A DNA stretch of 64,000 nt from assembly GCA_964479725.1 (NCBI GenBank), contig CAYZNF010000004.1, positions 12,002-76,001 of the forward strand, written 5' to 3'. Position numbers and translations under genes: made by a program. Shown here in pieces: positions 1 through 64,000 of the stretch. This stretch comes from an uncultured Candidatus Saccharibacteria bacterium (GTDB lineage Bacteria > Patescibacteriota > Minisyncoccia > Minisyncoccales > UBA10102). How positions within the stretch are numbered: position 1 is the first letter of the stretch; each line of letters starts with the position of its first letter. The notes under the pieces were generated by a model, which was given only the letters and a program-made list of their open reading frames with translations, had not been told where the DNA came from and ran no database searches.

Positions 1-1
1 T

Positions 2-1627
2 CTTATTTTAGCCTTTATTGGCTTAGCAACAATTTTAAGATTGCAAGAATATGCCAATAAAAAGCTCATAGTCAACCTCGTTGTTATTATCCTTTTAATG
101 AATTTCAGCAATGTCCTTGTCGGGTTAGTGGTAGATTTTTCTAATATTATTACCCACTACTTCTTTTCGGCCATCGGAAATTTTGGCGCAGGAAATTTCA
201 ACCAAGTTTTTAGCATTGGAAGCGACTACTTAAGCACTATCGGGTCAAGCGATGAATTGAGCTTGTTGGAAGTTTTTGCTCAAGGAGTTTCGTATGGCTT
301 AGTATCTGCCGTATTCTTCTTGGTATCCGCTCTAGTGTTTTGGGTAGTATTTCTTGTACTACTTCTTCGTATTATTGTTTTATGGCTTCTTGTCATCCTT
401 GCCCCCTTTGCTTTCGCGGCATATATTCTCCCCGGCACAAAGAAGTACTGGAGCCAATGGTGGCAAACTCTTATCCAATGGTCTATTGTCGGCATTCCTA
501 TCGGATTTTTTATGTATATTGCCGGACAAGTAATGGATCTTAAAACTACAGAATTGTTTCCTTCTTCACCCAATATAGGAGGCGAAATTGGGAATATGTC
601 CCAACTATTTACAGCTCTTCTGGCTCCTGCTACGGGCATCTTTCTGCTTATGATAGGTGTGGGAATAAGTATGGCATTTGCCCCGTCAGGAAGCCAAAAA
701 CTAATTGCCTGGGGAAAAGATACGGGCAGAAAAGCCGCGGCCAGAGCGGGCCGACCCCTTGGCGACACAGCAAGAACATGGGCGGCATCACGTCCCGGAT
801 TTAAAAAATTCGCAGAAAAACTCGAGCAAACATCTTCCAGAGACGCCAAAGGAATCGGGAAGTTTGGCATTCGCCCCATTGCTCCTCTTGCAAGATGGGC
901 AGGCAGACAACTGGGTTCTGAAAACCAAGCTACACTAAAGGGGCAAGTCGGCACAGCCGAAACTGCCGCGGCAAAATTGAGCGCAGAAACAGTGGCTTCA
1001 AGATTAAGAGGCAATATATCTGTTCAGGAAAAAATCGGCTACATTAATGCAAAAATTAAAAGCGGAGACATTGACGATCTCATAAAGGCAATGGGTCCTA
1101 ACGGAGAACAAGAGATCCAAAAAATTTATTCGAAAGCAAAGCAAATTGGACAACATAAAGATATCGAGGCAGCTATGCCTCACGCTATCACCCCTACGGA
1201 ATTGCAAGACGCTGCCGTAGCAACAGAAAAAGAAAGACTCATGACGGCAAATCCAGCATGGCCCGAACAACAAGCTGCTACTCAAGCAAGAAATACGGTT
1301 GGCCCCACACATATAATGCAAGAACGCACTAAACGACTAGCGAGCATGAAACCCGATAAAATCAGACAAATGTCAGAAAGCGCATTAAATCATCCGGACA
1401 CTCTCAATGCCATACTGCGAGGATGGGATGGCGGCCAAGTTTCAGCTCTTTATGTCCAACACGGATTTAAAGCTGTTAAGGCTTTGGAGGATAGACTAAG
1501 GGCCTTAACGCCCGCAGGGCAAACGCCGTTAGCTTGGCTCGAAGACCCCAACGGAGGAAATAATGCTAAGCTAGGATATTATTTGGGCAATACAGCTGGC
1601 CGCAGATTGGGTTTCACCATACAGTAA
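2..1627 (+). CDS. Polytopic membrane protein, VirB6/TrbL-like candidate of the T4SS-like cluster (5' end runs off the window)
   Basis: The frame is open from base 2, with no stop upstream of the TTG at 41. The N-terminal ~230 aa are consecutive hydrophobic helices (e.g. LVSAVFFLVSALVFWVVFLVLLLRIIVLWLLVILAPFAFAAYIL), followed by a ~300-aa soluble tail. Neighbours are PrgI-like, VirB4-like and pilin-like genes. Confidence 0.45.
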   Translation, partial: LILAFIGLATILRLQEYANKKLIVNLVVIILLMNFSNVLVGLVVDFSNIITHYFFSAIGNFGAGNFNQVFSIGSDYLSTIGSSDELSLLEVFAQGVSYGLVSAVFFLVSALVFWVVFLVLLLRIIVLWLLVILAPFAFAAYILPGTKKYWSQWWQTLIQWSIVGIPIGFFMYIAGQVMDLKTTELFPSSPNIGGEIGNMSQLFTALLAPATGIFLLMIGVGISMAFAPSGSQKLIAWGKDTGRKAAARAGRPLGDTARTWAASRPGFKKFAEKLEQTSSRDAKGIGKFGIRPIAPLARWAGRQLGSENQATLKGQVGTAETAAAKLSAETVASRLRGNISVQEKIGYINAKIKSGDIDDLIKAMGPNGEQEIQKIYSKAKQIGQHKDIEAAMPHAITPTELQDAAVATEKERLMTANPAWPEQQAATQARNTVGPTHIMQERTKRLASMKPDKIRQMSESALNHPDTLNAILRGWDGGQVSALYVQHGFKAVKALEDRLRALTPAGQTPLAWLEDPNGGNNAKLGYYLGNTAGRRLGFTIQ

Positions 1628-1638
1628 GGTGCAATATG

Positions 1639-1667
1639 AAAGGCGAAGACATGGTGTCTTCGCCTTT
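1639..1667. terminator. Bidirectional hairpin between convergent genes
   Basis: aaaggcgaagaca-tgg-tgtcttcgccttt gives a perfect 13-bp stem with a 3-nt loop. The A-run and T-run are built into the stem ends. It sits between the stop at 1627 (+) and the stop at 1672 (-). Confidence 0.6.
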
Positions 1668-1671
1668 GTGT

Positions 1672-1902
1672 TCAACCTCGAAGAGCTTTCGATCTTGTGG
1701 CTTTGGCGCGCTCCTCGTCGCGCTGTTTTGCCATTGCCATCGCCTCCTTTTCGATTTCTCGACGATGGCGGCCCTCCGTTCCCCCTCGCAACGCATCTAG
1801 GAGACGGGCGAAGGGGTTTTTGCGGATAGGGGGTTTCTGTATTTTCCCACCCCCTCCCGTCGTGGGATACCGACTCCACTTGCTGTTATTGCTATTGGCC
1901 AT
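1672..1902 (-). CDS. Hypothetical small basic protein (76 aa), second gene of the high-GC SPFH cassette
   Basis: The ATG lies 10 nt after the SPFH stop and is preceded by gaggga (tgagggatcaATG). The protein is MANSNNSKWSRYPTTGGGGKIQKPP...EERAKATRSKALRG and ends just before the 1639-1667 hairpin. I recognise no family. Confidence 0.35.
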   Translation of the reverse strand: MANSNNSKWSRYPTTGGGGKIQKPPIRKNPFARLLDALRGGTEGRHRREIEKEAMAMAKQRDEERAKATRSKALRG

Positions 1903-1909
1903 TGATCCC

Positions 1910-2914
1910 TCACTTCTTCCACAGCGCAACGAGCCTGGTAAACACGTCCTCCATGCCCCCGCCGCCGCTCGTTGATATGGCGGTGTAGGCTCCCTTATCA
2001 AGGGCTCTCTCAAGCTTGAGCAACTCCAGAGCTGCCGCCACGACCTGCGCCTTAAGCTCTGGATTTCCGGCTATTCTCTGCTGCATCTCCTGCTCAGTCA
2101 AACCCTCCGCCCGCCCCATTATCCGTACCGCCATGCCTATCGTTCTCTCGAGCACAGCGTCGGTCTCAGCGACGGCCTGGCTTCGCGACTCCCTTGCCTC
2201 CTGGAATCTCTTTGATGTCTGGAAATCCTGGATAGTCACTCCCTTCAATCTGATTCCTACTTCTGACAGCTTCTTGTCAAGCTCGTCTAGTCGATCGTCT
2301 GGAATACCGTCGGGACCCTTGCGAGCAACGTTGTAGCCTCCTCGCACCCTAAGCGCAATGTTGATAGATGCAAGGGAGCTTAGATAGCTTCGCAGCGCAT
2401 TGCCCACAAGATCCTTTACCAGAGCCCTCCAATCATCATGACCGTAGATAACGCGGTAAGCTCCTGGCAAGAATTTCCCGTCGCCGGCATCGTAGGAAGT
2501 GTCTGGATTCATCACCTCGACTTGCGCTGCGGCTCCAATTACCGTAGCGGCGGCATCGTCAAAGTCAATTGAGTTGGGATGCTTATCGTCGTCTAGAAGC
2601 GGGATTGTCTGTTGGCTCACCGGTACCCGAGCCCGCACTTTTTCGACCCCCGGAATAAGCCATGCTTTTCCGGGTCTCAAAATCCTGCTGTACCTCCCGT
2701 ACCATTCAATCACGCCACGTTCATCCTCTGGAACCTGGACGAACCCGGCAAGTTGTTTGGTTTCAAGCAAGAACAAGCCCAGCCCCGACAACCCAGACAC
2801 GCCCCCCAGGAGCAAAGCTCCCCAGCCGAACTGGGCTTTATCCACCATGAAGAGGGTAAGCAAGCCCAGGGCCGCAAGCGCCCCACCGAGGGCAAACAGA
2901 ATTATTTTTGCCAT
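1910..2914 (-). CDS. SPFH/band-7 (prohibitin/HflK-like) membrane-anchored protein
   Basis: It has an N-terminal TM region (IILFALGGALAALGLLTLF...), then VPEDERGVIEWYGRYSRILRPGKAWLIPGVEKV, which is typical of an SPFH domain start, and a coiled-coil C-terminus. GC is 58% in 2041-2140 against a ~44% backbone. Confidence 0.65.
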   Translation of the reverse strand: MAKIILFALGGALAALGLLTLFMVDKAQFGWGALLLGGVSGLSGLGLFLLETKQLAGFVQVPEDERGVIEWYGRYSRILRPGKAWLIPGVEKVRARVPVSQQTIPLLDDDKHPNSIDFDDAAATVIGAAAQVEVMNPDTSYDAGDGKFLPGAYRVIYGHDDWRALVKDLVGNALRSYLSSLASINIALRVRGGYNVARKGPDGIPDDRLDELDKKLSEVGIRLKGVTIQDFQTSKRFQEARESRSQAVAETDAVLERTIGMAVRIMGRAEGLTEQEMQQRIAGNPELKAQVVAAALELLKLERALDKGAYTAISTSGGGGMEDVFTRLVALWKK

Positions 2915-2952
2915 AGCACTTTCTCCCCGTCGTTTGTTGACTATCTATATAT

Positions 2953-2981
2953 AACATAGCAATAAATTACGCTTATGTCAA
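2953..2981 (-). promoter_or_regulatory. Sigma70-type promoter of the SPFH cassette
   Basis: The minus strand reads TTGACA-taagcgtaatttattgc(17)-TATGTT, followed by GGGGAG 8 nt before the ATG at 2914. Confidence 0.5.
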
Positions 2982-3032
2982 ATTTAGACGCGCTTCTTCT
3001 ACTTCACCTAGAAATGTCCTATAATTTACTAT

Positions 3033-3506
3033 ATGGCAAATCAATACACACAAGAGGAATTGTGGAAATTATACAAAACTTTGCCCGAGCAATTGCAAGA
3101 AGCAATATTTTCAGAAGAAACCGCAAATCATATTGGTAGCGCTTGTACCAAAAACCAGGTACCAGGCAACCTTGTTCCACGAGTTGCCGCTCAAGTAGGG
3201 GATGTTTTACTGGGCTTGGTGCGCCCTGAAGATTTTCAAAAAAACCTCGAAAAAGAAATTGGCTTGAAAAAAGCGGCAACGCAAGGGATTACCCAAGAGC
3301 TGAACCGATTTATTTTTTATCCGTTAAGATCTACTATTGATTCACTGCATAAAATAGGAAACGCGGAAAATTCTGCCATAAAGGAACAGCCCATCAAAGT
3401 TACCTCAACTTCCGACGCCAATATCAACACGGAACAATCCCAGGAAACCATAAAAAAGATCAAGCATTCCGGCCCCGATCCTTATCGAGAGCCTACTGAA
3501 GAATAA
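3033..3506 (+). CDS. Hypothetical protein (157 aa)
   Basis: Clean ORF MANQYTQEELWKLYKTLPEQLQEAIFSEETANHI... in tight spacing with the downstream T4SS-like genes. TATAAT at 3020-3025 ends only 7 nt before the ATG. Confidence 0.55.
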   Translation: MANQYTQEELWKLYKTLPEQLQEAIFSEETANHIGSACTKNQVPGNLVPRVAAQVGDVLLGLVRPEDFQKNLEKEIGLKKAATQGITQELNRFIFYPLRSTIDSLHKIGNAENSAIKEQPIKVTSTSDANINTEQSQETIKKIKHSGPDPYREPTEE

Positions 3507-3512
3507 TACACA

Positions 3513-3938
3513 ATGCGATTTCAAGTTCCCCAATTCATTGATAGGGAAGCAAGAATCATCGGCCCCCTTACATTCAAGCAATTCGGCTTTATCGGGGGTT
3601 CTGGAGCTTTTGCGTTTGTCTTATATTTCCTCATCCCGTTCCGCCCCCTTTTCCTCGTGCTTGCCCTTATCCTAATTTCCTTTGGACTAAGTCTCGCTTT
3701 TGTACGGGTAAACGGCCGATCTTTTCCTGAATACGTCCTCAACATGCTCCGCTTTAGCACGGGAACCAAAATATACGTGTGGAAAAAAGAAGACGCAAAA
3801 TATTCGGCCGAAGCAAAACAACAGCCAGGCTCCGCAACCACGGAAACATCCGAAACCCTTTCTGCCGTTACCCTTACCAGCAAAAGCAAAATACGGAATT
3901 TGTCCAGTCAAGTAGAAACCCAAAATCCAAACGCGTAA
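3513..3938 (+). CDS. PrgI/VirB3-like small membrane protein
   Basis: MRFQVPQFIDREARIIGPLTFKQFGFIGGSGAFAFVLYFLIPFRPLFLVLALILISFGL matches the PrgI-family pattern as I recall it (VPqFid-e-kiiGpLT-kQf followed by two TM helices). It sits 3 nt upstream of the VirB4 N-terminal ORF. Confidence 0.6.
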   Translation: MRFQVPQFIDREARIIGPLTFKQFGFIGGSGAFAFVLYFLIPFRPLFLVLALILISFGLSLAFVRVNGRSFPEYVLNMLRFSTGTKIYVWKKEDAKYSAEAKQQPGSATTETSETLSAVTLTSKSKIRNLSSQVETQNPNA

Positions 3939-3941
3939 ACA

Positions 3942-4589
3942 ATGGCCGAAACCCCAACCCAACAATTTTTGCCGGTAAGCGAAATAAAACAGGGCGTGCT
4001 AATACTTCGAGATCGGGGGATCCGAGGAGTTTTGATGGTTTCTTCCCAAAACTTTGCTCTAAAATCGCAAGAAGAACAGGACGCCACAATTTACCAATTC
4101 CAAAACTTCTTGAATTCCTTGGATTTTCCCCTCCAAATTACCATGCAATCCCGACGCCTCAACATTACCGGATATTTAGACTACATTAAAAACCTCGAGG
4201 CACAGCAAACAAGCACTCTCCTGCAAAAACAAACCGAGGATTACCGAAAATTCATCAGCCAGCTTATCAGTTCGGGGTCTATTTTGGCAAAAAGCTTTTT
4301 TGTAGTAGTGCCGTTTAGCGGTTTGGAGGTTATTTCCACCGGATCAAAGCAAAGCCTGCTAAAGCGCGGAACACAGGGTTTAGGAAAAATTTCAGATGAG
4401 CAGTTTGAAAGAATGCGATCCCAACTTTGGCAAAGGATGGAGTATGTTGCCCTGGGTTTGAGAAGGGCAGGACTGCATGCCGTACCACTAAACACGGAGG
4501 AGTTAATAGAACTGCTTTGGAGCTGGCATCATCCCCAGGAAGCAGAGGTGGGATATTTCCCATCCATTCCGCCAGAACTTATTACATGA
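3942..4589 (+). CDS. VirB4-like T4SS ATPase, N-terminal segment (215 aa) of a split gene
   Basis: FLPVSEIKQGVLILRDRGIRGVLMVSSQNFALKSQEEQDATIYQFQNFLNSLDFPLQITMQSRRLNI is the characteristic N-domain of Gram-positive/CPR-type VirB4 proteins of ~800 aa. The stop TGA (4587-4589) lies inside the left inverted repeat. Confidence 0.7.
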   Translation: MAETPTQQFLPVSEIKQGVLILRDRGIRGVLMVSSQNFALKSQEEQDATIYQFQNFLNSLDFPLQITMQSRRLNITGYLDYIKNLEAQQTSTLLQKQTEDYRKFISQLISSGSILAKSFFVVVPFSGLEVISTGSKQSLLKRGTQGLGKISDEQFERMRSQLWQRMEYVALGLRRAGLHAVPLNTEELIELLWSWHHPQEAEVGYFPSIPPELIT

Positions 4590-4624
4590 TTCGAATCTAC
4601 GAATGTATTCGAATGCTACGAATA
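4585..4624. repeat. Left inverted repeat of the cassette
   Basis: catgattcgaatctacgaatgtattcgaatgctacgaata. Internally it is two ~18-nt direct subrepeats (attcgaat-c-tacgaat gt attcgaat-gc-tacgaat). Confidence 0.8.
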
Positions 4625-4638
4625 GACAATGCAAAAAC

Positions 4639-5025
4639 ATGAAAGAAACGGTGCTTTATCCAGAATTGTCCTACGCCTTGACCGGAATTTTATTCTTAAC
4701 ACATAACGAACTCGGAAAATACTGCAATGAACAGCAATACGGTGATAAAATTGAAAGTGAATTACACAAGGCCAACATAGTGTATGAAAGAGAGAAAATT
4801 CTGCCAATTTCTTTTGAGGGAGAACAAGCGGGACGAAACAAAGTTGATTTCCTTGTAGCCGACAGGATCATCTTGGAACTAAAAGCGAAACGAATCCTTA
4901 CAAGAGAAGATTATTATCAAGTAAAACGCTATTTAGCCGCACTTGATAAACAACTGGGAATACTAGTAAACTTCAGAGCAGAATACATTGTCCCAAAAAG
5001 AATTCTTCACCCGAGTCATATATGA
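4639..5025 (+). CDS. GxxExxY-family protein (PD-(D/E)XK nuclease-fold superfamily), 128 aa
   Basis: MKETVLYPELSYALTGILFLTHNELGKYCNEQQYGDKIESELHKANIVYEREKILPISFEGEQAGRNKVDFLVADRIILELKAKRILTREDYYQVKRYLAALDKQLGILVNF contains the GxxExxY motif (GKYCNEQQY) and the D...ELK core. I use the start at the ATG at 4639 rather than 4603, which lies inside the repeat. Confidence 0.65.
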   Translation: MKETVLYPELSYALTGILFLTHNELGKYCNEQQYGDKIESELHKANIVYEREKILPISFEGEQAGRNKVDFLVADRIILELKAKRILTREDYYQVKRYLAALDKQLGILVNFRAEYIVPKRILHPSHI

Positions 5026-5035
5026 TTATTTCTTT

Positions 5036-5081
5036 TATTTGTAGCATTCGAATTCATTCGTAGATTCGGATTATCCCCATG
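5036..5081. repeat. Right inverted repeat of the cassette, running into the ATG of the VirB4 C-terminal ORF
   Basis: tatttgtagcattcgaattcattcgtagattcggattatccccatg. It is nearly identical to the solo copy at 51432-51482. Confidence 0.8.
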
Positions 5082-6848
5082 AAACTGCCTTTCTTAAAAA
5101 AACAGCAAATCCCCGAACAGATTTTTTCGACAGCCAAAGTTACCGCGAACGACATTATCGCGCCTTCTTCGATTCGGGTAAATCCTGAATACCTTGAAAT
5201 CAGCGGGCGCATTGCAAAATCATTTTTCGTTTTCTCCTACCCAAGATACCTCACCGACGTTTGGCTCGCCCAGGCAATAAACCTCGACGTTCCTCTCGAC
5301 ATATCTTTATTTATCCATCCCATTGACACGGCCATGATAATGCGCCACTTAAGAAAACGCATTACCGAGGTCCAGGCGGAAATAATGGAAAGGGAAGACA
5401 AGGGACTAATCCGCGATCCCCAGCTTGAAATTGCCTTCCAGGACTTGGAGAGTTTGCGAGATCGCCTGCAAACAGCCCAGGAAAGAATGTTTAAGCTTGG
5501 AATTTACATCACCGCTTATGGCGAAACGCACGATCAGCTTCGCGAAATCGAAACAAACCTGCGCTCCATATTTGAGTCAAAACTTATTTACATAAAACCT
5601 GCCGTTTATCAGCAAAAAGAAGGTTTCAATTCCTGCCTGCCCTACGGCAAAGATTTGCTCAATGTCCACACCGATCTCAATACCGAACCCTTGTCTTCTG
5701 TTTTCCCGTTTGTGTCGTTTGACTTGAGCTCGAACGAAGGAATTTTGTACGGTATAAACCAGCACAACAACTCACTCATACTTTTTGACCGCTTTTCTTT
5801 GCCGAACGCAAACGAAGTGATCTTTGCCGCTTCTGGCGCTGGAAAAAGCTACTACGCTAAACTGCAAATCATCCGCTCGTTAATGACGGGGGTGGATGTG
5901 ATTGTGCTTGATCCTGAAAACGAATACAAAACTTTAAGCCAGGCGGTAGGAGGAAGCTTTTTTAATATTTCTTTGGGTTCTGAAAACCACATTAACCCGT
6001 TTGACCTGTCCCAGCCGCGCGAAGATGAATCCGCCGCCGATGTGCTTCGCAGCAACGTCATTAACCTGGTAGGGCTTATGCGTATTATGCTCGGCGGGCT
6101 AACCCCCGAAGAAGATGCCATTATGGACAGGGCAATTGCCGAAACATACGCGGCAAAAGACATAACTGCCAACTCTGATCCCGCCGCCTGGCCAGATAAA
6201 ATTCCTTTAATGCAGGATCTTGAAGAGGTTTTGCGCACCATGGATCGCGCAGATTCTTTGGTGGAACGCCTTCAGCGCTTTACAAAGGGAACATACTCTA
6301 ATTTCTTTAACCAGCCCACAAATATTTCGCTCGACAATAACCTACTTGTTTTTGGCATACGGGAAATGGAAGACAGCCTGCGGCCAATGGCAATGTACAC
6401 TATTATGCGATACATTTGGAGCAAGGTGCGCTCGGAACTCAAAAAGAGGGTGCTTGTGCTCGACGAAGCCTGGTGGATAATGCAAACGGAAGACGGAGCT
6501 TCGTTCCTTTTCGGGGTTGCCAAACGAGCGCGAAAATATTGGCTTGGAGTTACCACCATTACCCAGGATGTGGGGGATTTTATGCGCTCTGAATACGGAA
6601 AACCCATTATCACCAACTCCTCCATACAAGTGCTAATGAAACAATCGCCCGCGACGATTGACCTGGTCAAAAAATCCTTCAGTCTTACTGGTATGGAAAA
6701 AAATATGCTTCTGGAAACAAATACCGGCGAAGGAATATTTTTTGCCGGCCAAAAGCATGTGGCAATACGCGTCATCGCCTCGCCCTTAGAGCACAGCATA
6801 GTAACCACCAACCCGGAAGAAATACAAGGACTTAAGGAAGCGTTGTAA
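5079..6848 (+). CDS. VirB4-like T4SS ATPase, C-terminal segment (589 aa) of a split gene
   Basis: IAPSSIRVNPEYLEISGRIAKSFFVFSYPRYL (VirB4 middle-domain signature), Walker A AASGAGKSY and Walker B VLVLDEAW. It is in the same reading frame (coordinate mod 3 = 0) as 3942-4589. Confidence 0.8.
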   Translation: MKLPFLKKQQIPEQIFSTAKVTANDIIAPSSIRVNPEYLEISGRIAKSFFVFSYPRYLTDVWLAQAINLDVPLDISLFIHPIDTAMIMRHLRKRITEVQAEIMEREDKGLIRDPQLEIAFQDLESLRDRLQTAQERMFKLGIYITAYGETHDQLREIETNLRSIFESKLIYIKPAVYQQKEGFNSCLPYGKDLLNVHTDLNTEPLSSVFPFVSFDLSSNEGILYGINQHNNSLILFDRFSLPNANEVIFAASGAGKSYYAKLQIIRSLMTGVDVIVLDPENEYKTLSQAVGGSFFNISLGSENHINPFDLSQPREDESAADVLRSNVINLVGLMRIMLGGLTPEEDAIMDRAIAETYAAKDITANSDPAAWPDKIPLMQDLEEVLRTMDRADSLVERLQRFTKGTYSNFFNQPTNISLDNNLLVFGIREMEDSLRPMAMYTIMRYIWSKVRSELKKRVLVLDEAWWIMQTEDGASFLFGVAKRARKYWLGVTTITQDVGDFMRSEYGKPIITNSSIQVLMKQSPATIDLVKKSFSLTGMEKNMLLETNTGEGIFFAGQKHVAIRVIASPLEHSIVTTNPEEIQGLKEAL

Positions 6849-6852
6849 TGCC

Positions 6853-7338
6853 ATGGCAACAGAAACGGCCAATGCCCCGCCTGAATCCAAAACAAACCCG
6901 GAAACTCCAGGACAAAAAGAAAACCAGCCGCAAGGACAAGCTCAAGAAAATTCCGAAGCAACGGAAAGGGCAAGGGTAAGAATTACAGATCCGGATTTTT
7001 TAATCATGCTCATTATTGCCGGAACCGTCGACTTGATGGACATCTTTTTGGAACCGCTTGCTTTTCTGATTTTCCCTAAAATCCTCGGCCTTATTTTAGA
7101 TACCATCACGATCCCAATTATAAATCTCTGGATTTACTCGAGGACTAATCGCCTGGAACAAGCAAAAGCAAAAATGTCCCGCGGCTCCTCTTCTGACACA
7201 AGAAGAGGATACCAAGGAAAAGTATTAAGAAAGATACTCGGCAAAGCAGGCCTCACTTTTCTTTTAGAAGCCATCCCGATAGTAGGCATTTTCCCTTTTT
7301 TGACCTGCCGCGTGCTTTCGACCCTAAAAGAAAAATGA
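6853..7338 (+). CDS. Hypothetical membrane protein (161 aa) in the T4SS-like cluster
   Basis: It has a Q/E/N-rich N-terminus followed by hydrophobic helices (FLIMLIIAGTVDLMDIFLEPLAFLIFPKILGLILDTITIPIINLWIY; GLTFLLEAIPIVGIFPFLTC). It lies 4 nt after VirB4. Confidence 0.5.
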   Translation: MATETANAPPESKTNPETPGQKENQPQGQAQENSEATERARVRITDPDFLIMLIIAGTVDLMDIFLEPLAFLIFPKILGLILDTITIPIINLWIYSRTNRLEQAKAKMSRGSSSDTRRGYQGKVLRKILGKAGLTFLLEAIPIVGIFPFLTCRVLSTLKEK

Positions 7339-7352
7339 TATAATTTTACAAC

Positions 7353-8681
7353 ATGCTCCGTATCTCCGCAAAACATATTTTCTTTTTCGCGCTCTTCGCT
7401 GTCGTGGCTTTTTTTATAGTCTCTTCCCCCGCTGTTTTTGCGCAAGAAAATCAACAATCTATTACCTGCGAAGAGGGTAAAAAGGCCTGCGGCGGAAATT
7501 GTATTTCAAGCGATTCGCTTTGTCTCAATCTTCAGTATCCATCTTTTGGAGGATATGATCTCAATACCGACCAAGAGCTCACCAAGTTCATTGCCTGGCT
7601 ATACTATTTCATGATTGGCATTGGCGGATTACTTGCATTTTTGATGCTCACCTGGGGAGGAGTTCAATACCTGTCTTCTGCGGGAAATCCGGGGCAAATT
7701 GGCGACGCAAAAGACAAAATCCAAAAAGCAATTTTCGGCCTTTTGCTTTTGCTTTCCTCCGTTCTCATAATCCAATTGTTCAATCCCGATCTAACTACAA
7801 TCCAAGACCCCGGGGCAAAGAAACTCAAGCTTGGAACGTTTGAGCTAACAAAATCCACCGTAGACATTCCCTACCGATGCAGTCCAATAAGCGGAGCTAA
7901 TCACACCTACCAATGCGCGGGAGGGATTCCTTTGGCTCCAGGACAACCTCCTGTAGATTTTGACTCTTCTGATGTCATTCCTGCTACTTCCTCAGACCCA
8001 GCACATATTTGGCCTGAAGCATGTGTTATAACCTCTGCTCCGGGCGAATACAGCAAATCGTGTGTTGCTGAGTGTTTCCGAGCCGGAGGAGAATCTGGCA
8101 AATTTGGAGAGACGTGGACTTGTTGCAACGTTCCTTCGCCAGAAAATCCGGGGCCCTCAACAACATGCCGCGGTATAACCAAAGGAGAGAACGAAGTTTT
8201 GGTTAGTCTGACTCCTAGTAGCCAAAACATACAACCCCTCATGCAATCTGTTATGCAAAGAGTAAAAGGAGTTTATGCATGCGATGACGTGGGTTGCAGA
8301 ATAGCTTGGAGAAAGTTTACGAAAAGCACTCCAAGGATTTGCAGATCAATTGTTGAGGATTCTTCTCCGTCAAACGATGACTTGTGCACGCAAATAGGTT
8401 CTCTTTATATCAATCAAAATGCAGTTGTCGTGCTTTACGAGGAAGAGAACTATAATGAAAATTATCCGATTTCAGAAAACAAAAAAAGAGTATGCTTTGA
8501 CAACACAAGCGGGAACAATAAACTCATTGCTAATCTAGACGCTATTCAAATTGCCCCTTCCTTTGTCAAAAACAATGGATGGAATGAAGACGCAGATAGT
8601 ATAAAAATACTAGACCCAGGAGATCCGGAAATCGAAAAAGTTTGTCAAAACAAATTTGAAGAGACTCTTCCTTCTCTCTAG
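7353..8681 (+). CDS. T4SS-pilin-like (VirB2/TrbC-type) domain fused to a ~290-aa cysteine-rich C-terminal domain
   Basis: Signal peptide (FFFALFAVVAFFIVSSPAVFAQ), then FIAWLYYFMIGIGGLLAFLMLTWGGVQYLSSAGNPGQIGDAKDKIQKAIFGLLLLLSSVLIIQLFNPDL. This is the two-helix pilin pattern I associate with the CPR T4SS pilin family. By my count the C-terminal part holds 14 Cys. Confidence 0.55.
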   Translation: MLRISAKHIFFFALFAVVAFFIVSSPAVFAQENQQSITCEEGKKACGGNCISSDSLCLNLQYPSFGGYDLNTDQELTKFIAWLYYFMIGIGGLLAFLMLTWGGVQYLSSAGNPGQIGDAKDKIQKAIFGLLLLLSSVLIIQLFNPDLTTIQDPGAKKLKLGTFELTKSTVDIPYRCSPISGANHTYQCAGGIPLAPGQPPVDFDSSDVIPATSSDPAHIWPEACVITSAPGEYSKSCVAECFRAGGESGKFGETWTCCNVPSPENPGPSTTCRGITKGENEVLVSLTPSSQNIQPLMQSVMQRVKGVYACDDVGCRIAWRKFTKSTPRICRSIVEDSSPSNDDLCTQIGSLYINQNAVVVLYEEENYNENYPISENKKRVCFDNTSGNNKLIANLDAIQIAPSFVKNNGWNEDADSIKILDPGDPEIEKVCQNKFEETLPSL

Positions 8682-8690
8682 AAAAAGGGA

Positions 8691-8718
8691 AGAGGCGCCG
8701 CCCAAAAGCGGTGCCTCT
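8691..8718. terminator. Hairpin between convergent genes
   Basis: agaggcgccgc-ccaaaa-gcggtgcctct, with one G:T pair in the stem. On the minus strand it is followed by cccttttt. Confidence 0.5.
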
Positions 8719-8727
8719 TGCTTGTTG

Positions 8728-9447
8728 CTACTTCAAGCTTGCAAACTTCAGCCCCCCAGCACCAGAGGGCACGAGAACGGGCCGAAACTTGCCGAAAAGC
8801 TCGCGATGCGCGAGATCCGGGACGCCCAGAGCGTGTACGTCTCCCTTCATCACCACGCATCCGTAACAGCCCTTCACGCCGTGATAGACCTGCTCCTCGG
8901 GAATCTCCACTCCCGAGAAACGAGGCTGTTGGCTTAGCCACCGGGCCACAATCAGCAACTCTTCAGGATTGCCCCCAATACTAGGCCCACCGACTAACAT
9001 CATGGCCTGGTCTACGTACCCCCAATTGGCCAACAGCACAAAAGAGGCTACGATTTGACCGCCGTCCTCCATACTATCGACAGGATCACCGGGAAGCTGA
9101 TACACCCCAGGTGTAATACCCCATTTTTCCCGCGCCACCGTATCGGCATACGGCCCCGTATAGACCGTGGCCTTGCCCTTCACAGAGGTGGAGGGGAGGA
9201 CTTGCTCCTGGAGCACGACAGCGCTGTCGCTCGCGGGAACCTTCTGCTCCTGGACGACGATGTCGCCTGGCGCAGCGACCGCCGCGTTGTTGTCGGTCGG
9301 CGCAAGAGCGACCGTCTCCCTTGAGAAAAAGCCTGTCGCAACCGACAAGAACAACCCCACGGCTAGCAGGAACAGTACCACGGCCCCGGTTGGGAAAACC
9401 CAGCCGGGTAGTCTGGCCGGTCTACGAACTTGGGTAGTGGTAGTCAT
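8728..9447 (-). CDS. Hypothetical membrane-anchored protein (239 aa), high-GC cassette
   Basis: I chose the start at MTTTTQVRRPARLPGW because AAGGAGGG sits 6 nt upstream (gcAAGGAGGgttaaaATG). It has one TM helix (VVLFLLAVGLFLSVATGFF). GC is 55% in 9001-9100. I recognise no family. Confidence 0.55.
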   Translation of the reverse strand: MTTTTQVRRPARLPGWVFPTGAVVLFLLAVGLFLSVATGFFSRETVALAPTDNNAAVAAPGDIVVQEQKVPASDSAVVLQEQVLPSTSVKGKATVYTGPYADTVAREKWGITPGVYQLPGDPVDSMEDGGQIVASFVLLANWGYVDQAMMLVGGPSIGGNPEELLIVARWLSQQPRFSGVEIPEEQVYHGVKGCYGCVVMKGDVHALGVPDLAHRELFGKFRPVLVPSGAGGLKFASLK

Positions 9448-9515
9448 TTTAACCCTCCTTGCATTGTCTGTTCTTACCGACAACCGAATTAGGAAAAGAG
9501 CAACTCTCTACTTTC

Positions 9516-9544
9516 ATTAGACCAGCTCCCGGGGATATTGTCAA
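9516..9544 (-). promoter_or_regulatory. Sigma70-type promoter of the 8728-9447 cassette
   Basis: The minus strand reads TTGACA-atatccccgggagctgg(17)-TCTAAT. Confidence 0.45.
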
Positions 9545-9573
9545 GCTTTCGCCGAAACGCCCTTTTCAGCCAC

Positions 9574-9610
9574 ATGTGTGACACCAGGTGTCACACATGG
9601 TGTCACACAT
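9574..9610. promoter_or_regulatory. Operator-like array: three copies of ATGTGTGACAC (one inverted, two tandem)
   Basis: atgtgtgacac-cag-gtgtcacacat forms perfect 11-bp arms (9574-9584 and 9588-9598). ggtgtcacacat is repeated in tandem at 9587-9598 and 9599-9610. The array lies just upstream of the cassette promoter. Confidence 0.5.
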
Positions 9611-9668
9611 CCGCCGTCTTACGACAAAGTACACATATAGTATACCTTAGTCTCCCTAAGTTTTGGGT

Positions 9669-9689
9669 GTGTGTAACCTGGTTACACAC
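9669..9689. repeat. Perfect palindrome gtgtgtaacc-t-ggttacacac
   Basis: 10-bp arms with a 1-nt spacer, 5 nt beyond the jag stop. The half-site is related to the TGTGTGACAC repeat 80 nt away. Confidence 0.5.
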
Positions 9690-9693
9690 ATTG

Positions 9694-10149
9694 CTATTTT
9701 GGCTTTACAATAATTCTTCGATTTGGCTCCTCGCCAAGGCTTTCTGAAACAACATCATTACGGTCGGCTAGTTCCATATGCACGATCCTCCTCTCCGAAG
9801 GAGGCATAGCTTCCAATTCCCTGGGCTTTTTAAGCAGGGAAACCTCGTCTGCCACTGTTCTGGCAAGCTCGCGCAGGTAGTTTTCCTTGTTTTTCCTGTA
9901 GCCGTTAATATCCATGGTAAGGCGTATAGATTCGCCTGTTTTCTTTTTCATTATGAGCCGCAAAAGGTACTGGATATCAGAAAGCACCGACCCTCTGTCG
10001 CCTATAAACAATTGGGGGTCTTTGGCAACAAGATCAATAGAGTATACTTCGTCTTCAAGCAGGCTTACTTTTACCTCGCCTTCCAGTTCGAGCTTTGAGA
10101 AAAGGGTTTTTGCCTCTTTTTCAATTGTCGAAAGAAAGTTATTGAGCAT
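9694..10149 (-). CDS. jag: Jag/KhpB-type RNA-binding protein (KH + R3H)
   Basis: C-terminal R3H-like MPPSERRIVHMELADRNDVVSESLGEEPNRRIIVKP. It holds the conserved position downstream of yidC. Confidence 0.8.
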   Translation of the reverse strand: MLNNFLSTIEKEAKTLFSKLELEGEVKVSLLEDEVYSIDLVAKDPQLFIGDRGSVLSDIQYLLRLIMKKKTGESIRLTMDINGYRKNKENYLRELARTVADEVSLLKKPRELEAMPPSERRIVHMELADRNDVVSESLGEEPNRRIIVKPK

Positions 10150-10879
10150 TTGCGTTTGCCAAAGCTTTCTCTTTTTTATCGTTCCTGTTCATCCACCAGT
10201 ATTGGGCAATGCTGAATAAATTGCTCACCACCAAATACAAAGCAACTGCCGAGGGCATGCGCATGCCGATAATCACTATGATTACGGGGAAGATAAACAG
10301 CATCTGCTTTTGCATTATGGAGGAAAAATCACCTGTCTGTGTTTTGGCTGTTTGTTTTTTTTGAGGTATTGTCTGTTTTACCTGTATAAATTGGGTAAGC
10401 CCGGCAAGCACGGCAAGCGGAAGAGAGGTTTTTGCCAGATCAACCAAATTTAAAAGCGTGGTGTTGATAACCTCGGGACGCGAGATAAAGCTGTACAATA
10501 AATTCAGCTTGTCTCCGTTAAATCCCTTCCAAAACAATTGGTATAATGCAATCATCACGGGAAGCTGGAGAAGAAGGGGGAGAAAGGAAGCAAAAGGATT
10601 TACCTTCTCTTTTTTATACAGCTCCATTGTCGCCTCGGCGAGCTTCGTCCGGTCTTTTTTGAATTTCGCCCGAATTTCCTCGATCCTTGGCTGGAGCTCT
10701 GCCAACCGTTTTTGGGCTTTCGTGGCTTTGGCGCTCAAGGGATACAGCACGAAACGTATCACTAGCGTCAGCGCAACGACAGCAAGCCCAAAATCACCCA
10801 AGTACTCATAGAGCAAAACAAGGGCGTTAAAAAGGGGGATAAAAAGAACTGTCCGAAAAAAATCTACAATAAGGCTCAT
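10139..10879 (-). CDS. yidC: Membrane protein insertase YidC/Oxa1 family
   Basis: Multi-TM 246-aa protein: LFNALVLLYEYLGDFGLAVVALTLVIRFVLYPLSAKATKAQKRLAELQPRIEEIRAKFKKD. It lies in rnpA-yidC-jag synteny. Confidence 0.85.
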   Translation of the reverse strand: MSLIVDFFRTVLFIPLFNALVLLYEYLGDFGLAVVALTLVIRFVLYPLSAKATKAQKRLAELQPRIEEIRAKFKKDRTKLAEATMELYKKEKVNPFASFLPLLLQLPVMIALYQLFWKGFNGDKLNLLYSFISRPEVINTTLLNLVDLAKTSLPLAVLAGLTQFIQVKQTIPQKKQTAKTQTGDFSSIMQKQMLFIFPVIIVIIGMRMPSAVALYLVVSNLFSIAQYWWMNRNDKKEKALANANAQ

Positions 10880-11241
10880 ACGTTTAATCTAGATGTGGTA
10901 GGTTGCAGTAGCGAAGCTTTTTTGAATGCTTTCCAGGCGATCCTGGCGGCTTCTTCTTCTGTTTTGATTGAAAGCCCGGGCAGAGCAATTATCACTATGT
11001 CCCAGCCGTTGTTAATTTCAGAAATGCGCTTTCGGATTGCTTCGCTTAAAAACCGGCGGATTTGATTTCGCTCCACCGCTTTTTTTGAGACTTTTTTACT
11101 TACAACGACCGCGAACCGGGAAAAGGGAAACTGATTTTCTTTTCTGCGCACAACAATTCCCTCGCTCCGCACGCTGTTGCGACCGCGGAAAACCCGTTCA
11201 AACTCTTTTGTTTTTGTAAGCCGTAAGGCTTTGGGGAGCAT
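10876..11241 (-). CDS. rnpA: Ribonuclease P protein component
   Basis: LRLTKTKEFERVFRGRNSVRSEGIVVRRKEN...FAVVVSKKVSKKAVERNQIRRFLSEAIR. It lies immediately downstream of rpmH. Confidence 0.85.
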   Translation of the reverse strand: MLPKALRLTKTKEFERVFRGRNSVRSEGIVVRRKENQFPFSRFAVVVSKKVSKKAVERNQIRRFLSEAIRKRISEINNGWDIVIIALPGLSIKTEEEAARIAWKAFKKASLLQPTTSRLNV

Positions 11242-11259
11242 TCGAAAGATCGCGCATTA

Positions 11260-11394
11260 TTAAACAGTCAGGCGTTTTCGTCCTTTTTGCCTGCGCTTTG
11301 AAACAATAGTCCGTCCTGTACGGGTTTTGGTCCGCTTTAAGAAACCGTGGGTTCTTTTCCGTTTCTTTTTCCTGGGTTGATATGTTATGCTCAT
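11260..11394 (-). CDS. rpmH: 50S ribosomal protein L34 (44 aa; not in the supplied ORF track)
   Basis: Manual translation of the minus strand gives [44 protein letters not shown] followed by a stop. Confidence 0.9.
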
Positions 11395-11449
11395 AGGCAA
11401 AGTATACTATTTTGCCGTTACCTGGTCAAACGTTCCCTTTCTCACCAGC

Positions 11450-11471
11450 CTATCCCCAGCTTTTCCCCAGC
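11450..11471. promoter_or_regulatory. Two tandem copies of the motif (C/T)T(A/T)TCCCCAGC upstream of dnaA (DnaA-box-like)
   Basis: ctatccccagc (11450-11460) and ttttccccagc (11461-11471). The same motif recurs at 12991-13002 and 13046-13057. Confidence 0.45.
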
Positions 11472-11572
11472 TTCTGCACAGCCTTGGAGCTTTCTTGTTT
11501 ATTTGGCGCGAGATTGCGTTGTGCTATAATGATCCATCATCGTTCTTCAATACAACAGCTAGTCGCAGACTA

Positions 11573-12943
11573 ATGACAAAAGAAGAACTTTGGCAAGCCG
11601 TGCTTGCCCAACTCCAATTTCATATTTCTCCGGCCAATTTTGCCACATGGCTGAAGAATACTTTTATCCTTTCTAAAAAAGGTGGCCAGCTTCTTGTGTC
11701 CGTGCCGAATAATTTTTCGAAAGAGTGGCTCGAAAACAAATATAACAAGCTGATATTTAAGATTTTAAAGGAAACAGACCACGAAATAAAAGAGATTTTA
11801 TATACGGTAGAAAAAGTTCCCCAGAAACCAAAAGAAGCCCCAACTCCCAGCCCAATTTCCCATTCTGCCGCAATGGTCGCGGAGGCGCAGCTTGAATTCC
11901 AGGAATTCAAGGTAAACAAAACCACAAACCTCAACCCAAAATATACTTTTGAGAATTTTATCGTGGGCCCTTTCAATGAATTGGCTAACGCCGCTTCTTT
12001 GGCCATTACCCAGCACCCGGGAACAGTGTACAACCCCCTTTTCGTATACGGGGGAGTGGGGCTGGGCAAAACCCATCTCTTGCAGGCAACAGGCAACAAG
12101 ATAGCAAAGGATTTCCCGGAAAAGAAAGTGCGCTATATTTCTTCGGAACGCTTTACGTCGGGAGTTGTCTCGGCCATCCGCAACCGTACGGTTGATGAAT
12201 TTCGCGTTTCCTACCGCGACATTGATATTTTTATCTTAGACGACGTGCAATTTCTTGCCGGCAAAGACAAAACCCAGGAAGAGCTCTTCCATACGTTTAA
12301 TACCCTGTACGAGCACGGCAAGCAGGTTGTTTTTTCGTCCGACCGGCCGCCAAAATCTATTCCGGCCCTGGAAGAGCGTTTGCGTTCCCGCTTCGAGGGG
12401 GGCATGGTCGCGGACGTCAGCATGCCAGACTACGAAACAAGACTGGCCATTTTGAAATCGAAAATGCAAGAAAAAAACTTTATGCTGGGCGAAGATATAT
12501 GTGAATACATAGCATCGCACATCCAGAGAAACATTAGGGAGCTGGAAGGCGCTCTTAACCGGCTGTATGCGCACTTCAGGCTCATAAACAAGGCGCCAAC
12601 CCTTGTGGATGCTAAATCCGCGCTCAAAACAGTCATACAAAGCCCCAACAAAATGATAAACCATAAGAAAATCATCCAGATTGTGGCTGAATTTTATGAT
12701 ATCAAAGAAAAAGACATTATCGCGCCCTCCCGCAAAAAGGAGGTTGTAAAACCAAGACAGATTGCCATGTACCTGCTCCGCGAAGAATTAAAAAGTTCCT
12801 TTCCCTTTATTGGCAAAAGATTTGGGGGCAAAGATCACACCACAGCAATTTATGCCTGTGAAAAAATTGGGAAAGAAATGCAGGAATCCGAAATTTTGTT
12901 TGATGAAATCAATCTAATAAAACAGAGGATGTACAGTGGATAA
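11573..12943 (+). CDS. dnaA: Chromosomal replication initiator DnaA (456 aa)
   Basis: MTKEELWQAVLAQLQFHISPANFATWLKNT, Walker A GGVGLGKTHLLQA, and C-terminal KPRQIAMYLLREELKSSFPFIGKRFGGKDHTTAIYA. I prefer the start at 11573 because the track start at 11387 would overlap rpmH. TGcTATAAT lies at 11522-11530. Confidence 0.9.
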   Translation: MTKEELWQAVLAQLQFHISPANFATWLKNTFILSKKGGQLLVSVPNNFSKEWLENKYNKLIFKILKETDHEIKEILYTVEKVPQKPKEAPTPSPISHSAAMVAEAQLEFQEFKVNKTTNLNPKYTFENFIVGPFNELANAASLAITQHPGTVYNPLFVYGGVGLGKTHLLQATGNKIAKDFPEKKVRYISSERFTSGVVSAIRNRTVDEFRVSYRDIDIFILDDVQFLAGKDKTQEELFHTFNTLYEHGKQVVFSSDRPPKSIPALEERLRSRFEGGMVADVSMPDYETRLAILKSKMQEKNFMLGEDICEYIASHIQRNIRELEGALNRLYAHFRLINKAPTLVDAKSALKTVIQSPNKMINHKKIIQIVAEFYDIKEKDIIAPSRKKEVVKPRQIAMYLLREELKSSFPFIGKRFGGKDHTTAIYACEKIGKEMQESEILFDEINLIKQRMYSG

Positions 12944-13106
12944 CTTCCGCTGATTTTTATAAGCTAAGTTCTGCTCTTTTTCAGGAGCGATTTATCCCCA
13001 GCTCCATACACAGAATATTAAAGAGGGGTTAAGAAGAGGGTGCGAGTTTTCCCCAGCTATAGTAATAACAGTAATCAATACATATTAATTAATAATTATA
13101 GAGGAG
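12936..13106. other. Candidate oriC (dnaA-dnaN intergenic region)
   Basis: Canonical box gtggataac (reverse complement TTATCCAC) at 12936-12944. Variant boxes tttatccccagc (12991-13002) and gttttccccagc (13046-13057). An AT-rich tract agtaataacagtaatcaatacatattaattaataattata at 13061-13100 could be the DUE. Confidence 0.55.
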
Positions 13107-14231
13107 ATGAAAGCCACCGTACTGAAAGAAAATTTAAAAGAGGGATTGCTTACGGTAGAAAAAGCTATTTCAAAATCGTTGAGCCTGCCCATACTGGGGA
13201 ACGTGCTGCTTTCATGCGAGAAAAATTTTGTTGAATTGGCGGCCACCGACCTGGAGATTGGCATTAGGTACAGGATGCTCTCGAAAAACGAACAGGAGGG
13301 CAGTGTAGTCATTCCAGGAAGGGTTTTGTCGCAGCTTGTGGGTTTTCTGCCGGAGTCCTCTGTTATGCTCGAACAGCGCGACGGTGAATTGCTTGTAGTG
13401 TGCGGGGATTATTCTACCACTGTAAAAATATTAAGCGCCGAAGAATTTCCACTTATTCCTTCGCTTAAGGGAGAGGAACGATGCATGGAGGTTGAAGCGC
13501 AATCGTTCTGCAGGGGATTAAACCAAGTAGCTGGAATGGCTGGACAAAGCCAGGCGCGTCCCGAGATTGGAGGGGTGTATTTGGTTTTTGAGAAAGATTC
13601 AGCTAAAGTTGTGGCAACCGACAGTTTCCGCCTGGGGGAAAAGACGCTGTATTTTAAAGAACCCTCTTCGCTGGAAACCTCTTTTATACTGCCCCAAAAA
13701 ACAGCGCGGGAGATTATTTCTATTTTTAGCGAGAAAGAGGGGAAGGTAAAAGCTTGCCTTTCCGCGAGCCAGGTTATTTTTGACTACTCTTCAGAAGATC
13801 TTTCCCAGCCCCATGTGCAGGTAGTATCCCGACTGATTGATGGGGAATACCCGAGATACCAGGATATTATTCCCAAAGACTATAAAACAAAGGTTATTGC
13901 GGACAGAGCAGAGCTTATGAACCATGTGCGGGCATCGAGTATTTTCACGGGGAAAACAAACGAAGCCCATTTTTGTTTCCAGCCGGAAGAAGGGGGCATG
14001 GAAATCACTTCCAGGAATACCGATGTTGGGGAGCACACTTCTTTTTTAAAGGGGGATGTTGCGGGAGAGCATCTGCAGGTATCTTTTAACTGGAGGTTTT
14101 TACTTGAAGGGCTGGGCGCCATGAAAAGTAAGGATGTGGAAATGCGCTTGAGCGGGGAAGACGGTCCTGCCGTGTTGGCGCCGCAAGAACAGGAGGGTTT
14201 TTTGTATATTTTAATGCCAATAAAAGCATAG
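13107..14231 (+). CDS. dnaN: DNA polymerase III beta sliding clamp
   Basis: 374 aa directly after dnaA: MKATVLKENLKEGLLTVEKAISKSLSLPILGNVLL...; ends YILMPIKA. Confidence 0.9.
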   Translation: MKATVLKENLKEGLLTVEKAISKSLSLPILGNVLLSCEKNFVELAATDLEIGIRYRMLSKNEQEGSVVIPGRVLSQLVGFLPESSVMLEQRDGELLVVCGDYSTTVKILSAEEFPLIPSLKGEERCMEVEAQSFCRGLNQVAGMAGQSQARPEIGGVYLVFEKDSAKVVATDSFRLGEKTLYFKEPSSLETSFILPQKTAREIISIFSEKEGKVKACLSASQVIFDYSSEDLSQPHVQVVSRLIDGEYPRYQDIIPKDYKTKVIADRAELMNHVRASSIFTGKTNEAHFCFQPEEGGMEITSRNTDVGEHTSFLKGDVAGEHLQVSFNWRFLLEGLGAMKSKDVEMRLSGEDGPAVLAPQEQEGFLYILMPIKA

Positions 14232-14236
14232 TTTCC

Positions 14237-15265
14237 ATGACTTTAGGATCGAGACTAAAGATCTTCGGGTTTTTCGGGGCTGGTTTGCTATTCTTTGCTT
14301 CTTCTCCCTTTGCCCTTGACACGATTTTTTCGGTCTTTACTCCTCCTGGTGTTATGGCGGTTTTGAGTCCTCAAGAAGCGAACGGGGAAGATATTCTTTT
14401 TCGCGTTCAATTCGACAAACCCGTGCAAAGAAAAGAATTGGAAACCCAAATATCTCCCGTCCTGTACGGGGAATGGCGTTTCGAAAAGCCCCTTATCCAA
14501 AACCATCTATTCCGCGACGCAGTGTTTTATGCTCCTGCGGGCCTTAACGAGGGCGGCGAATATTCTGTTAACCTCGAAAATATTAAGGGTTTTGGATTGG
14601 AGAAAACTTCCAGCCACTCTTTCGCTGTTCGTATTCCCGAGGAAAATATTTTAGCAAGCGTAAGCGCGAATAGCCCTCCGTCCCTTATCTTGCTTCCTAT
14701 TCCTGTTGATTGGCAGGATTCTCCATTGTCGTGCGAGGCAGCTTCCTTAAAAATGGCCCTGGGGTACAAAGGGGAAAAAGTCAAAGAAAGCGATATTATG
14801 GACAGGGTGGGGTATTCTTATCCCATTGCAAGGCAGGGTGTTGTGTGGGGCGATCCCAACCAAGGTTTTGTGGGGAATATTGAGGGGCAAATGTGTACTA
14901 CGGGATTTGGGGTGTTTTGGGATCCTTTAGTATTTGCGGCCCAGCAATGGCGTCCCAGCGAAATTATCAAGAGCGGCACCCTTAAAGATATCACAAAAAC
15001 CATAGACAGCGGAGACCCGATTGTGGTATGGGGACGTCTTCCTGTGACACAGATGACCGATTGCTCATGGGTTACTCCGCAAGGTGTGTTTGTTAAAGCA
15101 TTCAAAGAAACCCACGTACGTCTTGTTGTGGGATATATTGGATCGCCAGATCAGCCGCACACAATTATCTTAAACGATCCCCTTTCCGGTCGTTTGTATT
15201 GGCCGGCGGGTAAGTTTATGTCAAACTGGGAAGTCTACGGAAGGACCGGAGTCATTGTGCATTAA
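14237..15265 (+). CDS. Secreted/membrane-anchored peptidase C39-like domain protein
   Basis: N-terminal hydrophobic segment, then DWQDSPLSCEAASLKMALGYKG (catalytic Cys context), followed by HVRLVVGYIG...ILNDPLSG (His region). Confidence 0.55.
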   Translation: MTLGSRLKIFGFFGAGLLFFASSPFALDTIFSVFTPPGVMAVLSPQEANGEDILFRVQFDKPVQRKELETQISPVLYGEWRFEKPLIQNHLFRDAVFYAPAGLNEGGEYSVNLENIKGFGLEKTSSHSFAVRIPEENILASVSANSPPSLILLPIPVDWQDSPLSCEAASLKMALGYKGEKVKESDIMDRVGYSYPIARQGVVWGDPNQGFVGNIEGQMCTTGFGVFWDPLVFAAQQWRPSEIIKSGTLKDITKTIDSGDPIVVWGRLPVTQMTDCSWVTPQGVFVKAFKETHVRLVVGYIGSPDQPHTIILNDPLSGRLYWPAGKFMSNWEVYGRTGVIVH

Positions 15266-17205
15266 AAAAGTATTTCTTGTTGGGGTTGCGAGGGCGGAGC
15301 AAAAAAAGGCAAAACTTTTACCATAAAGTCGTGCCAAATGGGGGCGGCCAATTCTATGCCTGGCCCCCTGCGTATGGGATCGTTATTGTTATTTCCCGTC
15401 CAGACCCCCGCCACAATTTGCGGGGTGTATCCTACTGTCCAGGCGTCCCTGTATTCTTGGGTTGTGCCGGTTTTTACCGCGACATTGTAGCCAGGGATAA
15501 CCAGAGAAGAATTGTATCCAAATACCGGCGCCCTGGCATTGTTGTCTGACAGTATGCTGGTTATTGTGCGGGCCACTTCCGGCGCGAGAACAGTGGCCGA
15601 TGTTTTGCTGTTTTGGTCTATTACACTTCCCGATTGATCAACGATTTTCATTATTGCAACAGGAGGAACTCTTCTGCCATCTGTTGCAAACACGCCGTAG
15701 GCAGAAGCCATATCCAAAAGACGCACCTCTCCGCCGCCCAGCACAAGGGATGGGCCGTAAAAAGAAGGTTCCCTGTTGAGGGTGGTAATCCCCATGTCTT
15801 TGGCTGTTTGGATGCTTTCCGGGATTCCTGCCATCTCTATCATTACCGTAACCGCAGGGATGTTAAGGGATTGAGCCAGCGCGCTCCGCAAAGAAACGGG
15901 CCCCCTAAAATTGCCGTCATAGTTTTGGGGGATATATTCTTTTCCTCCCCATATTCCAAAATTCTTCAATTCGTCTATGACTATGGTTTCATCCGACACG
16001 CCTTTTTTGAATGCCGTAGCATACACAAACGGCTTGAACGTAGATCCGGGCTGTCTTCCCGGGTAGCTTGTTACCACGTTAACCTTGGGGTCGAAAAGAC
16101 AGGTTTTTCCAGAGATGCAATCTTGAGGAAAAGACTGGGGAGCATGCCAATCTTTTGATCCCACCATTGCCAGGATTTCTCCGCTATTGGGGTCTATGGC
16201 CACGATAGCGGAATTGTTGGCGTTATGGCTTGCGTTTTGTTTTGCGAATTTTGTTATTGCCTCTTCGGCGGCTTTTTGGACTTTCCAGTCAAGGGTGGTA
16301 TATACTTTGAATCCGTTTTTCCTTACATAGTCTTCACTATATTTTGAAAACAATTGCTCCATCACGTACAAGGAAAAGTGAGGAGCTTTGATATTTGTAA
16401 GGTTTGCCGCGGCAAATTTAATTTCTTTTGCTTTTGCCGTTTCAGCTTCTTGTTTGGTAATGAATCCCAGCTCTTCCATGCGGCCCAGTACATAATTTTT
16501 CCTGTTAAACAAGGCTTCTTTGTGGGTGCCAAAGGGCGAGTAGTATGTAGGAGCCTGGATCATTGCGGCCAGGACGGCGGATTCTGGAAGCGTCAGCTCT
16601 TGCACCGGCTTGCCAAAATATATTGGCGAAGCCGCTCCCACGCCATAAAGGTTGGCGCCAAGCGGCACTTGGTTTAGGTAAAATCCGAGCAGTTCGTCTT
16701 TCGTGTATCTTCGCTCGAGCTCAATAGTAATCATGAGCTCCTTAATTTTTCTCTCCACTGTTTTTTCTCGGGAAAGGAAAACGGTTCTTACGAGCTGTTG
16801 GGTAATAGTAGAACCGCCCTGGGCAGCTGATCTGCGCCATATGTTTGTAACAACCGCGCGTGTCATGCCGCGCACGTCAACGCCGGGATGTTTATAAAAT
16901 TCATCGTCCTCGGTGGCAATAACCGCCCTTTGGAGGGCTAAGGGTATTTCAGAAAGCGGAGTGGGTTCGCGGCGCTCTTCCTCGTATAATTCGTACAAGA
17001 GCACGGTTCCGGTGCGGTCGTATATTTGGGTTGGCTTGGAAAATGCCGCTTCTGTGTAGCGTTCGGGCCGGGGAAGGTCTTTGGCGTAATAGAAAAACAG
17101 CAATGCCACTGCCGCGCTTCCAAGGAAAAACAAGGCGAAGCTTATTTTCAACGCCCACAAAAAAACCGTTTTTAGTTTGCCAAAACGAGATTTCATTGTA
17201 CACAT
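15262..17205 (-). CDS. Bifunctional class A penicillin-binding protein (glycosyltransferase 51 + transpeptidase)
   Basis: ATEDDEFYKHPGVDVRG and GGSTITQQLVR (GT51 motifs), then STFKPFVY (SxxK) and KTGTT (KTG). An alternative start three codons in is possible. Confidence 0.85.
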   Translation of the reverse strand: MCTMKSRFGKLKTVFLWALKISFALFFLGSAAVALLFFYYAKDLPRPERYTEAAFSKPTQIYDRTGTVLLYELYEEERREPTPLSEIPLALQRAVIATEDDEFYKHPGVDVRGMTRAVVTNIWRRSAAQGGSTITQQLVRTVFLSREKTVERKIKELMITIELERRYTKDELLGFYLNQVPLGANLYGVGAASPIYFGKPVQELTLPESAVLAAMIQAPTYYSPFGTHKEALFNRKNYVLGRMEELGFITKQEAETAKAKEIKFAAANLTNIKAPHFSLYVMEQLFSKYSEDYVRKNGFKVYTTLDWKVQKAAEEAITKFAKQNASHNANNSAIVAIDPNSGEILAMVGSKDWHAPQSFPQDCISGKTCLFDPKVNVVTSYPGRQPGSTFKPFVYATAFKKGVSDETIVIDELKNFGIWGGKEYIPQNYDGNFRGPVSLRSALAQSLNIPAVTVMIEMAGIPESIQTAKDMGITTLNREPSFYGPSLVLGGGEVRLLDMASAYGVFATDGRRVPPVAIMKIVDQSGSVIDQNSKTSATVLAPEVARTITSILSDNNARAPVFGYNSSLVIPGYNVAVKTGTTQEYRDAWTVGYTPQIVAGVWTGNNNNDPIRRGPGIELAAPIWHDFMVKVLPFFAPPSQPQQEILF

Positions 17206-17284
17206 AATGTAGCATCTTTCGGGTCTCCCAGCAACCTGCTACAATACACCAAAGACGGCCCACTTCTTTAAAAGATTACATTAT

Positions 17285-17665
17285 ATGCAATCAGATCCAG
17301 AAAAAAAATCGTTTGACGGGCAGGAGGGAAAGGACGTGTTTTTACCCGAAACAGAGGCGGTCAGGGAAGAAAAAAGCCAAGAAGAAAAAGAGGCTCCTTT
17401 TGATCGGGACACAACAAGAGAGAAGTTGGAGGAGGCGGTGCGCGCTTTAGATCAAAACCCGGCCGCGGTAGAGGAGGCAAGAAAAAGAGCTGCGGCAATG
17501 CCGGCCGCGACCCCGGCAAAAACCGTTGATAATTTAGTTGCCGCCGCAAAAGAAAAGGGAGTTGTTTTTGCTGTGCGCATCGCAAAAGAAATAAACGACC
17601 CCTTTATTCTTGACGCCCTCCACGATAGGCTTATCCAAGAGGGCATGCTAAAAGATTTTTCATAA
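17285..17665 (+). CDS. Hypothetical acidic protein (126 aa)
   Basis: Clean ORF 8 nt upstream of the coupling-ATPase-like gene. I recognise no motif. Confidence 0.45.
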   Translation: MQSDPEKKSFDGQEGKDVFLPETEAVREEKSQEEKEAPFDRDTTREKLEEAVRALDQNPAAVEEARKRAAAMPAATPAKTVDNLVAAAKEKGVVFAVRIAKEINDPFILDALHDRLIQEGMLKDFS

Positions 17666-17673
17666 GAGTTTCC

Positions 17674-20130
17674 ATGCCATTTTACATTGTATTGTCCGCG
17701 TTTCTCCTGGTTTCTTTCGGCGTACTTTTATTTTTGTATATAAAACAAAAGGAAAAAAAGAGCTTGCTCTCAAGCCTTAATACCTCCCTTTTTTTGGTAT
17801 TGATGCCAAAGTATGAAGCAAAACAAGAAGGCGCCGCGCAAAAAGACGAAAAGGCCCTGGTAGCGCAAATGGAGCAATTCTACTTAAGCTTTTTGCATTT
17901 GCGAGGGCCCGGTTTTTTTCAGTCGTTATTTGCTCCCCCTCCGAGCATAACCCTGGAGATTGCTTCCCGGATTGGAGGCTCCGACATTTCGTTTTACGTT
18001 GCCGTGCCGCGGTTTCTCCAAGGAGCTTTTGAAAAATATGTGCAAGGAGTATATCCGAAGGCGGTTGTGGAAAAAATCCCGCAGGATTATACGGTATTTG
18101 AACCTGGAGGAGCTTCTGCCGGAGGAGTAGTGCGCTTGAGAAATACCCCATTTTTCCCCATTGCGACGTATAAGTCTTTGGAGCAGGACCCTTTGGGCGC
18201 CTTGACAAATGCCTTGAGCAAGATACAGCCAGACGAAGGCGCGGCCCTGCAGGTTGTTATTAGGCCTGTTTCTAAAGGGCATTGGCGAGGATACGGAGAA
18301 AACGTAATAAAGCACATTCGCGAAGGAAAACCGCTAAAACAGGCTCTGGCAGACAGCATGAGGGGGCCGCTGGCTCAAATGGCCCTGGACGTATTCAATG
18401 GTTTAACCCAGGGCAATTCTTCTGAAAAGAAACAGCAAGAGCAGACCATGGAAGCTGAAAAGAAAAAGAAAGAAGACCAGGCGGGGGACGATCAGATCGT
18501 GGAAGCAATACGCCAAAAAACTCAAAAAGAAGTTTTTGACGTAAATATTCGTATCATAGTTTCGGCGCAAACCCAAGCGCGAGCCGAAGAAATTTTCGGA
18601 CACTTTGAAGGAGCATTCGGGCAGTTCTCCAGGCCTCCGCTCAATAATTTTGAAATTGTAAAACTGCGAAAAAAGAGCCTCAAAAAACTTATCTACGATT
18701 TCAGTTTTCGCAATTTCAGCAATGCCTATCGAAATATTCTCAATACAGAAGAGCTAGCAAGCATTTACCATTTCCCAACCAAATTCACGGAAACCCCTTA
18801 CATTAAATCCGCCAAAGGAAGCGCCGCCGCTCCGCCGGCAAATCTTCCCGCCGCGGGGCCGGTTGTTTTGGGGGTTTCAAAATTTCGCGGGGAGGAGAGA
18901 AAAGTATTCTTTGCTTCGCGGGGCGACAGAAGAAGGCATTTTTATGTTGTGGGGCAAACCGGAACAGGTAAAACAAGCATGCTCCAGGAAATGATCCGCC
19001 AGGATATTGAGAACGGCGAGGGCGTTGGCGTAGTTGATCCGCACGGGGAATTGGTAGAAGCGGCATTGGCATGTGTGCCAAAGGATCGCGTGAAGGATGT
19101 GGTGTTGTTTGAGCCGTTTGATTTGGAGCGGCCGTCGGGCTTAAACATGCTTGAGTACGATACTCCCGAGCAAAAGGATTTCGCGGTTCAGGAAATGATA
19201 ACCATTTTCCATAAACTTTTTCCTCCCGAAATCATCGGTCCCATGTTTGAGCATAATATGAGAAATGCTTTGCTGGCCCTTATGGCAGATCACGACAACC
19301 CCGGCACTCTTGCTGAAATCCCCCGTATTTTTACGGATGATGAGTTTTTGCAGGCCAAACTGCAAAAGGTGGCAGACCCTATGGTGCGCAACTTTTGGCT
19401 CAAGGAATGGAAACAGCTTACCGGCTCCACAAAATCTGATATGCTGGGGTATATTGTTTCGAAGGTTGGCAGGTTTGTTGAAAACGACATGATGCGCAAT
19501 ATCATTGGCCAATCTCATTCAAGCTTCAATTTGGAAGCTGTCATGGACGAAAAGAAAATCTTTTTGGCCAATCTATCCAAAGGAATGACTGGCGAAGTTA
19601 ACAGCTCTCTTCTCGGACTTATTTTAGTGTCAAAAATGCAAATGGCCGCAATGAAGCGAGCTCGTATTGCCGAGGAGGACCGCCAGGATTTTTATTTGTA
19701 CATAGACGAATTCCAAAACTTTACCACGGACAGTATTGCCGTTATACTTTCCGAGGCGAGAAAATACCGCCTAAGCCTTATTATGGCCCACCAGTACATT
19801 CCCCAGCTTACGAATGAAATAAAAAATGCGGTCTTGGGAAATGCCGGAACCATAGGAGCCTTCAGGGTGGGCGCCGAAGACGCGGAATTTTTGGAAAAGC
19901 ATTTTACTCCCGAGTTCTCGAAGTTTGACTTGATGAATCTCGACAATTTCAATTTGGCCGTAAAAATGCTAATCAATAATATGGTGTCCTCGGCGTTCCA
20001 AATCCAAACCCTTCCTCCGCAAAAGGGCAACAAAGAAATGGTGGAACCTATAAAAAATATTTCAAAGCTCAAGTACGGAAGAAAGCGTTTCATAGTCGAA
20101 AGCGAAATTTTAGAAAGGGCTAAATTGTGA
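17674..20130 (+). CDS. VirD4/TraD/TraG-like type IV coupling-protein-family ATPase (818 aa)
   Basis: N-terminal TM helix (FYIVLSAFLLVSFGVLLFLYI), Walker A VVGQTGTGKTS, Walker B FYLYIDEFQNF, then ILSEARKYRLSLIMAHQY, which is typical of the TraD/VirD4 C-terminal region. Confidence 0.65.
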   Translation: MPFYIVLSAFLLVSFGVLLFLYIKQKEKKSLLSSLNTSLFLVLMPKYEAKQEGAAQKDEKALVAQMEQFYLSFLHLRGPGFFQSLFAPPPSITLEIASRIGGSDISFYVAVPRFLQGAFEKYVQGVYPKAVVEKIPQDYTVFEPGGASAGGVVRLRNTPFFPIATYKSLEQDPLGALTNALSKIQPDEGAALQVVIRPVSKGHWRGYGENVIKHIREGKPLKQALADSMRGPLAQMALDVFNGLTQGNSSEKKQQEQTMEAEKKKKEDQAGDDQIVEAIRQKTQKEVFDVNIRIIVSAQTQARAEEIFGHFEGAFGQFSRPPLNNFEIVKLRKKSLKKLIYDFSFRNFSNAYRNILNTEELASIYHFPTKFTETPYIKSAKGSAAAPPANLPAAGPVVLGVSKFRGEERKVFFASRGDRRRHFYVVGQTGTGKTSMLQEMIRQDIENGEGVGVVDPHGELVEAALACVPKDRVKDVVLFEPFDLERPSGLNMLEYDTPEQKDFAVQEMITIFHKLFPPEIIGPMFEHNMRNALLALMADHDNPGTLAEIPRIFTDDEFLQAKLQKVADPMVRNFWLKEWKQLTGSTKSDMLGYIVSKVGRFVENDMMRNIIGQSHSSFNLEAVMDEKKIFLANLSKGMTGEVNSSLLGLILVSKMQMAAMKRARIAEEDRQDFYLYIDEFQNFTTDSIAVILSEARKYRLSLIMAHQYIPQLTNEIKNAVLGNAGTIGAFRVGAEDAEFLEKHFTPEFSKFDLMNLDNFNLAVKMLINNMVSSAFQIQTLPPQKGNKEMVEPIKNISKLKYGRKRFIVESEILERAKL

Positions 20131-20137
20131 TTTAAAT

Positions 20138-22507
20138 ATGCCAAAACGTAGAAGGGGTCCTGAAGACCAAGGGGGAGACCGTGGTCAAACAAAAGATCTA
20201 AAAGATCTAAGAGAACTAGATGCTTTTGTAGGAGAGTTTCCACCCGCTACAGAGAACCCGGGCGATGATCCTGGCCGAGAAAATCCGAGAGAGGCCGGGG
20301 ATAAAGATGTAGATAGAGTGGTCGATGCTGTTGTAGAGTCAAATGGCGGCGAAGGGGTTGCTGAAAACGAAATTGACAGAAGAATTGGTGTTGCGGCGAA
20401 TGAACTTCTAATGCAAAAAGGCAAGCCCCGTTACTCTCAAGCTCAAGCAGAGACATGGATGAGGGGCATGTCAGAAAGACAAAGAATAGAATTTGCGCGG
20501 AGAATGAGGAATATTCTAGAGCAAAAACCCGTCGTACCCAAGAGAGAGCCTGCTTCTCCCCCAAAAAAAGTAGAGAAAAGAGACGATGTCGCGGAAGGCG
20601 GGGCAAAAGGAATGAGGAGATTGGAAAGCGATGCGGTTAACGCCTATTATCAAAAAAAGCTGGCAGGGGGTACTCAAGAAGAGTTGGATGCGATTTTAGC
20701 GCAATTTGGCGGACAAGGAGTTGCTTCTGCCGTCCTGAACACTATTCCTGGGCGCGTAGACAGGCTTATCGTCCCGGCCGAAGGCGGCAAGGCTCCAGTG
20801 GGCAGGCAAAAAGACGCAAGCGATGACGAAAGAAATAAAAGAGAACGGCGGGAAAAGTCTCCCGAGGGAAGGACAATAGAAGAAAAAGCGATTGCCTTGC
20901 GAAGGGTGCGCGATGGAAAATTGCGTGAGATTGCTAATGCTCTGTCCGGTAATAGAATTGACGAAGACCAAGCCGCACAAACACGAAGGCAGATTGAAAA
21001 AGAATATCAAGAAGCTATGGGGTTATTGGGGCCAGAAGCGCAGAAGTTTCTTTCTAGAGAGACAATATCTCCGACCGTTGCCAGTGCGGATGTAAGGATT
21101 GGCAGTGGCGAGAGACAAAGAAGTCCCGAAAGAAGGAAGGAGATAGTTGTTGAGGGAGAAAAGGAAAGGGAAAAAGAAAGAAAGAGAAAATTCGAGGAAA
21201 GATGGAACGCGACCGGGAAAAGATTTAATGCGGAAAAATTTAGAATTAATCCTGACACCGTAAAGGAGATGAAAGGGCTCATAGAGGAGGTCCAGCAGAT
21301 TTTTGTGGCGGAAGAAGGCAGAAAATTTATTTCAAAAAACAAAAAAGAATTTGCCTCGGTCATAGGAGATGTTGACCCAAACGAACTTGATGGGGATCGT
21401 GTGTGGGAGCTGGTATGGAACAGACAAGACTTTAGGGGGCAAATCGAAGGAAGCTTGAAATGGAACCAGTTGGACGGTTTGAGAGATATGCTGGGAAAGT
21501 ACAGCAAGGGAGATCTTCCTCCGGAAGTAAGGGTTCTGTTGTTTAAGGAGCTTTCGCGGGCGCAGGGAGTAAGACAAGAGGTTTTGGTGGAGTTGTGGGA
21601 AAAAATTGAAGGCAGGAAACTTGACGAGCAGGCCCGACAGGGATTGGGTACTCCAGAAGACTATATGCAAGTACGACAGCAGGAAATTTTGGTTAGCCAA
21701 AAATTGGCGGAAAGGAGAACTAAGATTCTTGTTGATCATGCCATAGCAATGGGGGGAACGGGACACGTGCTTAGCTTGGATGAGAGCGAAATGCAGAGGA
21801 TTGCCGACGATTTGGCTCAAGTCTTTAAGGGAGAGGCGTATATTAATCAAGACGCTCTATACGCTCTTCTTGAGCAAGGTTACAATATCAGAGAGACTAA
21901 AAAGAAGACGGGTGCGTTTTGGATATTTGGAGCCGGAGACGTAAAGCTGAAGAATAGGAATGGAGAGACAAAAATTATTAAGGCAAAAGAAGTGCGAGTA
22001 TTCTTTAGCGGGTTAAACGAAAAACTGGCAAACGAAACTGCGAAAGAGGTGCAGGCCATTCTTTCTGAAGAATGGAAAGGAAGGTTTGAAGCAAACAAGG
22101 CCTCCCTTATTTCGGCTATGGCCGAGAGAATGCCAGAAAGTATAGTGGCCGAGATATACAGCAAAGTCAGGGAAGAGCTTGAGGCGGACTTTCTGCGCCA
22201 GTACGCCGAGGAAAAAAAGAAAAAAGGGCCAGGCCAAAAATTAGAGCAGCGTCTCAAAGCAGAAGGAAAAGATTTGGGAGCTCTAGCGGAAAAAGCTCTT
22301 GAGCTTTCAGGACAGGATTTAAGCGAAGAAGATCAAGAAGAAGCGATTAGGGGGTTGATGGGCGAATTTGGTTTTGGCGTGGATGATGCGGCGTGGGGCG
22401 CAGTTAAAGGAGGAAGGCAATATGCTACTTTGAAACAGTACGCGGCAAAAGGAAAAATGGGATGGTTCGACGGGCTGTTAAAGTTCTTTGATTCCTTTGT
22501 AAAATAA
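20138..22507 (+). CDS. Hypothetical large, highly charged protein (789 aa)
   Basis: The ORF starts 7 nt after the coupling-ATPase stop. The N-terminal ~350 aa are K/E/R/D-rich and look low-complexity; the C-terminal ~430 aa are more ordered. I recognise no family. Confidence 0.55.
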   Translation: MPKRRRGPEDQGGDRGQTKDLKDLRELDAFVGEFPPATENPGDDPGRENPREAGDKDVDRVVDAVVESNGGEGVAENEIDRRIGVAANELLMQKGKPRYSQAQAETWMRGMSERQRIEFARRMRNILEQKPVVPKREPASPPKKVEKRDDVAEGGAKGMRRLESDAVNAYYQKKLAGGTQEELDAILAQFGGQGVASAVLNTIPGRVDRLIVPAEGGKAPVGRQKDASDDERNKRERREKSPEGRTIEEKAIALRRVRDGKLREIANALSGNRIDEDQAAQTRRQIEKEYQEAMGLLGPEAQKFLSRETISPTVASADVRIGSGERQRSPERRKEIVVEGEKEREKERKRKFEERWNATGKRFNAEKFRINPDTVKEMKGLIEEVQQIFVAEEGRKFISKNKKEFASVIGDVDPNELDGDRVWELVWNRQDFRGQIEGSLKWNQLDGLRDMLGKYSKGDLPPEVRVLLFKELSRAQGVRQEVLVELWEKIEGRKLDEQARQGLGTPEDYMQVRQQEILVSQKLAERRTKILVDHAIAMGGTGHVLSLDESEMQRIADDLAQVFKGEAYINQDALYALLEQGYNIRETKKKTGAFWIFGAGDVKLKNRNGETKIIKAKEVRVFFSGLNEKLANETAKEVQAILSEEWKGRFEANKASLISAMAERMPESIVAEIYSKVREELEADFLRQYAEEKKKKGPGQKLEQRLKAEGKDLGALAEKALELSGQDLSEEDQEEAIRGLMGEFGFGVDDAAWGAVKGGRQYATLKQYAAKGKMGWFDGLLKFFDSFVK

Positions 22508-22516
22508 TCAACCACA

Positions 22517-22747
22517 ATGAACCCATTTCTTACAGACAAGTCTCTTAGCCAATTTCTACGGAAAGCGAATATAAGTCAAAAGACGAAAGATTTTTTTCTT
22601 GCCGAACTGCCGGCAATGGATGAAGAGAACAGGGCTTCTCTTGCCAGGTTTCTTGCTGAAATTACTTTCTTAGACGACGAGGAAAAGGAAGCTGTTTTGC
22701 GTGTGAAAAATTTTCAGAAAAGCGGAAGCTTCTTTGGGGCAGTTTGA
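22517..22747 (+). CDS. Hypothetical small protein (76 aa)
   Basis: ORF 9 nt after the previous stop: MNPFLTDKSLSQFLRKANISQKTKDFFLAELPAMDEENRASLARFLAEITFLDDEEKE. Confidence 0.4.
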   Translation: MNPFLTDKSLSQFLRKANISQKTKDFFLAELPAMDEENRASLARFLAEITFLDDEEKEAVLRVKNFQKSGSFFGAV

Positions 22748-22780
22748 GAAAAACGGATCTTTCAGGTAAGATGGTGGTTA

Positions 22781-23956
22781 TTGGCTATGGCAAAAAGTTC
22801 TATACAAGACACGCTTTCGCGGCAAGTCGCAGAAATTCTTCCGGGCAAGGAGGGACTGGAAAAGCTGATGCGAAAGAAAAAGATACGGTTGTATTTGGGG
22901 ATAGACCCGACTTCCCCATTTTTGCATTTGGGGCACGCCGTAATTTTAAGGAAGCTCCGGCAGTTCCAGGATTTGGGGCACGAGGTTGTTTTGCTGTTTG
23001 GGACATTTACCGCGAAAATAGGAGACCCTTCGGGAAAGGATAAACGCAGGGAACCCCTGTCCGATGCCCAAATAAAACAAAACATGGCAACTTACAAAAA
23101 CCAGGCCGCAAAAATTTTGGATATTTCAAAAGTTACCATACGTAAAAACGGGGAGTGGCTTGACAAAATGAAGTTTGACGATGTCTTGCGTCTTACTTCC
23201 CAGGTAACCGTGAGCCAATTGCTTGAGCGCGACATGTTCCAGCAGAGAATTAAGGAAGGAAACGAGATTTGGACGCACGAGCTTTTGTATCCTCTAATGC
23301 AAGGGTATGATTCCGTGGCAATGGATGTTGACCTGGAGGTTGGCGGAACCGACCAAACGTTTAACATGCTAGTGGGAAGGAAGCTCCAGAAGACCTACAA
23401 CAACAAGGAAAAATACGTGCTTACCGTCCCATTGCTTTTGGGTTTGGACGGCAGGAAAATGAGCAAGAGTTTGGGGAATACCGTGAACATCCTTGATTCT
23501 CCCAAAGATATGTACGGGAAAATCATGAGCCTTCAGGATAATCTTGTTGTCCACTACTTTGAAATGTGCACCAATGTTGCGGCAGAGAAGGTGGCGGCAA
23601 TAGAAAAAGGAATGAAGCCGAGGGACATGAAAGCAGCCCTGGCCAGGGAAATTGTCGGTTTGTATTACGGAGCAAAAGAAGCAAACGCGGCAGAGGAGGA
23701 GTTTAATAATGTATTCCGCGAGAAACAGACTCCCTCTGAAGTGACGGAAATTAAATTGTCCGAAAAAGAGCTTTCTTTGGTGGACTTGTTGATAAAGACA
23801 GGATTGGCCAAAAGCAAGTCAGAAGCAAGAAGACTCATAGAACAAGGAGGGATGAAAATAAATAACCAGGTGCAAGAAGACGCAAATCGGGTGGTTTCTA
23901 TAGCAAGCGGAATGGTAGTGCAGGCGGGAAAGAGGCGATTTGTAAAAATAACGTAA
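22781..23956 (+). CDS. tyrS: Tyrosine--tRNA ligase
   Basis: HIGH-type motif FLHLGHAV, KMSKS present, GDPSGK, and a C-terminal S4-like LVDLLIKTGLAKSKSEARRLIEQGGMKINNQ. Confidence 0.85.
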   Translation: MAMAKSSIQDTLSRQVAEILPGKEGLEKLMRKKKIRLYLGIDPTSPFLHLGHAVILRKLRQFQDLGHEVVLLFGTFTAKIGDPSGKDKRREPLSDAQIKQNMATYKNQAAKILDISKVTIRKNGEWLDKMKFDDVLRLTSQVTVSQLLERDMFQQRIKEGNEIWTHELLYPLMQGYDSVAMDVDLEVGGTDQTFNMLVGRKLQKTYNNKEKYVLTVPLLLGLDGRKMSKSLGNTVNILDSPKDMYGKIMSLQDNLVVHYFEMCTNVAAEKVAAIEKGMKPRDMKAALAREIVGLYYGAKEANAAEEEFNNVFREKQTPSEVTEIKLSEKELSLVDLLIKTGLAKSKSEARRLIEQGGMKINNQVQEDANRVVSIASGMVVQAGKRRFVKIT

Positions 23957-23960
23957 AAAA

Positions 23961-23988
23961 GACCCTGCTCTCTGGGCAGGGTCTTTTT
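23961..23988. terminator. Rho-independent terminator after tyrS (A-run upstream, T-run downstream, so usable in both directions)
   Basis: aaaaaa-gaccctgc-tctctg-gcagggtc-tttttt. Confidence 0.75.
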
Positions 23989-24194
23989 TGGTTTATTCAG
24001 TTTCTATTCCCACTTCTTTTTCGTCGTTGTCGTCTCCCTGTTTTGCGGGAGCCGTTTCTTCTGGTGTTTCTTCTTCTGGAGTTGCTATCTCATCTTGGGC
24101 AAAAATAGTTTCGAATGTCATATGCGTAAAATTTATACTTTTATACGGCAACGACCTTTGGACTTGTTCATGGTAGTCTTTTAGAATTGACGTG

Positions 24195-24704
24195 TCAACC
24201 CTTAAAGAGCAGATTGTGCACAGAAAGGCCGCAGGCAATAGCCATTCCAAGGGCATCGGCGGCATCGTCTGGTTTTGGAATTTCTTTTAGGGCAAGTATT
24301 TCTTTTATCATCCGCTGGACCTGTTTTTTTTCGGCCTTGCCGTATCCCGTGATTGCCAGTTTCATTTGGGGCGGGGTAAATTCGAAAACGGGGATATTGT
24401 GTTTTGCGGCAGAAAGAAGGACAACGCCCCTTGCTTCACTTACCGCCATGACTGTTTTTTGATTTTTTGTAAAAAACAGGCGTTCAATCCCGATTGCTTC
24501 GGGCTTGTAGTTTGCGATAATCTTATTGAGATTTTTTTCTATGGCGGCCAGACGTTCTCCCGGCATTTCTGTTTTTAGTGTCCGAAATATGCCGTACTCT
24601 AAACAATCAAAAAGGGCATTTGGGTTTGTCCGTTTCCCTATAACGTATGACAACACCCCGTATCCCATGCGTTCGGTGCCAGGATCTATGCCAAGTACGG
24701 TCAT
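24195..24704 (-). CDS. ruvC: Holliday junction resolvase RuvC
   Basis: MTVLGIDPGTERMGYGVL... and ADALGMAIAC near the C-terminus. It lies next to yebC and ruvB. Confidence 0.85.
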   Translation of the reverse strand: MTVLGIDPGTERMGYGVLSYVIGKRTNPNALFDCLEYGIFRTLKTEMPGERLAAIEKNLNKIIANYKPEAIGIERLFFTKNQKTVMAVSEARGVVLLSAAKHNIPVFEFTPPQMKLAITGYGKAEKKQVQRMIKEILALKEIPKPDDAADALGMAIACGLSVHNLLFKG

Positions 24705-25432
24705 GCTTGAAGTTTGATGTTTGAATATATATCCTGCACATCATCTTGCTCGTCTAGGGCCTCGAAAAGGGCAAGCAGAGATTTGCCTTCGTCCCGACTC
24801 AAGGAAAGACGTTCTTTTGGCACCCAGTCCAGGGTTGCTGATTCAACGGCAAATCCCTTCTCTTGCAGAGAAATCTTGAGCTTATCCAGATCCGTTGGAG
24901 AGGAGTAGGCATCTGCCTTGTCTTGTTCTTGCCAGTAGATGTCTTCGGCTCCTGCCTCAATAAGCGACAGCTCTATATCTTCCTTTGAAAGGGAGGATTG
25001 TGCGAGGTTTAGGGTTATGACTCCTTTTCTTTCAAACATCCAGCGCACCGCCCCTCCTTCCGCTATTTTTCCATTATATTTCGCGATAATCTGTTTAATT
25101 TCCCCAATTGTTCGGTTTTTGTTGTCCGTAATGGCTGAAACAATCAAGGCGCTGTTTGAGGGGCCGTATGCTTCCACAAGAATTTCCTCCAGCTGGGCCC
25201 CTGCTTCTTCGCCCGACCCCTTTTTTATTGCTTTTGCAATATTATCCGAAGGCATGTTTGCTTCCTTGGCTTTTTCTACCACAGAACGCAATCGCGGATT
25301 TGCGGCAATATCTCCGCCCGATCGCGCGGCCATGCTAATCTCTTTTGAGATTCTCGAAAAAAGCTTGCTGCGTTTGGCATCAGCGATTCCTTTTTGGTGT
25401 TTGATTCCTGCCCAATGGCTGTGTCCTGACAT
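24701..25432 (-). CDS. yebC: YebC/PmpR family DNA-binding regulator
   Basis: MSGHSHWAGIKHQKGIADAKRSKLFSRISKEI is the family signature N-terminus. Confidence 0.9.
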   Translation of the reverse strand: MSGHSHWAGIKHQKGIADAKRSKLFSRISKEISMAARSGGDIAANPRLRSVVEKAKEANMPSDNIAKAIKKGSGEEAGAQLEEILVEAYGPSNSALIVSAITDNKNRTIGEIKQIIAKYNGKIAEGGAVRWMFERKGVITLNLAQSSLSKEDIELSLIEAGAEDIYWQEQDKADAYSSPTDLDKLKISLQEKGFAVESATLDWVPKERLSLSRDEGKSLLALFEALDEQDDVQDIYSNIKLQA

Positions 25433-25441
25433 AGGGTGAAA

Positions 25442-26449
25442 TTAAATAAGTTCTTTTCGTAAAGTGGGCATGCCAAGGTGCTGATAAGCAAGGCGGGTGG
25501 CCACTCGGCCCCTTGGGGTGCGCTCGATGAAACCTAAACGCAGGAGATAGGGTTCATATATATCGAGAATGGCATCTTGCTCTTCTGACGTGGCGGCCGC
25601 AAGAGCTTGGATGCCAACAGGCCCCCCTGAAAATTTAGTGATAATGGTTTCGAGTATTTTCCTGTCTCCCGGCTCTAATCCATGCTGGTCTATTTCAAAA
25701 AATTCCAAAGCCTGTTGCCCGATATCGGGAGTAATGAAGGAAGAATCTTTTGAAATCGCGAAATCGCGCACCCTTTTTAATATGCGGTTGGCGATACGGG
25801 GGGTAAACCGCGAGCGGGATGCAATAGTGCGTATGGTCTCTCCGTCAATTTCAATGTTAAGAATGTTTGCGGCCCTCTTAATGATTTTTTCCATATCGTC
25901 GGTTTCATAGAAGGAAAACTGGAAAATAGCCCCAAATCTGTTTCGCAGGGGAGTAGGCAGTAGGGCTAGTCGAGTTGTTGCTCCTACCAAGGTAAAGCGG
26001 GGAAGGGATAACTCCATGGTCCTTGCCATGGGGCCCTTGCCTATGAGTATATGAAGCTTGAAGTCTTCCATGGCAGAATATAAGGCTTCCATGGCGGACT
26101 TATGCACGCGGTGGCACTCGTCTATGAACAAAATGTCCCCCTCTTCAAGGTTGGTAAGCAGAGAGGCTAACTCTCCGCTTTTCTCGATGGTGGGCCCGGA
26201 GCATATTTTCATCCGCACTCCTACTTCGTTGGCAATGACATGGGCGAGCGTGGTTTTGCCAAGACCCGAATTGCCGTAAAACAGCAGATGTTCAAGAGGT
26301 TCGCTCCGCTTTTTGGCGGAGTCAATTATGATGCGGAGGTTGTTTTTTATCTTTTCCTGGCCGATATAATCCTGCCACGTCCCTGGCCGCAGGCTTGCAT
26401 CCCATTCTCGCTCTTCTTTTGAGGAAGTATGTGGTTTATTGACAACCAT
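25442..26449 (-). CDS. ruvB: Holliday junction branch-migration helicase RuvB
   Basis: LRPGTWQDYIGQEKIKNNL, Walker A GNSGLGKTTLAHVIA, Walker B ILFIDECHR. Confidence 0.9.
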   Translation of the reverse strand: MVVNKPHTSSKEEREWDASLRPGTWQDYIGQEKIKNNLRIIIDSAKKRSEPLEHLLFYGNSGLGKTTLAHVIANEVGVRMKICSGPTIEKSGELASLLTNLEEGDILFIDECHRVHKSAMEALYSAMEDFKLHILIGKGPMARTMELSLPRFTLVGATTRLALLPTPLRNRFGAIFQFSFYETDDMEKIIKRAANILNIEIDGETIRTIASRSRFTPRIANRILKRVRDFAISKDSSFITPDIGQQALEFFEIDQHGLEPGDRKILETIITKFSGGPVGIQALAAATSEEQDAILDIYEPYLLRLGFIERTPRGRVATRLAYQHLGMPTLRKELI

Positions 26450-26481
26450 TTCGTAATGTATTATAATGTGTTCGCTTGCAT

Positions 26482-26621
26482 AATCCTGCCAATGGGCTGG
26501 GGACAGTAGGGGTTTTTCTTAGTTTCGGATGGTCTGGGCTTTGCCGAGACCTCTCCTCGGAAAAAATCCTAAACTTTTGGTCCACGTACTATGGTTTTGT
26601 CCCCAGCCTATTGCCAGGATT
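26482..26621. repeat. 140-bp intergenic element bounded by 24-bp inverted repeats
   Basis: aatcctgccaatgggctggggaca (26482-26505) against the reverse complement of tgtccccagcctattgccaggatt (26598-26621), matching 22 of 24. Inside is the hairpin ccgag-acctctc-ctcgg followed by aaaaaa. Confidence 0.6.
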
Positions 26622-26639
26622 TTTGTTTTGGGAATGTTT

Positions 26640-27959
26640 TTATTCGGCAGTTTCCCGTTCTATTTCTTCTAGGGTTGTCATGTGCCGCAAAACCTTTAGC
26701 AATCCGTCCTGCCGCATGGGAATCATGCCTTCTTTTACCGCGAACGATTGGATGTCTGAAGTGGATGGAGATTTCAGGACAAAGGACTCCATTTTTTCTG
26801 TTACGGCAATTGCTTCAAAAATTCCAATCCTGCCCTTGTATCCCGTAAAATTGCATTGGCCGCATCCTTTGGCCTTCGGCAGTAGCAATGGGTGGGCAAT
26901 TTCCGGACGAAACTCTTTTTTGATGTCCTTTAACGCGTCTATTATTTCTTTCTCTGTTTTCTCGTCTGCCGCGGCAAGTTCCTTGCATTGCTGGCACAGC
27001 TTTCTTACTAAACGCTGGGCAATGATAAGGTTTGCGGCCGAGGCCATAACAGGAAGTTTTGCCCCCAGGCTCAAAAGTCTTGAAAATGCCCCCGCCGCGT
27101 CGTTGGTATGCAGGGTGGCAAGGACAAAATGCCCGGTGAGAGCGGCCTGGAGAGCAATCTCGGCTGTTTTTTCGTCCCTAATTTCTCCCACCAAAATGAC
27201 ATCGGGATCCTGGCGCACTATGGCTTGGAGGCCAGTGGCAAAGTCATAGCCCTTGGAGGGATTTACCTGGGTTTGCGAAATCCCTTCCAGGTGATACTCA
27301 ATAGGATCTTCAATGGTAATAATCTTGATTTCAGGTTGTCGAATGGCCCGTAAAAATGCGTATAAGGTAGTTGTTTTGCCAGATCCCGTTGGGCCGGTAA
27401 CGATAATCATGCCGTTCGGTTTTTTAATCTCGTTTTGAAAGACATCTAAAAGGTCTTCCCTCAGCCCCAACTCTTCAATCGCTACAAGGCTTTGGGGGTT
27501 AAGTACGCGCATGACAAGGGATTCTCCGTATTCTGATGGAAGGGTAGAGACGCGCACTTCTACTGCTGTTTTTTCCTGGAGGAGGAATGAAAATCTTCCG
27601 TCCTGGGGACGATCGGTAATGTTAAGTTTTATGCCAGAGGAAACAAGCTTAAGCCGAGAAAGTATTTGTTCGTACAGGGACGAAGAAAAAATTCCCGCGT
27701 CATGGAGGATTCCGTCAATACGCAGTCTTGTTTGGACGTTATCTTGCGTTGGTTCAAAGTGGATGTCGGATGCTTTAAGATATACTGCCGAAGCCAGGAT
27801 AAAATCGATAATTTCTGTAATGGGCTTGCCTTGCATGGTGCCAAGCTGCTCTTGAAAACCGGCAAGATTGGGAACGCGTGAGCTTACATGCGAAAGCATA
27901 GCCTCTGAAAGGGAAATTTCACCTATCAATTTTCTTTTTGTCGTTACGCCTTGTTCCAT
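26640..27959 (-). CDS. GspE/PilB-family type II/IV secretion (type IV pilus assembly) ATPase
   Basis: ASDIHFEP, Walker A VTGPTGSGKTTTLYA, PDVILVGEIRD, LATLHTNDA, and the Cys cluster CQQC...CGQC. Confidence 0.8.
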   Translation of the reverse strand: MEQGVTTKRKLIGEISLSEAMLSHVSSRVPNLAGFQEQLGTMQGKPITEIIDFILASAVYLKASDIHFEPTQDNVQTRLRIDGILHDAGIFSSSLYEQILSRLKLVSSGIKLNITDRPQDGRFSFLLQEKTAVEVRVSTLPSEYGESLVMRVLNPQSLVAIEELGLREDLLDVFQNEIKKPNGMIIVTGPTGSGKTTTLYAFLRAIRQPEIKIITIEDPIEYHLEGISQTQVNPSKGYDFATGLQAIVRQDPDVILVGEIRDEKTAEIALQAALTGHFVLATLHTNDAAGAFSRLLSLGAKLPVMASAANLIIAQRLVRKLCQQCKELAAADEKTEKEIIDALKDIKKEFRPEIAHPLLLPKAKGCGQCNFTGYKGRIGIFEAIAVTEKMESFVLKSPSTSDIQSFAVKEGMIPMRQDGLLKVLRHMTTLEEIERETAE

Positions 27960-28825
27960 AAGGGGGAAAGGGTCGCAGTAAGCTTTTGCTTTGCTTGGTC
28001 TAGCGTCATTTGCTCGAAAGAGAAAAGGACCCAGCTTTCTTTGCTCTCGCCTTTTAGGGTTCGCAATATCTGATCCCGAAGATCCGAAGACGTAGACCAG
28101 AGAACGCCCCTAGGCTGTAAAGAAGAATCCGGCATATATACCAAAAGATATGAATTGCCAGATCCGATACAGTTTTTAAACTGGGAGATTACGGGAACTA
28201 GAAGCTTTGGGGATGTTCCGGTTGCGGAAAAGTCCTGGGGGGTAACAATTCCCATGTGCAGGGATGTGCCGGGAATACGTTCGAGACCGGAAAAGATTCT
28301 TGAGGCAAGGGCAAGTGCGGGGACATCGGTGACCAGAAGATTTTTAAGGATAACATCCGAGGCTTCTGTAGCGCCAATGATGCGGTTGCCAGATCCCGCA
28401 TTGTCGGGAAGAGTCCTATCGCCTACAATAATAGTGAGATCCGCGGCATGCAATTTTTGCAGGGAGATGTTTTCCTTTTCAAGCGAGCCGTCGGAAAGCG
28501 TGAAATACAGCTTCAGATCGTTCCTGTCTTTTTCGTAATATACCTTGCTGATATGGGAAGCTATGTTGCGAAGTATAAGGGCAAATGTTTTGTCCCCCTG
28601 CTCTTTTTGGATGTGGGACGGGAGAAGGGTTTTTCCGGGGATTGTTTCTTCTACGCCAATGCTTTTGCCCAGTTGTTTCAATCCGCAAAAAACACTAAAC
28701 GCGCGGGTAAGATCTTCTTGCGTTGGGCGGTCGGGCAGTGAAAGCACAATGATTTGTGAGGAAGTAAGAAGTTCTTGTGTGTTCATGGTGGCCAGCGTAA
28801 CGGGTTCTCTGCTTTCTTTTTTCAC
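27944..28825 (-). CDS. Hypothetical protein (293 aa) upstream of and overlapping the PilB-like gene
   Basis: Long clean ORF with a 16-nt overlap onto the PilB-like start. I recognise no motif. Confidence 0.5.
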   Translation of the reverse strand: MKKESREPVTLATMNTQELLTSSQIIVLSLPDRPTQEDLTRAFSVFCGLKQLGKSIGVEETIPGKTLLPSHIQKEQGDKTFALILRNIASHISKVYYEKDRNDLKLYFTLSDGSLEKENISLQKLHAADLTIIVGDRTLPDNAGSGNRIIGATEASDVILKNLLVTDVPALALASRIFSGLERIPGTSLHMGIVTPQDFSATGTSPKLLVPVISQFKNCIGSGNSYLLVYMPDSSLQPRGVLWSTSSDLRDQILRTLKGESKESWVLFSFEQMTLDQAKQKLTATLSPLWNKA

Positions 28826-28851
28826 CTTATCTTAAAGGGTATTCAAAGTCA

Positions 28852-29331
28852 ATGAAAAAACAAGAAAAATTTTTGGAAAACGCAGTCTTTCCTCTTTCTT
28901 CGGCGTTGGGAATGCGCAAATTGGGAATGGAATTTGGAAAATATTTGCTGAATCTTCCCCTAAGAAGGGGCGCTTTAGCGGTTGGTTTGCGGGGAAATCT
29001 TGGGAGCGGCAAGACCACATTTGTCCAGGGGGTCGCGAAGGTGCTTGGAGTGCAGGAAAAAGTATTGAGTCCGACTTTTGTGATATGGAAGTCGTATTCC
29101 GTGGGAACGGGGAGCGAGGCTCGGATGTTTTCCCACATCGATTGCTATCGCACCGCGGCTAAAGAGGATCTTTTGGCGCTCGGATGGAGGGAGACAATAA
29201 AAAATCCGCGGCATATTATAGTAATTGAGTGGGCGGAAAAAATTCCCCAGCTTTTGCCCGAAGACGCTATTGTCCTTTCTTTTTCATCTACCGGGGAAAA
29301 ATCCCGCGAAATTAAAATCATCAGCTTATGA
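28852..29331 (+). CDS. tsaE: tRNA t6A biosynthesis ATPase TsaE
   Basis: LRGNLGSGKTTFVQGVAKVLGV...SPTF...HIDCYR. Confidence 0.8.
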   Translation: MKKQEKFLENAVFPLSSALGMRKLGMEFGKYLLNLPLRRGALAVGLRGNLGSGKTTFVQGVAKVLGVQEKVLSPTFVIWKSYSVGTGSEARMFSHIDCYRTAAKEDLLALGWRETIKNPRHIIVIEWAEKIPQLLPEDAIVLSFSSTGEKSREIKIISL

Positions 29332-31532
29332 ACCCAAAACGGCTTCTTCTCATTGACGCAAACTCGCTTATACATCGGGCTTTTCACGCGATCCCTCCCC
29401 TGCATACTTCAAGGGGCGAGGCGGTGAACGCGGTGTATGGTTTTTTGCAAATTCTTTTGCGGGTCCTGCAAGAGTTTCATCCCGATTACGCGGCGGCCGC
29501 TTTTGATGTAGAGGGGCCAACGTTTCGTCATAAAAAATTTGACCGCTACAAGGGTAAACGCCAAAAAGCTCCCGATGAATTATATGCCCAGTTTGCGCCA
29601 ATCAAAACGCTCTTGAAAATACTAGGCATACCAACCTATGAACTGCAAGGATATGAAGCAGACGATATTATTGCGACTCTTGCTGTGTCTGCCCGGGACA
29701 AAAAGGATGCAAATGAAGTTATTATTGTAAGCGGCGACATGGATGTTTTGCAGCTCGTGGATGATCGGGTAAAAGTGTACACCATGAAAAAAGGCATTGG
29801 CGAAACAGTGCTTTATAACAGGCCAAGTGTTGAAAAGCGTTTTGGAGGATTGCGACCGGATCAATTGGCCGACTACAAAGGGTTGCGGGGCGATGTTTCA
29901 GATAATATCCCTGGAGTTCGGGGGATTGGGGAAAAGACAGCTATACAACTGCTTTTGAAGTTTGGGTCCGTAGAAAGTCTTTACGAGGCGCTGGAAAAAG
30001 GGAAAGACGAGGCAAAAGAAATTACTCCCCGTCTCCAGAAGCTTTTGGCGGACGAAAAGGAGAAGGCTTTCATGAGTAAGATGCTGGGTATGCTGGATAG
30101 GGCCGTGCCAATCGAAAACTCTCTCCAAAATTTTTCCGAAGAAAACCTAAAAAGGGAAGATTTCAGGAAAATGCTCTCTGATTTGGAGTTCCAAGGTCTC
30201 ATTAAGAGACTGTTTCCTGGAAACAACCAAGAGTCCCTATTCGGCGAAAAAAATCCAGAGCCCAATATATTCGAGAAGATCGAACAGCTAAAGAAAATAG
30301 GGGTGCTTTCGCAGGACCTATGCGAAATGGAAAGGCATTTGGCCCCTGTTATTGACCAGATGGAGAAGGCGGGCATTCAAATCAATAAAGAGTATTTTTT
30401 TCGGCTGTCTTCTGAAATCTCAAAAGAGCTGGAGGAATTGCGAAAACATATTTTTAAAGAAGCGGGCAGGGAATTTAACGTAAATTCGCCCCAGCAGCTT
30501 TCGGGAATTTTGTTTGAGGATTTGCGCATTTCTATCAAGGGTCTCAAGAAAACACCGGGAAGGGTGGTTTCAACCGCCGCTTCCGAGCTGGAAAAGCTGC
30601 GCGGAGAGCATCCTATCGTGGATTTTTTGCTGAAATACCGCGAATTGCAGAAACTTTTTACGACATATATCAATACTCTTCCCGAGCTTACCGACAGCCA
30701 GGGCCGCATCCATACCCACTTTGATCAGCTTGGCACGGCTACCGGTCGTATTTCCTCTTCCAATCCAAATCTCCAGAATATTCCGTTAAAGGGAGATTGG
30801 GGAACTAGAATTAGGAAAGGTTTTGTGGCGGCTGAAGGTTTCCAATTTGCCGGGTTTGATTATTCTCAAATGGAACTGCGAGTGGCGGCCCATGTTGCAG
30901 ATGACAAGAAAATGCAGGAATTTTTCTTGGAAAACAAGGATATTCATCGCATGACCGCGGCGGAAGTTTTTGGCATTCCTCCGGAGAAAGTTACAGATGA
31001 AATGCGATACCGGGCCAAGGCGCTGAACTTTGGGGTATTGTACGGCATGGGAGCATCCGGATTTGCCAGGAGTGCGGGCATTCCCATGGAAGAAGCCCAA
31101 GAGTTTATCGACAATTACTTTACGCGTTTCCCCCAGATTATGGCTTATATCGAAAAAACCAAACAATTTGGGCGTGAGCATGGCTATACGGAAACGATGT
31201 TTGGCAGGAAGCGGTATATTCCGGAAATAAATTCTACGAATTTCCAGATCAGATCCGCGGCAGAGCGGGAAGCGGTAAACCATCCCATACAGGGGGGAGC
31301 GGCTGATTTAATGAAAATGGCAATGGTGCGTGTGGCGGAGCAGGTTCTTCCTTCGTATCCGAACGCCCGCATGCTCATACAGATTCACGACGAATTGTTG
31401 TTTGAAATTAAAGAGGATATACTAAATAAAATAATCCCCGAAATTAAAACCGCGATGGAGGGTGTGTGTGCGATGAAGATTCCTTTGGTTGTGGGAGTGG
31501 AACACGGAAAGGATTGGGGAAGCATGCGATAA
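29328..31532 (+). CDS. polA: DNA polymerase I (5' nuclease + polymerase domains; 3'-5' exonuclease region very short)
   Basis: N-terminal LLLIDANSLIHRAFHA and GDVSDNIPGVRGIGEKTA (5' nuclease/HhH). Polymerase motifs RIHTHFDQLGTATGRISSSNPNLQNIP, DYSQMELRV and QIHDELLFE. Only 734 aa in total. Confidence 0.85.
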   Translation: MNPKRLLLIDANSLIHRAFHAIPPLHTSRGEAVNAVYGFLQILLRVLQEFHPDYAAAAFDVEGPTFRHKKFDRYKGKRQKAPDELYAQFAPIKTLLKILGIPTYELQGYEADDIIATLAVSARDKKDANEVIIVSGDMDVLQLVDDRVKVYTMKKGIGETVLYNRPSVEKRFGGLRPDQLADYKGLRGDVSDNIPGVRGIGEKTAIQLLLKFGSVESLYEALEKGKDEAKEITPRLQKLLADEKEKAFMSKMLGMLDRAVPIENSLQNFSEENLKREDFRKMLSDLEFQGLIKRLFPGNNQESLFGEKNPEPNIFEKIEQLKKIGVLSQDLCEMERHLAPVIDQMEKAGIQINKEYFFRLSSEISKELEELRKHIFKEAGREFNVNSPQQLSGILFEDLRISIKGLKKTPGRVVSTAASELEKLRGEHPIVDFLLKYRELQKLFTTYINTLPELTDSQGRIHTHFDQLGTATGRISSSNPNLQNIPLKGDWGTRIRKGFVAAEGFQFAGFDYSQMELRVAAHVADDKKMQEFFLENKDIHRMTAAEVFGIPPEKVTDEMRYRAKALNFGVLYGMGASGFARSAGIPMEEAQEFIDNYFTRFPQIMAYIEKTKQFGREHGYTETMFGRKRYIPEINSTNFQIRSAAEREAVNHPIQGGAADLMKMAMVRVAEQVLPSYPNARMLIQIHDELLFEIKEDILNKIIPEIKTAMEGVCAMKIPLVVGVEHGKDWGSMR

Positions 31533-31556
31533 TTTCTTTTTGGATTTTGGGTTTCT

Positions 31557-32516
31557 ATGCGAATTTCCCTTCGTTTTCTTACTCTTGGAGTTATCATGAT
31601 CGTGCTGGTGGCAGGAGGATTGCTGCTGGTTTCATTGGCCAGCGTTGTTTTTTACAACCAAAGCATCGGTCAGATGACGGACGACCATAAAAATATTATT
31701 CGCAATGTAGGGCATCTTTTGTACGGTTCATACCAAAGCGGGATGACTGCGGAAGAATTTTCCCAATTGCGCCAGCGCATCATTGAAAACGCCGGAGAGA
31801 GGAAAACTATCATTTTTTTCAGGGTAATTAACGCGGATGATAAAAAGATTGCAGCGAGCAAAAATCGGGAAGAAATCGGGACTGTTCTTGAATTTATTCC
31901 AGCCCCTCCCCTAAAAGAGCCGGCAATACGCAGTATGCGCTGGGATGGGGAGGGTATCCTAGAGCTTTCTTTTCAAAGCAACCCAAAAGAAGTCCTTACT
32001 TTGGGCGTGAGTTTAAAGCAGACTCGTGATTCGGTGTTTCGTCTTGCTGTGGGGGAGGCTCTGGTTGTGTTTCTGGTGACAGTCACCGTGGGCTTGCTTT
32101 TATACTCGCTTTTTCGTCGGCTTTTTCTCTCGCCGTTGAATGCTCTCCAGCGAGGCATGCAGAGAGCTCGCCAAGGGAATCTTGATATCGTTCTGCCCAC
32201 GGCTATTGCGGCAGAAATAGGAGACCTCGCCCAATCTTTTAATGGAATGCTGTTGGATTTGCGCCATACCCAGGCTAATCTCCAGGAAACAAATACGGTT
32301 TTGGAAATTAAGGTAAACGCAAGGACGAGAGAGTTGCGAGAATTGGCAAACCGGCTGGAGGCTAAGGCCCAGGAAAGGACAGAAGAACTGCAGAGCCGGG
32401 TAAAGGAGTTGGAAAAGTTCAGGAGGTTTATTGTGGGGAGGGAATTAAAGATGATGGAGCTAAAAAAAGAGTTAAAGCGTTTGCAACAGTCGCAAGAAAA
32501 TAATGGTAGTAACTAA
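31557..32516 (+). CDS. Membrane sensor module: 2 TM + HAMP + coiled coil, with no output domain (319 aa)
   Basis: TM1 LTLGVIMIVLVAGGLLLVSLASVVF, TM2 LVVFLVTVTVGLLLYSLF, HAMP-like LSPLNALQRGMQRARQGNLDIVLPTAIAAEIGDLAQSFNGMLLDL. It ends in ELEKFRRFIVGRELKMMELKKELKRLQ. Confidence 0.65.
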   Translation: MRISLRFLTLGVIMIVLVAGGLLLVSLASVVFYNQSIGQMTDDHKNIIRNVGHLLYGSYQSGMTAEEFSQLRQRIIENAGERKTIIFFRVINADDKKIAASKNREEIGTVLEFIPAPPLKEPAIRSMRWDGEGILELSFQSNPKEVLTLGVSLKQTRDSVFRLAVGEALVVFLVTVTVGLLLYSLFRRLFLSPLNALQRGMQRARQGNLDIVLPTAIAAEIGDLAQSFNGMLLDLRHTQANLQETNTVLEIKVNARTRELRELANRLEAKAQERTEELQSRVKELEKFRRFIVGRELKMMELKKELKRLQQSQENNGSN

Positions 32517-33849
32517 TCATATGGCATCATTTATTAGTTTTGGCGTTGGTACATCAATAAAAGAAAATATCGTTGAAGCCGCCGAGGAAGCGGCGCAATT
32601 GGCGCGCTCGAAGATAGAAAAAGATCCCCAGCTGCTCATTGTTTTTTGCACCTTCAATTATGACTCGAAACAATATTCAGAAGCCTTAAAAAAAATTAGG
32701 AGTTTTTTCCCCGCCGGAACGCCGCTGGTGGGAGGAACAGCTTTAAGTTTTTTCGGAGACGGCAAAGTATTTGACGCTTTCAGCACCGGAGGCAAGGAAA
32801 GGGGCGTAGGAGTGTTCGCGGTAGCGTCGGATTACTTAAAAATTGGGGTGGGGCTTGGCGATGGGGTAGATAAGGATCCAGAGGCGGCGGGAAGGATTGC
32901 GATTACAAGTGCGCTGGAAAATCTAGACTACAATCCCTCGGTGGCTTATATGGCAATGGTTCAGCGAGGCGCCAAAGATATGATTAATTTTCGTCCTATG
33001 AACGGGCTTATTATTACTCCCGGGGGAACGCCAAAGCACCTCTTTATCGGGAACTCTATTCTTCGGGGAATTACTTCTGTAACGAAAAAGGCGGTACGCC
33101 TTACAGGAGGAGGAACAGGATGCCTTATCACGCAAGACGGGCAATTTACCCCCACCTATCAATTTTTTGGGGACGAAGTGTATAACGAGGCGGTTATTAC
33201 CGTAGTGTTCGGATCTGACCTGGAAATTGGCTACGGTACAGCCTCGGGGTTTCAGCCACTGGGTCCGGGTGTTTTTGTCAATAAGGCCGAGGGGTGGACC
33301 ATAAAGGAAATTGAGGGCAAGCCGGCTGTTGAAGCTATGGCTGTAATGTTTGAAAAAGAAATAGGAATAAAAAAGGAGGATTTTGTAAAAGGACCGCTGT
33401 ATGCAATTGGCGCCAAAGGATATGGATTCGGAATTTCAGAGGTTGCTTCCAAGTCCTACTGGCCCATTGTCCCCCTAGCAGTTACGAAGGAGGGGTATGT
33501 GGTGGTTACGACAGAGGTAAAAAACGGAATGGGAATCGCGCTTGTTGAAAATAAAAAGGAAAATTGCAAGAACGCCGCCGTAGAAGCCGCCCAAATCATG
33601 GCTGATGATGTTAAAACAGCCGACTTTGGCCTTGTGATCATGTTCTCATGCGCTATGCGCGGATTTATTCTTAGAGAAGAATATGCCCAAGAAATGGATA
33701 TGATAAAGCAGGTAACAGGCAAAGAAACCGCGGTGTTCGGATTAGGATCCGCGGAAGAAATCGGATTTTATCGGACAGGAGACATGATGGGTTCAAACTA
33801 CATAATTACCATGATGGGAGTTTCCAATAAACTTATTTCTGAAGTATGA
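32503..33849 (+). CDS. FIST (FIST_N/FIST_C) sensory domain protein
   Basis: ~445 aa: FGVGTSIKENIVEAAEEAAQLARSKI...LLIVFCTFNYD...PLVGGTA (FIST N-domain pattern), with C-terminal FSCAMRGFIL. An alternative start at 32521 (MASFISF) avoids overlap with the upstream stop. Confidence 0.6.
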   Translation: MVVTNHMASFISFGVGTSIKENIVEAAEEAAQLARSKIEKDPQLLIVFCTFNYDSKQYSEALKKIRSFFPAGTPLVGGTALSFFGDGKVFDAFSTGGKERGVGVFAVASDYLKIGVGLGDGVDKDPEAAGRIAITSALENLDYNPSVAYMAMVQRGAKDMINFRPMNGLIITPGGTPKHLFIGNSILRGITSVTKKAVRLTGGGTGCLITQDGQFTPTYQFFGDEVYNEAVITVVFGSDLEIGYGTASGFQPLGPGVFVNKAEGWTIKEIEGKPAVEAMAVMFEKEIGIKKEDFVKGPLYAIGAKGYGFGISEVASKSYWPIVPLAVTKEGYVVVTTEVKNGMGIALVENKKENCKNAAVEAAQIMADDVKTADFGLVIMFSCAMRGFILREEYAQEMDMIKQVTGKETAVFGLGSAEEIGFYRTGDMMGSNYIITMMGVSNKLISEV

Positions 33850-34439
33850 GATCGAAAAAGCTCCCAAAGATTGCAGGGGGAGGAGAAAACGAGAATGCAT
33901 GGAAACAGGATATAGCAGAGTGTCTTCCCTATGCCGTGCTTGTGTTTAACGGCAAAGGAAGAATTGCGTATGCGAACCCGGCGTTTTTCCAGATTTTAGG
34001 GCAAAATCAACAGAAAATTATCGGGAAAGAAGTGCGTATTATTTTTTCCAATCGAGATCAGGATAGAGGGATGGGGGTGCTGCAAAACGCATTGCGCAAT
34101 CAAAAAAAAGTGCAGGATTTCCAGGTGATTCTGACTACGGGAACAGGCAAAGATATTCCTATGGCGCTTTCTATCATACCTCTTATGGAACGAGAATTGG
34201 GCATTGTAACCCTTTCCGATGTCCGTCAGCTGCAGGGTTTGCTCCAGGGGTTGCAGCGTGCCCAGATGACACTGCAAGAGCAAGTTGAAAGACGAACAAA
34301 AGAGTTGCGAGAAAAAGTTGAAGAATTGGAACAATTCCACCGGCTTACGGTGGGAAGAGAAATGAAGATGGTCGAATTGAAAAAAGAATTGGAACAGCTG
34401 AAAGAACATCGGGGAATTGCCGAGGGAAATAAACCCTAG
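33846..34439 (+). CDS. PAS domain + coiled coil protein without an output domain (197 aa)
   Basis: PAS-like PYAVLVFNGKGRIAYANPAFFQILGQNQQKIIGKEV. It ends in ELEQFHRLTVGREMKMVELKKELEQLK. Its start overlaps the FIST stop (ATGA). Confidence 0.6.
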   Translation: MRSKKLPKIAGGGENENAWKQDIAECLPYAVLVFNGKGRIAYANPAFFQILGQNQQKIIGKEVRIIFSNRDQDRGMGVLQNALRNQKKVQDFQVILTTGTGKDIPMALSIIPLMERELGIVTLSDVRQLQGLLQGLQRAQMTLQEQVERRTKELREKVEELEQFHRLTVGREMKMVELKKELEQLKEHRGIAEGNKP

Positions 34440-34459
34440 CTTTTAGAAAATATCTTTCC

Positions 34460-37222
34460 GTGCAAAAAAAATCGCAATCCATTGTCGCCATATTAGAGCA
34501 AATCTCTTCAGGGGTTCGGGTTAAAAAACCATTGCAGGAGATTTTTGATTTGATTGTCCCCCTGACTATACAGGCATTGGAAGCTCAATCTGCGGCGGTG
34601 TGGCTGGTGGCAAAAGAAGGAGATCGGCTTGAACTTGCAGCTTCTTATAATCTAAAAAAAGAGGTTGTTGAATATTTCAAGCCCAAGGAACACTGGCCGC
34701 GTCCCGAAGAGGGAATTGTCGGAAAAGCCTTCGGCGAGAAGCGCTGCTTTGTTGAGAGAAATATTCTGGAGCGGGCAGATGTGCCGGAGGCCTGGAAGGA
34801 GCTTATTAGGCAAGGGGTTTTCGATTTTAAAACCTTGCTTGCTAATCCGCTCCTTATAGAAGACGGCAAGGTTGTCGGAGTGCTCAACCTTTATTTTGCC
34901 GAAGATCGGAAATTTGCCGAAAAAGAATTTAATATTTTGCGCATTATAGCTAATTACCTCGGGACAGCCATCGAAGCCCGCACCCTCTTGGATTCGGTAC
35001 AGCAGAATCGCAACGAACTTGAGGCCGAAAGAGACCAGCTCTCGGCTCTTCAGCAAGCCACGCAATTTTTAAGTATTAGCACGGAAAAACCCCTCTTAGA
35101 AATTCTTAATGAGCTCTTGCAGAATATTGGCAAAGCAATACACGCCAGCGCTATTGCTTTGTGGCGTCCGACTCTCGACGGAAAGCATCTGTATATCTAC
35201 GCCCATCAGGGAATGACAGAAAACTATGTGACGTTATTTAACTCAAGGCCCTTATCTATGACTGGGCAGAATGTTGTGGGGACAGTTGCTTCTACGCGTA
35301 AGCCTTATTTTCTTCCTGATGTGCAAAAATTTCCCTGGAATGAAGATATCGACAAAAAACGCCTCAAGGTGGCGATTTCAGAAAAAGTTCTTTCTATAGC
35401 TAGTTTGCCCGTTGTAGTAAACGGAGAGCTTTTTGGGGTGCTTAATTTTTACTTTACCGATCCGAAGAATTATGCGGCCCAGGAACAGTATATCTTAGGA
35501 GTGGTAAGCAATATTTTTTCGATTGCGATTGGCAACTCTCAATACAGAGAAGAACTTCAGAAAGAACGCGATCAGCTGGCAAAGCTTCAACAGGGTGTTG
35601 AGGCTTTGAGCATCAGCTCTGCAACCTCCCTGCACGATCTTTTACTTAAACTTGTAAACACCGTGGGAGAAGCCGTAAGCACTCAAGCCATAGCGCTTTG
35701 GCGTCCGTCCCAGGATAAAAAGTTTTTGCAGCCCGCCATAGCAAGCGGGCTTCCCGAGGACTATATCGAATCGTTTCGGAAGTATCCAGTGCCCCTTAAC
35801 GCGCAAACAATTGTCGGAGAGGCGGCTTCGCGCCGGGCTCCGGTATTTTCAGGAAACCTGCAAATAAGAAAGCGAAACAAGATATATTCGGACAAGCTTA
35901 TTGAGCGTATGGAGCAAGCGAATATCCACTCGGTGGCAAGTTTCCCCCTTACTATCGAGAACGAGCTTTTCGGAGTATTAAATTTTTATTTTTCCCAGCG
36001 TCGCACCTACACGCCCAATGAACAATACATTCTTCAGGTGGCGGCCAACACCGTTGCTATTGCTATAGGAAACGTGCAGTATCGCCAGGAGCTTGAAGAT
36101 GCGCAGAGAGCTCTTTTAAATATTTTGGAAGATACCGACGAGGCTAAGCGCCGGGCCGAGCAGGAAAGGAATAAGACACAGCTTATCATTACCCATTTCA
36201 TGGACGGATTGATCGTGTTTAATTCGGAAGGAAGGGTTGACTTGGCAAACCCGCGTGCGGAATATCTGCTTTCGGCCACAGCGGAAGAAATGTTTGGGAA
36301 GTCAATAGAGGAACTCGGCAGTATTCCTGCTTTTGCCCCCGTATTGCAGGTGGTCCAAAAACAAGAAGAATCGGTTGACAGGAAAGAAGTTGAGATCGGC
36401 AAAGGGATTACCGTTGAGATTACGACGGTAGCTTTGGGTACGGAAACCGAGAAAGGCGGTACTACTATTGTTCTTCATGATGTTACCAGGGAGAAGCAGA
36501 TTGAACGTTTGAAAACAGAATTCGTTTCACTTGCCGCCCATCAGCTTCGCACGCCCTTGTCGGCAATAAAATGGACATTGCGCATGCTTTTGGATGGGGA
36601 TGTCGGCGCCATAAGCAAAGAGCAGAAGGAATTTTTGGACCGCACTTATACCTCCAATGAGCGGATGATTATGCTTATAAACGATCTGCTCGATGTAACA
36701 AGGATCGAAGAAGGGCGATATTTATACAAGCCTTCGTTTGTCCAGCTGGAGGCAATTGTTGAAAACGCGGTGCGTATGTATAAAGAAGAGGCGGAAAAAA
36801 AGAAGATAACCCTATCATTCGAAAATCCCAAAGAGCGCTTGCCTCATGTTCTGGTAGATGCCGAAAAAATAATGCTTGCTGTGCAAAATCTCATCGATAA
36901 CGCCATTAGATATACTGCCTCGGGAGGGAAAATACGGGTGGGTCTTGAAACAAAGCAGGGCAAGATGCAGGTATTTGTTTCGGATAATGGGGTTGGGATA
37001 CCGGCCGATGAGCAAAAACGCATTTTCCAGAAGTTTTTCCGGGCAAGCAATGTACGTACTCTCGACACCGAAGGATCCGGCCTTGGCTTGTATATAATCA
37101 AAAATATTGTCGAAGCTCATGGAGGAACTGTTTGGTTCGATTCGGAGGTTCAAAAAGGGACAACCTTTTATTTTACTCTTCCTATGCGACAAGAAATGGA
37201 AGAGTTCTTGAAAAAATTTTAG
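34460..37222 (+). CDS. Soluble hybrid sensor histidine kinase: 3 x GAF + PAS + HisKA + HATPase_c (920 aa)
   Basis: Three repeats end in GVLNLYFAED / GVLNFYFTDP / GVLNFYFSQR (GAF-like). The PAS is ITHFMDGLIVFNSEGRVDLANPRAEYLL, the H-box is EFVSLAAHQLRTPLSAI, the N-box is NLIDNAIRYT, and the G-boxes are DNGVGIP and GSGLGL. GTG start. Confidence 0.8.
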   Translation: MQKKSQSIVAILEQISSGVRVKKPLQEIFDLIVPLTIQALEAQSAAVWLVAKEGDRLELAASYNLKKEVVEYFKPKEHWPRPEEGIVGKAFGEKRCFVERNILERADVPEAWKELIRQGVFDFKTLLANPLLIEDGKVVGVLNLYFAEDRKFAEKEFNILRIIANYLGTAIEARTLLDSVQQNRNELEAERDQLSALQQATQFLSISTEKPLLEILNELLQNIGKAIHASAIALWRPTLDGKHLYIYAHQGMTENYVTLFNSRPLSMTGQNVVGTVASTRKPYFLPDVQKFPWNEDIDKKRLKVAISEKVLSIASLPVVVNGELFGVLNFYFTDPKNYAAQEQYILGVVSNIFSIAIGNSQYREELQKERDQLAKLQQGVEALSISSATSLHDLLLKLVNTVGEAVSTQAIALWRPSQDKKFLQPAIASGLPEDYIESFRKYPVPLNAQTIVGEAASRRAPVFSGNLQIRKRNKIYSDKLIERMEQANIHSVASFPLTIENELFGVLNFYFSQRRTYTPNEQYILQVAANTVAIAIGNVQYRQELEDAQRALLNILEDTDEAKRRAEQERNKTQLIITHFMDGLIVFNSEGRVDLANPRAEYLLSATAEEMFGKSIEELGSIPAFAPVLQVVQKQEESVDRKEVEIGKGITVEITTVALGTETEKGGTTIVLHDVTREKQIERLKTEFVSLAAHQLRTPLSAIKWTLRMLLDGDVGAISKEQKEFLDRTYTSNERMIMLINDLLDVTRIEEGRYLYKPSFVQLEAIVENAVRMYKEEAEKKKITLSFENPKERLPHVLVDAEKIMLAVQNLIDNAIRYTASGGKIRVGLETKQGKMQVFVSDNGVGIPADEQKRIFQKFFRASNVRTLDTEGSGLGLYIIKNIVEAHGGTVWFDSEVQKGTTFYFTLPMRQEMEEFLKKF

Positions 37223-37297
37223 GGGATTTAGCCCGAGTTTTGTCGGGGGACTTGCCGAAAATATCCAACATAGTACAATAGTATAAATACCCTTATT

Positions 37298-37663
37298 ATG
37301 AAAAAAATACTTCTGATCGAGGACGAAAAGCTGTTGGCCGACCTTTTGCAAAAAAAGCTGGTGGCGGAAGGATACAGGGTATTTGTAGCTGGTGACGGGG
37401 ACGCAGGTATCCAGGCCGCGAAAGACGAAAAGCCAAATCTTATTCTGCTCGACATGCTGCTTCCGAAAAAAGACGGCATTGGGGTCTTGGAGGGATTAAA
37501 CGAAATGGGTCTTTTGTCCGAAATTCCGGTTATCGTTATTTCTAATTCCGGGCAACCCGTAGAAATTGAACGGGCAAAGGAATTGGGGGTCAAGGATTGG
37601 CTTATAAAAGTGGAGTTTGACCCCAATGAAGTAATAGACAAGGTTAAGCAACATATTTCTTAA
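37298..37663 (+). CDS. Single-domain response regulator (receiver only)
   Basis: KILLIEDE...PNLILLDMLLPKKDG...VIVISN...K; 121 aa with no output domain. Confidence 0.8.
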   Translation: MKKILLIEDEKLLADLLQKKLVAEGYRVFVAGDGDAGIQAAKDEKPNLILLDMLLPKKDGIGVLEGLNEMGLLSEIPVIVISNSGQPVEIERAKELGVKDWLIKVEFDPNEVIDKVKQHIS

Positions 37664-37677
37664 AGCAATCTATAATT

Positions 37678-38043
37678 ATGGTTCGTATTGTGGTTGTTGA
37701 AGATGACAAGTTTTTGAGGGAGCTTATCGTGCAAAAGCTCACAAAGGAAGGGTATGACGTTACCGAGGCTGTAGACGGCGAGATTGGCGTACAGAAAATA
37801 AAAGAAGAACATCCGGACCTTGTTTTGCTGGATCTTATCCTGCCTGGTATAGATGGATTTGAGGTATTAAAGCAAGTCAAAGAAAATCCTGATACGGCAA
37901 AAGTGCCAATCATCATATTATCCAATCTTGGCCAGCAAGAAGACGTTGAGCGCGGATTAAAGCTTGGGGCTGTTGATTATCTTATTAAGGCTCACTTTAC
38001 TCCCGGAGAAATTGTAGAAAAGATACGGACCATAGTAAAATAA
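37678..38043 (+). CDS. Single-domain response regulator (receiver only)
   Basis: RIVVVEDD...PDLVLLDLILPGIDG...IIILSN...K; 121 aa with no output domain. Confidence 0.8.
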   Translation: MVRIVVVEDDKFLRELIVQKLTKEGYDVTEAVDGEIGVQKIKEEHPDLVLLDLILPGIDGFEVLKQVKENPDTAKVPIIILSNLGQQEDVERGLKLGAVDYLIKAHFTPGEIVEKIRTIVK

Positions 38044-38051
38044 AAAGCGCC

Positions 38052-38993
38052 ATGCTTATTGTTTTGTATGGTGAGGATACATACAGCTTGAAGAAAAAGC
38101 TTCGTGCTGTGGTTTTGCGTTATCGCCAGCTCTATCCTTCGGGTCTTTCGATGCGGGAGTGGGATTCTCAATCGGAAGACGCCACGGAAATCAAAGAAGC
38201 AATAGAAGCCCGTTCTTTGTTCGGGGAAAAGAAACTGCTTATTGCAAAAAACCTTATTTCCCATAAGGGGCTTTTGGAATATATAGAACCTCGGCTTGGA
38301 TTGCTGGGTAAGGATAGTGATGTTATCCTTGTTTTTGTTGAAGAGGGAAATATCGAAAAAAATGAGACATTTGAAAAAGTGCGCTCTATGGCGGCCATGG
38401 CTCAAGAATTTCCGCCACTCAAAGAAAGCGCCGTAAAGACATGGCTGCATAAAGAATGCCAAAAATACGGCCTTAAGATGACGCCGTCGGGCGAGGCGGC
38501 GTTGAGCCGTGAAGTTCGGGGAAATCTTTGGCGGCTCGAGCAAGAAGTGCGAAAATTAGCAGCCTTTTCCTTGCCATCAAAAAGCGTTTCTGAAAAAGAC
38601 ATCAAAGCGCTGGTGCATTTTGCTTTTGACCCCAATATTTTCCAAACTCTCGAAGCAATGCTGGGGGGAAATAAAAAAAACGCCCTTGTTTTACTCAAGG
38701 AACATGAACAACAGGGAGAGTCGCCGTTTTATATTTTTTCCATGCTTGTGTCCCAGTGTCGCAAGATGCTTTCGTTGAAGGATTTGTATGACAAAAAATA
38801 TTCCCTTCAGGAAATTGCCAGGAAAAGCAAAATGCACCCCTATGCTCTGAAAAAAGCCCTGGAGCTGGCTTCGAAATTCTCCCTCGCGGATCTTAAAAAT
38901 CTATACGGGCGGCTTTTCAAAACTGACGCCGAAATTAAACTTGGGAAGGTGGAACCCTCCCAAGCTCTCGAGCAGCTGGTTCTATATAGTTAA
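38052..38993 (+). CDS. holA: DNA polymerase III delta subunit
   Basis: 313 aa: MLIVLYGEDTYSLKKKL..., middle LSREVRGNLWRLEQEVRKLA, with the typical size and pattern of holA. Confidence 0.65.
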   Translation: MLIVLYGEDTYSLKKKLRAVVLRYRQLYPSGLSMREWDSQSEDATEIKEAIEARSLFGEKKLLIAKNLISHKGLLEYIEPRLGLLGKDSDVILVFVEEGNIEKNETFEKVRSMAAMAQEFPPLKESAVKTWLHKECQKYGLKMTPSGEAALSREVRGNLWRLEQEVRKLAAFSLPSKSVSEKDIKALVHFAFDPNIFQTLEAMLGGNKKNALVLLKEHEQQGESPFYIFSMLVSQCRKMLSLKDLYDKKYSLQEIARKSKMHPYALKKALELASKFSLADLKNLYGRLFKTDAEIKLGKVEPSQALEQLVLYS

Positions 38994-39253
38994 ACTGATT
39001 TTGCGGGGAAATGCGAAAGGCGCGACTTGTTGCGCGAAGCGGTATTTTTCTTTATGACTCCAAGCTTTGCCGCTTTGTCGAGTATTTGATAAAGGTGCGG
39101 CGCAAAAGTTTTTGCTTCTTCGTAATTCTTTTTGGCGATGAGCGATTTCATCTTTTTGATCGCTTCTTTTACCTCTCGCCTTGTCTTGAGGTTATGCACC
39201 CTTCTGCGCTCACTTTGGCGAAGAGCTTTTTTTGCTGATTTTGTAATAGGCAT
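38990..39253 (-). CDS. rpsT: 30S ribosomal protein S20
   Basis: MPITKSAKKALRQSERRRVHNLKTRREVKEAIKK... Confidence 0.9.
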   Translation of the reverse strand: MPITKSAKKALRQSERRRVHNLKTRREVKEAIKKMKSLIAKKNYEEAKTFAPHLYQILDKAAKLGVIKKNTASRNKSRLSHFPAKSV

Positions 39254-39267
39254 GACAAAATTATTAG

Positions 39268-41226
39268 CTACGTACGCTTTTTAGTAATAGCATCTTTTTG
39301 TTTTTTTATCAAGTCCCGTATGGCAGCCGCCCGCTCAAAATCGAGTATTTCTGCGGCTTCTCCCATTTCTTTCTCTAAAACCCTTATATCTTCCACTCCT
39401 GCCAGTTCTGCCAGGATTGCTTCTTTTTTCTCTCCCAAAGCCCAGGAGCGTATAGATTTTACAATGGGTTGGGGGGTAATGCCATGGGTTTTATTATGGG
39501 TTTCCTGGATTTTCCTGCGCCGTTCCACTTCGCCTATGGCGGCTTTCATCGAGCCTGTAATTTTATCTGCATATAAAATAACCCGTCCTTCGGTATGTCT
39601 TGCCGCCCTGCCCATTGTTTGTATAAGAGTAGTTTCGTTGCGAAGAAAACCTTCCTTATCCGCGTCCAATATTGCCACTAGAGCTACCTCGGGAAGATCG
39701 AGCCCTTCCCGCAGCAAGTTAATTCCTACAATAACATCAAATTCCCCCGCCCGGAATTGTTCCAAAATGGCCGGACGCTCCAGTGTTTTTACTTCAGAAT
39801 GCAGCCATTTGCTGGAAATACTCTCTTGTTCGAAATATAAAGAAATTTCTTCGGCAAGGCGCTTGGTAAGGGTTACTACCAGTGTCCTTTGTTTTTTTGC
39901 CCGAACTTTTTTGATCTCACAGATAAGATCCTGGATTTGTTTTTCTGTCGGTTTTATTTCAATGCTGGGTTCTAAAAGACCCGTGGGGCGGATAATTTGT
40001 TCGGCGATATTTTTTCTCCCTGCTTGCTCTTGCTCCCAGTCTCCTGGCGTGGCCGAAACATACACAAGCTGCGGGGCGCGCTTTAGGAATTCGGGGAATG
40101 CCAAAGGACGATTATCGATTGCCGAGGGCAAACGGAAGCCAAAATCAATTAAAGATTGTTTCCTTATTTTATCTTGCACCGACATTGCCCGTATTTGGGG
40201 GAGGGTAAGGTGGCTCTCGTCCACGATGACCATGAAATCTTTGGAAAAGTAATCCAGCAGGGTAAATGGAGGATCTCCAGGTTTTCTGAATTCAAAGTGC
40301 CTGGAGTAGTTTTCAATGCCGTGGCAATAGCCTGCCTCCTCAATCATTTCCAAGTCGTACTGTGTTCTTTGCTCCAGGCGTTGGGCTTCCAAGAGCTTCC
40401 CTTGCGATTTTAATTCCGCCAGGCGTTCTCCCAATTCTGTTCTGATATTGGCCATGGCCAGGCGCATTTTTTCTTCCTGGGTTACCCAAAATTTGGCTGG
40501 ATATAACCGGTAGGTGGCAAGATGAGACACAAATTCGGGATCAAAGCCTGGGTTGGCAATTGAAAGCCTTTCGACTGTGTCGCCAAAAAACTCCACTCTT
40601 ACTATTTGTTTTCCAGTTACCAAAAAAATTTCCAAAGAATCTCCTCTCACTCGAAATGTGCCCGGGACAAAATCAATGTCATTTCTCTGGTACTGGAGCA
40701 TAGTAAGGTGGGCAAAGAATTCCTTTCGCTTTATTGCCTGTCCCGGGCGTATATCAAAAGAAATTTGCTGATAATCTTTAGGATTTCCTATGTTGTATAT
40801 GCAAGATACCGATGCAACAACGATGGCATCGGAGCGAGAAAGGACATCTTGAGCCGCTTCGTGCCGCATCCTGTCTATAGTTTCGTTTATCTTTGCGTCT
40901 TTTTCTATGTAGGTGTCTGTTTGGGGAATATAGGCTTCGGGCTGGTAATAGTCGTAGTAGGAAACAAAGTAATGGACAGAATTATTCGGGAAAAATTCCT
41001 TGAATTCCTGGTAAAGCTGGGCCGCCAATGTTTTGTTGGGAGAAATAACCAGGGCCGGTTTTTGCACGGCTTCAATAACCTTTGACATGGTAAAAGTTTT
41101 GCCAGATCCGGTTACGCCCAAAAGCACCTGGTGGCGGTTGCCAGATTGTATGCCGCGGGTAAGCTGTTCTATTGCTCGCGGCTGGTCGCCTGTAGGCTCA
41201 AATTTGGAAACAACCTTGAATTGCAT
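39268..41226 (-). CDS. uvrB: Excinuclease ABC subunit B
   Basis: FKVVSKFEPTGDQPRAIEQL, GVTGSGKTFTM, DESHLTLPQ, GRAARH, and a C-terminal UVR domain FERAAAIRDLI. Confidence 0.95.
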   Translation of the reverse strand: MQFKVVSKFEPTGDQPRAIEQLTRGIQSGNRHQVLLGVTGSGKTFTMSKVIEAVQKPALVISPNKTLAAQLYQEFKEFFPNNSVHYFVSYYDYYQPEAYIPQTDTYIEKDAKINETIDRMRHEAAQDVLSRSDAIVVASVSCIYNIGNPKDYQQISFDIRPGQAIKRKEFFAHLTMLQYQRNDIDFVPGTFRVRGDSLEIFLVTGKQIVRVEFFGDTVERLSIANPGFDPEFVSHLATYRLYPAKFWVTQEEKMRLAMANIRTELGERLAELKSQGKLLEAQRLEQRTQYDLEMIEEAGYCHGIENYSRHFEFRKPGDPPFTLLDYFSKDFMVIVDESHLTLPQIRAMSVQDKIRKQSLIDFGFRLPSAIDNRPLAFPEFLKRAPQLVYVSATPGDWEQEQAGRKNIAEQIIRPTGLLEPSIEIKPTEKQIQDLICEIKKVRAKKQRTLVVTLTKRLAEEISLYFEQESISSKWLHSEVKTLERPAILEQFRAGEFDVIVGINLLREGLDLPEVALVAILDADKEGFLRNETTLIQTMGRAARHTEGRVILYADKITGSMKAAIGEVERRRKIQETHNKTHGITPQPIVKSIRSWALGEKKEAILAELAGVEDIRVLEKEMGEAAEILDFERAAAIRDLIKKQKDAITKKRT

Positions 41227-41248
41227 GTATGATAGAATTAATCTAGTA

Positions 41249-41382
41249 GAAAGCTAAAGTAGCTTTCTCGGCACAAGCCTTGTGGAGCACGCATAATTTT
41301 CTGGTGAAAATTTGCTCCGTCCCTGCCTGCCGGCAGGCAGGTCGCGCCGCCGCGCTCCGAAGGACTCCACAAACCTTATGCC
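41249..41382. other. Highly structured GC-rich intergenic element (unassigned; possible ncRNA or repeat)
   Basis: Hairpin gaaagcta-aag-tagctttc (41249-41267). An 18-nt closing helix pairs 41270-41287 with 41365-41382 at 15 of 18 positions. Inside are aattttc-tggt-gaaaatt (41295-41312) and the perfect 20-nt palindrome cctgcctgccggcaggcagg (41322-41341). Confidence 0.4.
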
Positions 41383-41405
41383 TTCGACGCTATATTACTT
41401 AGAGT

Positions 41406-41966
41406 ATGATTTCTTATTTACAAGGAAAAGTTATTTTTAAAGGCAAAGACTGGCTTGTCGTAAATGTCCAGGGAGTCGGCTACAAAGTATTTGCTTCAGA
41501 GCCGACTATTGAAAAAACTTCTGTGGGCCAGGCAATAGAGCTGTTTTGCTTCTTGAACGTAGGGGAAGGCGTGTTGGATTTATATGGATTTTTGTCCCAG
41601 GAAGCTTTAAGCTTGTTTGAAACTCTCAACGATGTCCAAGGCATTGGCCCCAAAGCCGCCCTTGCCCTGTCTTCTCTTGGTACCATAGAACACTTCAAAA
41701 AAGCAATCGAGGCTAGGGATGAACGATTCTTCTCCGGCATAAAAGGCATTGGCCAAAAAAAGATGCAAAAAATCATGCTGGAGCTTACCGGAAAACTGGG
41801 TGATCCTTTGGCTAGGCGGGGGGGTGCAAAAGATGAGGCTGTTGAAGCATTGGTAGGTCTTGGATTTCAAAAGAGAGACGCGGAAAACGCGCTTTCCCGT
41901 GTTTCTTCGGATATTACTGCAGAAGAACGCATAAAAGAGGCTCTTAAACTATTGGGTGGAAACTGA
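41406..41966 (+). CDS. ruvA: Holliday junction DNA helicase RuvA
   Basis: MISYLQGKVIFKGKDWLVVNVQGVGYKV..., HhH GIGPKAALALSS and GIGQKKMQKI. Confidence 0.9.
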   Translation: MISYLQGKVIFKGKDWLVVNVQGVGYKVFASEPTIEKTSVGQAIELFCFLNVGEGVLDLYGFLSQEALSLFETLNDVQGIGPKAALALSSLGTIEHFKKAIEARDERFFSGIKGIGQKKMQKIMLELTGKLGDPLARRGGAKDEAVEALVGLGFQKRDAENALSRVSSDITAEERIKEALKLLGGN

Positions 41967-41994
41967 AAAACTCCCGTGATACAGTGGAACTACC

Positions 41995-43284
41995 ATGAAA
42001 GCGCTAATTAAACGGCTCATCCCAAAACAATTTTGGGGCTGGTATCATTTTTCTTTGGCTTTGCGGGGGGCTATCCGATATGGTTTTCCTTCAAAAAAAC
42101 TCATAGTCATTGGTGTTACAGGCACCGACGGCAAATCTACTACAACTGAAATGATAGTAAGGGTGCTAAAAGAAGCTGGCTATAAAACAGCTTCCACGTC
42201 TTCTGTTTGGTTCCAAATAGGAGACGCAAAAGAGAAAAACCCTTTGAAAATGAGCATGCCGGGCAAGTCTTTTCTCCAAAGCTTTTTGGCAAAAGCGGTA
42301 AAAGAAGGATGTACCCATGCCGTGCTCGAGGTAAGCTCGGAGGGTATTCTCCAGCACCGCCATCGTTTTATTGATTTTCATACGGCCGTATTTACCAATA
42401 TTTACCCAGAACATATTGAAAGACACGGCTCCTTTGAAAAATATTTGTCAGAAAAGCAAAAGCTTTTTCGCGCGGCAAAACAAGTGCATGTCATAAATAC
42501 AGACGACAAAAATGCCCCCCAGTTCCTTAAATTTGGGGCAAAGCACGCCTATGGTTTTGGGTTTGGAGAAAAACAAAAATATTCCGAAGTCGAAAAATAT
42601 ATACGGGCGGAAAGCGTAGAAGATACAAAAAACGGGGTGCGTTTTTTGGTAAACGGAACGCAATTTCAGCTCCAGCTTTTGGGGTGGTTTAACGCCATGA
42701 ATGCCTTGGCGGCAATTTGCGTTGCCGACTCTCAAAATATTCCCTTGGCAAAAGCAAAAACCGCTTTGGAAAAAATGGATGCCATGCCCGGGCGTATGGA
42801 GGTTGTTATTCGAGAGCCGTTCACTGTTATCGTTGATTATGCAGTAACTCCCGAAGCCTATGAAAATTTATACAAAGCCGCGCGGCAATTATTCCAGCCT
42901 CGAAAAATGATTGCGGTGTTTGGCGCGGCAGGAGGGGGGAGGGATACATGGAAAAGGCCTTTGCTTGGGAAGATTGCCGCGGAATATTGCGACGAGATTA
43001 TTTTGACCAACGAAGATCCTTATGATGAAGATCCGCTACAGATTTTATCGGAGATAAAATCTGGAATTACCAATACCCAATTTCCAATGACCAATGTCTT
43101 GGAAATCTTAGATAGAAGAGAGGCGATACGAAAAGCCCTGTCTATAGCAAAAGAGGGAGACGTAGTTGTGCTTACCGGCAAGGGGAGCGAAGACGCTATT
43201 GCTGTTGCCGGAGGAAAAAAGATTCCTTGGAGTGAACGAGGCGTTGTTGAGGAGGAAATAAAAAAAATTGGAGCTGGAACGTAA
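41995..43284 (+). CDS. Mur ligase family protein (MurE-like UDP-MurNAc-tripeptide synthetase type)
   Basis: VIGVTGTDGKSTTTEMI (Mur ligase P-loop), HAVLEVSSEG, DYAVTPEA, NEDPYDEDP. Confidence 0.7.
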   Translation: MKALIKRLIPKQFWGWYHFSLALRGAIRYGFPSKKLIVIGVTGTDGKSTTTEMIVRVLKEAGYKTASTSSVWFQIGDAKEKNPLKMSMPGKSFLQSFLAKAVKEGCTHAVLEVSSEGILQHRHRFIDFHTAVFTNIYPEHIERHGSFEKYLSEKQKLFRAAKQVHVINTDDKNAPQFLKFGAKHAYGFGFGEKQKYSEVEKYIRAESVEDTKNGVRFLVNGTQFQLQLLGWFNAMNALAAICVADSQNIPLAKAKTALEKMDAMPGRMEVVIREPFTVIVDYAVTPEAYENLYKAARQLFQPRKMIAVFGAAGGGRDTWKRPLLGKIAAEYCDEIILTNEDPYDEDPLQILSEIKSGITNTQFPMTNVLEILDRREAIRKALSIAKEGDVVVLTGKGSEDAIAVAGGKKIPWSERGVVEEEIKKIGAGT

Positions 43285-43294
43285 GTTCCAGCTC
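43271..43294. terminator. Shared hairpin at the convergent ends of the Mur ligase gene and the minus-strand minigene
   Basis: gagctggaac-gtaa-gttccagctc gives a perfect 10-bp stem. It is flanked by aaaaaaa on the plus strand, which reads as a T-run for the minus-strand transcript. Confidence 0.65.
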
Positions 43295-43448
43295 AAACCA
43301 TGTCATCCGGGACGTCCTGGAGATAGACCCATGCGCGCCTGTCTCCGCCAGGCAACACATGGATCCTTTCCAGCCTGTACTCTGTGGGTGGCGTCGGGGG
43401 AACGGGGGGCTTTGGTGGGGGTTGTTTTCGGTCCTTCATCCACAACAC
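43293..43448 (-). CDS. Hypothetical proline-rich miniprotein (51 aa; not in the ORF track), 63% GC cassette
   Basis: Manual translation gives (GTG)MLWMKDRKQPPPKPPVPPTPPTEYRLERIHVLPGGDRRAWVYLQDVPDDMV. AAGGAGG (43455-43461) lies 6 nt upstream of the GTG. It has its own consensus promoter and terminator. Confidence 0.5.
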   Translation of the reverse strand: MLWMKDRKQPPPKPPVPPTPPTEYRLERIHVLPGGDRRAWVYLQDVPDDMV

Positions 43449-43472
43449 GACGCACCTCCTTTATTTATGCTA

Positions 43473-43501
43473 ATAATATAGGTATTCTGATGAGTTGTCA
43501 A
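43473..43501 (-). promoter_or_regulatory. Near-consensus sigma70 promoter of the minigene
   Basis: The minus strand reads TTGACA-actcatcagaataccta(17)-TATTAT. Confidence 0.6.
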
Positions 43502-43581
43502 GAAGCTCTGCTGTGGACAATTCCGGGGAGACATGCTATAAGTGAGAAGCCAGCATATCTCTAAAAATTGTTTGAAATTGT

Positions 43582-43797
43582 ATGGGCAAAAAATCTCCGT
43601 TTCCCAAAAGCACCAGAAAGTTTATTCGCAGTGAAAAGGCCCGTATTCGGCGCACCTTCGGCAGTTTAGAAGAGCAAAGAGCCAAGATCGCTGAATTGTA
43701 CGCTCGCCTTGCGCCCAAAGTAAAACAAACGGAAACCGGTGAGGTCAAAGCGCCTAATGCCCCAGAAAAGCAGGAAGCCGCGCCAGCGGCAAAGTAG
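43582..43797 (+). CDS. Hypothetical small basic protein (71 aa)
   Basis: MGKKSPFPKSTRKFIRSEKARIRRTFGSLEEQRAKIAELYARL.... It lies 6 nt upstream of the SpoU-family gene. Confidence 0.4.
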   Translation: MGKKSPFPKSTRKFIRSEKARIRRTFGSLEEQRAKIAELYARLAPKVKQTETGEVKAPNAPEKQEAAPAAK

Positions 43798-43803
43798 CCC
43801 AAA

Positions 43804-44271
43804 GTGGAAAAGGAATTTTTTGTTATCGTTGACAACGTCCGAAGTCTTGAAAATGTCGGTTCGATATTCCGTACTGCCGATGCTTTTGGCGCAACAAAAA
43901 TATTTCTCTGCGGCATTACCGGAATACCCCACGGAAAAGGGGATAAAATTTCAAAAACAGCCCTGGGAGCAGAGCAATGGATTCCCTGGGAATACCATAA
44001 GCAAACGTGGCGGGTGGTTGAAAAAATGAAACGAGCAAGAGTGTTTATCGCGGCTTTAGAGCAAACATCTAAAAGTGTCCCATTGGATAAATTTATCCCC
44101 AGATTTCCTTTGGCATTAGTGGTAGGAAACGAAGTAGAAGGCGTTTCTTCTTCTGTGCTGGAAAGAGCGGATGCTTGTGTTGAAATCCCAATGTCTGGAA
44201 AGAAGGAATCACTCAATGTTGCCGTGGCTTTTGGCATCGCCGCCCACGCAATTGCGAGATATCGCAATTGA
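43804..44271 (+). CDS. SpoU/TrmH-family RNA 2'-O-methyltransferase
   Basis: VDNVRSLENVGSIFRTADAFG, ALVVGNEVEGVS, ESLNVAVAFGIAAH (the three SpoU motifs). GTG start. Confidence 0.8.
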   Translation: MEKEFFVIVDNVRSLENVGSIFRTADAFGATKIFLCGITGIPHGKGDKISKTALGAEQWIPWEYHKQTWRVVEKMKRARVFIAALEQTSKSVPLDKFIPRFPLALVVGNEVEGVSSSVLERADACVEIPMSGKKESLNVAVAFGIAAHAIARYRN

Positions 44272-44288
44272 CCAGTCGGTGCTTTCAT

Positions 44289-44365
44289 GTCCTCGTAGCT
44301 TAGTGGATAGAGCGCTTCCCTCCCTCTGGGCCGTACGGCCCGACGGGCCGGAGGCCGAAGGAAAG
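44289..44365 (+). pseudogene. tRNA-Arg 5'-half fragment with a 33-nt GC-rich insertion in the anticodon loop
   Basis: 44289-44323 is identical to 44614-44648 (acceptor 5' strand, D arm, 5' anticodon stem, loop CTCC). Next comes ctctgggccgtacggcccgacgggccggaggcc, then gaaggaaag, which matches the tRNA's gaaggaaga at 8 of 9 positions. Homology is then lost. Confidence 0.7.
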
Positions 44366-44374
44366 CTAAATTCC

Positions 44375-44623
44375 ATGTTTTGCGTATATTTACTTCAAAG
44401 CGAAAAAGATAACAGTTTTTATATAGGCCAAACTAATGATTTGGAAAAAAGACTTGCTCGGCATAATAACGGTTTCGTGGTTTCTACAAAAAAGAAGATT
44501 CCTTGGTGTTTGCTTGGGTATGAAAAGTATCAGTCGCGCAATGAGGCGCGATGGCGCGAACACGAATTGAAACAAAGTTATTCGAAAAAGAGAAAGTTTA
44601 TTGAAAGTTTTTTGTCCTCGTAG
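44375..44623 (+). CDS. GIY-YIG nuclease-domain miniprotein (82 aa)
   Basis: MFCVYLLQSEKDNSFYIGQTNDLEKRLARHNNG...WCLLGYEKYQSRNEARWREHELKQ has the GIY...YIG, R and E motif order. The last 10 nt, including the stop, overlap the 5' end of the intact tRNA-Arg. Confidence 0.75.
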   Translation: MFCVYLLQSEKDNSFYIGQTNDLEKRLARHNNGFVVSTKKKIPWCLLGYEKYQSRNEARWREHELKQSYSKKRKFIESFLSS

Positions 44624-44686
44624 CTTAGTGGATAGAGCGCTTCCCTCCGAAGGAAGAGGTCAGAGGTTCAAATCCTCTCGAGGACA
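44614..44686 (+). tRNA. tRNA-Arg (anticodon CCG), 73 nt, no encoded CCA
   Basis: Manual cloverleaf: GTCCTCG TA GCTT AGTGGATA GAGC G CTTCC CTCCGAA GGAAG AGGTC AGAGG TTCAAAT CCTCT CGAGGAC A. Confidence 0.85.
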
Positions 44687-44744
44687 CCCCGCGTGATCCG
44701 CCGGCCGCAAACCGGCGATTGAGCAAACCGAAACCATCTCGCGC

Positions 44745-44773
44745 TTGACATCTCGTTAGGTGGTGGTAATAAA
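44745..44773 (+). promoter_or_regulatory. Promoter of the tRNA-adjacent island gene
   Basis: TTGACA-N16/17-TAATAA(A), then AGGAG 7 nt before the ATG at 44788. Confidence 0.45.
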
Positions 44774-44787
44774 GTAGGAGAAACCGT

Positions 44788-45540
44788 ATGGATGTATCCA
44801 ATCTAGAACAACATGTTGTGGCATTTATCGCGTGGATCAAAGACGCGTCTACCGGCATTGTGCCGTTCAATTACATTGATCCGGCGATGCGTGAAGCGGA
44901 TGCTCTATATGAGATACTCCTTGAGATGGCAAGGAATGATGTTGAGCGTCGCCAAGCACGCGTGATGTACGAGCAACACCGTGATACCCTTACGGGAGGA
45001 AAAGAGACGCCAGGAACAGAACTGATCGTCGCAACCCTGCGATCAGTGAGCAGAACAGTTGACGAAAAAAGACTCCTGGGAGCGATACACGAGCGCCTGT
45101 CTAGGCGCCACGAGAATGGCTCGGGGTACATCGTCCGTGTCTTGGGGCTGGAACCCGAAGTCCGTCGAATCGGAATTGAAAGGGTTTGCGTGATAGCTAG
45201 GATCTTCTATGAGGTGATACACCAAGGGCGACGCCTGGGGGATTACAAGATCGTGGTCTATTTGTATGATAATGGCGCTGAATGGGTTGGCATAGATATC
45301 TCTGGGGCGTTCGATCACAGTCTACGCGAAACCTTGAAGTACATAGACCTTGAGGTCATAGGCGGACACGAACTGGCGACCATCGAAAAGAACAATGGAG
45401 TTCCATCGATGCAGCTACAGGCTCTCGCCGCACGGCTCCGGGGGTATCAGCATTCCGATGTTGAAGCAACAGTCCGTGAGATCCTTGAGGACCGCTTCGG
45501 TAAACAGGCGAATCATGACCTCGTGCTGTGGAACAACTAG
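44788..45540 (+). CDS. Hypothetical protein (250 aa), GC-shifted island next to tRNA-Arg
   Basis: Clean ORF with promoter and SD. GC is 53% in 45001-45100. I recognise no motif. Confidence 0.55.
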   Translation: MDVSNLEQHVVAFIAWIKDASTGIVPFNYIDPAMREADALYEILLEMARNDVERRQARVMYEQHRDTLTGGKETPGTELIVATLRSVSRTVDEKRLLGAIHERLSRRHENGSGYIVRVLGLEPEVRRIGIERVCVIARIFYEVIHQGRRLGDYKIVVYLYDNGAEWVGIDISGAFDHSLRETLKYIDLEVIGGHELATIEKNNGVPSMQLQALAARLRGYQHSDVEATVREILEDRFGKQANHDLVLWNN

Positions 45541-45972
45541 TTTGAGATTATGGATTGGGACGAAGCCGGAGTCGCCTTTTCCATGGATTTCGATATCGAA
45601 AGACATGAAGAAAAGGTCGGCCTCATTGAGGTAGGAGTATCTATAATGTCCAGAGATATGATACAGGCCACACTCTCTGATGCAAAGCGCCTGTAAGTGT
45701 CGCACATCCCCCTTCTGCGGAAAGCGTTGATGGTGAAGGAATCAAGGCAAGGCATGCCCTATCCGGGTCTGTCAAGCGCCGGTCGTGCAACTGGTGGGTG
45801 ATAGCTGCTCACAGAACAGGCATCCATTACTAGCAGATCCTGTATCTCCCACAACTCCCTAATGATGAGGTTCCAATCAAATCCGGTGGGGTACACGCAT
45901 ATCAGTAGTATGTATATTTGAGCTTAAGTTGTCTCCCCTCCCGTCTTACCCATTGAGACGAGGGACACAGTA

Positions 45973-46422
45973 CTAGTCCTCCTCGAAGAAGCGTCCGTGA
46001 GTGCGCAAAATGCGCTCAACCTTTTCTGGAGTACTTCCCACCACAAAGGCGGAGAGGTGGTAACCACCGAATTCCCTGTTCCAGAGTATAGCTGAACCGT
46101 GGATGGCGTCGAGGAATAGAGGGTCGCCCGGCCGTTGAGGTCTGGCCATCTGAAGTCGACGACCGGTGGGCTGGCCGTCTGTACCTAGGTCATCCTTTAC
46201 CCACCGCCAAAAGAACGTACTGTGGTCATGGATGTATCTAGCAAGGTCTTCTCTCACTTGTGCATCTTTGATATCAATGACGACGTGCCGGTCGTTCGTT
46301 ACATAGATTGCCCCAATCTCTATCATCAGATGATCGCTTGGGGCAGTTGATTCGGCATTGGCCCTTCGGCCGCGGATTATGAGTTTTTCCATTGTATTGG
46401 GATTTCCATCCTTGTATTGCAT
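45973..46422 (-). CDS. Hypothetical protein (149 aa), GC-shifted island
   Basis: Clean ORF with no recognisable motif. The start is uncertain (MQYKDG... or the internal MEKLIIRG...). Confidence 0.45.
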   Translation of the reverse strand: MQYKDGNPNTMEKLIIRGRRANAESTAPSDHLMIEIGAIYVTNDRHVVIDIKDAQVREDLARYIHDHSTFFWRWVKDDLGTDGQPTGRRLQMARPQRPGDPLFLDAIHGSAILWNREFGGYHLSAFVVGSTPEKVERILRTHGRFFEED

Positions 46423-46625
46423 AGGGCATGTATGGGTAAAGTTGACCTGAGTAGTTACGAAAACACCTTCTAGCTCTTACGATGTGCCTCAATTGCTCTT
46501 GAGGGTTCCAAGCAGACGGCTTCTCCCGAACATCAGAGTGCTATGGTGTGCCTCCTTTTTCCACTGGTCACGCCACTCCTTATATATATTGCTTGCCGTT
46601 TTTGCATATTGCTAAACATGTCATG

Positions 46626-46760
46626 CTAACCGAATTGAATTCCGCAACAGCAGGGGCAGATTCCATCAAATGGGCTCTCCTTATCCCAAGGAACGAAATC
46701 AAGAGCATATCCGCAAGCCGGACACAGATTGGTATTGTTGTAAATGGAATTATTCATCAT
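46626..46760 (-). CDS. Possible zinc-ribbon miniprotein (43-44 aa; not in the ORF track)
   Basis: Manual translation gives (M)MNNSIYNNTNLCPACGYALDFVPWDKESPFDGICPCCCGIQFG. The two Cys pairs CPAC...CPCC are spaced like a zinc ribbon. It starts 6 nt after the vapC stop. I see no SD. Confidence 0.3.
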   Translation of the reverse strand: MMNNSIYNNTNLCPACGYALDFVPWDKESPFDGICPCCCGIQFG

Positions 46761-46766
46761 TTAATT

Positions 46767-47174
46767 TCAATATTTTTCAAAATTGCTTTTGCGCGGAGGA
46801 TATACGGCAATGTCTTTCATCGGAAAATCTTCCAAGTTGTTTGTAATAAGAGTTAAGCCGTGTTGTTTGGCTTGGCTGGCCAAAAAACAATCCAGAAGCT
46901 TTGTTCTGGAAGATGATAGGAATTTCTTTCTATACATTCCCGCGCTGCGGGCGGTGCTTTCTTCGATGGGAAGAATGGGGAAAGCGCGGGCTAGTTTCTC
47001 GAATGCTTTTTTCTCTGGAGCACAAGCTTTTGCCATAAATTCGGCAATCGTTATTACAGAGAGAACTACCGCCCCGTGCTTAATCGCAGTTTTCACAAAT
47101 GAAGCATCTGGCTCATGGCCGTCTATGGCCAAAATGCACACATTAGTATCCAATAGAAACCGGTGGGTATTCAT
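46767..47174 (-). CDS. vapC: PIN-domain toxin (VapC-like)
   Basis: MNTHRFLLDTNVCI...TIAEF...LLDCFLASQA...LITNNLEDF carries the PIN acidic residues. Its ATG overlaps the antitoxin stop (ATGA). Confidence 0.75.
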   Translation of the reverse strand: MNTHRFLLDTNVCILAIDGHEPDASFVKTAIKHGAVVLSVITIAEFMAKACAPEKKAFEKLARAFPILPIEESTARSAGMYRKKFLSSSRTKLLDCFLASQAKQHGLTLITNNLEDFPMKDIAVYPPRKSNFEKY

Positions 47175-47434
47175 TGATCTTGATCTTCGCGCATTTTTCT
47201 CTGCCATTCAATTGCTTTCTCTTTGGTCCATCGGGGGTTTTTTGCGTTTCCGACAACTTCGTTTGCAAGCAGTCCAAGGTCTTGTTTTGTTTTGCACTCT
47301 TTCATTAGGCGTTCTGTCGCTGCGCGTCGAAGATAGGCGCCTAAACTTTCTTTTGTGTTGTGTCTCGCTTGTTCGATTTTTTCTCTAAGGTCCTGCGGAA
47401 GGAGGATTTGGGTTCGTATCAGTTTTTTATTCAT
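47171..47434 (-). CDS. vapB: Ribbon-helix-helix-type antitoxin (VapB-like)
   Basis: LIRTQILLPQDLREKIEQARHNTKESLGAYLRRAATERL. It is 87 aa and translationally coupled to the PIN gene. Confidence 0.6.
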   Translation of the reverse strand: MNKKLIRTQILLPQDLREKIEQARHNTKESLGAYLRRAATERLMKECKTKQDLGLLANEVVGNAKNPRWTKEKAIEWQRKMREDQDQ

Positions 47435-47474
47435 ACATCATAATTATACATCATATGAAGAAAGTTGGTCAAGG

Positions 47475-48242
47475 CTATTGTTTCTTTTCCCCGAAGAATT
47501 GGCTAAGGGATTTGATGCCTTCCATAAACTCTATGGGCAGGGCGAATATGACTGTTTTTGAGGGATCGGGGTTTATTTTTTCGATTGTTTGCAGAGTTCT
47601 TAACGATATTCCCGCGGGAACCGAACTTAGAAGAGTTGCGGCTTTTGAAAGTTTTTCTGCTGCAGTAAACTCTCCTTCTGCCTGGATTATAATGGCGCGG
47701 CGTTCCCTTTCAGCTTCCGCCTGCCTTGCCATGACTCTCTTCATATCCATGGGCAATTCAATGTCTTGTATTTTGATTGATGAAATATCAATTCCCCAAG
47801 GATCCGTTGCCACATCAACAATTTTTTTCATTTCACCTGCAATCTTGTCGCGTTCAGACAGCAGGAAGTCTAATTCAACTCCGCCGATAATATCCCGCAG
47901 GGTGGCTTGGGCGTATAAAGCAACGGCGCTTATGAAATTTTGAATTTCCAGCACAGCTTTCTCGGCCTCTTCTACTTTAAAGTACACGACAGCGTTAATG
48001 CCCACGGTTACATTGTCTTTGGTGATAACCTCCTGTTTTGGAATATCGACAGTCGCAATTCGCAGGTCCACTTTAATCATTCGCTGTATGCCAATAAATA
48101 TCCAGGTAAGCCCTGGCTTTCTTGTGCCGGAATATTTGCCCAGGGTAAGCACGACCCCTCTTTCATATTGGTCTATGACCCGTATGCCCAAAACTCCAAA
48201 CAGGAAAACTATGCCTCCAATAACGTAAAGCGCAATGTCCAT
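47475..48242 (-). CDS. SPFH/band-7 stomatin-like (slipin) protein, backbone GC
   Basis: N-terminal TM helix, then IDQYERGVVLTLGKYSGTRKPGLTWIFIGIQRMIKVDLRIATVDIPKQEVITKDNVTV and AEAERERRAIIIQAEGE. Confidence 0.8.
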   Translation of the reverse strand: MDIALYVIGGIVFLFGVLGIRVIDQYERGVVLTLGKYSGTRKPGLTWIFIGIQRMIKVDLRIATVDIPKQEVITKDNVTVGINAVVYFKVEEAEKAVLEIQNFISAVALYAQATLRDIIGGVELDFLLSERDKIAGEMKKIVDVATDPWGIDISSIKIQDIELPMDMKRVMARQAEAERERRAIIIQAEGEFTAAEKLSKAATLLSSVPAGISLRTLQTIEKINPDPSKTVIFALPIEFMEGIKSLSQFFGEKKQ

Positions 48243-48342
48243 GAGATTTATGTTAGGGTTCTTCTTATACTTTCTCTATAGCAAACCCGCGCCTTAACTG
48301 CAAAACATGACGATAATGTGATAAGATAAGCTCGAACTTTTT

Positions 48343-49521
48343 ATGAAATATTTTTTCGGCAATCCTGCGGTGCTTGCATTGGCTTCTTTGGTGGGCACTA
48401 TAGTCGGGGCGGGTATTTTTGCTCTTCCTTACGCGGTTTCCCAAAGCGGTGCTATCCCCGCTATTTTTTATTTTGTTGTCATGGGGGGCGTTGTGCTTTT
48501 GCTGCACTTGTTTTTCGGAGAGTTTTCGTTGCGTACGTCCGCAACCCACCGTCTTATCGGATACGCAAAGCTGTATTTGGGAAGCACAGGCAAGGGCTTT
48601 GCTGTGTTTGCCATTTTGTTCAGCAATATAGGAGCTTTGCTGGCATATACTATTATCGGAGGGGAATTCTTGCAAACAGCGCTTTCACCGCTCGTCGCTA
48701 TTTCAAGTTTTCAGGCATCTTTGATATTTTGGGGAATTTTATCTTTGTTTATCCTGCGGGGGATTAAACTTATCGCCAAGGCAGAGCTTTTAATGAACAT
48801 TGCCTTGTTTGCCGCTGTAGGAATTATTTTTTTCTTTGCTATTCCTTTTGTGCATGCAGAAAATTTCTTTGTGTTCAGCATGCCAAACGCTTTTCTCCCG
48901 TACGGACTTATTTTATTCGCGTTCGCCGGATGGTCCGCTATTCCCGAAATAGCCGAATTATTTAAAAAGAAAAAAGACAAGAAACGCCTGGACAATGTGA
49001 TTGTCGCTTCCTCTGTAATAACGGCTGTTCTGTATGCCGCGTTTGCTTTTATTATTTGGGGAGTGTCGGGTTCGGCCACTTCGCAAGAGGCGCTAAAGGG
49101 GCTTGTTCCTTTCTTGGGAAAGGATATCGTCATTCTAGGCTCTTTTCTTGGGTTAGTGGCAATAGCGAGTTCGTATGTAATTTTGGGCAGTTACCTTAAA
49201 AATTCCCTCAAGTACGATTTTAAAATAAACCATGGCATTTCCACGAGTGTTGCCACGGTCATTCCGCTTTTGCTTTTCCTGGCTGGCATATGGCAGTTTA
49301 CCCAAGTGCTGGATGTTGTAGGAGCAATAAGTTTGGGTGCTGTTGAAGGAGTGCTCATAGTCTTAATCTACCGGAAAGCAAAAAAACTGGGAGACAGGCA
49401 GCCAGAATATTCTTTGCGAATTCCCGATGCTTTGCTGTTTTTCCTCATTGCTATTCTCGTGGGGGGAGCGGCGGTAAAAGTTTTTTATATTCTTTCTCCT
49501 GTTTTTAAGGATTTGTTCTGA
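48343..49521 (+). CDS. Amino acid permease-like transporter (~11 TM)
   Basis: LASLVGTIVGAGIFALPYAVSQSGAIPAIFYFVVMGGVVLLLHLFFGE is typical of amino acid/aromatic amino acid permease N-termini. The protein is hydrophobic throughout. Confidence 0.6.
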   Translation: MKYFFGNPAVLALASLVGTIVGAGIFALPYAVSQSGAIPAIFYFVVMGGVVLLLHLFFGEFSLRTSATHRLIGYAKLYLGSTGKGFAVFAILFSNIGALLAYTIIGGEFLQTALSPLVAISSFQASLIFWGILSLFILRGIKLIAKAELLMNIALFAAVGIIFFFAIPFVHAENFFVFSMPNAFLPYGLILFAFAGWSAIPEIAELFKKKKDKKRLDNVIVASSVITAVLYAAFAFIIWGVSGSATSQEALKGLVPFLGKDIVILGSFLGLVAIASSYVILGSYLKNSLKYDFKINHGISTSVATVIPLLLFLAGIWQFTQVLDVVGAISLGAVEGVLIVLIYRKAKKLGDRQPEYSLRIPDALLFFLIAILVGGAAVKVFYILSPVFKDLF

Positions 49522-49534
49522 TATAATACTGAAT

Positions 49535-50332
49535 ATGAAAGAATTTTTGGCAGACTTGTTTTTGACCGAAGACGCAAGAAAAAAGCGATTTGTGCAATTA
49601 TTGCAGGCAAAGCAATACAAAGAAGCCGAAGAAGTTTTGCACCGGCTCAACCGAGGCACATTTATTGGAGATTTTGTTTACGGCGCCAATGACGGCATTA
49701 TCACAACATTTGCAGTAGTGGCAGGAGCGGCTGGAGCCGCGCTTTCTCCGGGAGTTATTATTATTTTAGGAATTGCCAACCTGGTGGCCGACGGATTCTC
49801 AATGGGAGCCTCCAATTTCCTTTCGTTAAGATCAAAACGGGAATTTGTTAAAACCCAGCGTAAAAAAGCAGAATGGGAAGTGGAACAATTCCCGGAAAAC
49901 GAGAAAGATGAAGTAAGGGATATTTTGCGTTCATGGGGCATCCCTGAATCCGTGCTTGAGCAGTCGGTTTACGGACTTACCCAAAACAAGAAAAAATGGG
50001 TGGACCTAATGATGAAAGAAGAGCTTGGTTTGCAAGAAGAGGAAGATGCCAATCCTTCAAAACATGGCACGGCAACGTTTCTTGCTTTCCTGGCGGCCGG
50101 ATCCATTCCTTTGGTTCCTTATTTTATTGGCAATAATTCGGGAATCCAGTTTTTGTTTTCAAGCATTTTTGCGGGATTGGCCTTTTTTGCGGTAGGATCG
50201 GCAAGAACACTTGTTACCCACGAGCATCCATTTAGAGGAGGGCTGGAAATTATGCTTGTGGGAGGATTTGCCGCGGCGGTTGCCTATGCCATAGGCTGGG
50301 CGGTAAAAACCGTGCTTGGCATCACCATATAG
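49535..50332 (+). CDS. VIT1/CCC1-family iron/manganese transporter
   Basis: GDFVYGANDGIITTFAVVAGAAGA, with C-terminal TM helices GGFAAAVAYAIGW. Confidence 0.7.
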   Translation: MKEFLADLFLTEDARKKRFVQLLQAKQYKEAEEVLHRLNRGTFIGDFVYGANDGIITTFAVVAGAAGAALSPGVIIILGIANLVADGFSMGASNFLSLRSKREFVKTQRKKAEWEVEQFPENEKDEVRDILRSWGIPESVLEQSVYGLTQNKKKWVDLMMKEELGLQEEEDANPSKHGTATFLAFLAAGSIPLVPYFIGNNSGIQFLFSSIFAGLAFFAVGSARTLVTHEHPFRGGLEIMLVGGFAAAVAYAIGWAVKTVLGITI

Positions 50333-50334
50333 TT

Positions 50335-51096
50335 ATGAGCTTGGATTTTTTTATTAAAAACCATGGATATGAAACAGCGGGGTTTTGGCTGCCCCGCGTT
50401 ACCACAATCACATCCATTATTTCAAAGCCCAATCTTATCCAATACTATGCCAGGCATAGGAATATTTTTGCCGCCCAGCGCGCTCTGGCTTTGGCCGCCG
50501 ACTGGGGAACGATGGTGCACGAGGGCATTGAAAATGTTTTGCGGGGAGAGTCGTTTGTGATTGATCCTCGCATCTCGCCTTCCGTGTCGGCATTCCGTGT
50601 GTGGATGCGAGAGCATGATATTGAAGTAGTCGGCGAGCATGGAGGCATTGAGAGGCGCGTAACAGATTTGGAACACCGGTATGCGGGCACCATTGATATT
50701 ATAGCGAAGGTGGACGGAAGAGTAGGAGTTATTGATATTAAAACGGGAAGCGGCATTTGGGAAGAATATTATTTGCAGACCGCGGCCTATTTGCACGCAT
50801 ACCAAGAGCATGAGGAAAACAACCTGAAAGATGCTACGCGATGGATTTTGCGCGTGGACCAGTACCAGGAGTGCGAAGGATGTTTAGCCCAAAGGAGAGA
50901 TAAAGACGGCACACAGCACGTCAAGGGAGGGAAGAAATTCTGCAATCACCAATGGACTCCTCCCAAGGCGGATGTTGAGTGGAAAGAGCTTGAAGGATAC
51001 GAACACGATGCCAAAGCTTTTTTGGCGGCAAAGGAGGTGTGGGAATGGTACAATAAAAAATGGCTGCAGAAAATTTCCCTTTATCCCCATCTGTAA
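50335..51096 (+). CDS. PD-(D/E)XK nuclease superfamily protein (RecB/Cas4-like core)
   Basis: GTMVHEGIE, YAGTIDIIAKVDGRVGVIDIKTG (D...D-x-K) and QTAAYLHAY (QxxxY), followed by the Cys cluster CEGC...C. Confidence 0.55.
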   Translation: MSLDFFIKNHGYETAGFWLPRVTTITSIISKPNLIQYYARHRNIFAAQRALALAADWGTMVHEGIENVLRGESFVIDPRISPSVSAFRVWMREHDIEVVGEHGGIERRVTDLEHRYAGTIDIIAKVDGRVGVIDIKTGSGIWEEYYLQTAAYLHAYQEHEENNLKDATRWILRVDQYQECEGCLAQRRDKDGTQHVKGGKKFCNHQWTPPKADVEWKELEGYEHDAKAFLAAKEVWEWYNKKWLQKISLYPHL

Positions 51097-51101
51097 AATA
51101 T

Positions 51102-51428
51102 ATGGCTCAACTAAAACCAATTCTGGGATTTGTGCTGGTGGGCGCGGGAGTGCTGATTATTGGGTATGCCCTGTATTCTTCGCTGATGATTTTCAAGGGC
51201 AAAAATGAACCCCCGCAGATTTTTTCTAGGCCATTAGCAATGCGAACGGCGCAAAACCAGGAAGCGCAGCAGGCCGAAGCCTTATTGCAGGATCAGCTAA
51301 AAGCATATATGCCTCCAGATGCTTTTGCCAGGATGCTCAATCTCGTTTCTTGGTCAATTCTGTCTGGCGTGCTTATCTTGGGCGGCGGGCAGATGGCGGG
51401 CATTGGCGTAAAACTTCTCAAACCCTAA
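51102..51428 (+). CDS. Hypothetical small membrane protein (108 aa)
   Basis: MAQLKPILGFVLVGAGVLIIGYALYSSLMIF plus a C-terminal TM helix. I chose the start at 51102 so that it follows the upstream stop. Confidence 0.45.
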   Translation: MAQLKPILGFVLVGAGVLIIGYALYSSLMIFKGKNEPPQIFSRPLAMRTAQNQEAQQAEALLQDQLKAYMPPDAFARMLNLVSWSILSGVLILGGGQMAGIGVKLLKP

Positions 51429-51431
51429 TTA

Positions 51432-51482
51432 TATTTGTAGCATTCGCATTTATTCGTAGATTCGGATTATCTTTATGAAACT
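51432..51482. repeat. Solo copy of the VirB4-cassette terminal repeat, including the ATGAAACT start
   Basis: tatttgtagcattcgcatttattcgtagattcggattatctttatgaaact differs from 5036-5086 at 5 of 51 positions. It fills the 46-nt gap before the EndoQ-like gene. Confidence 0.8.
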
Positions 51483-52722
51483 TATTGCTGATTTTCATAT
51501 TCATTCCCGATTTTCAAGGGCAACGTCAAAAAGCCTTACTTTGCCAAATCTCGACGAGTGGGCAAAAAAGAAAGGCATTACTGTGATGGGCACGGGTGAT
51601 TTTACCCATCCTGGATGGATAAAAGAAATCAAGGAGCAAATAGAGCCGGCGGAAGAGGGATTGTTTAAATTGCGGGGCAAAAACTCGCCGACCCGATTTC
51701 TTTTTTCAAGCGAAATCAGCTGTATCTATTCAAAGGGCGGAGCAGTGCGAAGAATCCATCTCATTGTTTTGGCTCCTTCCCTGGAGGCTGTAGAGCAAAT
51801 CAACGCGAAACTTGATAAGGTGGGAAATCTAAAGTCCGACGGCAGGCCGATCCTTGGCATTGACGCAAAAGAGATTGCGAAAATTGCCCTTGAAGCTTCC
51901 CCGGATTGCATGGTTATACCTGCCCATGCCTGGACTCCTTGGTTTTCGGTGTTCGGATCAAAATCCGGATTTAATTCAATTGAGGAGTGCTTCGAAGAGT
52001 ACGCGCAATATATCTACGCCATTGAAACGGGTCTTTCATCTGACCCTGCAATGAACTGGCGGCTCTCGACACTTGATAAGATTTCATTTGTTAGCAATTC
52101 AGACAGCCACAGCTTAGAAAAAATCGGAAGGGAGGCAAATGTTTTTGATGTTGATTTGGATTATAGGGGCATTATGGATGCCCTGAAGGCGAAAGATCCA
52201 AAGCGCTTCCTGTTTACCATGGAATTTTTCCCCGAAGAGGGAAAATACCATTACGACGGGCATCGCTTGTGCGGAGTGCGAATGAAGCCGGAAGAATCAA
52301 GGCAGAACAACAGCATTTGTCCCAAATGCAAAAAGCCTCTTACCATAGGCGTGTTGAATCGAGTAGCTGAATTGGCTGACAGGCCCGAAGGTTTTGTGCC
52401 TCAAGGAGCGATTCCCTATAAGAGTCTTATTCCCTTGCAAGAAATCATAGCCGATGTTTTGGAGGTAGGAGTAAGTACGCAGAAAGTAAGAGTCCAGTAC
52501 GAGAAACTCCTTCAAGAAATCGGGAGTGAATTCGATGTGCTGCTTGACGCGTCGGCGGAAGCGCTCAAACGATCAACTCTTTCAGAGATAGCCGAGGGAA
52601 TTTTGCGCGTGCGCGAAGGAAAAGTTGCTATTGAGCCTGGATTTGACGGCGAATACGGCACGATAAAAATTTTTCAGGGCAATGCAAAAGACGTAATTAC
52701 CAAGCAGAAGAACTTATTTTAA
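51475..52722 (+). CDS. Endonuclease Q-like PHP-domain protein
   Basis: MKLIADFHIHSRFSRATSKSLTL...GITVMGTGDFTHPGW (PHP metal ligands) and the zinc-finger-like CPKCKKPLTIGVLNRV. Confidence 0.6.
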   Translation: MKLIADFHIHSRFSRATSKSLTLPNLDEWAKKKGITVMGTGDFTHPGWIKEIKEQIEPAEEGLFKLRGKNSPTRFLFSSEISCIYSKGGAVRRIHLIVLAPSLEAVEQINAKLDKVGNLKSDGRPILGIDAKEIAKIALEASPDCMVIPAHAWTPWFSVFGSKSGFNSIEECFEEYAQYIYAIETGLSSDPAMNWRLSTLDKISFVSNSDSHSLEKIGREANVFDVDLDYRGIMDALKAKDPKRFLFTMEFFPEEGKYHYDGHRLCGVRMKPEESRQNNSICPKCKKPLTIGVLNRVAELADRPEGFVPQGAIPYKSLIPLQEIIADVLEVGVSTQKVRVQYEKLLQEIGSEFDVLLDASAEALKRSTLSEIAEGILRVREGKVAIEPGFDGEYGTIKIFQGNAKDVITKQKNLF

Positions 52723-52741
52723 TCAAAATAAACACGGACTC

Positions 52742-52769
52742 TTGACTCCCTTGTTGGCGGGAGTAGAAT
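52742..52769 (+). promoter_or_regulatory. Promoter of an orphan short transcription unit
   Basis: TTGACT-cccttgttggcgggag(16)-TAGAAT, followed by GGAGGTG. Confidence 0.45.
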
Positions 52770-52786
52770 GGAGGTGAAAATTGATT

Positions 52787-52876
52787 ATGCAAGAAATTTT
52801 TTCCACAAAATCACAGCGACCAGCTTTTAATATTTGCATTTCCCAGTGCACATTTAATGCATGTTGGGGTGGTTAA
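52787..52876 (+). CDS. Possible 29-aa Cys-containing peptide (alternatively part of a ~175-nt sRNA)
   Basis: MQEIFSTKSQRPAFNICISQCTFNACWGG. GGAGG lies ~12 nt upstream, which is long spacing. It sits between a promoter and a hairpin plus T-run. Confidence 0.25.
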   Translation: MQEIFSTKSQRPAFNICISQCTFNACWGG

Positions 52877-52919
52877 GGTATCGACTGTAATAAATTTCGT
52901 AATTTTTCGTCTTAAGTCT

Positions 52920-52948
52920 ATCTGGCCACCCATAAGAGCCAGATTTTT
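52920..52948 (+). terminator. Hairpin + T-run ending the short unit upstream of greA
   Basis: atctggc-cacccataaga-gccagat-ttttt. Confidence 0.45.
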
Positions 52949-52976
52949 CTTAAAAACAATCTAACTTCTATAGTCC

Positions 52977-53456
52977 ATGACTACTGCAACTAAGTTCTAT
53001 CTTACAAGGCAAGGCTTAAGAGAAGTTCAAGATGAGCATGAAAGACTTTTAGCATTCCGCAACGCAAAGGTTCAAGAAGAAGTACCCAGCACCCTTCATT
53101 CTGAAGATATAAATCCCGACTACCTTGCCTTCAAGGAAGATATGAATATGCTTGAAGACAAGATTGTCGAGGTGGAAACTATAATACAAAATGCGGCACT
53201 CATTGCTCCTCCCCCAAAGCAAGAACGCAACATGGTGCACTTGGGAGCCACAGTAGTAGTGGAGGTGGACGGAGCAAGGGACGAGTTTGAAATTGTGGGT
53301 ACGGTTGAGGCTAATCCTTCGCGCGGCAGAATTTCAAACGAGTCTCCGGTTGGAAAGCTTTTATTGGGAGCTGGTATTGGTGACATGGTAGAAGTTGCTT
53401 TTCCAATAAAAACTGTGTACAAAATCGTTGAAATTATGTATAAGGTGAAGTATTAG
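52977..53456 (+). CDS. greA: Transcription elongation factor GreA family
   Basis: YLTRQGLREVQDEHERL (N-terminal coiled coil) and C-terminal HLGATVVVEVDG...EFEIVGTVEANPSRGRISNESPVGKLLLGAGIGDMVEV. Confidence 0.8.
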   Translation: MTTATKFYLTRQGLREVQDEHERLLAFRNAKVQEEVPSTLHSEDINPDYLAFKEDMNMLEDKIVEVETIIQNAALIAPPPKQERNMVHLGATVVVEVDGARDEFEIVGTVEANPSRGRISNESPVGKLLLGAGIGDMVEVAFPIKTVYKIVEIMYKVKY

Positions 53457-53506
53457 GGTGTTTATTGTATCTTCATCTCTATGGGGCGTTGCGCTTTGAA
53501 TAAGTT

Positions 53507-54127
53507 ATGGATTATTTCCTCCGATTTTTGTTGACCCTCGACAAACTTAAAGACGTAAAGAGGCGAGGGATGAGTTTCTATGGGGTCGAAAAACAGGACA
53601 GTCCAACAGACCATACTTTCCGGCTCGTAATGATGGTGTGGCTTTTTGGACATAAGAGGCATTTAAATTTGGAAAAAGCCTTTAAAATGGCTCTTGTGCA
53701 TGATCTATGCAAAATTTACACGGGGGATATTACTCCCTACGATCTTTTGCCAGATATAGGACAGCGAAAAGGAGAAGACTTGGCAAAGCGCTGGCGGCGT
53801 CTTTCTCTTGAGCAAAAAGAAAAGCGATACAATCAAATTTTAGCAATGCGTTACGAGGGGCTTTGGAAATTGGTTGGAGAGTTGCCAGAGGAATTGAGTG
53901 AGGAAATGATGCATGCCGGGATTGAGTATAGAAAACGGGAAACCGAAGAAGCTCGATTTGTTGCCCAGCTCGATATGCTGGAAAATCTTTTGGAAGCCCT
54001 TGAGCAGTACAAGAAAAATAAGGAATTTCCCATGCAGCCCTGGTGGGAGCATGCCCGCGAAGTTATAGATGATCCTGGCTTACTCGAATTCCTGCAGCAA
54101 ATTGAGCAGGAACAAAAAAAAGAGTAG
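53507..54127 (+). CDS. HD-domain phosphohydrolase (YfbR-like 5'-nucleotidase type)
   Basis: DSPTDHTFRLVMMVWLF...ALVHDLCKIYTGDITPYD contains the H...HD...D motifs. Confidence 0.6.
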   Translation: MDYFLRFLLTLDKLKDVKRRGMSFYGVEKQDSPTDHTFRLVMMVWLFGHKRHLNLEKAFKMALVHDLCKIYTGDITPYDLLPDIGQRKGEDLAKRWRRLSLEQKEKRYNQILAMRYEGLWKLVGELPEELSEEMMHAGIEYRKRETEEARFVAQLDMLENLLEALEQYKKNKEFPMQPWWEHAREVIDDPGLLEFLQQIEQEQKKE

Positions 54128-54185
54128 GTCTTTACTATTGTTCAAAAGCCGCTATAACGAAGGTAGAACCTTAGAGGAGGGTGTC

Positions 54186-54794
54186 ATGACTACTCCGCTC
54201 GTTGTCGGGTTAATTGGACCGACGGATATTGAAGCCACCGGGCGTCACTTGGAAGTCCCCCCGGAGTTCTTGTTGGAGCATGCGCAAAAGGTGGGTAGAG
54301 CCATTGCGGCTGTAACGAGGAGGTATTCGATTGAGCTTTGGTTCAACAGCGACCGAGGCATGCTTCTCGAGGTCGCTCGTGCATTTAAGGAGGCTATTAG
54401 GGGCGATACGACGAGGGGAAAGCTTGTAATGATTGCCCCTCGTAATCCCTATCCTTGGCCTGCCGACCATGCCTGGGATTACATAGGAGAAGCTGATGAG
54501 GTGGAATGGGTGTCGGATTGGTTCCAGGCGAATTATCAAGTAGTTTCTCGGCCCCGTGTTTGCGTTGTGGTAGGATTGAGCGGCGGGACAGGAACGGAGA
54601 TTGGATATGCCGGATGGGATGCCCGTTTTGGCACAGGTAATCTCGAGCTTCTTGTCGTAATCAGGGAGTTGGTACGAGGGGGAAATTTGCCCCCGGAGCT
54701 TGTGGAGAGAATTCCAACCTCAATGCTCTTGTACGCGGGAGCAGAGGAGGTGGAGAGGATCCTCCTGGAGTTTTGTGCGAGAGGGAGTCCCTAG
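54186..54794 (+). CDS. SLOG/LOG-like Rossmann-fold protein (202 aa), GC-shifted cassette
   Basis: I chose the start at MTTPLVVGLIGPTD because GAGGAGGG lies 5 nt upstream. VVVGLSGGTGTEIGYA resembles the GGxGTxxE loop of LOG/SLOG proteins. GC is 52% in 54301-54400. Confidence 0.45.
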   Translation: MTTPLVVGLIGPTDIEATGRHLEVPPEFLLEHAQKVGRAIAAVTRRYSIELWFNSDRGMLLEVARAFKEAIRGDTTRGKLVMIAPRNPYPWPADHAWDYIGEADEVEWVSDWFQANYQVVSRPRVCVVVGLSGGTGTEIGYAGWDARFGTGNLELLVVIRELVRGGNLPPELVERIPTSMLLYAGAEEVERILLEFCARGSP

Positions 54795-54804
54795 GGACTC
54801 CCTC
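54781..54804 (+). terminator. Perfect 11-bp hairpin enclosing the stop codon of the SLOG-like gene
   Basis: gagggagtccc-ta-gggactccctc, followed by ccttcttt. Confidence 0.5.
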
Positions 54805-54853
54805 CCTTCTTTATAATTAGCTCTAAACACGGCAATTAGGTATAATACATTGA

Positions 54854-55846
54854 ATGAAGAAGCTTATTGTTTTCGCTCTTTTTCTTATAGCGGGAATAGG
54901 CCTTTTTCTATGGCTGGTTAACCATATCGGCTGGGCAGAAGTATGGGAAATAACCCGCAGCTTTGGAGCGGTTAAGGGTTTGGCGGTTTTGGCCCTTACG
55001 ATCCTAATGGCGGTGTTTGGAGCGTGGAGATGGAGCGTCATTTTGCGTTCTCAAGGATATAAAGTGCCTTTTTTTACTGTTTCCGAGCTGTATTTGGCTG
55101 GTTTTGCCCTCAATTTTTTCATTCCCATGGTTATTCTGGTGGGAGAATTGTTTAAGGCATATTTCTTAAAAGAAAGAAAAGAGGTTCCCTTCAGCCAGGG
55201 AATGGCCTCGGTGATAAGCGAGAAAATTCTTGATCTCACCACTCATTTTGCGGTTATTGTTGTCGGGCTTATTGTGCTTTTGTTTGCCTTTGGAGGAGTG
55301 GTCCCAAAATTCCTTTCCATTGTTATGACTGGTGTGGCGGCATTGGGTTTTGTCGTGGCCTTTTTTTACCTCAAGACTTTCCGAGGGGAGAGCATAATCA
55401 AATTTTTTTATCCCAACTCGAACGGAAGCCTGCACGATGTTGAAAAGGAGATCATACAATTTTTTCACTGGAAAAACCCTGCCTTTAGAAAAAGCATCGC
55501 GCTTTCGGTTTTGCGCAGTATGGCGGCGTTTGCTAGGACAGCCCTTATCCTAATTTTTCTGGGGGTCAAGCTAAAGCTCCTTTCTGTTATACCCATTCTC
55601 GGTTTTTATTACGTTGCCCTGCTTACTCCCATTCCCGCTTCTTTGGGTTCGCACGATGCTTTGCAGGTGCTTGCTTTCCAGGCGTTCGATATGCCCTCGT
55701 CCTTTGGAGCGGCTTTTGCTCTTATTGTGCGTATTACCGAGGCCGCGGTAGGAATCGTGGGAACCGTTGTGCTTACGATTGGCGGTGCAAGAATGGCAAT
55801 GCGCATAGTAAGCAATCAAGTGGCGAAAATATTTTTTAGATCATGA
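54854..55846 (+). CDS. Flippase-like (LPG-synthase TM / UPF0104) membrane protein
   Basis: 8+ TM helices: FLIAGIGLFLWLVNHIGWAEVWEITRSF...AVFGAWRWSVILRSQGYKVPF, which is typical of this family. Confidence 0.6.
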   Translation: MKKLIVFALFLIAGIGLFLWLVNHIGWAEVWEITRSFGAVKGLAVLALTILMAVFGAWRWSVILRSQGYKVPFFTVSELYLAGFALNFFIPMVILVGELFKAYFLKERKEVPFSQGMASVISEKILDLTTHFAVIVVGLIVLLFAFGGVVPKFLSIVMTGVAALGFVVAFFYLKTFRGESIIKFFYPNSNGSLHDVEKEIIQFFHWKNPAFRKSIALSVLRSMAAFARTALILIFLGVKLKLLSVIPILGFYYVALLTPIPASLGSHDALQVLAFQAFDMPSSFGAAFALIVRITEAAVGIVGTVVLTIGGARMAMRIVSNQVAKIFFRS

Positions 55847-57573
55847 AAACAGCAAATCACGTCATTGCGTCTGTTTTCTATGATCTCGCTTTTTATCATG
55901 AAATGGAGGGAGTTGCTTTCAAGCCCCAGGCCTACGAAAGGGCGGCGGAAGCTCTGGAGGCTTTAGGGCAAGACGTGCAAGAGCTTTACCAAAGAGAGGG
56001 CATCAAAGGTTTGGAAAAAATTCCCGGCGTGGGAAAAAGCATCGCGGAAAAAATTGAGGAATACTTAAAGGCGGGCAAGATCGTCTTGCATGAAGAATAC
56101 CGGAAGAAATTCCCCGTTGATCTCGAAGAGCTTGGATCGGTAGAGGGTGTGGGGCCAAAAAAAGTGAAAGAACTGTACGAAAAGCTGGGCATCAGGAATA
56201 TTGCCGATCTTGAGTCTGCTGCAAAAAAAGGAAAAATAAGGGAGCTGGAGCGTTTTGGGAAAAAAACGGAAGAAAATATCCTGCAAAGCATTGAGTTTGT
56301 GAAACGAAGCCAGGGACGATGGCTTCTTGGAGACATTTATCCTTATGTGTATGAAATTTTGTCTCTTTTGAAGAAATCGGGGATTTTTGAGACAGTTGAG
56401 GTGGCAGGATCCATTAGAAGAATGAAGGAAACTATCGGGGATATTGATATTCTTGGCACGACCGAAACACCGGAAAAAGCAGTTGAATATTTTCTTTCTC
56501 ACATCCCCCAAAAAAAGATATGGGGAAAAGGGGCAACAAAAGTTTCTATCCGTACTTTGCATGGGTTTGATATTGACTTGCGGGTGCTTTCTCCGACAAT
56601 TTATGGCGCGGCTTTGCAGTATTTTACCGGATCAAAGGAGCATAATGTAAAACTAAGAACGTATGCCGTTGAGCACGGTTTGAAAGTAAGCGAATACGGG
56701 GTATTCCGGGGCAAAAAATTAATTGCGGGAAAAACGGAGGAAGAGGTGTACAAAGCCCTGGGCATGCCGTATATTGAACCAGAACTTCGCGAGGATCGGG
56801 GAGAGATTGAGGCAGCCTTGGAAAACAGTCTCCCAAAAATGATTGAGTATGGCTCTTTGAGGGGGGATTTGCAAATTCAAACTAATTGGACCGACGGCAA
56901 AAATTCTATCGAAGAAATGGCAAAGGAAGCAAAACGCCAGGGTTTGGAATACATCGCCATTACCGACCATACCCGCGATCTTGCCATGACGGGAGGGTCT
57001 GATGAGCCAAAACTTTTGCGCCAAATGAAAGAAATTGACGAGGTCAACAAAAGGGTTTCGGGGATTCGCGTGCTCAAAGGGGCCGAAGTTAACATAAGAA
57101 AAGACGGCACCCTTGATATATCAGACGAGGTGTTATCGCAACTCGATGTCGTGGGGGTTTCGGTGCATTCTTTGTTTAAGATGTCGAAAAAAGATATGAC
57201 GGAAAGGATTGTGAGGGCAATAAAAAATCCTAATGTCGATATATTGTTTCATCCTACGGGAAGGCTTATAAATAAAAGAGATCCTTATGAGGTGGATATG
57301 GATGCTGTGATGGACGCTGCGAAAGAAACCGGGACGATGCTTGAGGCAAACGCCCATCCAGAACGCCTCGACCTCAAAGACAGCCATATTAAAATGGCAA
57401 TCGAAAAAGGGGTGCAACTTGTTATTGACTCTGACGCTCACAACGCAAGTGACATTTCTTTTTTGAGATATGGCGTTGCCCAGGCACGCCGAGGTTGGGC
57501 AGCAAAAAAAGATATTCTAAATACATTGCCAGTAGAGCGGTTGCTGGGGTCGCTAAAAAATAGAAAAATATGA
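55843..57573 (+). CDS. Family X DNA polymerase with C-terminal PHP domain (PolX)
   Basis: Hh[11 protein letters not shown] and [10 protein letters not shown], nucleotidyltransferase core [26 protein letters not shown]...SVHS...DSDAH. Confidence 0.85.
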
Positions 57574-58031
57574 CCAAGGAAAAATCAGCAGGAGCGGTAG
57601 TATATTACATGGTCCAGCAGAACGAGCCCTTGTATTTGCTTCTACATTACCCTTCTTCCATGAAAGCAAAAGACGAATATTGGGATTTTCCCAAGGGGCA
57701 CATAGAAAAGGGCGAGGAAGAACAGGAAGCCGCGCGGCGGGAAATTGGCGAGGAAACGGGTTTGAAGGACGTTGTGTTTCAAGAGGGATTTCAGGAACTC
57801 ATTCACTATTATTTCCAATTTCAGGGAAAGAAAATTTCAAAGGATGTTGTCTTTTTTCTGGCCCAGACCAAAAAAAGCGATGTCAGCATATCTTTTGAGC
57901 ACAAGGGTTTTGTATGGCTTCCCTACGAACAAGCCCTCAAGCGGCTAAAGTATGACAATGCCAAAAATATCTTAAAAAAGGCGCAGGCATTTCTTGGCAA
58001 TAGGCAAGGCGGGCAAACAAAAACACCCTGA
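57570..58031 (+). CDS. NUDIX hydrolase
   Basis: Nudix box GHIEKGEEEQEAARREIGEETGL. Confidence 0.8.
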   Translation: MTKEKSAGAVVYYMVQQNEPLYLLLHYPSSMKAKDEYWDFPKGHIEKGEEEQEAARREIGEETGLKDVVFQEGFQELIHYYFQFQGKKISKDVVFFLAQTKKSDVSISFEHKGFVWLPYEQALKRLKYDNAKNILKKAQAFLGNRQGGQTKTP

Positions 58032-58058
58032 ACAAAGTCGAAGGGTGTTTTTGTTTTA

Positions 58059-58403
58059 TTATTTCACCTTGGCTATGATTTGCTTGAAGAATTCCGGCTG
58101 CTGCTGGGCTAACTGCGAAAGAATCTTTCGGTCCAGTTCGATATTATTTTTCTTGAGCCCGGCTATGAGTCTGCTGTAAGTGAGTCCTTCTGCTCTGGCG
58201 GCGGAATTGATATGGATCTGCCAAATAGACCTAAAGGATCGTTTTTTTGCTTTTCTGTCGCGAAACGCGTATTGTCCCGCCCGAAGAAGAGCTTCTTTTG
58301 CCCTTCGGTATTTTGATTTCCTGCCCCAACGGAATCCTTTCGTATCTTTGAGCAGGTGTTTGCGCCGCTTGTGGGCGCTTGTGCCTCTTTTTACTCGAGC
58401 CAT
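58059..58403 (-). CDS. rplT: 50S ribosomal protein L20
   Basis: MARVKRGTSAHKRRKHLLKDTKGFRWGRKSKYRRAKEALL... Confidence 0.95.
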   Translation of the reverse strand: MARVKRGTSAHKRRKHLLKDTKGFRWGRKSKYRRAKEALLRAGQYAFRDRKAKKRSFRSIWQIHINSAARAEGLTYSRLIAGLKKNNIELDRKILSQLAQQQPEFFKQIIAKVK

Positions 58404-58407
58404 TTTA

Positions 58408-58605
58408 TTAGGTTACTGCTTTTCTAATCATCTTGGTTTCCGACTGTGAAAGCGCTACCAGCTTTCTAAGCTGGCGCCGTTTCTTTCCGGTTTGTTTGGC
58501 CAAAAGATGGTCCTGCCCTACTTTGCGGCGCAGTATTTTCCCATTCTTGGTTATTTTGAAGCGTTTTGTAATCGATTTCCTTGTTTTTGCTTTTATCTTT
58601 GGCAT
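58408..58605 (-). CDS. rpmI: 50S ribosomal protein L35
   Basis: MPKIKAKTRKSITKRFKITKNGKILRRKVGQDHLL... Confidence 0.9.
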   Translation of the reverse strand: MPKIKAKTRKSITKRFKITKNGKILRRKVGQDHLLAKQTGKKRRQLRKLVALSQSETKMIRKAVT

Positions 58606-58606
58606 A

Positions 58607-59137
58607 CTATTGTTTACCGATAATCATCGAGAGTCCTCGAGGTTCTTTCTTGATTTCCCTTTCGACGCGCAGAGGAACAGATGCTTTTATGATTTCCACG
58701 AGTTTGCCCATTTTTTCCCTTGCTACGTCTTGGAGGGCATTTTCCCTTCCCCTTAAGCGAAGCGAGACTCTTACAATATCCCCCTTTAGCAAAAATTTTT
58801 CCGCTTGTCGAGCCCTTGTTTCCAAATCATGCTGGGAAATATTGAATGTGAGCCGAAGCTCTTTTAATCCGCCGCCCTGTTTTTTTGCTTCGCGCTCTTT
58901 CTTCTCTTTTTGATACAGGAATTTTCCGTATTCCCCGAGTTTGCATACGGGAGGATCCACTTTCTCTGTAACTTGGATAACGTCCAAGCCTCGCCCAACC
59001 CCGATTTTCATGGCCTCCTGAAGGGGTACAACTCCGAGCTGTTTTCCAGTTTCATCTATGAGACGGACTTCTTTTGCGCGGATAAAATGATTGACAGGAG
59101 TCCTGTCAGGAAATTTTTTTGTAAAAGGTTTATTCAA
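58607..59137 (-). CDS. infC: Translation initiation factor IF-3 (TTG start)
   Basis: INHFIRAKEVRLIDETGKQLGVVPLQEAMKIGVGRGLDVIQV..., in infC-rpmI-rplT order. Confidence 0.9.
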   Translation of the reverse strand: MNKPFTKKFPDRTPVNHFIRAKEVRLIDETGKQLGVVPLQEAMKIGVGRGLDVIQVTEKVDPPVCKLGEYGKFLYQKEKKEREAKKQGGGLKELRLTFNISQHDLETRARQAEKFLLKGDIVRVSLRLRGRENALQDVAREKMGKLVEIIKASVPLRVEREIKKEPRGLSMIIGKQ

Positions 59138-59176
59138 TGTCTGTTATCTATGCTTTAATAAGAATTTTGACAAATT

Positions 59177-59533
59177 TGGTGGAGATGGAGGGGTTGAACC
59201 CTCGTCCAAAGAAATTTGAAAGAAACTTCTACAGGCGTAGCTCGGTTTTGTGTTGGAAAAGAGGTATTAACCGAGCCAAACCCTCTTTTCCTTTGGCCTG
59301 AAAGTTCGATAGCCGCCTCGGCCCGGGCAAGCTATCCACCTCGATTGCGTTACACCCGTTTCGGTCCATCGAGGATCAACCGGACGAATGGCTTAGCGTT
59401 TAAGCGTAAGCAAGAGCCCTCTGTTGAGGAGCAAATATGTTGGCAATTATATGCCCCAAGGTTTTTTAAAGAGCGCCTTGGAAGCTCTGCCTGCGATTTC
59501 TTCCTCATGTTCTCTGTCGAAACATGCATCCCC
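59177..59533 (-). ncRNA. ssrA: tmRNA (SsrA), ~357 nt
   Basis: On the minus strand the 5' end is GGGGATGCATGTTTCGACAGAG and the 3' end is GGACGAGGGTTCAACCCCTCCATCTCCACCA. The tag reading frame gcc aac ata ttt gct cct caa cag agg gct ctt gct tac gct taa encodes ANIFAPQQRALAYA (59400-59444). Confidence 0.9.
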
Positions 59534-59577
59534 GTCTTTTGCTTTTTTTAAAAGCAAAAGACGAAAATTCAAGTTAC

Positions 59578-60018
59578 TCATGATTGAAACGACCTCATCT
59601 CTCGATCAGCATCGCGCTTTTTTAGAGTTTGGCGCTTATCGTGCTGTTTTTTGCCGCGAGCCAGGGCAAATTCGAGTTTTATTTGAGCTCCTTTATTATA
59701 CAACCTAATTGGGACTAAAGTCAAGCCTCTTTCCCTGCTTTTGCCGAATAGGTAGCGCGTCTCTTTTTTATGGAGCAAAAGTTTGCGGGAGCGCTGGGGA
59801 TCGTACGAAGAAGGGGCGTTGAGGGGCTGATAGGGGGGTATAGTCGCTCCGATTAAAAATAGTTCATTGCCTCGGGGGATAATATAGGATCCCGCAATTT
59901 GTCCGCGGCCCATTCGCACCGATTTTACCTCTTGTCCCGTCAGCACCAAACCAGCCTCGAGAGTTTCGAGGATTTCGTAGTCAAACCCGGCTTTTCTATT
60001 TTCCGCGTAATTGGCCAT
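59578..60018 (-). CDS. smpB: SsrA-binding protein SmpB (146 aa)
   Basis: NRKAGFDYEILETLEAGLVLTGQEVKSVR...LHKKE...LVPIRLYNKGAQIKLEFALARGKKQHDKR. I chose the start at MANYAEN (60018); the track's N-terminal extension is low-complexity. Confidence 0.9.
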   Translation of the reverse strand: MANYAENRKAGFDYEILETLEAGLVLTGQEVKSVRMGRGQIAGSYIIPRGNELFLIGATIPPYQPLNAPSSYDPQRSRKLLLHKKETRYLFGKSRERGLTLVPIRLYNKGAQIKLEFALARGKKQHDKRQTLKKRDADREMRSFQS

Positions 60019-60103
60019 TGTGAGTTTACTGTAGCATTGAGGCAAGCTTTTGGGCAATGTTTGTTTTAGACAAAATATATGGTACAAGATAGACTGTAAT
60101 ATA

Positions 60104-61906
60104 ATGATACGGCAGGAAATTGAACAATTAATAAGGGAGGCAATCGAGGAGCTTAAGAAAGAAGACAAGCTGGGGGATTTAACCATTGGCGAAATTCCTC
60201 TCGAGCATCCAGAAAAAGAAGAGCATGGCGACTATGCCACCCCTATTGCTTTGCAATTGGCAAAACAGCTCGGCAAAAATCCCCGTGAAATCGCTGATCT
60301 TATTATTTCGAAATTCGAAATTAGAAATTTGGAATTCCTCGATGGAATCAAAGCGGAGGGTCCTGGTTTCATCAACTTCTATATAGCAAAAGATTATTTG
60401 CTTTCAGAATTGGCCAGGGTTTCAGAAGAAAGAGAGCGCTTTGGTAAAAACCTTTCCTTGAAAGGAAAGAAAATGATGGTTGAATATGCTCATCCCAATA
60501 CCCACAAAGAAATGCATATTGGCCATATGAGAACCTTAATCACGGGAGAGGCATTGGCCCGCATTTTTTCTTTTTGCGGAGCAAAAGTTTTTCGTGCGAA
60601 TTATCAGGGAGATATTGGCCCGCACGTGGTAAAAGCAATTTGGGGAACGCAAAAAATTTTGGGGGAAAGGAAACTGACTTTTGCGAAAGTAGAAAAGTTG
60701 AGCCTGATTGAAAAGGCGCATCTGCTGGGTGAGGGCTATGTTCGGGGCAACCAAGAGTATGAGGCCAATAAACCAGAAATTGATGCCCTCAACGCAAGGC
60801 TGTACAAAAAAGAAAGGACAGTAATGCCTTTGTACTATAAGACGCGCCAGTGGAGTTTGAAATATTATGATGTCATTTACAAACGCTTTGATGCTAAATT
60901 CAACAAGCTATATTTTGAAAGCCAAGTGGCAAAACTTGGCGAGCAAATTGTACTGAAAAATATTGGAAAAGTGTTTGAGCAAAGTGAGGGCGCAATAATT
61001 TTTGACGGCGAGAAACACGGTCTTCATAAACGCGTCTTTATTACCCGTGATGGAAATCCAACCTATGAAGGAAAAGAGATGGGGCTGGCTTTTACTCAAT
61101 ACAAGGATTTCCCCTTTGACTTGAATTGCCACGTGGTGGCAAATGAGCAAACGGGGTATTTTAAGGTGGTGTTTAAGGCGTTAGAGCTAGTAAGCAAAAA
61201 GTTCAAGGGTAAAGAATATCATTTGCCTATGGGCATGGTGCAATTGGTAGGAAAAAAAATGTCTTCAAGGACAGGGGTTGTGATAACGGTTGACGGCCTG
61301 CTCGACGATGTGAAGGCATTGCTGCTGCCCCTTATTAAAAGTGAAGCTCTTACCAAAAAACAAGTTGATGAAATAGCTAGTGTTGGTACGATTGCTGCTG
61401 TGAAATATTCGGTGCTCAAGAATGATACACGATCGAATGTTGCTTTTGATATGGCAAAGTCAGTGAGCCTCGATGGAGATTCGGGTCCGTATCTGCAGTA
61501 TACATACGCGAGATGCCGGAGTATCTTGCGAAAAGCACGAATTGCAAAAAACAAATTGCGAATCGCACCCAACAGTCAACCCCTCGACCAAGCTCGGGAC
61601 AAGCCCTTCGACTCGACTCAGGGCAAGCAATCAGCAATCAGCAATGAGGAGATTGCTGTTCTAAGGTGGCTCTATCGATTTCCTGAAGTTGTGCAGGAGG
61701 CGGGAGAAAAGTTTTCTCCGAATTTGGTTTGCAATTTTGTATTCGAATTAGCCCAGCGCTACAATTATTTTTACAATATTCATTCTGTGCTTCAGGCAGA
61801 AACAGAAGAGCAAAAACAATTCCGTCTTTTACTCACCTCTGCCACTGCTCAAACCATCAAAAACTCTCTCAATCTTTTAGGCATTAAAGCCCCAGAAAAG
61901 ATGTAG
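60104..61906 (+). CDS. argS: Arginine--tRNA ligase (600 aa) with a low-complexity insert before the anticodon-binding domain
   Basis: EHPEKEEHGDYATPIALQLAK, VEYAHPNTHKEMHIGHMR (HIGH region), YLQYTYARCRSILRKA, and the C-terminal DALR-type helix bundle. I chose the start at MIRQEIEQL. Confidence 0.85.
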   Translation: MIRQEIEQLIREAIEELKKEDKLGDLTIGEIPLEHPEKEEHGDYATPIALQLAKQLGKNPREIADLIISKFEIRNLEFLDGIKAEGPGFINFYIAKDYLLSELARVSEERERFGKNLSLKGKKMMVEYAHPNTHKEMHIGHMRTLITGEALARIFSFCGAKVFRANYQGDIGPHVVKAIWGTQKILGERKLTFAKVEKLSLIEKAHLLGEGYVRGNQEYEANKPEIDALNARLYKKERTVMPLYYKTRQWSLKYYDVIYKRFDAKFNKLYFESQVAKLGEQIVLKNIGKVFEQSEGAIIFDGEKHGLHKRVFITRDGNPTYEGKEMGLAFTQYKDFPFDLNCHVVANEQTGYFKVVFKALELVSKKFKGKEYHLPMGMVQLVGKKMSSRTGVVITVDGLLDDVKALLLPLIKSEALTKKQVDEIASVGTIAAVKYSVLKNDTRSNVAFDMAKSVSLDGDSGPYLQYTYARCRSILRKARIAKNKLRIAPNSQPLDQARDKPFDSTQGKQSAISNEEIAVLRWLYRFPEVVQEAGEKFSPNLVCNFVFELAQRYNYFYNIHSVLQAETEEQKQFRLLLTSATAQTIKNSLNLLGIKAPEKM

Positions 61907-61907
61907 A

Positions 61908-61936
61908 TTGACTATGGCGAGTATTCTTTGTATAAG
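61908..61936 (+). promoter_or_regulatory. Promoter of the 70-aa membrane-protein cassette, overlapped by a 10-bp inverted repeat
   Basis: TTGACT-atggcgagtattctttg(17)-TATAAG. The inverted repeat gagtattctt (61919-61928) / aagaatactc (61943-61952) brackets the -10. GGAGG lies 6 nt before the ATG. Confidence 0.5.
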
Positions 61937-61970
61937 AGAATGAAGAATACTCGGGCTACGGAGGGAAACG

Positions 61971-62183
61971 ATGGACTTTGTTGCGTTCCTGGCTCTAGCA
62001 GGTCTTTTGATGGTTCTTGCAGGTATTACTCTATTCTGGAGCAGGGAGGGGCAAACCAATAGCCCGCGCCTGCATTCACTAGGCGCCTGGCTGGGCGCAA
62101 TGGGTATTTGGATGTACTTAGTCGCAATATTGGATTTGTTGACAGCCATCTTGGAAAGACTCGATCGCTTACCCGTATCATAA
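61971..62183 (+). CDS. Hypothetical two-TM miniprotein (70 aa), GC-shifted cassette
   Basis: MDFVAFLALAGLLMVLAGITLFW...LGAWLGAMGIWMYLVAILDLLTAIL. GC is 55% in 62001-62100. It has its own promoter, SD and terminator. Confidence 0.55.
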   Translation: MDFVAFLALAGLLMVLAGITLFWSREGQTNSPRLHSLGAWLGAMGIWMYLVAILDLLTAILERLDRLPVS

Positions 62184-62210
62184 GCGGGAAGCGCTCTGAA
62201 AAACGTGAAG

Positions 62211-62245
62211 CGCCAGGGGTGTAATGCTCCTGGCGTTGTTTTTTT
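62211..62245 (+). terminator. Rho-independent terminator
   Basis: cgccagg-ggtgtaatgct-cctggcg-ttgttttttt. Confidence 0.6.
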
Positions 62246-62268
62246 AGACTTCTTCTGAACGAAGTAAT

Positions 62269-62307
62269 AACTACGAAATCTTGCATATGCAGTAAATCGT
62301 AGTAGTA
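62269..62307. repeat. Palindromic element with a GCATATGC core (left copy)
   Basis: aactacgaaatcttGCATATGCagtaaatcgtagtagta. The arms actacga/tcgtagt can pair. Confidence 0.55.
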
Positions 62308-62314
62308 TGGATTT

Positions 62315-62887
62315 GTGAGTAAGTACAAATATTATTTGAAGAAACCTAAATCTGAAATTACCAAAGATATCCTTATATGGATTATGGCAGGAGGGTTGAT
62401 CGCGATTGCGGCTACTTCCCCCTATTTTGGCACCAACCTTGTGAGAGAATTTCGAAAGCGTAAACATTACGATAGAAAGAAAGTATATGATACATTCTTC
62501 AGACTGCAACGACAGGGATATCTTCAGATTACGAAGCGCAATCGCCAGATTTATATTTCTCTTACCGAGGAAGGCAGAAAGAAAGCGGGAAGGTTTCAGA
62601 TTAATTCTTTAGAAATCCATAAGCCAAAACACTGGGATGGAAAATGGAGGATTGTATTGTTTGATATCGAAAATTCAAAAGACATCAAGAGAGAGGCTTT
62701 GCGCGGAAAATTGAAGGAGTTAGGTTTTTACCTTTACCAAAAGAGCGTATGGATACACCCCTTTGAGTGCAATGATGAGGCAGAGCTTTTAAAAGAGTTT
62801 TTCGGTCTTACCGATAGCGAAATTTGTCTTATTGTTGCTGAAAGAATCTCAAACGAGAAGGTGGTCAAGGATTACTTCGGGCTATAA
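62315..62887 (+). CDS. PaaX-like / Cas2-fold regulatory-domain protein with an N-terminal TM segment (190 aa)
   Basis: ILIWIMAGGLIAIAATSP (TM), wHTH-like VYDTFFRLQRQGYLQITKRNRQIYISLTEEGRKKA, then WDGKWRIVLFDIENSKDIKREALRGKLKELGFYLYQKSVWIHPF, the PaaX central-domain pattern. GTG start. Confidence 0.5.
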   Translation: MSKYKYYLKKPKSEITKDILIWIMAGGLIAIAATSPYFGTNLVREFRKRKHYDRKKVYDTFFRLQRQGYLQITKRNRQIYISLTEEGRKKAGRFQINSLEIHKPKHWDGKWRIVLFDIENSKDIKREALRGKLKELGFYLYQKSVWIHPFECNDEAELLKEFFGLTDSEICLIVAERISNEKVVKDYFGL

Positions 62888-62898
62888 TTTTAAACGCG

Positions 62899-62937
62899 AC
62901 TACTACGAAAATATGCATATGCGGTTTTTAGTAGTAC
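62899..62937. repeat. Palindromic element with a GCATATGC core (right copy)
   Basis: actactacgaaaatatGCATATGCggtttttagtagtac, related to 62269-62307. Confidence 0.55.
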
Positions 62938-62975
62938 TTTAGTTAAAAGCTGGCGATTGAAAATATAGGGGGAAA

Positions 62976-64000
62976 ATGGTAATGTTGAGAATAAATATGG
63001 AAGCGAATTTCCCCAAATTTGAAGAGAAAGTTTTGAAGCAGTGGCGTGCATCGCAAGCTTTTGAAAAGTCGGTTGAGCGGAGAAAAAATGGACCGCGGTT
63101 CGTATTTTATGAAGGCCCGCCCACAGCCAACGGAAAGCCTGGTATACACCACGTGCTGGCCCGTTCGTTTAAGGATATTGTTCTGCGCTACAAAACTATG
63201 CGCGGATTTTTTGTTGAAAGAAGAGGCGGATGGGATACCCATGGCCTTCCTGTTGAATTGCAAGTTGAAAAACGGCTTGGGCTTCAATCCAAGCGCGATA
63301 TTGAAAAATACGGCATAGCCAAGTTCAATAAGGAGTGCAAAAAATCCGTTTGGATGTATTTGCAGGAATGGGAAAGCCTAACCGACCGTATCGGATTCTG
63401 GATAGATCTTGAAAAATCATATATTACCTATGAACCTTCCTATATGGAAAGTTTGTGGGCGATTATAAAGAAGTTCTGGGAAAAGGGTTTGCTTTACAAA
63501 GATTACAAAGTAGTACCCTATTGCCCTCGCTGTGGCACCGCCCTTTCATCCCATGAATTAGCGCAAGGGTATAAAACCGTAAAAGATCCTGCGGTATATG
63601 TGAAATTTCAGATTCGAAAGGAGGATCTTCCCAAACTATCAACTACAAACTGCCAATTGCCAGCTGCCTCCATTTTGGCTTGGACCACAACTCCGTGGAC
63701 ATTACCCTCAAATATTGCCCTAGCAGTAAAGGAGGATATTGAGTATTCTCTGGTTAAGGCGGGCGAAGAATACTATATACTCGCAACCGATAGGGTTAAA
63801 GCAGTATTTGGCGAAAAGTTCGAAAGTGTAAAAACTTTCAAAGGGAAGGATCTTTTAGGCATCCGATACGCCCCTTTATATGAATTTGATAAGGCGGAAG
63901 CGGGAAAGAAGATTTGGGAGGTGATTCCAGCCGATTTTGTTACCACAGAAGACGGAACAGGAGTTGTGCATACCGCCGTAGCTTATGGCGTAGACGATTT
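62976..64000 (+). CDS. ileS: Isoleucine--tRNA ligase, N-terminal part (runs off the window; not in the ORF track)
   Basis: Manual translation gives ...MEANFPKFEEKVLKQWRASQAFEKSVERRKNGPRFVFYEGPPTANGKPGIHHVLARSFKDIVLRYKTMRGFFVERRGGWDTHGLPVE... (HIGH region PTANGKPGIHHV), then CPRCGTALSSHE. An alternative start lies at 62997. Confidence 0.85.
   Translation, partial: MVMLRINMEANFPKFEEKVLKQWRASQAFEKSVERRKNGPRFVFYEGPPTANGKPGIHHVLARSFKDIVLRYKTMRGFFVERRGGWDTHGLPVELQVEKRLGLQSKRDIEKYGIAKFNKECKKSVWMYLQEWESLTDRIGFWIDLEKSYITYEPSYMESLWAIIKKFWEKGLLYKDYKVVPYCPRCGTALSSHELAQGYKTVKDPAVYVKFQIRKEDLPKLSTTNCQLPAASILAWTTTPWTLPSNIALAVKEDIEYSLVKAGEEYYILATDRVKAVFGEKFESVKTFKGKDLLGIRYAPLYEFDKAEAGKKIWEVIPADFVTTEDGTGVVHTAVAYGVDD

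Follow-up and report, generated by a model that had tools for sequence, protein, structure and literature searches.

Several origins are probable for the GC-rich patches around the replication origin of a groundwater Candidatus Wildermuthbacteria genome

The GC-rich patches of the window (the whole 64,000-nt stretch of DNA that was analysed) are probably the product of several phenomena (probability about 0.7). Two of the six segments, c1 and c2, appear to lie in the conserved type IV secretion (T4SS) locus of CPR at two fixed accessory slots, one between TrbL and g3033 and one beside the pilin gene; c5 is probably native, c4 looks foreign, and c3 and c6 would be small ORFs. The picture is one of ordinary genome mosaicism, together with modestly interesting clade-wide GC-rich genes at fixed T4SS slots. 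The first-pass annotation had proposed repeated acquisition of single genes from a higher-GC donor. Of this, only the import of c4 remains likely, whereas c1, c2 and c5 have relatives in the same slots, and protein database searches revealed no homologue in a higher-GC donor or host for any cargo protein. Coordinates are given in Table 1.

Table 1. Features of the window, with position, strand and main characteristics.
Feature	Position	Strand	Remarks
c1 GC-rich segment	1628..2990	-	54.4% GC; between TrbL/VirB6 and g3033-PrgI-TraC-VirB4 operon
c1 hairpin	around 1640-1666		shared with convergent TrbL
c1 76-aa ORF	1672-1902	-	GC 56.7%; downstream of SPFH gene
c1 SPFH gene	1910-2914	-	Pfam Band_7, 57.4 bits; GC 55.7% (z 4.9), GC3 0.615
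c1 promoter-like site	2981-2953	-	consensus scan 10/12
PDDEXK_3 nuclease gene	4603..5025	+	inserted in T4SS operon; GC 37%, z -3.7; Pfam, 85 bits
c2 segment	8690..9550	-	shared hairpin 8690-8719; TTGACA-N17-TCTAAT at 9544-9516
c2 gene, 240-aa N-terminally anchored protein	8728-9450	-	convergent with T4SS pilin gene; GC 59.3% (z 6.6), GC3 0.672
c3 segment	43268..43505	-	roughly 230-280 bp, inserted after MurE and next to conserved small gene
c3 terminator	43294-43271	-	
c3 51-aa Pro-rich ORF	43293-43448	-	GTG start, AAGGAGG Shine-Dalgarno; GC 59.6%, 51 codons only
c3 promoter	43501-43473	-	consensus 11/12
GIY-YIG gene	44366-44623	+	Pfam GIY-YIG; GC-poor; element 44283..44648
tRNA-Arg(CCG)	44613..44689	+	ARAGORN and Rfam; conserved anchor, left edge of islet
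c4 foreign-looking islet	44690..46500	.	right edge at about 46400-46550
c4a, 250 aa	44788-45540	+	GC 51.9% (z 3.1)
c4 48-aa ORF	45550-45696	+	
c4b, 149 aa	45973-46422	-	GC 52.0% (z 3.2)
Remainder of strain-specific insertion	46501..48342	-	delta* 0.060, backbone-like composition
Zn-ribbon ORF	46626-46760	-	
PIN gene	46767-47207	-	Pfam PIN
Putative antitoxin	47171-47434	-	
Slipin/SPFH gene	47475-48242	-	Pfam Band_7; second and ordinary one of the window
c5 segment	54150..54810	+	GAGGAGG Shine-Dalgarno; hairpin 54781-54804
c5 gene, 202 aa	54186-54794	+	alpha/beta protein, no assigned family; GC 54.4% (z 4.3)
c6 segment	61905..62245	+	TTGACT-N17-TATAAG at 61908-61936; hairpin and T-run about 62208-62245
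c6 70-aa two-TM ORF	61971-62183	+	GC 49.3%, z 1.9, not significant

The window covers the replication-origin region (rnpA-yidC-jag | dnaA-dnaN) in the chromosome of a Wildermuthbacteria MAG (CPR/Patescibacteria). Its GC content was 45.8%, and 45.3% when the segments were removed, indicating that the backbone value of 43-44% given earlier was about two points low. The eight 100-nt hand counts given earlier for backbone and segments were reproduced exactly in seven cases, the exception being 62001-62100 (56%, against 55% claimed). In the gene-level test, backbone genes (n = 54) had a GC of 0.452 +/- 0.022 and a GC3 of 0.461 +/- 0.042. No backbone window of the same length was as GC-rich as c1, c2, c4 or c5; 1.8% of them matched c3, making its shift only weakly significant, and 15% matched c6, for which delta* was not significant either. 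The compositional anomaly of c1, c2, c4 and c5 is thus real, and of the six GC-shifted segments proposed, four to five are genuine outliers, c6 being not significant and c3 weak. When amino-acid and synonymous contributions were separated, a synonymous GC excess was clear in c1 (+4.6 points), c2 (+6.3) and c4a (+4.0), borderline in c4b (+3.1) and absent in c5 (+1.4) and c6. In dinucleotide signature, c4 differed from c1, c2 and c5, which makes a single donor unlikely.

The gene order TrbL-[slot]-g3033-PrgI-TraC-VirB4-...-Jag-YidC-RnpA-DnaA is kept in 80 related loci, and in 16 of them an iterative HMM search detected SPFH homologues that share slot and strand with c1. Delta-GC of these homologues was positive in 14 of the 15 measurable cases, with a mean of +2.4 points (p = 0.0015), compared to about +10 GC and +15 GC3 for the c1 gene. 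Same-locus orthologues sharing the GC shift, named earlier as an observation that would speak against capture, thus exist for c1 in direction, but with a smaller shift. The c1 protein resembles SPFH/Band 7 proteins (HflK/C, slipin) in having a PF01145 match above the gathering score, TM segments at the N-terminus and a coiled-coil-like tail at the C-terminus. Unlike the ordinary slipin of the window, it is linked to the T4SS, and its score against the HflK equivalog was only 24.7 bits (cut-off 159). Its identity to the same-slot homologues was 20-31% (alignments of at least 80 residues). Same-slot SPFH proteins evolve fast everywhere, their mean pairwise identity being 26-39% compared to 66-73% for VirB4; in L054 and L065, VirB4 is 94% identical and SPFH just 55%. 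Replacement of c1 by a foreign SPFH gene is possible, given its larger GC shift and the low identity to its same-slot homologues. In six close relatives (L002-L006, L008) the slot holds non-homologous TM-anchored genes of 60-67% GC. The products of these genes are low-complexity anchored proteins.

The c2 family had homologues only in the Wildermuthbacteria loci L005 and L008, where three ORFs share a c2 motif, adjoin the pilin gene, are convergent with it and have 55-56% GC against ~48-49% for the locus; the family link is a domain of about 45 residues. GC-rich anchored genes adjoin the pilin gene in eight relatives (L004, L005, L006, L008, L012, L017, L040, L061). As positional analogy is a weaker claim than homology, the same-locus counterparts of c2 stand in positional form only. 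In L002 and L003, the two closest species, the pilin-jag interval has no c2, and the place and orientation of the pilin and c2-like pair differ between loci. The c1 and c2 proteins retrieved only themselves among 5.8 billion proteins.

Across the clade, both slots appear to carry GC-enriched genes for very fast-evolving, N-terminally membrane-anchored proteins. Locus-unique ORFs were GC-richer than conserved ORFs in all three backbone-GC bins (p = 0.0006-0.026), and 36 strong GC outliers, with GC3 raised by 13.9 points, were found in 23 of 61 loci. The enrichment of the slot genes is due partly to a high content of Ala, Pro, Gly and Arg in their proteins, with a further part at synonymous sites. 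We infer that c1 and c2 encode lineage-resident envelope or T4SS accessory proteins not taken from a host, which would be either inherited and rapidly diverging or exchanged within the clade at the same slot. A stronger form of exchange, in which genes at the T4SS slots and the tRNA-Arg flank are repeatedly replaced among CPR lineages, c1 and c2 are not inherited and the GC excess reflects higher-GC CPR donors or GC-biased gene conversion, is rather unlikely. It would agree with the non-homologous occupants in close relatives, the variable placement of the pilin and c2-like pair, the GC3 of the outliers, the contrast between VirB4 and SPFH in L054/L065 and the differing tRNA-Arg flanks described below. 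However, a single architecture, an N-terminal TM anchor followed by a linker, is common to all occupants, and SPFH recurs in 16 loci, so that descent with rapid divergence fits at least equally well; moreover, neither flanking repeats nor recombinases were found at the slots.

In the available part of one description of Saccharibacteria and other CPR (PMC7427843), the T4SS region is kept together with small hypothetical secreted or membrane proteins, and VirB4, VirB6/TrbL, PrgI and pilin are accompanied by poorly conserved proteins with N-terminal signals or anchors; c1 and c2 would be such companions. The existence of two fixed slots with GC-enriched, extremely fast-evolving genes in Wildermuthbacteria and Parcubacteria, one slot often holding SPFH, goes beyond that available text, in which the two-slot GC-enriched pattern was not found stated.

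The only segment behaving like acquired DNA is c4, which looks imported: it adjoins a tRNA gene, is missing in five relatives and deviates more in its dinucleotide signature than any other part of the window. Its delta* was 0.217 compared to 0.057 +/- 0.022 for backbone windows, 0 of 196 of which attained this value. One signature is common to c4a, the middle stretch and c4b, and a Markov-model boundary profile placed c4 between about 44690 and 46400-46550. All islet genes are missing in five related loci, and five relatives lack the genes of 46501..48342 in the interval from tRNA-Arg to the permease. The tRNA-Arg(CCG) gene lies at the syntenic place in L083, L085, L087, L089 and L090 and in L083, L087 and L089 the permease comes immediately after it. 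The flank contents of the window, L085 and L090 all differ, and the insertion site is variable in other Wildermuthbacteria as well. The c4 segment would be foreign DNA, roughly 1.8 kb long, that adjoins tRNA-Arg(CCG) at its 3' end and lies within a 3.65-kb strain-specific insertion; it may have entered as a now decayed integrative element or by recombination after DNA uptake. Like tRNA-adjacent genomic islands and islets, it starts at a tRNA 3' end, has an atypical oligonucleotide signature and GC, carries orphan genes, is absent from related genomes, lies beside a toxin-antitoxin pair and has a flank that varies in other species. Unlike them, its foreign part is only 1.8 kb, no integrase or att repeat was identified, and at the far edge the tRNA 3' end was not found directly repeated. 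No donor could be identified; c4a had only three distant matches among 1.84 billion proteins, all on short metagenome contigs, and the one relative examined lies on DNA of 32-34% GC.

The c5 gene had been taken for a capture, a view contradicted by a same-slot orthologue in L096 (order GreA-paralogue-HD-orthologue-LPG synthase-PolX) that is 44-46% identical and has 53.1% GC on a contig of 44.4%. One paralogue each was found in L096 and L102, and the gene is missing in L085, L099, L103, L106, L122 and L145, a patchy distribution. It is probably native, belonging to a small family of alpha/beta proteins specific to the lineage, and its GC excess is explained by amino-acid composition, the synonymous excess being so small. 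The segments c3 and c6 are lineage-specific and too small to judge; each is probably a tiny ORF, or else a small transcript, that has a promoter and a terminator of its own and an unremarkable composition. No c3 was found in five related loci, where the gap between MurE and the small gene is 20-70 bp compared to 298 bp here, and L095 has no c6 counterpart between ArgS and the PaaX-like gene.

Six independent recent single-gene acquisitions, with a donor or donors of higher GC that may be the host of a presumed episymbiont, would account for the raised GC and GC3 of c1, c2 and c4, the lack of c3, c4, c5 and c6 in at least some related loci and the near-orphan status of the cargo proteins. Yet the clade-wide same-slot homologues or analogues largely refute this reading for c1, c2 and c5, amino-acid content accounts for the shifts of c5 and c6, the c4 signature is unlike those of c1, c2 and c5, and no relative was found in a higher-GC organism, leaving it very unlikely.

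The further suggestion of a cassette-type mobile unit, integron-like or other, built of promoter-gene-hairpin modules is highly improbable. Several segments do combine a promoter-like site with a Shine-Dalgarno sequence and a hairpin at the end, and the hairpins at 8690-8719, 43271-43294 and 54781-54804 proved real and the best terminator-like sites of their regions. Of five near-consensus promoters reported, those of c1 and c3 passed the consensus scan, but the 9516 and 44768 sites failed, the sequence showing that invariant positions are missing from their -10 elements (TCTAAT, 9516-9521; TAATAA, 44768-44773); the c6 site, in the 60-64 kb stretch outside the scan, was read from the sequence. 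Monocistronic genes normally have a promoter, a Shine-Dalgarno sequence and a terminator, and equally good promoter-like sites precede backbone genes (dnaA region, tmRNA, greA, 47472-47443). The 12 segment boundaries share no word of 13 nt or longer and no conserved structured end was seen, orientations are mixed and no att-like repeat or recombinase was found at the segments; the reported lack of integrases and transposases was confirmed for every scanned ORF of the window. Integron cassettes are likewise small single-gene units between conserved genes, but they are promoterless, co-oriented, attC-ended and IntI-dependent, whereas the segments have their own promoter-like sites, mixed orientation and no shared ends or integrase.

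There is also very little chance that the GC-rich stretches are mis-joined pieces of other organisms produced by assembly or binning. Contigs of a sibling MAG stop at 9968 and 46377, this MAG differs from the window by 127 bp within c1, and an independent Logan contig begins at 44688, the tRNA/islet junction. Against this, a second assembly (GCA_016188315.1) has contigs that run through the junctions on either side of c1, c2 and c3, and through that on the left of c4, with 99.97-99.98% identity to the window. In addition, the exact c5 protein is on record from two contigs, segment ends fall in intergenic spacers with shared bidirectional terminators, and relatives hold equivalent genes at matching places.

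The sporadic single genes of the window are GC-poor selfish-type nucleases. The PDDEXK_3 gene was found in only 3 of 80 relatives, at another intergenic position, and the GIY-YIG gene, missing in five relatives, has at either end a copy of a 41-nt direct repeat that corresponds to the 5' half of tRNA-Arg (44283-44323 and 44608-44648). Unlike the GC-rich patches, both are GC-poor and lie outside the six segments; like homing-endonuclease-type genes (GIY-YIG, PD-(D/E)XK), they occur sporadically at varying intergenic sites, one of them with a target-site duplication of tRNA sequence.

The composition of the GC-rich segments was compared with a backbone GC of 45.3% and, gene by gene, with 54 backbone genes (0.452 +/- 0.022). 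The results showed that the first-pass annotation, which had described at least six GC-shifted, self-contained cassettes, possibly taken up from a higher-GC donor, was largely right in what it observed, but that its unified interpretation was not supported, except for one small tRNA-linked islet (c4). Seven of its eight hand counts of GC were reproduced exactly, and the eighth (62001-62100) was 56% rather than 55%. Of the four strong patches, three are fast-evolving genes native to the lineage, and c4 is the only one that looks foreign. The real islet could be told from the native genes by comparison with related genomes, not from composition alone, and a GC-rich patch in a CPR MAG is not automatically host-derived DNA. 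For each gene, the GC predicted from its protein under backbone codon usage served to separate amino-acid from synonymous contributions to the excess, and half or more of the excess of c1, c2 and c5 (all but 1.4 points in c5) came from amino-acid composition. As for the self-contained anatomy, the hairpins were the best in their own regions, but of the five promoters quoted just two passed a consensus scan, and backbone genes have equally good ones.

Coordinates and composition of features in the window (GC excess in points, amino-acid part / synonymous part)
Feature	Coordinates	GC	GC excess	Remark
76-aa ORF (c1)	1672-1902	56.7%		outlier
SPFH gene (c1)	1910-2914	55.7%	+5.9 / +4.6	outlier
PDDEXK_3 nuclease gene	4603-5025	37%		between TraC and VirB4
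c2 gene	8728-9450	59.3%	+8.0 / +6.3	outlier
Palindromes	9573-9610; 9666-9692			between c2 promoter and jag
Sensory block	31557-38043
c3 ORF	43293-43448	59.6%		51 codons, too short for a firm test
GIY-YIG gene and its flanking repeats	44283-44648	36% (gene)
tRNA-Arg(CCG)	44613-44689
c4 islet	44690-~46500	51.3%		~1.8 kb
c4a	44788-45540	51.9%	+2.7 / +4.0	outlier
c4b	45973-46422	52.0%	+3.7 / +3.1	outlier
Slipin-type SPFH gene	47475-48242	backbone level
c5 gene	54186-54794	54.4%	+7.8 / +1.4	outlier
c6 ORF	61971-62183		amino-acid part only	z 1.9, not significant
35-nt palindromic repeats	62270-62304; 62902-62936
PaaX_M/PadR-like gene	62315-62887	GC-poor		flanked by the 35-nt repeats

Exact protein matches place the window in a Candidatus Wildermuthbacteria MAG population. 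It carries a T4SS set of Gram-positive type (TrbL/VirB6, PrgI, a TraC-like protein, VirB4, T4SS pilin and coupling protein) that adjoins rnpA-yidC-jag and dnaA-dnaN and is followed by housekeeping genes, tRNA-Arg(CCG) and tmRNA. A VirB4 scan with one genome per species yielded 80 related loci (63-82% identity), in which the order TrbL-[slot]-g3033-PrgI-TraC-VirB4-...-Jag-YidC-RnpA-DnaA was common. The slot between TrbL and g3033, where the SPFH gene of c1 lies, is occupied by a minus-strand gene in most of the relatives whose sequence covers it, and an iterative HMM seeded with the window's SPFH protein detected an SPFH homologue in the same slot and on the same strand in 16 loci. These same-slot genes were GC-richer than their own backbone in 14 of the 15 measurable cases (mean +2.4 points, p = 0.0015). 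Homologues shifted in the same direction are thus present at the same loci, against the reading of c1 as an acquired cassette, although the shift in relatives is smaller (+2.4 vs ~+10 points). The same-slot SPFH proteins diverge very fast, with 26-39% mean pairwise identity compared to 66-73% for VirB4; in one pair of loci (L054 and L065) VirB4 was 94% identical and SPFH only 55%. In six close relatives (L002-L006 and L008) the slot genes were non-homologous, with 60-67% GC in loci of 46-53% GC, and in their products a TM helix at the N-terminus leads into sequence rich in Ala, Pro, Glu and Arg. The c1 protein matched PF01145 over residues 60-257 (57.4 bits vs a cut-off of 23.6); an exact-sequence look-up of this protein returned no record, and word-indexed homologue searches with the c1 and c2 proteins returned only the queries themselves.

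The SPFH gene is followed immediately by a basic 76-aa ORF of similarly high GC, which has a Shine-Dalgarno of its own (GAGGGA). The exact sequence of this ORF is recorded as a called protein, and c1 probably forms a unit of two genes. The sibling contig JACPIB010000025.1 is without 127 bp (window 1943-2069) inside the SPFH gene, and therefore the product annotated there (371 aa) is fused to the overlapping frame 1672-2013. The ends of this gap show no microhomology, so that either the strains differ here or an assembly is in error.

At the second T4SS position, beside the pilin, the c2 protein was found to have a ~45-residue motif in common with three ORFs of L005 and L008, which are convergent with a pilin paralogue and have a GC of 55-56%. 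GC-rich anchored genes on the pilin side were present in eight relatives, and in L002 and L003 the interval from pilin to jag contained no c2. For c2, shifted counterparts at the same loci therefore exist in positional form, again at odds with acquisition from outside. Taken together, these comparisons point to c1 and c2 as genes that belong to the T4SS locus, since relatives hold either genes in the same position and strand relative to the T4SS genes or analogous anchored genes.

Scanning metagenome contigs for PolX synteny retrieved L096, in which the order GreA-paralogue-HD-orthologue-LPG synthase-PolX is that of the window. Its c5 orthologue is 44-46% identical and has a GC of 53.1%, against 44.4% for the contig, while its GC3 is ordinary, and a c5 paralogue of backbone GC was present in L096 and also in L102. 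The gene was missing from several other relatives, and a metagenome pattern scan gave none; relatives surfaced only via PolX synteny. By these sequence comparisons c5 appears to be native. The SLOG-like affinity that the first-pass annotation had suggested for c5 was not confirmed. The c5 protein had no match in Pfam, NCBIfam or PADLOC, and a PDB profile search gave nothing; its single-sequence AF2 model (pLDDT 43.6), too poor for use, showed only an alternating beta/alpha pattern, and Foldseek, with a best E-value of 0.015, was uninformative. An LDcluster4 protein of L090 was rejected as kin of c5 (hhalign probability 4%).

The islet c4 differs from these genes. Five related species have MurE-small gene-[NIF3]-[SpoU]-tRNA-Arg(CCG)-permease in common, with the permease directly after the tRNA in L083, L087 and L089, whereas in the window 3.65 kb lie between the two. 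The signature changes from ~44690, at the tRNA 3' end where c4 begins, and its delta* dinucleotide distance was 0.217 compared to 0.057 +/- 0.022 for backbone windows of the same length; this value was reached by none of 196 backbone windows, and no other part of the window is as strong an outlier. The genes c4a and c4b and their spacer have one dinucleotide signature in common, and no homologue of c4a, the 48-aa ORF or c4b was found at the locus in L083, L085, L087, L089 or L090. The islet resembles tRNA-linked genomic islands in its insertion at a tRNA 3' end, its atypical composition and its absence from relatives, but differs in having neither a flanking att repeat nor an integrase or recombinase. 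An att-site search around it was negative, the sole tRNA-derived repeat being a 5'-half duplication that flanks the GIY-YIG gene upstream of the tRNA, and no integrase or recombinase was detected within the islet or among the scanned ORFs of the window. Past ~46500 the remainder of the insertion has backbone composition and comprises a Zn-ribbon ORF, a PIN gene with a putative antitoxin, and a slipin. The last is a second, ordinary SPFH gene beside the PIN toxin module in the strain-specific insertion, and it is found on a separate 2.5-kb contig in the sibling MAG.

An independent short contig (L174, Logan SRR12113422) corresponds to window 44688-46101 and starts no more than 2 nt from the 3' end of tRNA-Arg. 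This start suggests a branch in the assembly graph where the islet begins, and with it heterogeneity among strains; the end of the sibling MAG contig at 46377 is a hint in the same direction. The same tRNA flank holds a 91-aa GC-rich orphan ORF and a 102-aa ORF in L085 (11751-12026), and an LDcluster4 (SLOG-type) gene and a 62-aa ORF in L090 (12906-13906). Insertions recur at this flank in Wildermuthbacteria, and it deserves a wider survey. Among 1.84 billion representatives c4a had three distant relatives, all on short metagenome contigs, and the one whose contigs were examined lies in DNA of 32-34% GC. Comparison of c4 with phage, plasmid and viral collections gave nothing, as did viral-contig scans with c4a and c4b and searches of plasmids and phages with the islet by blastn and tblastn. 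A single-sequence AlphaFold model of c4a (pLDDT 38.7) was too poor for use.

The proposal of a higher-GC host or other donor found no backing, as in the searches run no closest homologue lay in a higher-GC non-CPR taxon (c1 and c2 matched only themselves) and relatives of c2 and c5 occurred only in CPR-like loci. Among all cargo proteins, only SPFH matched in Pfam, PHROGs, NCBIfam and PADLOC. The alternative of a cassette-type mobile unit found no support, given the absence of common ends, the mixed orientation, and the lack of an integrase or transposase in the scanned ORFs. The 12 boundary regions had no word of at least 13 nt in common, and the single common 12-mer is at chance level (~0.4 expected by our own estimate; because the regions sampled for the random control overlapped, only the observed counts were used). 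Compared with integron cassettes, the units of the window have no attC-like end and no integrase, lie on both strands instead of in one orientation downstream of Pc, and carry their own promoter-like sites.

The genes that behave as sporadic single-gene insertions are GC-poor. The PDDEXK_3 nuclease gene behaves like a selfish single-gene insertion; homologues were found in 3 of the 80 relatives, between PrgI and TraC, and were also GC-poor. The GIY-YIG gene is flanked by a 41-nt direct repeat consisting of the tRNA-Arg 5' half, the upstream partial tRNA copy carries a 26-nt GC-rich hairpin in the anticodon loop, and the unit was absent from five relatives.

When the related loci were binned by backbone GC, ORFs that had no counterpart elsewhere exceeded conserved genes in GC in every bin (p = 0.0006-0.026), and 36 strong GC outliers were distributed over 23 of 61 loci, with GC3 raised by 13.9 points. 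This pattern, with its concentration at the T4SS slots, is the most interesting point that is left of the observation, and we infer that recombination bias or intra-clade replacement may be its cause. Tentatively, with a probability of roughly three in ten, two fixed positions of the origin-proximal T4SS locus in Wildermuthbacteria and related Parcubacteria would hold hypervariable membrane-anchored proteins whose genes are systematically GC-enriched even synonymously. Such enrichment would be the mark of turnover driven by recombination, through GC-biased gene conversion or frequent replacement within the clade, at determinants of host interaction or DNA uptake. If this is true, the slot proteins could act as specificity factors for presumed episymbionts. 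That CPR genomes have a conserved T4SS region accompanied by small secreted proteins of low conservation has already been described (PMC7427843). The rapidly diverging GC-rich anchored proteins of the TrbL/PrgI-side and pilin-adjacent slots are candidates for cell-surface or host-contact functions, and both slots deserve a wider survey.

The two smallest segments, c3 (weakly distinct in composition) and c6 (not distinct), are inserts of ~200-280 bp, each with a promoter-like site, a Shine-Dalgarno and a terminator, and were not found in the equivalent intergenic spacers of relatives. Their RNA folding z values (-2.4 for c3 and -3.7 for c6) are dominated by the terminators, so that folding does not decide between coding and RNA.

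A second assembly, GCA_016188315.1, has two contigs corresponding to window 1-9968 and 31995-46377 at 99.97-99.98% identity. Rfam gave nothing beyond tRNA and tmRNA in the whole window. Cumulative GC skew has its minimum at ~12.6-13 kb (region ~11250-13000), adjoining the junction of rnpA-yidC-jag and dnaA-dnaN, a position consistent with a replication origin, and the T4SS locus is therefore origin-proximal in the clade. The strong palindromes beside jag have the form GTGTNACCWGGTNACAC; four matches to this form were seen, a number reached in 0 of 100 shuffles, and the palindromes may be an operator or origin-proximal binding site. The sensory block comprises a HAMP protein, a FIST protein, a PAS protein, a 920-aa multi-GAF histidine kinase and two response regulators, and is kept in relatives in reduced form. 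The PaaX_M/PadR-like gene has homologues in L095 (same place) and L089 (elsewhere).

Follow-up and report, generated by a model that had tools for sequence, protein, structure and literature searches.

A type IV secretion gene cluster of the Patescibacteria type beside a chromosomal replication origin, with a hairpin-flanked nuclease gene between two of its genes

The window, i.e., the whole stretch of 64 kb of DNA that we analysed, carries a type IV secretion system (T4SS) gene cluster next to the block of the replication origin (Table 1). The core operon (3033 to 8681) is a tightly packed, single plus-strand unit, which encodes, in this order, a 157-amino-acid (aa) cytoplasmic protein, a PrgI/VirB3 protein, a TraC/TrsD-like protein, the VirB4 ATPase, a 161-aa protein with three transmembrane (TM) segments, and a VirB2-like pilin; a terminator-like hairpin, starting 9 nt past the pilin stop codon, closes it. 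Just upstream lie the genes of a VirB6-like channel protein and of another pilin-like protein. The reading frames are intact in all nine genes, as are the catalytic ATPase motifs, and the GC content of the T4SS genes (44 to 45%) is native, matching the window mean of 45.8%. The profile searches confirmed the original prediction of a T4SS-like gene set, with PrgI/VirB3, VirB4 (CD1110 family), and T4SS pilin matches above the curated cut-offs and a borderline match for VirB6. However, the spacing of 3 to 15 nt previously assigned to these genes fails at two gaps, namely, 1405 nt between VirB6 and the next plus-strand gene and 489 nt between the supposed halves of VirB4.

Table 1. Features of the T4SS locus and of its surroundings (positions in the window)
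Feature	Position	Strand	Remarks
VirB6-like polytopic membrane protein	1..1627	+	C-terminal 542 codons of a 655-aa gene; Pfam TrbL
SPFH/Band-7 membrane protein	1910..2914	-	Pfam Band_7, 57.4 bits
157-aa conserved cytoplasmic protein, first core-operon gene	3033..3506	+	No known family
PrgI/VirB3-like protein	3513..3938	+	Pfam PrgI, 37.6 bits (cut-off, 27)
TraC-like/TrsD-like protein	3942..4589	+	VirB4 N-terminal domain as a separate gene
Inserted hairpin element	4586..5074	+	39-nt inverted-repeat arms around a GxxExxY/PD-(D/E)XK ORF
VirB4 ATPase, MPF_FATA/CD1110 type	5079..6848	+	NCBIfam conju_CD1110
161-aa three-TM conserved protein	6853..7338	+	No known family
VirB2-like T4SS pilin with C-terminal fusion	7353..8681	+	Pfam T4SS_pilin, 41.2 bits (cut-off, 26.6)
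Terminator-like hairpin	8690..8719	+	12-bp stem, 8 G-C pairs
251-aa ORF, one TM	8728..9483	-	No family
jag/khpB, yidC, rnpA, rpmH (-), then dnaA, dnaN (+)	9694..14231	.	Pfam
Three-gene block	17285..22507	+	Between PBP1 and tyrS
Solo right arm of the hairpin element	51434..51470	+	35/37 nt identical

The VirB4 ATPase matches the conju_CD1110 profile with 377 bits (cut-off, 325) over profile positions 180 to 733, its Walker A (GAGKSY) and Walker B (VLDEAW) motifs could be read intact from the translation, and, among solved structures, it is closest to the VirB4 of PDB 4AG5 (E value, 3.6e-45). The TraC-like protein covers positions 5 to 107 of the same NCBIfam profile and positions 104 to 216 of VirB4_plasma, and the two proteins are colinear with full-length VirB4. 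Furthermore, an identical TraC-like protein in the public contig L006 has a precomputed PF26593 TraC-like match, and the identity with the separate 212- to 220-aa genes of the relatives L001, L002, and L004 is 63 to 66%. VirB4 had been described as split. Among its more than 8000 homologues, the best 120 span 555 to 634 aa (all but one, 585 to 634 aa) and derive from CPR bins, including Wildermuthbacteria and Parcubacteria, wherever the source is named; moreover, each VirB4 of the relatives is preceded by a separate TraC-like gene of 210 to 223 aa. Thus, the assignment to VirB4 stands, whereas the split is, judging from these homologues, the ancestral two-gene layout of the clade and not a disruption.

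The PrgI/VirB3-like protein, whose prediction was borne out, presents two TM segments arranged as a hairpin and is 36 to 41% identical to its counterparts in the relatives. The pilin assignment proved equally sound: the protein features a signal peptide, two TM helices coinciding with the T4SS_pilin match (residues 73 to 143), and, towards the C terminus, a variable domain of about 290 aa, with 18 Cys residues in the whole protein. Conservation with the 125- to 449-aa pilins of the relatives is limited to the pilin domain (residues 51 to 154), and the single-sequence structure model (pLDDT, 45.8) is unusable.

The two remaining proteins of the core operon are, as far as profile and structure searches reach, conserved families without a detectable relative. 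The 157-aa protein shows a helical domain (residues 1 to 110) joined by a disordered linker to a C-terminal tail with the motif D-x-Y-R-E. In the alignment, D and Y of this motif never vary and R rarely does; within the loci examined, the tail motif is restricted to the family. Its 26 homologues are from CPR wherever the source is named, and its positional orthologues are 34 to 48% identical. The AlphaFold model has a pLDDT of >85 over residues 11 to 100; nonetheless, Foldseek against the PDB gave no match with an E value below 0.78, and a PDB profile search gave none. The 161-aa protein has an acidic and variable N terminus, conserved intramembrane Asp residues, and a conserved C-terminal end (...TLREK). 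It gathers 74 cluster representatives at an E value of <=1e-3, is 27% identical to the positional equivalents in L001 and L004, and has no consistent match in Pfam or PDB searches.

The VirB6-like protein had been assigned 528 aa, a length that we had to correct, as the window edge cuts the ORF: in the public contig, the full gene encodes 655 aa (L006, 4709 to 6676), with its first 340 nt lying ahead of the window. The protein presents about 8 TM helices and a hydrophilic C-terminal domain of about 320 aa ("extended VirB6"), and its positional orthologues in the relatives (803 to 1107 aa) are 27 to 37% identical. As for its family, the TrbL/VirB6 profile scores 28.6 bits (cut-off, 25.9) on the in-window part (41 to 1627) but 23.7 bits, under the cut-off, on the full-length protein, and PDB support was not found; the call is borderline. 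The second pilin-like gene (151 aa, T4SS_pilin-like) lies outside the window, just upstream of VirB6 (L006, 4185 to 4640). VirB6 is separated from the core operon by the GC-rich (55.7%) SPFH gene, at a site that is variable in the relatives, where other small minus-strand genes occur and where L025 carries a nonorthologous SPFH gene; the SPFH gene is probably not a part of the T4SS.

At the other end, the 251-aa ORF is also GC rich (58.7%) and has no match in Pfam, NCBIfam, PHROG, PADLOC, or the PDB. In the relatives, which lack it at this position, the pilin, the small membrane protein, or VirB4 directly abuts jag; the ORF was probably acquired in this lineage. Save for this ORF, the T4SS genes do abut the jag-yidC-rnpA-rpmH/dnaA-dnaN block in the order originally proposed, with the rpmH ORF at 11260 to 11400 and the cumulative GC-skew minimum at 12 to 13 kb, at the origin block.

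The three-gene block beyond the origin encodes a 126-aa acidic protein, an 818-aa VirD4/TrwB-like ATPase (17674 to 20130), and a 789-aa highly charged protein. The ATPase scores 37.8 bits with TrwB_AAD_bind (cut-off, 20.5) and 22.1 bits with TraG-D_C, whereas its 44.5 bits with conju_CD1115 are far under the cut-off of 250. Its best full-length match is phrog_5156 (E value, 1.3e-86), a phage family with no assigned function, and it is about 20% identical to proteins of Bacillus and Geobacillus phages. In the relatives, tyrS directly follows PBP1 and the block is absent at this site. The ATPase itself was therefore correctly recognised, but, since its gene is not syntenic and its best match is a phage family, its tie to the T4SS is unproven.

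The order and the position of the T4SS genes are kept in five related genomes. In particular, the five loci share the succession of VirB6-like protein, 143- to 165-aa protein, PrgI, TraC-like protein, and VirB4, followed in most of them by a small membrane protein and/or a pilin, as well as the flank jag-yidC-rnpA(-rpmH)/dnaA-dnaN-PBP1-tyrS. As predicted, neither a relaxase nor an integrase is present anywhere in the 64-kb window, and no VirB1 or VirB8 equivalent was recognised in it; a tRNA boundary and flanking direct repeats were searched for and not found.

In the same five relatives, the distance from the TraC-like stop to the VirB4 start is -4 to +5 nt. Here, the junction is occupied by an element with a GC content of 36.6%, whose arms (4586 to 4624 and 5036 to 5074) are 90% complementary and, folded as RNA, pair into a roughly 40-bp stem (z = -4.5). 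Its ORF (PDDEXK_3), listed at 4603 to 5025 with a likely start at the ATG at 4639, in the loop, matches Pfam PDDEXK_3 (85.2 bits) and NCBIfam GxxExxY (79 bits). The TraC-like gene takes its TGA stop from the left arm, and the VirB4 ATG follows the right arm by 4 nt. The same 4-nt spacing separates the solo right arm from a downstream ATG (gene 51475 to 52722); the arm search in the window gave 2 matches, with 0.00 expected by chance. The signs of a target-site duplication are ambiguous, with CATGA as the candidate in the window and no evident counterpart in L008. The divergent relative L010 carries the same insertion between intact genes, the element being 82% similar to that of the window and the flanking genes 66 to 70%. 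Related elements are always in sense orientation and between intact genes. The element also recurs at other operon junctions.

Very probably, a selfish hairpin-flanked GxxExxY nuclease element pushed the TraC-like and VirB4 genes 489 nt apart. Both reading frames were kept, as the element brings a stop codon for the former gene and does not displace the start codon of the latter. Such an element may be undescribed. With 23S rRNA intervening sequences (IVS) that carry an ORF, whose long stem is cleaved by RNase III, it shares an anatomy in which one small ORF occupies the loop of a roughly 40-bp stem, in sense orientation within a transcription unit; by analogy with them, its stem might be cleaved likewise. 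Different from the IVS, which occupy an rRNA site, it lies between protein-coding genes, and its ORF is a PD-(D/E)XK GxxExxY protein. The relative L002 has a true 23S_rRNA_IVP family ORF with a 46-nt inverted repeat in its T4SS operon. Homing endonuclease genes and MITE-like elements share the nuclease-fold ORF, the terminal inverted repeats, the solo arm elsewhere, and a site that is empty in most relatives and occupied in a divergent one, with the element better conserved; however, the present element has neither an intron or intein context nor a DDE transposase.

The genome is a metagenome-assembled genome (MAG) of Candidatus Wildermuthbacteria, in the class Paceibacteria of the Patescibacteria. 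Very probably, the cluster is its vertically inherited chromosomal T4SS, placed beside oriC and belonging to a T4SS lineage that would derive from monoderm (MPF_FATA) conjugation machinery. The homologues, the synteny, the GC content, the absence of a relaxase, an integrase, and a tRNA boundary, and the literature support the original prediction of a minimal, relaxase-less chromosomal T4SS of the Patescibacteria type, whereas the subthreshold TrbL score and missing PDB support of full-length VirB6 and the lack of recognised VirB8- and VirB1-like proteins in the window count against it. The Patescibacteria systems have no relaxase, possess VirB2-like pilins and TrsD, and are near dnaA in Paceibacteria (Quinonero-Coronel et al. 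2025, PMC12102498). The present locus shares with them (PMC12102498, PMC10633639) a VirB4 near the MPF_FATA type, the separate TrsD/TraC-like N-domain gene, PrgI/VirB3, VirB6, the pilins, the absence of a relaxase, and the chromosomal site by dnaA/dnaN/rnpA/rpmH reported for Paceibacteria. Nothing fundamental differs. Apart from the hairpin element, the local peculiarities are a pilin fused to the Cys-rich domain instead of a pilin array, the GC-rich genes inserted on the opposite strand, and the presence of a VirD4-like gene within 20 coding sequences (CDS), a rare condition (148/5,713; PMC12102498). Thus, the finding is real but not new, since a T4SS beside the replication origin of the ultra-small Patescibacteria is already published, and the sole unusual detail is the hairpin-flanked nuclease gene between two T4SS genes. 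Monoderm conjugative systems (MPF_FATA; pCF10 Prg/Pcf, CTn2 CD1110-CD1115) share the VirB4 above the CD1110 cut-off, PrgI, a VirB6-like protein, and the absence of outer-membrane core components. Unlike them, the present locus has no relaxase, adjacent type IV coupling protein (T4CP), or PrgB-type adhesin, and its operon has no recognisable VirB8-like (PrgL) or VirB1-like (PrgK) gene; it has VirB4 as two genes and the VirB2-like pilins that they lack.

The function is a separate matter. It is possible, albeit with limited likelihood, that the system is a ComB-like or Ced-like importer of DNA or RNA, feeding nucleotides to an organism that cannot synthesise its own. The absence of a relaxase fits this reading, VirB4 has weak matches to CedB and CedD, which import DNA in archaea (36 and 25 bits), the T4SS has been proposed as a candidate nucleotide-acquisition route (PMC11665869), and a 2026 preprint ties T4SS-like pili to host RNA use (bioRxiv 10.64898/2026.06.21.733656). 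However, the Ced matches are far under the cut-offs and confined to the P-loop region, the operon has no recognisable nuclease or nucleic-acid-binding partner, and Wang et al. prefer protein export or another role (PMC10633639); nothing in the sequence separates import from export.

It is improbable that the T4SS is decaying in the present organism, with the element and the surrounding foreign genes as early signs. With the insertion, the stop/start overlap found in all element-free relatives is lost and the sequence ahead of the VirB4 start codon becomes part of the long stem, which could impair VirB4 expression; moreover, there are three lineage-specific insertions within 9 kb. Nevertheless, frames and catalytic motifs are intact, L010 carries the element at the same junction between intact genes, and the related elements, always found in sense orientation between intact genes, suggest tolerance. 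A conjugative ICE or mobile island near the origin, using the VirD4-like ATPase as its coupling protein, is already close to refuted: although the VirB4 family takes its name from conjugative elements, the ATPase lies 9 kb away in a block inserted relative to the relatives, and foreign-looking GC-rich genes flank the core operon, the searches for a relaxase, an integrase, a tRNA target, and direct repeats at the flanks found none, the T4SS genes have native GC content and the same order and housekeeping flanks in five relatives with VirB4 only 72 to 77% identical, the ATPase best matches a phage family, and the T4CP homologue of Southlakia epibionticum is dispensable while its T4SS genes are essential (PMC12102498).

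Functional evidence on the vertically inherited T4SS comes entirely from Saccharibacteria, a class differing from the present lineage. In S. epibionticum, the T4SS (SEML1_0006-0019) is essential (Wang et al. 2023, PMC10633639), and so are the pilin genes, while comEC is dispensable (PMC10633639; PMC12857230). Furthermore, tubules that are possibly T4SS pili have been observed where a parasite contacts its host (bioRxiv 10.64898/2026.06.21.733656). By analogy with that work and with T4SS architecture, VirB6, VirB3, the TraC-like protein, and VirB4 would form a cytoplasmic-membrane translocon, which could assemble a VirB2-type pilus or conduit with variable surface domains. The whole would be a machine for contact-dependent exchange with a host cell, rather than for conjugation, and might either import host macromolecules or export effectors.

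The T4SS genes lie on the plus strand, and those of the run from 3033 to 8681 are separated by intergenic gaps of 6, 3, 4, and 14 nt, with the exception of 489 nt between 4589 and 5079. The original prediction had all of the genes, the VirB6-like one included, spaced by 3 to 15 nt; this agrees with the 3 to 14 nt measured within the run, but not with the 489-nt gap nor with the interval between 1627 and 3033, which is occupied by a minus-strand gene.

Coordinates and assignments of the T4SS genes and of the features lying among them
Feature	Position	Strand	Assignment or context
VirB6-like ORF	runs off window start, ends 1627	+	Pfam TrbL/VirB6
SPFH/Band-7 gene, 334 aa	1910-2914	-	between 1627 and 3033
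157-aa protein gene	3033-3506	+	no known family
PrgI/VirB3	3513-3938	+	Pfam PrgI
TraC-like gene, 215 aa	3942-4589	+	NCBIfam N-terminal VirB4 profile positions; PF26593
Small ORF in gap	4603-5025	+	PDDEXK_3 / GxxExxY, 85 and 79 bits
VirB4, 589 aa	5079-6848	+	NCBIfam CD1110
161-aa protein gene	6853-7338	+	three TM segments
Pilin fusion, 442 aa	7353-8681	+	T4SS_pilin (PF18895), residues 73-143
Terminator-like hairpin	8690-8719		after pilin gene end (8681)
251-aa ORF	8728-9483	-	one TM, no family

The PrgI, VirB4, and pilin calls were borne out by profile searches, with scores above the respective cutoffs for Pfam PrgI (37.6 bits; cutoff, 27), Pfam T4SS_pilin (41.2 bits; cutoff, 26.6), and the NCBIfam profile conju_CD1110 (377 bits; cutoff, 325), the last of which identifies VirB4 as being of the MPF_FATA/CD1110 type. 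VirB4 also matches the solved VirB4 domain (PDB 4AG5; E 3.6e-45), and its Walker A (GAGKSY) and Walker B (VLDEAW) motifs, read from the translation, are both intact. The VirB6-like ORF exceeds the Pfam TrbL cutoff of 25.9 bits when truncated at the window edge (28.6 bits), while the complete protein, which has 655 aa and not 528 aa as originally given, scores 23.7 bits. Since the full-length score is just below the cutoff, the VirB6 call rests also on synteny and on the topology of the protein, with eight predicted TM helices and a hydrophilic C-terminal half; a PDB search with a four-sequence profile matched low-complexity regions only.

The complete VirB6-like gene is found in L006 (GCA_016188315.1), a public MAG contig that overlaps the window at 99.98 to 100% identity and reaches 5 kb further upstream. 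There, the gene is preceded by a second, weaker pilin-like gene (24.5 bits, 151 aa) and, further upstream, by ksgA and a LysM-Peptidase_M23 gene. Two segments of the window, 1943 to 2069 (127 nt) and 57250 to 57294 (45 nt), are missing from L006 and from L007, another public MAG contig; the C terminus of the SPFH protein is frameshifted without the 127 nt, so that an erroneous deletion in the public assembly is probable at this position. At the start of the operon, a perfect TATAAT hexamer (3020 to 3025) lies in a spacer of 34% GC, only 7 nt ahead of the first gene's ATG; the consensus promoter scan called no full promoter there, and the hexamer may hint at a leaderless or very-short-leader transcript.

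The description of VirB4 as split, in the sense of a disrupted gene, could not be maintained. According to the NCBIfam profiles, the TraC-like protein covers positions 104 to 216 of VirB4_plasma and 5 to 107 of CD1110, and the 589-aa VirB4 begins at position 180 of CD1110. The best 120 VirB4 homologues (70 to 100% identity), all from Wildermuthbacteria, Parcubacteria, CPR, or unnamed metagenome bins, are 555 to 634 aa long, all but one measuring 585 to 634 aa. Moreover, the layout with a separate TraC-like gene is common to the five related loci described below, and in every relative lacking the 489-nt insert, the stop codon of the TraC-like gene lies between -4 and +5 nt from the VirB4 start (ATGA, TAATG, or short spacers). 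Given the length of all the best homologues and the separate N-terminal domain in every relative, the two-gene form of VirB4 is to be considered ancestral. The TraC-like protein corresponds to the TrsD-like protein that has been described as the commonest of the T4SS components in Patescibacteria (PMC12102498).

The VirB4 protein is 100% identical to that of a Candidatus Wildermuthbacteria MAG, and the locus was compared with five related loci (L001, L002/L003, L004/L005, L024, and L025), whose VirB4 proteins are 72 to 77% identical to that of the window. In all five, a VirB6-like gene (803 to 1107 aa) is followed by a variable spot with small minus-strand genes and then by genes for a 143- to 165-aa protein, PrgI, a TraC-like protein of 210 to 223 aa (PF26593), and VirB4 (590 to 621 aa); after VirB4, most of them have a 136- to 152-aa membrane protein and/or a pilin, and the flank is invariably jag-yidC-rnpA(-rpmH)|dnaA-dnaN-PBP1-tyrS-ruvC. 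The same order and flanks were found in the five loci, and the comparison shows a nine-gene T4SS layout strictly conserved in Wildermuthbacteria. At the sequence level, pairwise identities confirmed the orthology of every T4SS component across the related loci. The GC content of the T4SS genes, 44 to 45%, equals the window mean (45.8%). The T4SS is a vertically inherited chromosomal locus and not an island.

An integrative conjugative element can be dismissed, since no relaxase, oriT, integrase, or attachment-site boundaries were found in the 64-kb window or in the 5 kb upstream of it, and the flanks are conserved in relatives. The core operon is bracketed by two minus-strand genes of higher GC content, the SPFH gene (55.7%) and the 251-aa ORF (58.7%), both absent from these sites in most relatives. 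The SPFH gene was considered as a conserved T4SS partner and rejected, since the one that L025 has at this site is not an orthologue. The 251-aa protein has no family, PHROG, PADLOC, or PDB match.

On the 3' side of the T4SS, jag/khpB, yidC, rnpA, and rpmH follow on the minus strand, and then dnaA and dnaN, with 2.7 kb between the pilin stop codon and the dnaA start. The gene order originally proposed for this junction is therefore correct, but the T4SS does not directly abut jag, from which it is separated by the 251-aa ORF. The cumulative GC-skew minimum falls at 12 to 13 kb, and near-consensus DnaA boxes are not enriched (18 found versus 12.5 expected), so that the origin call rests on gene order and GC skew. 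Judging from strand and skew, the T4SS operon (3033 to 8681) would point towards this origin, head-on to replication, both here and in the five relatives; the orientation of the adjacent jag-yidC-rnpA-rpmH genes is that of replication. Beyond dnaN are found genes for a Peptidase_C39_2 protein, PBP1, a 126-aa protein, a VirD4/TrwB-like ATPase, and a 789-aa protein, followed by tyrS. The remaining window encodes housekeeping functions (a PilB/GspE-type ATPase, Pol I, a two-component system, UvrB, RuvA, a Mur ligase, tmRNA, and others), and across the window Rfam detected only tmRNA and one tRNA. The PilB/GspE-type ATPase (26640 to 28825, minus strand; T2SSE, 383 bits) is a type IV pilus-type ATPase, as opposed to a VirB11, and the adjoining gene encodes a 293-aa protein of no family; in L025, too, a T2SSE gene follows ruvB.

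The VirD4/TraD-like ATPase reported across the origin is indeed present (17674 to 20130), 9 kb away from the T4SS, with a TrwB-type match of 37.8 bits (cutoff, 20.5), but it is not syntenic in the relatives. The block formed by the 126-aa, VirD4-like, and 789-aa genes (17285 to 22507) is absent from the PBP1-tyrS junction in all of them and is an insertion relative to the related genomes. Against the CD1115 profile, the ATPase scores 44.5 bits, far below the cutoff of 250, and its best full-length match is phrog_5156 (E 1.3e-86), a PHROG family of unknown function. It is about 20% identical to Bacillus and Geobacillus phage proteins annotated as helicase or translocase, matches PADLOC mad8 (58 bits), and has one N-terminal TM segment and a domain of unknown function of about 400 aa; no close relative of the gene was found in the viral contigs searched. 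It is a putative partner of the window T4SS; Southlakia epibionticum can dispense with its T4CP homologue (PMC12102498). The neighboring 789-aa protein (20138 to 22507) is extremely charged (K/E/R rich), with a strongly purine-rich coding stretch (GC skew up to 0.39 and AT skew up to 0.32) and no family, PHROG, PADLOC, or PDB match.

The system to which the locus belongs has already been described. Quinonero-Coronel et al. (2025), whose dataset includes Wildermuthbacteria, reported it in 2,417 of 3,035 Patescibacteria genomes; its VirB4 proteins form a monophyletic clade within MPF_FATA and occur together with TrsD, PrgI/VirB3, VirB6, and VirB2-like pilins and almost never with relaxases; in Paceibacteria and Microgenomatia, the T4SS lies close to dnaA, dnaN, rnpA, rpmH, and ksgA (PMC12102498). 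The window locus shares with this clade a CD1110-type VirB4, a separate TrsD/TraC-like gene, PrgI/VirB3, a VirB2-like pilin, the lack of a relaxase, and a chromosomal location near dnaA. The original prediction is real in substance as an observation and imprecise in detail; its interpretation as a relaxase-less Patescibacteria-type T4SS, distinct from a conjugative element, is right and already published, and the locus adds a further case to the roughly 2,400 Patescibacteria genomes in which the system has been catalogued.

Two conserved components of the locus have no detectable relatives. The 157-aa protein, with 26 homologues, comprises a helical domain and a disordered linker and carries a D-x-Y-R-E motif at its C terminus, of which D and Y are unchanged throughout the alignment and R almost throughout; among the loci examined, this tail is restricted to the 157-aa family. 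An alignment-based AlphaFold model exceeded pLDDT 85 over residues 11 to 100, and a Foldseek search with it against PDB gave nothing below E 0.78; a profile search against PDB sequences likewise gave no match. It is possible to speculate that the 157-aa protein, with its D-x-Y-R-E tail, could take over the role of the coupling protein. The second component, the 161-aa three-TM protein, retrieved only itself in a word-indexed search, while exhaustive HMMER searches collected 74 remote relatives or representatives, in which intramembrane aspartates and the C-terminal end are conserved; they have no consistently shared Pfam family and no PDB match.

The C-terminal 290 residues of the pilin fusion, which has 18 Cys in the whole protein, are not conserved even with respect to the 449-aa and 371-aa pilins of relatives. 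C-terminal pilin extensions occur in the window (Cys rich), in L024 (12279 to 13628), and in L004 (2752 to 3867), and the upstream pilin domain forms the C terminus of 786- to 877-aa proteins in relatives (L001, 1783 to 4416, with PKD domains; L002, 2409 to 4769). The nonconserved extensions and the large upstream fusions indicate that the pilin module was repeatedly joined to variable surface domains, which suggests that these proteins may be pilus-anchored variable adhesins. The single-sequence model of the fusion was too poor for use (pLDDT 45.8).

The function of the T4SS, defined in reviews as completely unknown, with effector delivery or nucleic acid uptake being considered (PMC12857230, PMC11665869), is one of the main questions about the life of these ultra-small epibionts on their hosts. 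Wang et al. (2023; PMC10633639) found the T4SS and pilin genes of a Saccharibacterium to be essential, and a 2026 preprint describes tubular structures, possibly T4SS pili, at the parasite-host interface (bioRxiv 10.64898/2026.06.21.733656). We propose that VirB6, VirB3, the TraC-like protein, and VirB4 would form a monoderm-type membrane translocon, which would build a VirB2-type pilus bearing variable surface domains and serving contact-dependent exchange with the host cell. This is the most likely mechanism, its parts being those identified here and its function being inferred; the joining of the pilin domain to hypervariable surface domains fits a host-recognition role.

The remaining noteworthy point of the locus is the insert between the TraC-like gene and virB4 (4586 to 5074; 36.6% GC), in which inverted-repeat arms of 39 nt (90% complementary) enclose the GxxExxY ORF, located in the loop; as RNA, the insert is predicted to form a stem some 40 bp long (z = -4.5). 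The TGA stop codon of the TraC-like gene is provided by the left arm, and the VirB4 ATG lies 4 nt past the right arm. The CATGA on both sides is a possible target-site duplication, none being evident in L008, another locus with such an element. A solo right arm (51434 to 51470; 35 of 37 nt identical) is likewise followed by an ATG at a distance of 4 nt. When the element was considered as an IS or MITE, its terminal inverted repeats were present, whereas neither a DDE nor a serine transposase was found. A self-splicing intron was rejected since Rfam detected neither introns nor ribozymes where the insert meets VirB4. The insert shares with the 23S rRNA IVS a long stem enclosing a small ORF; however, the latter sits in the rRNA gene and is excised by RNase III, whereas the insert lies between protein-coding genes in a window devoid of rRNA, and hence it was rejected as a true 23S rRNA IVS.

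The TraC-like gene and virB4 are pushed apart only in the window genome and in metagenome contig L010, where the element protein is 82% identical to that of the window, compared with 66% for the TraC-like protein and 70% for VirB4; the junction is empty in the five relatives. The occupied L010 site, with an element more conserved than its flanks, and the empty sites would fit a homing-like spread, and the insert resembles homing-endonuclease elements in its predicted nuclease-fold ORF (PDDEXK_3, 85 bits), its filled and empty sites, and its conservation exceeding that of the flanks. Two Saccharibacteria MAGs and 13 other metagenome contigs contain close homologues of the ORF, likewise flanked by inverted repeats. 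Such repeats are present in 17 of 17 loci, in each of which no more than 9 of 200 shuffles equalled the best flanking repeat (none did so in 9 of the 17), and the ORF is co-oriented with both neighbors in all 10 loci where both flanks are readable; examples of insertion sites are pilM|pilN and the position just before a VirD4-like ATPase gene. Across the family (the window and L008 to L023), the elements measure about 0.5 kb, with the GxxExxY ORF inside a 30- to 50-nt inverted repeat built of degenerate 8- to 10-nt units, and lie always in sense between co-directional genes; often they give the upstream stop, and their end is 4 nt away from the downstream ATG. In L002 (8466 to 8927), from a related Wildermuthbacteria genome, and also in L003, an ORF of the 23S_rRNA_IVP family, bordered by an inverted repeat of 46 nt, lies between the 144-aa gene and PrgI and is a second kind of IVS-like insert in the T4SS operon.

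It is possible to hypothesize that these elements home into junctions of co-directional operon genes, always in sense, and that both neighbors would stay expressible, with the element supplying the upstream stop and sitting 4 nt before the downstream start; cleavage of the predicted stem of about 40 bp would probably free the element from the polycistronic RNA. No description of GxxExxY, PDDEXK_3, or IVS-protein elements in CPR protein operons was found in the literature. That the insert represents an undescribed IVS-like class of selfish elements in Patescibacteria and, as a separate matter, that the 157-aa protein is a CPR-specific adaptor is, taken jointly, a tentative and rather improbable proposition. 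Small hairpin-flanked nuclease or IVS-protein genes can reside within operons that are essential in a related lineage, and such inserts could matter for gene calling, where they give rise to apparently split genes, and for selfish DNA in reduced genomes.

Follow-up and report, generated by a model that had tools for sequence, protein, structure and literature searches.

Two adjacent VirB4 genes flank a nuclease cassette

The window, a 64,000-nucleotide stretch of a CPR bacterial chromosome, contains a T4SS-like cluster in which a pair of VirB4 genes lies together with PrgI-like, TrbL/VirB6-like and T4SS-pilin genes (table 1). In line with the original prediction, the upstream ORF of the pair (the N-half) corresponds to the VirB4 N-terminal domain and the downstream ORF (the C-half) to the middle and ATPase domains. 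In profile searches the N-half matched the N-terminal part of VirB4 (NF045975 positions 104-216, E=1e-8); it gave no Pfam match in these searches, although its orthologues do carry PF26593. The C-half matched model positions 180-733 of NF045971, the CD1110-type VirB4 (377 bits, cut-off 325), as well as PF19044 (P-loop_TraG; 83 bits, cut-off 25.8), and its Walker A (GAGKS) and Walker B (VLVLDEAW) motifs are undamaged. Its product is identical to a protein named Candidatus Wildermuthbacteria (P0001). When the two ORFs were fused in silico, the fusion aligned gap-free across the junction with an unsplit 804-aa homologue (P0063), the N-half being collinear with residues 1-215. Domains and domain order are the same as in the CD1110-type or Gram-positive-type VirB4 (TraC/TrsE-like). 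That protein is one polypeptide, whereas in this clade there are two genes, the break falling in a poorly conserved linker that follows the ~215-aa N-domain; the locus encodes no single polypeptide of ~750-800 aa, and its two VirB4 genes together represent the family in split form.

Table 1. Features of the VirB4 junction and the related solo arm, in window positions.
Feature	Position	Strand	Basis
PrgI-family gene	3513..3938	+	PF12666; precedes the VirB4 pair in its T4SS-like operon
VirB4 N-terminal-domain gene, TraC-like, 215 aa	3942..4589	+	ORF; NF045975 match; collinear with P0063
ATGA including the N-half stop TGA (4587-4589)	4586..4589	+	Comparison with empty sites
Left arm, four ATRCNAAT-type units	4586..4624	+	Inverted repeat search; 578-unit consensus
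GxxExxY / PDDEXK_3 nuclease-fold ORF, 128 aa	4639..5025	+	TIGR04256, PF13366
Right arm, inverted copy of the left arm	5036..5074	+	Inverted repeat; pairs with the left arm in RNA folds
CCCC spacer and ATGA: native C-half start, right ATGA copy	5075..5082	+	Empty-site comparison
VirB4 ATPase gene, middle and P-loop domains, 589 aa	5079..6848	+	NF045971, PF19044
Solo right-arm copy	51429..51474	+	Fills the spacer from the stop of ORF 51060-51428 to ATG 51475

The segment between the two genes was expected to be an insert bounded by inverted repeats, and it is. Its arms are 39 nt each and 90% complementary, and their 35-nt core, with 3 mismatches, was found in 0 of 100 shuffles. The left arm is built from the units ATGATTCGAAT, CTACGAAT, GTATTCGAAT and GCTACGAAT. 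As also predicted, the TGA ending the N-half falls in the first of these units, within the opening bases of the arm; the ATG of the C-half is positioned 4 nt past the right arm. The present junction reads ...TTAC ATGA [TTCGAAT...GGATTATCCCC ATGA] AACTG.... The insert has a G+C content of 36.6%, against 45-46% in the flanking VirB4 halves, which argues that the cassette is an insertion. In RNA folding the left and right arms paired in both the MFE and the centroid folds (z=-3.8).

Features of group I/II introns or inteins are absent: the VirB4 frame contains stops inside the insert, and an Rfam search of 4300-5400 returned no intron or other family at E<=1. Profile searches likewise detected no recognised transposase (DDE, HUH, serine or tyrosine) in the cassette, as anticipated, and the sole ORF has the PD-(D/E)XK fold. 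ORF and profile searches found no recombinase near it. A true intein is present in the C-half of one relative (P0036), at a site other than that of the cassette.

The cassette encodes a predicted nuclease

The longest form of the cassette ORF spans 4603-5025 and starts inside the left arm; the NCBI annotation begins at 4639 and gives 128 aa (record P0121). Its proposed assignment to the GxxExxY / PD-(D/E)XK type was borne out by matches above cut-off to TIGR04256 (GxxExxY; 79 bits, cut-off 35) and PF13366 (PDDEXK_3; 85 bits, cut-off 22). No substitution of D70, E80 or K82 occurs in 32 homologues, whose identity across phyla is 59-84%. An AF2 model (pLDDT 92.5) has an alpha-beta core, and the best PDB folds, all weak, were Cas4 SSO0001, LHK-Exo (lambda-exonuclease-like) and the AddAB nuclease; tRNA-splicing endonucleases were also among the fold matches, only weakly. 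The invariance of the D/E/K residues and the confident fold predict that the nuclease is probably catalytically active, and the D...ExK motif is, judged by its residues, of the metal-dependent DNase type rather than that of a splicing endonuclease. The function of PF13366 was listed as 'Unknown' by Steczkiewicz et al. 2012 (PMC3424549). We found no near-identical second full copy in the window or the protein database, and thus no sign of recent mobility; orthologues aside, the closest homologue shares 70% identity.

Relatives carry a split VirB4 without the cassette

The cassette had been thought to split a single ~800-aa VirB4. We looked for relatives with two genes at this position and without any repeats, a finding that the original prediction had itself named as counterevidence, and such relatives exist. 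Of the 120 best matches to the fused query, 119 were C-half-only proteins covering ~72% of it, with separate ATPase proteins of ~590-630 aa. Aligning the halves to full-length VirB4, as had been proposed, succeeded with P0063, but nearly all top homologues proved to be split already. Five distinct relatives (L001/L002, L003, L004-L006, L210 and L211) have adjacent N and C genes without an insert, a 212-223 aa TraC-like gene being followed directly by the ATPase gene. Their empty junctions take the form of an ATGA overlap (...AAAC ATGA AACTG... in L004, ...TAAA ATGA AAATC... in L001), a TAATG overlap or a single spacer base (TAAT-ATG), a variety that fits a long-standing split, and the two genes are probably translationally coupled. 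The window C-half is 70-77% identical to split-type proteins versus 56% to the unsplit one, so that the ancestor was almost certainly already split. Among the eight relatives examined, the cassette occurs only in the window and in L207, another Wildermuthbacteria genome.

By sequence comparison, VirB4 in Wildermuthbacteria and related Parcubacteria is thus two adjacent genes (~215 aa N-domain, ~590 aa ATPase). The 119 C-half-only proteins and the five insert-free pairs argue that this split is ancestral, and at the level of gene order they show that the cassette entered an existing stop-start junction and did not itself split VirB4. The ancestral junction would have read ...TTAC ATGA AACTG..., with the ~490-nt cassette inserted precisely there in the window's lineage. 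The idea that the right repeat donates the downstream ATG did not hold, as both L004 and L210 have ATGAAACTGCC at their empty sites and the ATG is native. The upstream TGA could come from either of two indistinguishable sources, since ATGA made up the ancestral overlap and also opens the terminal unit of the repeat; where the left arm has the ATGA stop, the right arm shows ATAAT, as does the solo arm.

The coordinates confirm that the two halves share a frame, both ORFs beginning at positions divisible by 3, and that the segment 4587-5078 is 492 nt. A meaning had been read into this match of 164 codons. However, a shared frame arises by chance in one case in three, and it is lost in L207, where an orthologous cassette leaves a stop-to-ATG spacer of 482 nt versus 489 and the frames differ. 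Starting from an ATGA overlap, in which the two frames are offset by one base, the change to today's arrangement lengthens the junction by 493 nt (1 mod 3) and so puts both halves in the same frame. On these comparisons the frame match is a coincidence, a by-product of the insertion.

Other junctions of the same operon are occupied

The N/C junction also holds a cassette in L050 and L082. In both of these the PrgI/N junction is occupied too, as it is in L015, L047, L066 and L001; that of the window is empty. Only the cassette proteins of the window and L207 are mutual best matches (86%), the other operon-junction proteins being closest to cassettes at unrelated loci. This pattern of protein relatedness shows that the operon junctions were entered several times, in independent events. 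Junctions of the same T4SS operon in L001 and L210 carry PF05635 ORFs with their own inverted repeats, and the N/C junction of L212 holds a hairpin of 75 nt that has no ORF and is built from a different unit type.

A cassette family across CPR genomes

We sampled 80 genome loci from many CPR phyla, with 86 cassettes. A flanking inverted repeat scoring >=14 was present in 58 of the 86. Across all of them CGAAT is enriched 17-fold in both flanks, in inverted orientation, and 578 units gave the consensus ATRCNAAT at 8-11 nt spacing, with about four units per arm typical of the family; the unit type differs between cassette lineages. Co-orientation with both neighbours was seen for 62 of 78 cassettes. 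The upstream stop typically abuts the first unit (its core lies <=2 nt from the stop in 24 of 48 cassettes) and the downstream ATG comes just past the last. Because any intergenic insertion in a compact CPR genome abuts a stop and a start, this tight fit may be explicable without special targeting. Two to three GxxExxY copies lie within 5 kb of each other in L019, L050, L076 and L082.

ATGA flanks both sides of some cassettes, as (C)ATGA in the window and ATGA in L015, L024, L027 and others. A downstream ATGA is present in 8 of 13 cassettes with an upstream ATGA versus 17 of 38 without, and ATGA duplication is not general in the family. We found no excess of promoters or terminators at the cassettes. 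Arm mismatches, read as sense RNA, showed no significant excess of G-U-compatible changes (70 vs 56, p=0.25) and so gave no signal of selection on RNA pairing. A literature search found no paper on these GxxExxY cassettes, and a large family at CPR stop-start junctions is apparently undescribed.

The arms also occur without the nuclease ORF. Among 81 metagenomic matches to the arm motif, 28 were hairpins without room for an ORF and 29 were one-sided arrays. The search for further repeat copies, which the original prediction had called for, returned this large family in other CPR genomes and, as the only ORF-less copy in the window, one solo arm. Positions 51429-51482 align with 5033-5086 at 89% identity, continuing into ATGAAACT, and the ORF that starts behind the solo arm is PHP-domain-like, judged from its MKLIADFHIHS N-terminus. 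Other cargo lies within arms of the same type, namely DUF498 in L131 and, in L145, a Y1_Tnp/RAYT-like gene that has REPs of its own, so the arms may not depend on the nuclease. Each of the RAYT-like genes in L145, L094, L063 and L143 has GC-rich palindromes of its own on either side, and the RAYT unit of L145 is merely nested inside CGAAT arms.

Discussion

We favour, with a probability of roughly 0.8, an insertion of the cassette into a pre-existing junction that left both VirB4 genes intact, by a member of a large CPR family of the same anatomy whose entries into such junctions were repeated and independent. Among the alternatives first offered for this locus, a tolerated selfish insertion is closest to the evidence. 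In the opposite history, the cassette would have split an intact ~800-aa virB4, its terminal unit supplying the TGA and an internal Met serving as the new start, and the ATGA overlap of relatives would be a deletion scar. Such a 'cassette first, scar later' course is self-consistent: removing 4586-5074 (489 nt, 163 codons) yields one ORF, P0063 aligns without a gap over the junction, the terminal units read AT(A/G)AT and hence always contain TAA or TGA, and deletion between the two ATGA copies would give exactly the overlap of the relatives. It could also draw on the occupation of the N/C junction in at least three lineages and on phage precedents, mobE in Aeh1 nrdA and mobA in T4 gene 39/60 (PMC2988022). 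We nevertheless regard it as improbable. The C-half sides with the split type, and the empty junctions have several forms and no single scar. The N/C cassettes are non-orthologous, so most must have entered an existing junction, and the PrgI/VirB4N junction, never one gene, is equally often occupied; the same-frame property, moreover, is missing from the orthologous locus. Still harder to sustain is a programmed element, either an excisable DNA switch or an RNA intervening sequence whose removal, through splicing or through cutting and ligation, regenerates one VirB4 message or protein. We consider this very improbable even though the long arm stem resembles those that RNase III cuts in 23S rRNA intervening sequences and the window halves are in one frame. 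No Rfam family or recombinase accompanies the cassette, its phase is not conserved in L207, and the nuclease motif is of the DNase type. Relatives without the insert make two proteins, so that nothing needs regenerating.

A different question is what moves the arrays. They could be REP/REPIN- or MITE-like intergenic hairpins, tolerated by the host or domesticated for mRNA stability or processing, and moved by another enzyme or by recombination, the GxxExxY ORF being a frequent passenger nested in their loops. The predominance of ORF-less arm-motif matches, the other cargo, the solo arm in the window and the short hairpin in L212 all suit this explanation, as do orthologous cassettes kept at one site across species (L008-L011/L020; L018/L023/L031; window/L207), since domesticated REPIN systems likewise keep copies at one site across species. 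We think it unlikely, if a serious contender, because the arms are nearly obligatory around the GxxExxY ORF in the 86 cassettes and the unit type varies between cassette lineages. The RAYT-like genes carry their own REPs and so do not mobilise the CGAAT arrays, and no other candidate enzyme was found. That the GxxExxY nuclease is itself the mobilising enzyme is a tentative suggestion, less likely than not.

For the favoured insertion into an existing junction, we propose the following mechanism. The cassette would lack its own promoter and terminator and be transcribed by read-through of the operon. The first unit's TGA would end translation of the N-half, and the arms of the transcript would pair into a ~39-bp stem, setting the N-half stop and the C-half ATG at one helix base. 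The C-half could then be translated by re-initiation across the stem, or after cleavage of the stem as in rRNA intervening sequences. The nuclease might recognise the repeated units and drive spread or maintenance of the cassette in a homing-endonuclease-like or transposon-like manner, with the ORF-less hairpins as non-autonomous relatives. The full proposal, in which GxxExxY genes and ATRCNAAT arms form undescribed CPR mobile elements with autonomous and non-autonomous forms, operon stop-start targeting and a coupling-preserving stem, is speculative and in our view rather unlikely in its entirety. If true, a stem that juxtaposes stop and start would let translational coupling survive a ~490-nt insertion and would explain the build-up of such elements in essential operons like the T4SS-like cluster.

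Read as a two-gene VirB4 with a junction insertion, the locus presents annotation pipelines with no disrupted gene or pseudogene to call. Tiny, gene-dense CPR genomes still hold many nuclease cassettes and hairpins exactly at stop-start junctions, repeatedly in one operon, and a stem that juxtaposes stop and start offers a testable idea of how translation of an operon could cope with them. If the nuclease and the unit arrays were a self-propagating pair, they would be a PD-(D/E)XK counterpart to RAYT/REPIN and to phage free-standing homing endonucleases, and would give the large GxxExxY family a function.

Comparison with known systems

With insertion sequences and MITEs the cassette has terminal inverted repeats in common, and these are general in its family. 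As in REP/REPIN-RAYT systems and MITEs, short inverted repeats surround a single enzyme gene, and intergenic spacers contain numerous hairpins made of doublets that lack an ORF. RAYT, however, is an HUH/Y1 transposase, which the cassette enzyme is not, and a REP is one imperfect palindrome whereas a cassette arm consists of about four 8-nt units. A further difference is that one genome can have several GxxExxY genes. The 23S rRNA intervening sequences (PF05635, 23S_rRNA_IVP; for background see 10.1101/2024.02.27.582315) similarly have an optional small ORF between complementary arms and a long transcript stem, and their flanking parts function without removal. They lie in rRNA helices and are excised by RNase III, whereas the cassette lies between protein-coding genes; its cargo, unlike theirs, is a nuclease-fold protein, and its arms are made of a conserved 8-nt unit where theirs can be any complementary sequence.

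The free-standing homing endonucleases of T-even phages (seg/mob, 'intronless homing'), including that at phage 25 gene 43 (PMC2988022), also have features in common with the cassette. In both, a small nuclease ORF without intron or intein sits in a tiny spacer between conserved genes of an operon, and some relatives have it where others lack it. It often reaches or overlaps its neighbour's stop codon, and expression of the phage genes, as probably of the cassette, relies on the host's transcription. The phage enzymes are GIY-YIG or HNH, in contrast to the PD-(D/E)XK fold of the cassette protein, a GxxExxY family member known from its sequence and model. The phage genes also lack the terminal inverted repeats and ORF-less hairpin relatives that the cassette has, and their hosts are phage genomes rather than a CPR chromosome. 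Recurrent independent occupation of the same junction is nonetheless compatible with homing by cleavage and repair copying.

The VirB4 junction in the window

The T4SS-like cluster of the window contains VirB4 in two pieces that share a frame (table below). The window belongs to a Candidatus Wildermuthbacteria (Parcubacteria, CPR) genome, its C-half being identical to a protein labelled in that way. This C-half is a genuine VirB4 ATPase of the CD1110 type, and the N-half represents its N-domain; an in-silico fusion of both halves aligns gap-free with an unsplit homologue of 804 aa. From the last sense codon of the N-half to the ATG of the C-half there are 492 nt, AT-richer than their surroundings (36.6% G+C versus 45-46% in the flanks). 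A pair of inverted arms (39 nt, 90% complementary, 0 expected in shuffles) encloses a GxxExxY / PDDEXK_3 ORF. The ORFs, frame, spacing, inverted repeats and GxxExxY ORF listed in the original prediction were thus all present.

The origin-region genes come next after the cluster. This jag-dnaA region, the presumed replication origin side, also adjoins a T4SS-like cluster in every relative examined (L001, L003, L004 and L210).

Coordinates of features in the window and in the loci of relatives and homologues
Locus	Feature	Coordinates (nt)	Remark
Window	TrbL/VirB6-like gene	41-1627	T4SS-like cluster
Window	PrgI-family gene	3513-3938	T4SS-like cluster
Window	VirB4 N-half	3942-4589	215 aa; common frame with C-half
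Window	Left arm	4586-4624	
Window	Right arm	5036-5074	
Window	VirB4 C-half	5079-6848	589 aa
Window	T4SS pilin-domain gene	7353-8681	T4SS-like cluster
Window	jag/R3H, yidC, rnpA, (rpmH), dnaA	9694-12943	Jag/R3H, YidC, RnpA, DnaA from translations and Pfam calls at relatives' syntenic positions
Window	Two tRNA-like stretches	44283-44648	41 nt each
Window	GC-rich palindrome	44314-44355	Follows tRNA-like stretches
Window	ORF before solo arm	51060-51428	
Window	Solo right arm	51429-51474	Similarity over 51429-51482
Window	PHP-domain-like ORF	51475-52722	Called from N-terminus MKLIADFHIHS only
Window	Repeat-bracketed region	62270-62948	ORF of 190 aa at 62315-62887
L001	PF05635 ORFs	516-884, 1328-1714	
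L210	PF05635 ORF	988-1371	
L050	Three GxxExxY-type cassettes	590-3010	Parcubacteria genome
L145	RAYT-like match	1556-2152	Minus strand
L212	Spacer at N-half/C-half junction	213-287	75 nt

VirB4 appears to have been divided before the cassette arrived

The original prediction held that the cassette had split a single VirB4 in frame, donating both stop and start codon. We searched 5.8 billion proteins with the fused 804-aa sequence and considered the best 120 matches, 119 of which, at 70-77% identity, extend over no more than the C-terminal ~72% of this sequence. These are 555-634 aa long, plus one intein-bearing C-half of 1264 aa, while the sole full-length match among the 120 is only 56% identical. 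We then read the junction in the DNA of eight distinct relatives (at least 70% identity). In L001/L002, L003 and L004-L006 the TGA of a TraC-like gene of 212-220 aa and the ATG of the ATPase gene overlap as ATGA; the junction is a TAATG overlap in L211 and TAA, one base, ATG in L210. L212 has an ORF-less hairpin of another repeat type at this position, and L207-L209 carry an orthologous GxxExxY cassette (protein 86% identical by BLASTP) with arms of the window's type, ~85% identical to them by a by-eye estimate. With C-half-only proteins in 119 of the best 120 matches, and two VirB4 genes without a cassette in L001-L006, L210 and L211, the proposed splitting did not hold up. To judge from these sequences, the split of VirB4 is older than the cassette.

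Nor does the cassette give the start codon. The empty sites read ...AAAC ATGA AACTGCCG... (L004) and ...TAAT ATGAAACTGCC... (L210), and the occupied site in the window reads ...TTAC ATGA TTCGAAT...GGATTATCCCC ATGA AACTGCC.... Comparison with the empty sites identifies the start codon and first codons of the C-half as native; the empty form of the window junction would read ...TTACATGAAACTG.... For the stop codon the outcome is divided: the TGA does sit in the first repeat unit, but ATGA is equally the ancestral overlap as well as the first four bases of the terminal unit. In the right arm and the solo arm (a lone right-arm copy elsewhere in the window) the terminal unit is ATAAT, so it contains a stop as well. 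The frame match carries no meaning either. Relative to an ATGA overlap, the window arrangement adds 493 nt, or 1 mod 3, and frames formerly one base apart are therefore now in register. Since the orthologous locus L207 has a stop-to-ATG spacer of 482 nt (489 in the window) and its halves lie in different frames, the common frame in the window is an accident.

L212 is the closest relative sampled (C-half 76% identical). Its spacer carries inverted GGAATGT/ACATTCC units exactly at the junction, and its N-half closes with three stops in a row, TAA TGA TAG. The 1264-aa C-half of another relative (P0036) has an intein with LAGLIDADG and intein-splicing domains immediately behind the GKS of Walker A; with it, selfish elements of two kinds are seen in the VirB4 ATPase gene family.

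Anatomy of the cassette family

The GxxExxY protein has hundreds of homologues (59-84% identity) with invariant D...ExK residues, in Wildermuth-, Giovannoni-, Roizman-, Wolfe-, Staskawicz-, Doudna-, Magasanik- and other CPR bacteria. Scanning one genome per species yielded 80 loci, in which tblastn found 86 cassettes. Arrays of short units, inverted relative to each other, border nearly all cassettes: on both sides CGAAT is enriched 17-fold, in inverted orientation, and 578 units gave the consensus A-T-R-C-N-A-A-T, spaced 8-11 nt with ~four units per arm. Both neighbours are on the same strand in 62/78 cassettes, and the spacers (median 58 nt upstream, 52 nt downstream) are almost filled by the arrays. 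The first unit core lies at most 2 nt from the upstream stop in 24/48 and the downstream ATG usually 4-10 nt past the last. The cassette of the window is an insertion into a stop-start junction with both flanking genes intact, and its anatomy is family-wide. Neighbouring units meet as AAT-GA-TGC or AAT-AA-TGC, which by itself makes TGA and TAA frequent in the left arm. ATGA, a candidate for a general target-site duplication, is enriched at the upstream end (14/49 versus 9.5% of background stops) and is not consistently repeated downstream. Neither a promoter nor a terminator of the cassettes' own exceeded shuffle expectation.

The nuclease is predicted to have a Cas4/RecB-like fold, with no sequence match in the PDB and weak Foldseek matches (TM about 0.5). 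As a defence gene it obtained only weak Cas4-like matches from PADLOC; as a phage gene, one PHROGs family of unknown function and 0 matches in 50,697 phage records; and an intron or ribozyme was rejected for want of an Rfam match. Steczkiewicz et al. 2012 list the function of PF13366 as 'Unknown' (PMC3424549), and a limited literature search found nothing on GxxExxY cassettes or their repeats.

Repeated insertion into the T4SS-like operon

Five of the 80 primary cassettes lie in a junction of the PrgI-VirB4N-VirB4C cluster, against ~0.3/80 expected by chance on our own rough estimate (~three such junctions among an assumed ~800 genes per genome), a count biased by the selection of the 80 loci for similarity to a query from this operon. 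In a sixth locus, L067, the cassette lies ~1.3 kb upstream of PrgI. The boundary between the VirB4 halves is occupied in L050 and L082, and that between PrgI and the N-half in L015, L047, L050, L066 and L082; L050 has cassettes in three consecutive junctions. Protein comparison ruled out orthology of same-junction cassettes across lineages, window and L207 excepted: their proteins are not mutual closest relatives and the cassettes are thus independent insertions into existing gene junctions. The PrgI/N-half junction was never a single gene, and its occupation by independent insertions is the strongest argument against the cassette having split VirB4.

The L050 cassettes lie before PrgI, between PrgI and the N-half and between the halves; the first and second share 57% identity as well as their outer ends, CCCTACG...CGTAGGG. 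ORFs of PF05635 (23S rRNA IVS protein) occupy such junctions too: the one before PrgI in both L001 and L210, and the PrgI/N-half one in L001. Repeats were examined in L001, where inverted repeats of ~30 nt with a sub-repeat of its own (AGTATTT-type and ATTGTT-type) border each ORF, an architecture like that of GxxExxY cassettes with other cargo and another unit.

Arms without the nuclease gene

Scanning metagenomes for exact matches to the window's arm motif gave 81 sites. Hairpins without room for an ORF made up 28 and one-sided arrays 29, while a GxxExxY ORF stood beside the matched arm at three (L129, L141, L151); other enclosed cargo comprised one RAYT-like and one DUF498 gene. The arms therefore also exist as REP/MITE-like intergenic hairpins. 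A RAYT might have been their mobiliser, given a Y1_Tnp gene between CGAAT arms in L145, but GC-rich REPs of its own lie directly at this gene, as at three homologues, so RAYT-like genes were rejected in this role. The L145 gene, an IS200-like Y1 transposase gene with its REPs (CAAGGGCGCCCCTTG), is nested in a CGAAT-unit arm pair, and hairpin loops may be landing sites for other small selfish genes.

A search for further copies in the window returned the solo right arm and no other copy. At 89% identity over 54 nt, this arm takes up the whole spacer from the stop of the preceding ORF to the ATG of the PHP-domain-like ORF. The similarity continues into ATGAAACT, the 8 nt with which the VirB4 C-half likewise begins (chance ~1-2%, rough estimate). 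The match could reflect a target preference of the element lineage or the remnant of a second cassette.

Two other repeats were seen in the window. Near-palindromic repeats of 37 nt (ACTACGAAA...TCGTAGTAGT), of a type different from the GxxExxY arms, stand on either side of the 190-aa ORF, whose product combines a PaaX central Cas2-like domain with a PadR-like winged helix. Two stretches, 95% identical and 325 nt apart, each resemble the 5' portion of a tRNA gene (GTCCTCGTAGCTTAGTGGATAGAGCGC...).

A proposed working of the cassette

The cassette would be transcribed along with the operon: family members mostly point the same way as the genes beside them, and no promoter or terminator excess was seen. 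In the transcript the arms may pair into a ~39-bp stem, which would place the N-half TGA within its first base pairs and the C-half ATG 4 nt past it. Stop and start, once overlapping, would thereby again be spatial neighbours, and re-initiation could be permitted. Another possibility is cleavage of the stem, in the manner of rRNA intervening sequences. Arm mismatches were G-U-compatible in 70 cases for sense RNA and 56 for antisense (p=0.25), which neither supports nor contradicts selection for RNA pairing. Exact complementarity of the arms decays (15% mismatches), yet the 8-nt unit persists across phyla, recurring about once per helical turn, and this suggests a putative protein-binding site. 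As its binder the nuclease between the arms comes first to mind, an assignment we put forward only as a tentative possibility.

Comparison with known systems

Once explained, the locus by itself is ordinary; the interest lies in the family-level pattern, the recurrent targeting of T4SS-like operon junctions and the unexplained 8-nt match after both arm copies. The closest known situation is found in T-even phages, whose free-standing homing endonuclease genes occupy intergenic spacers, often overlap the stop codon upstream and, in three instances, separate the two parts of a split gene; a review of these genes proposes, for gene 43 of phage 25, invasion of a gene that was already split (PMC2988022). 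The cassette differs from these in enzyme family, terminal unit arrays, ORF-less hairpin relatives and CPR bacterial host. It resembles rRNA intervening sequences and REPIN-RAYT systems in architecture only.
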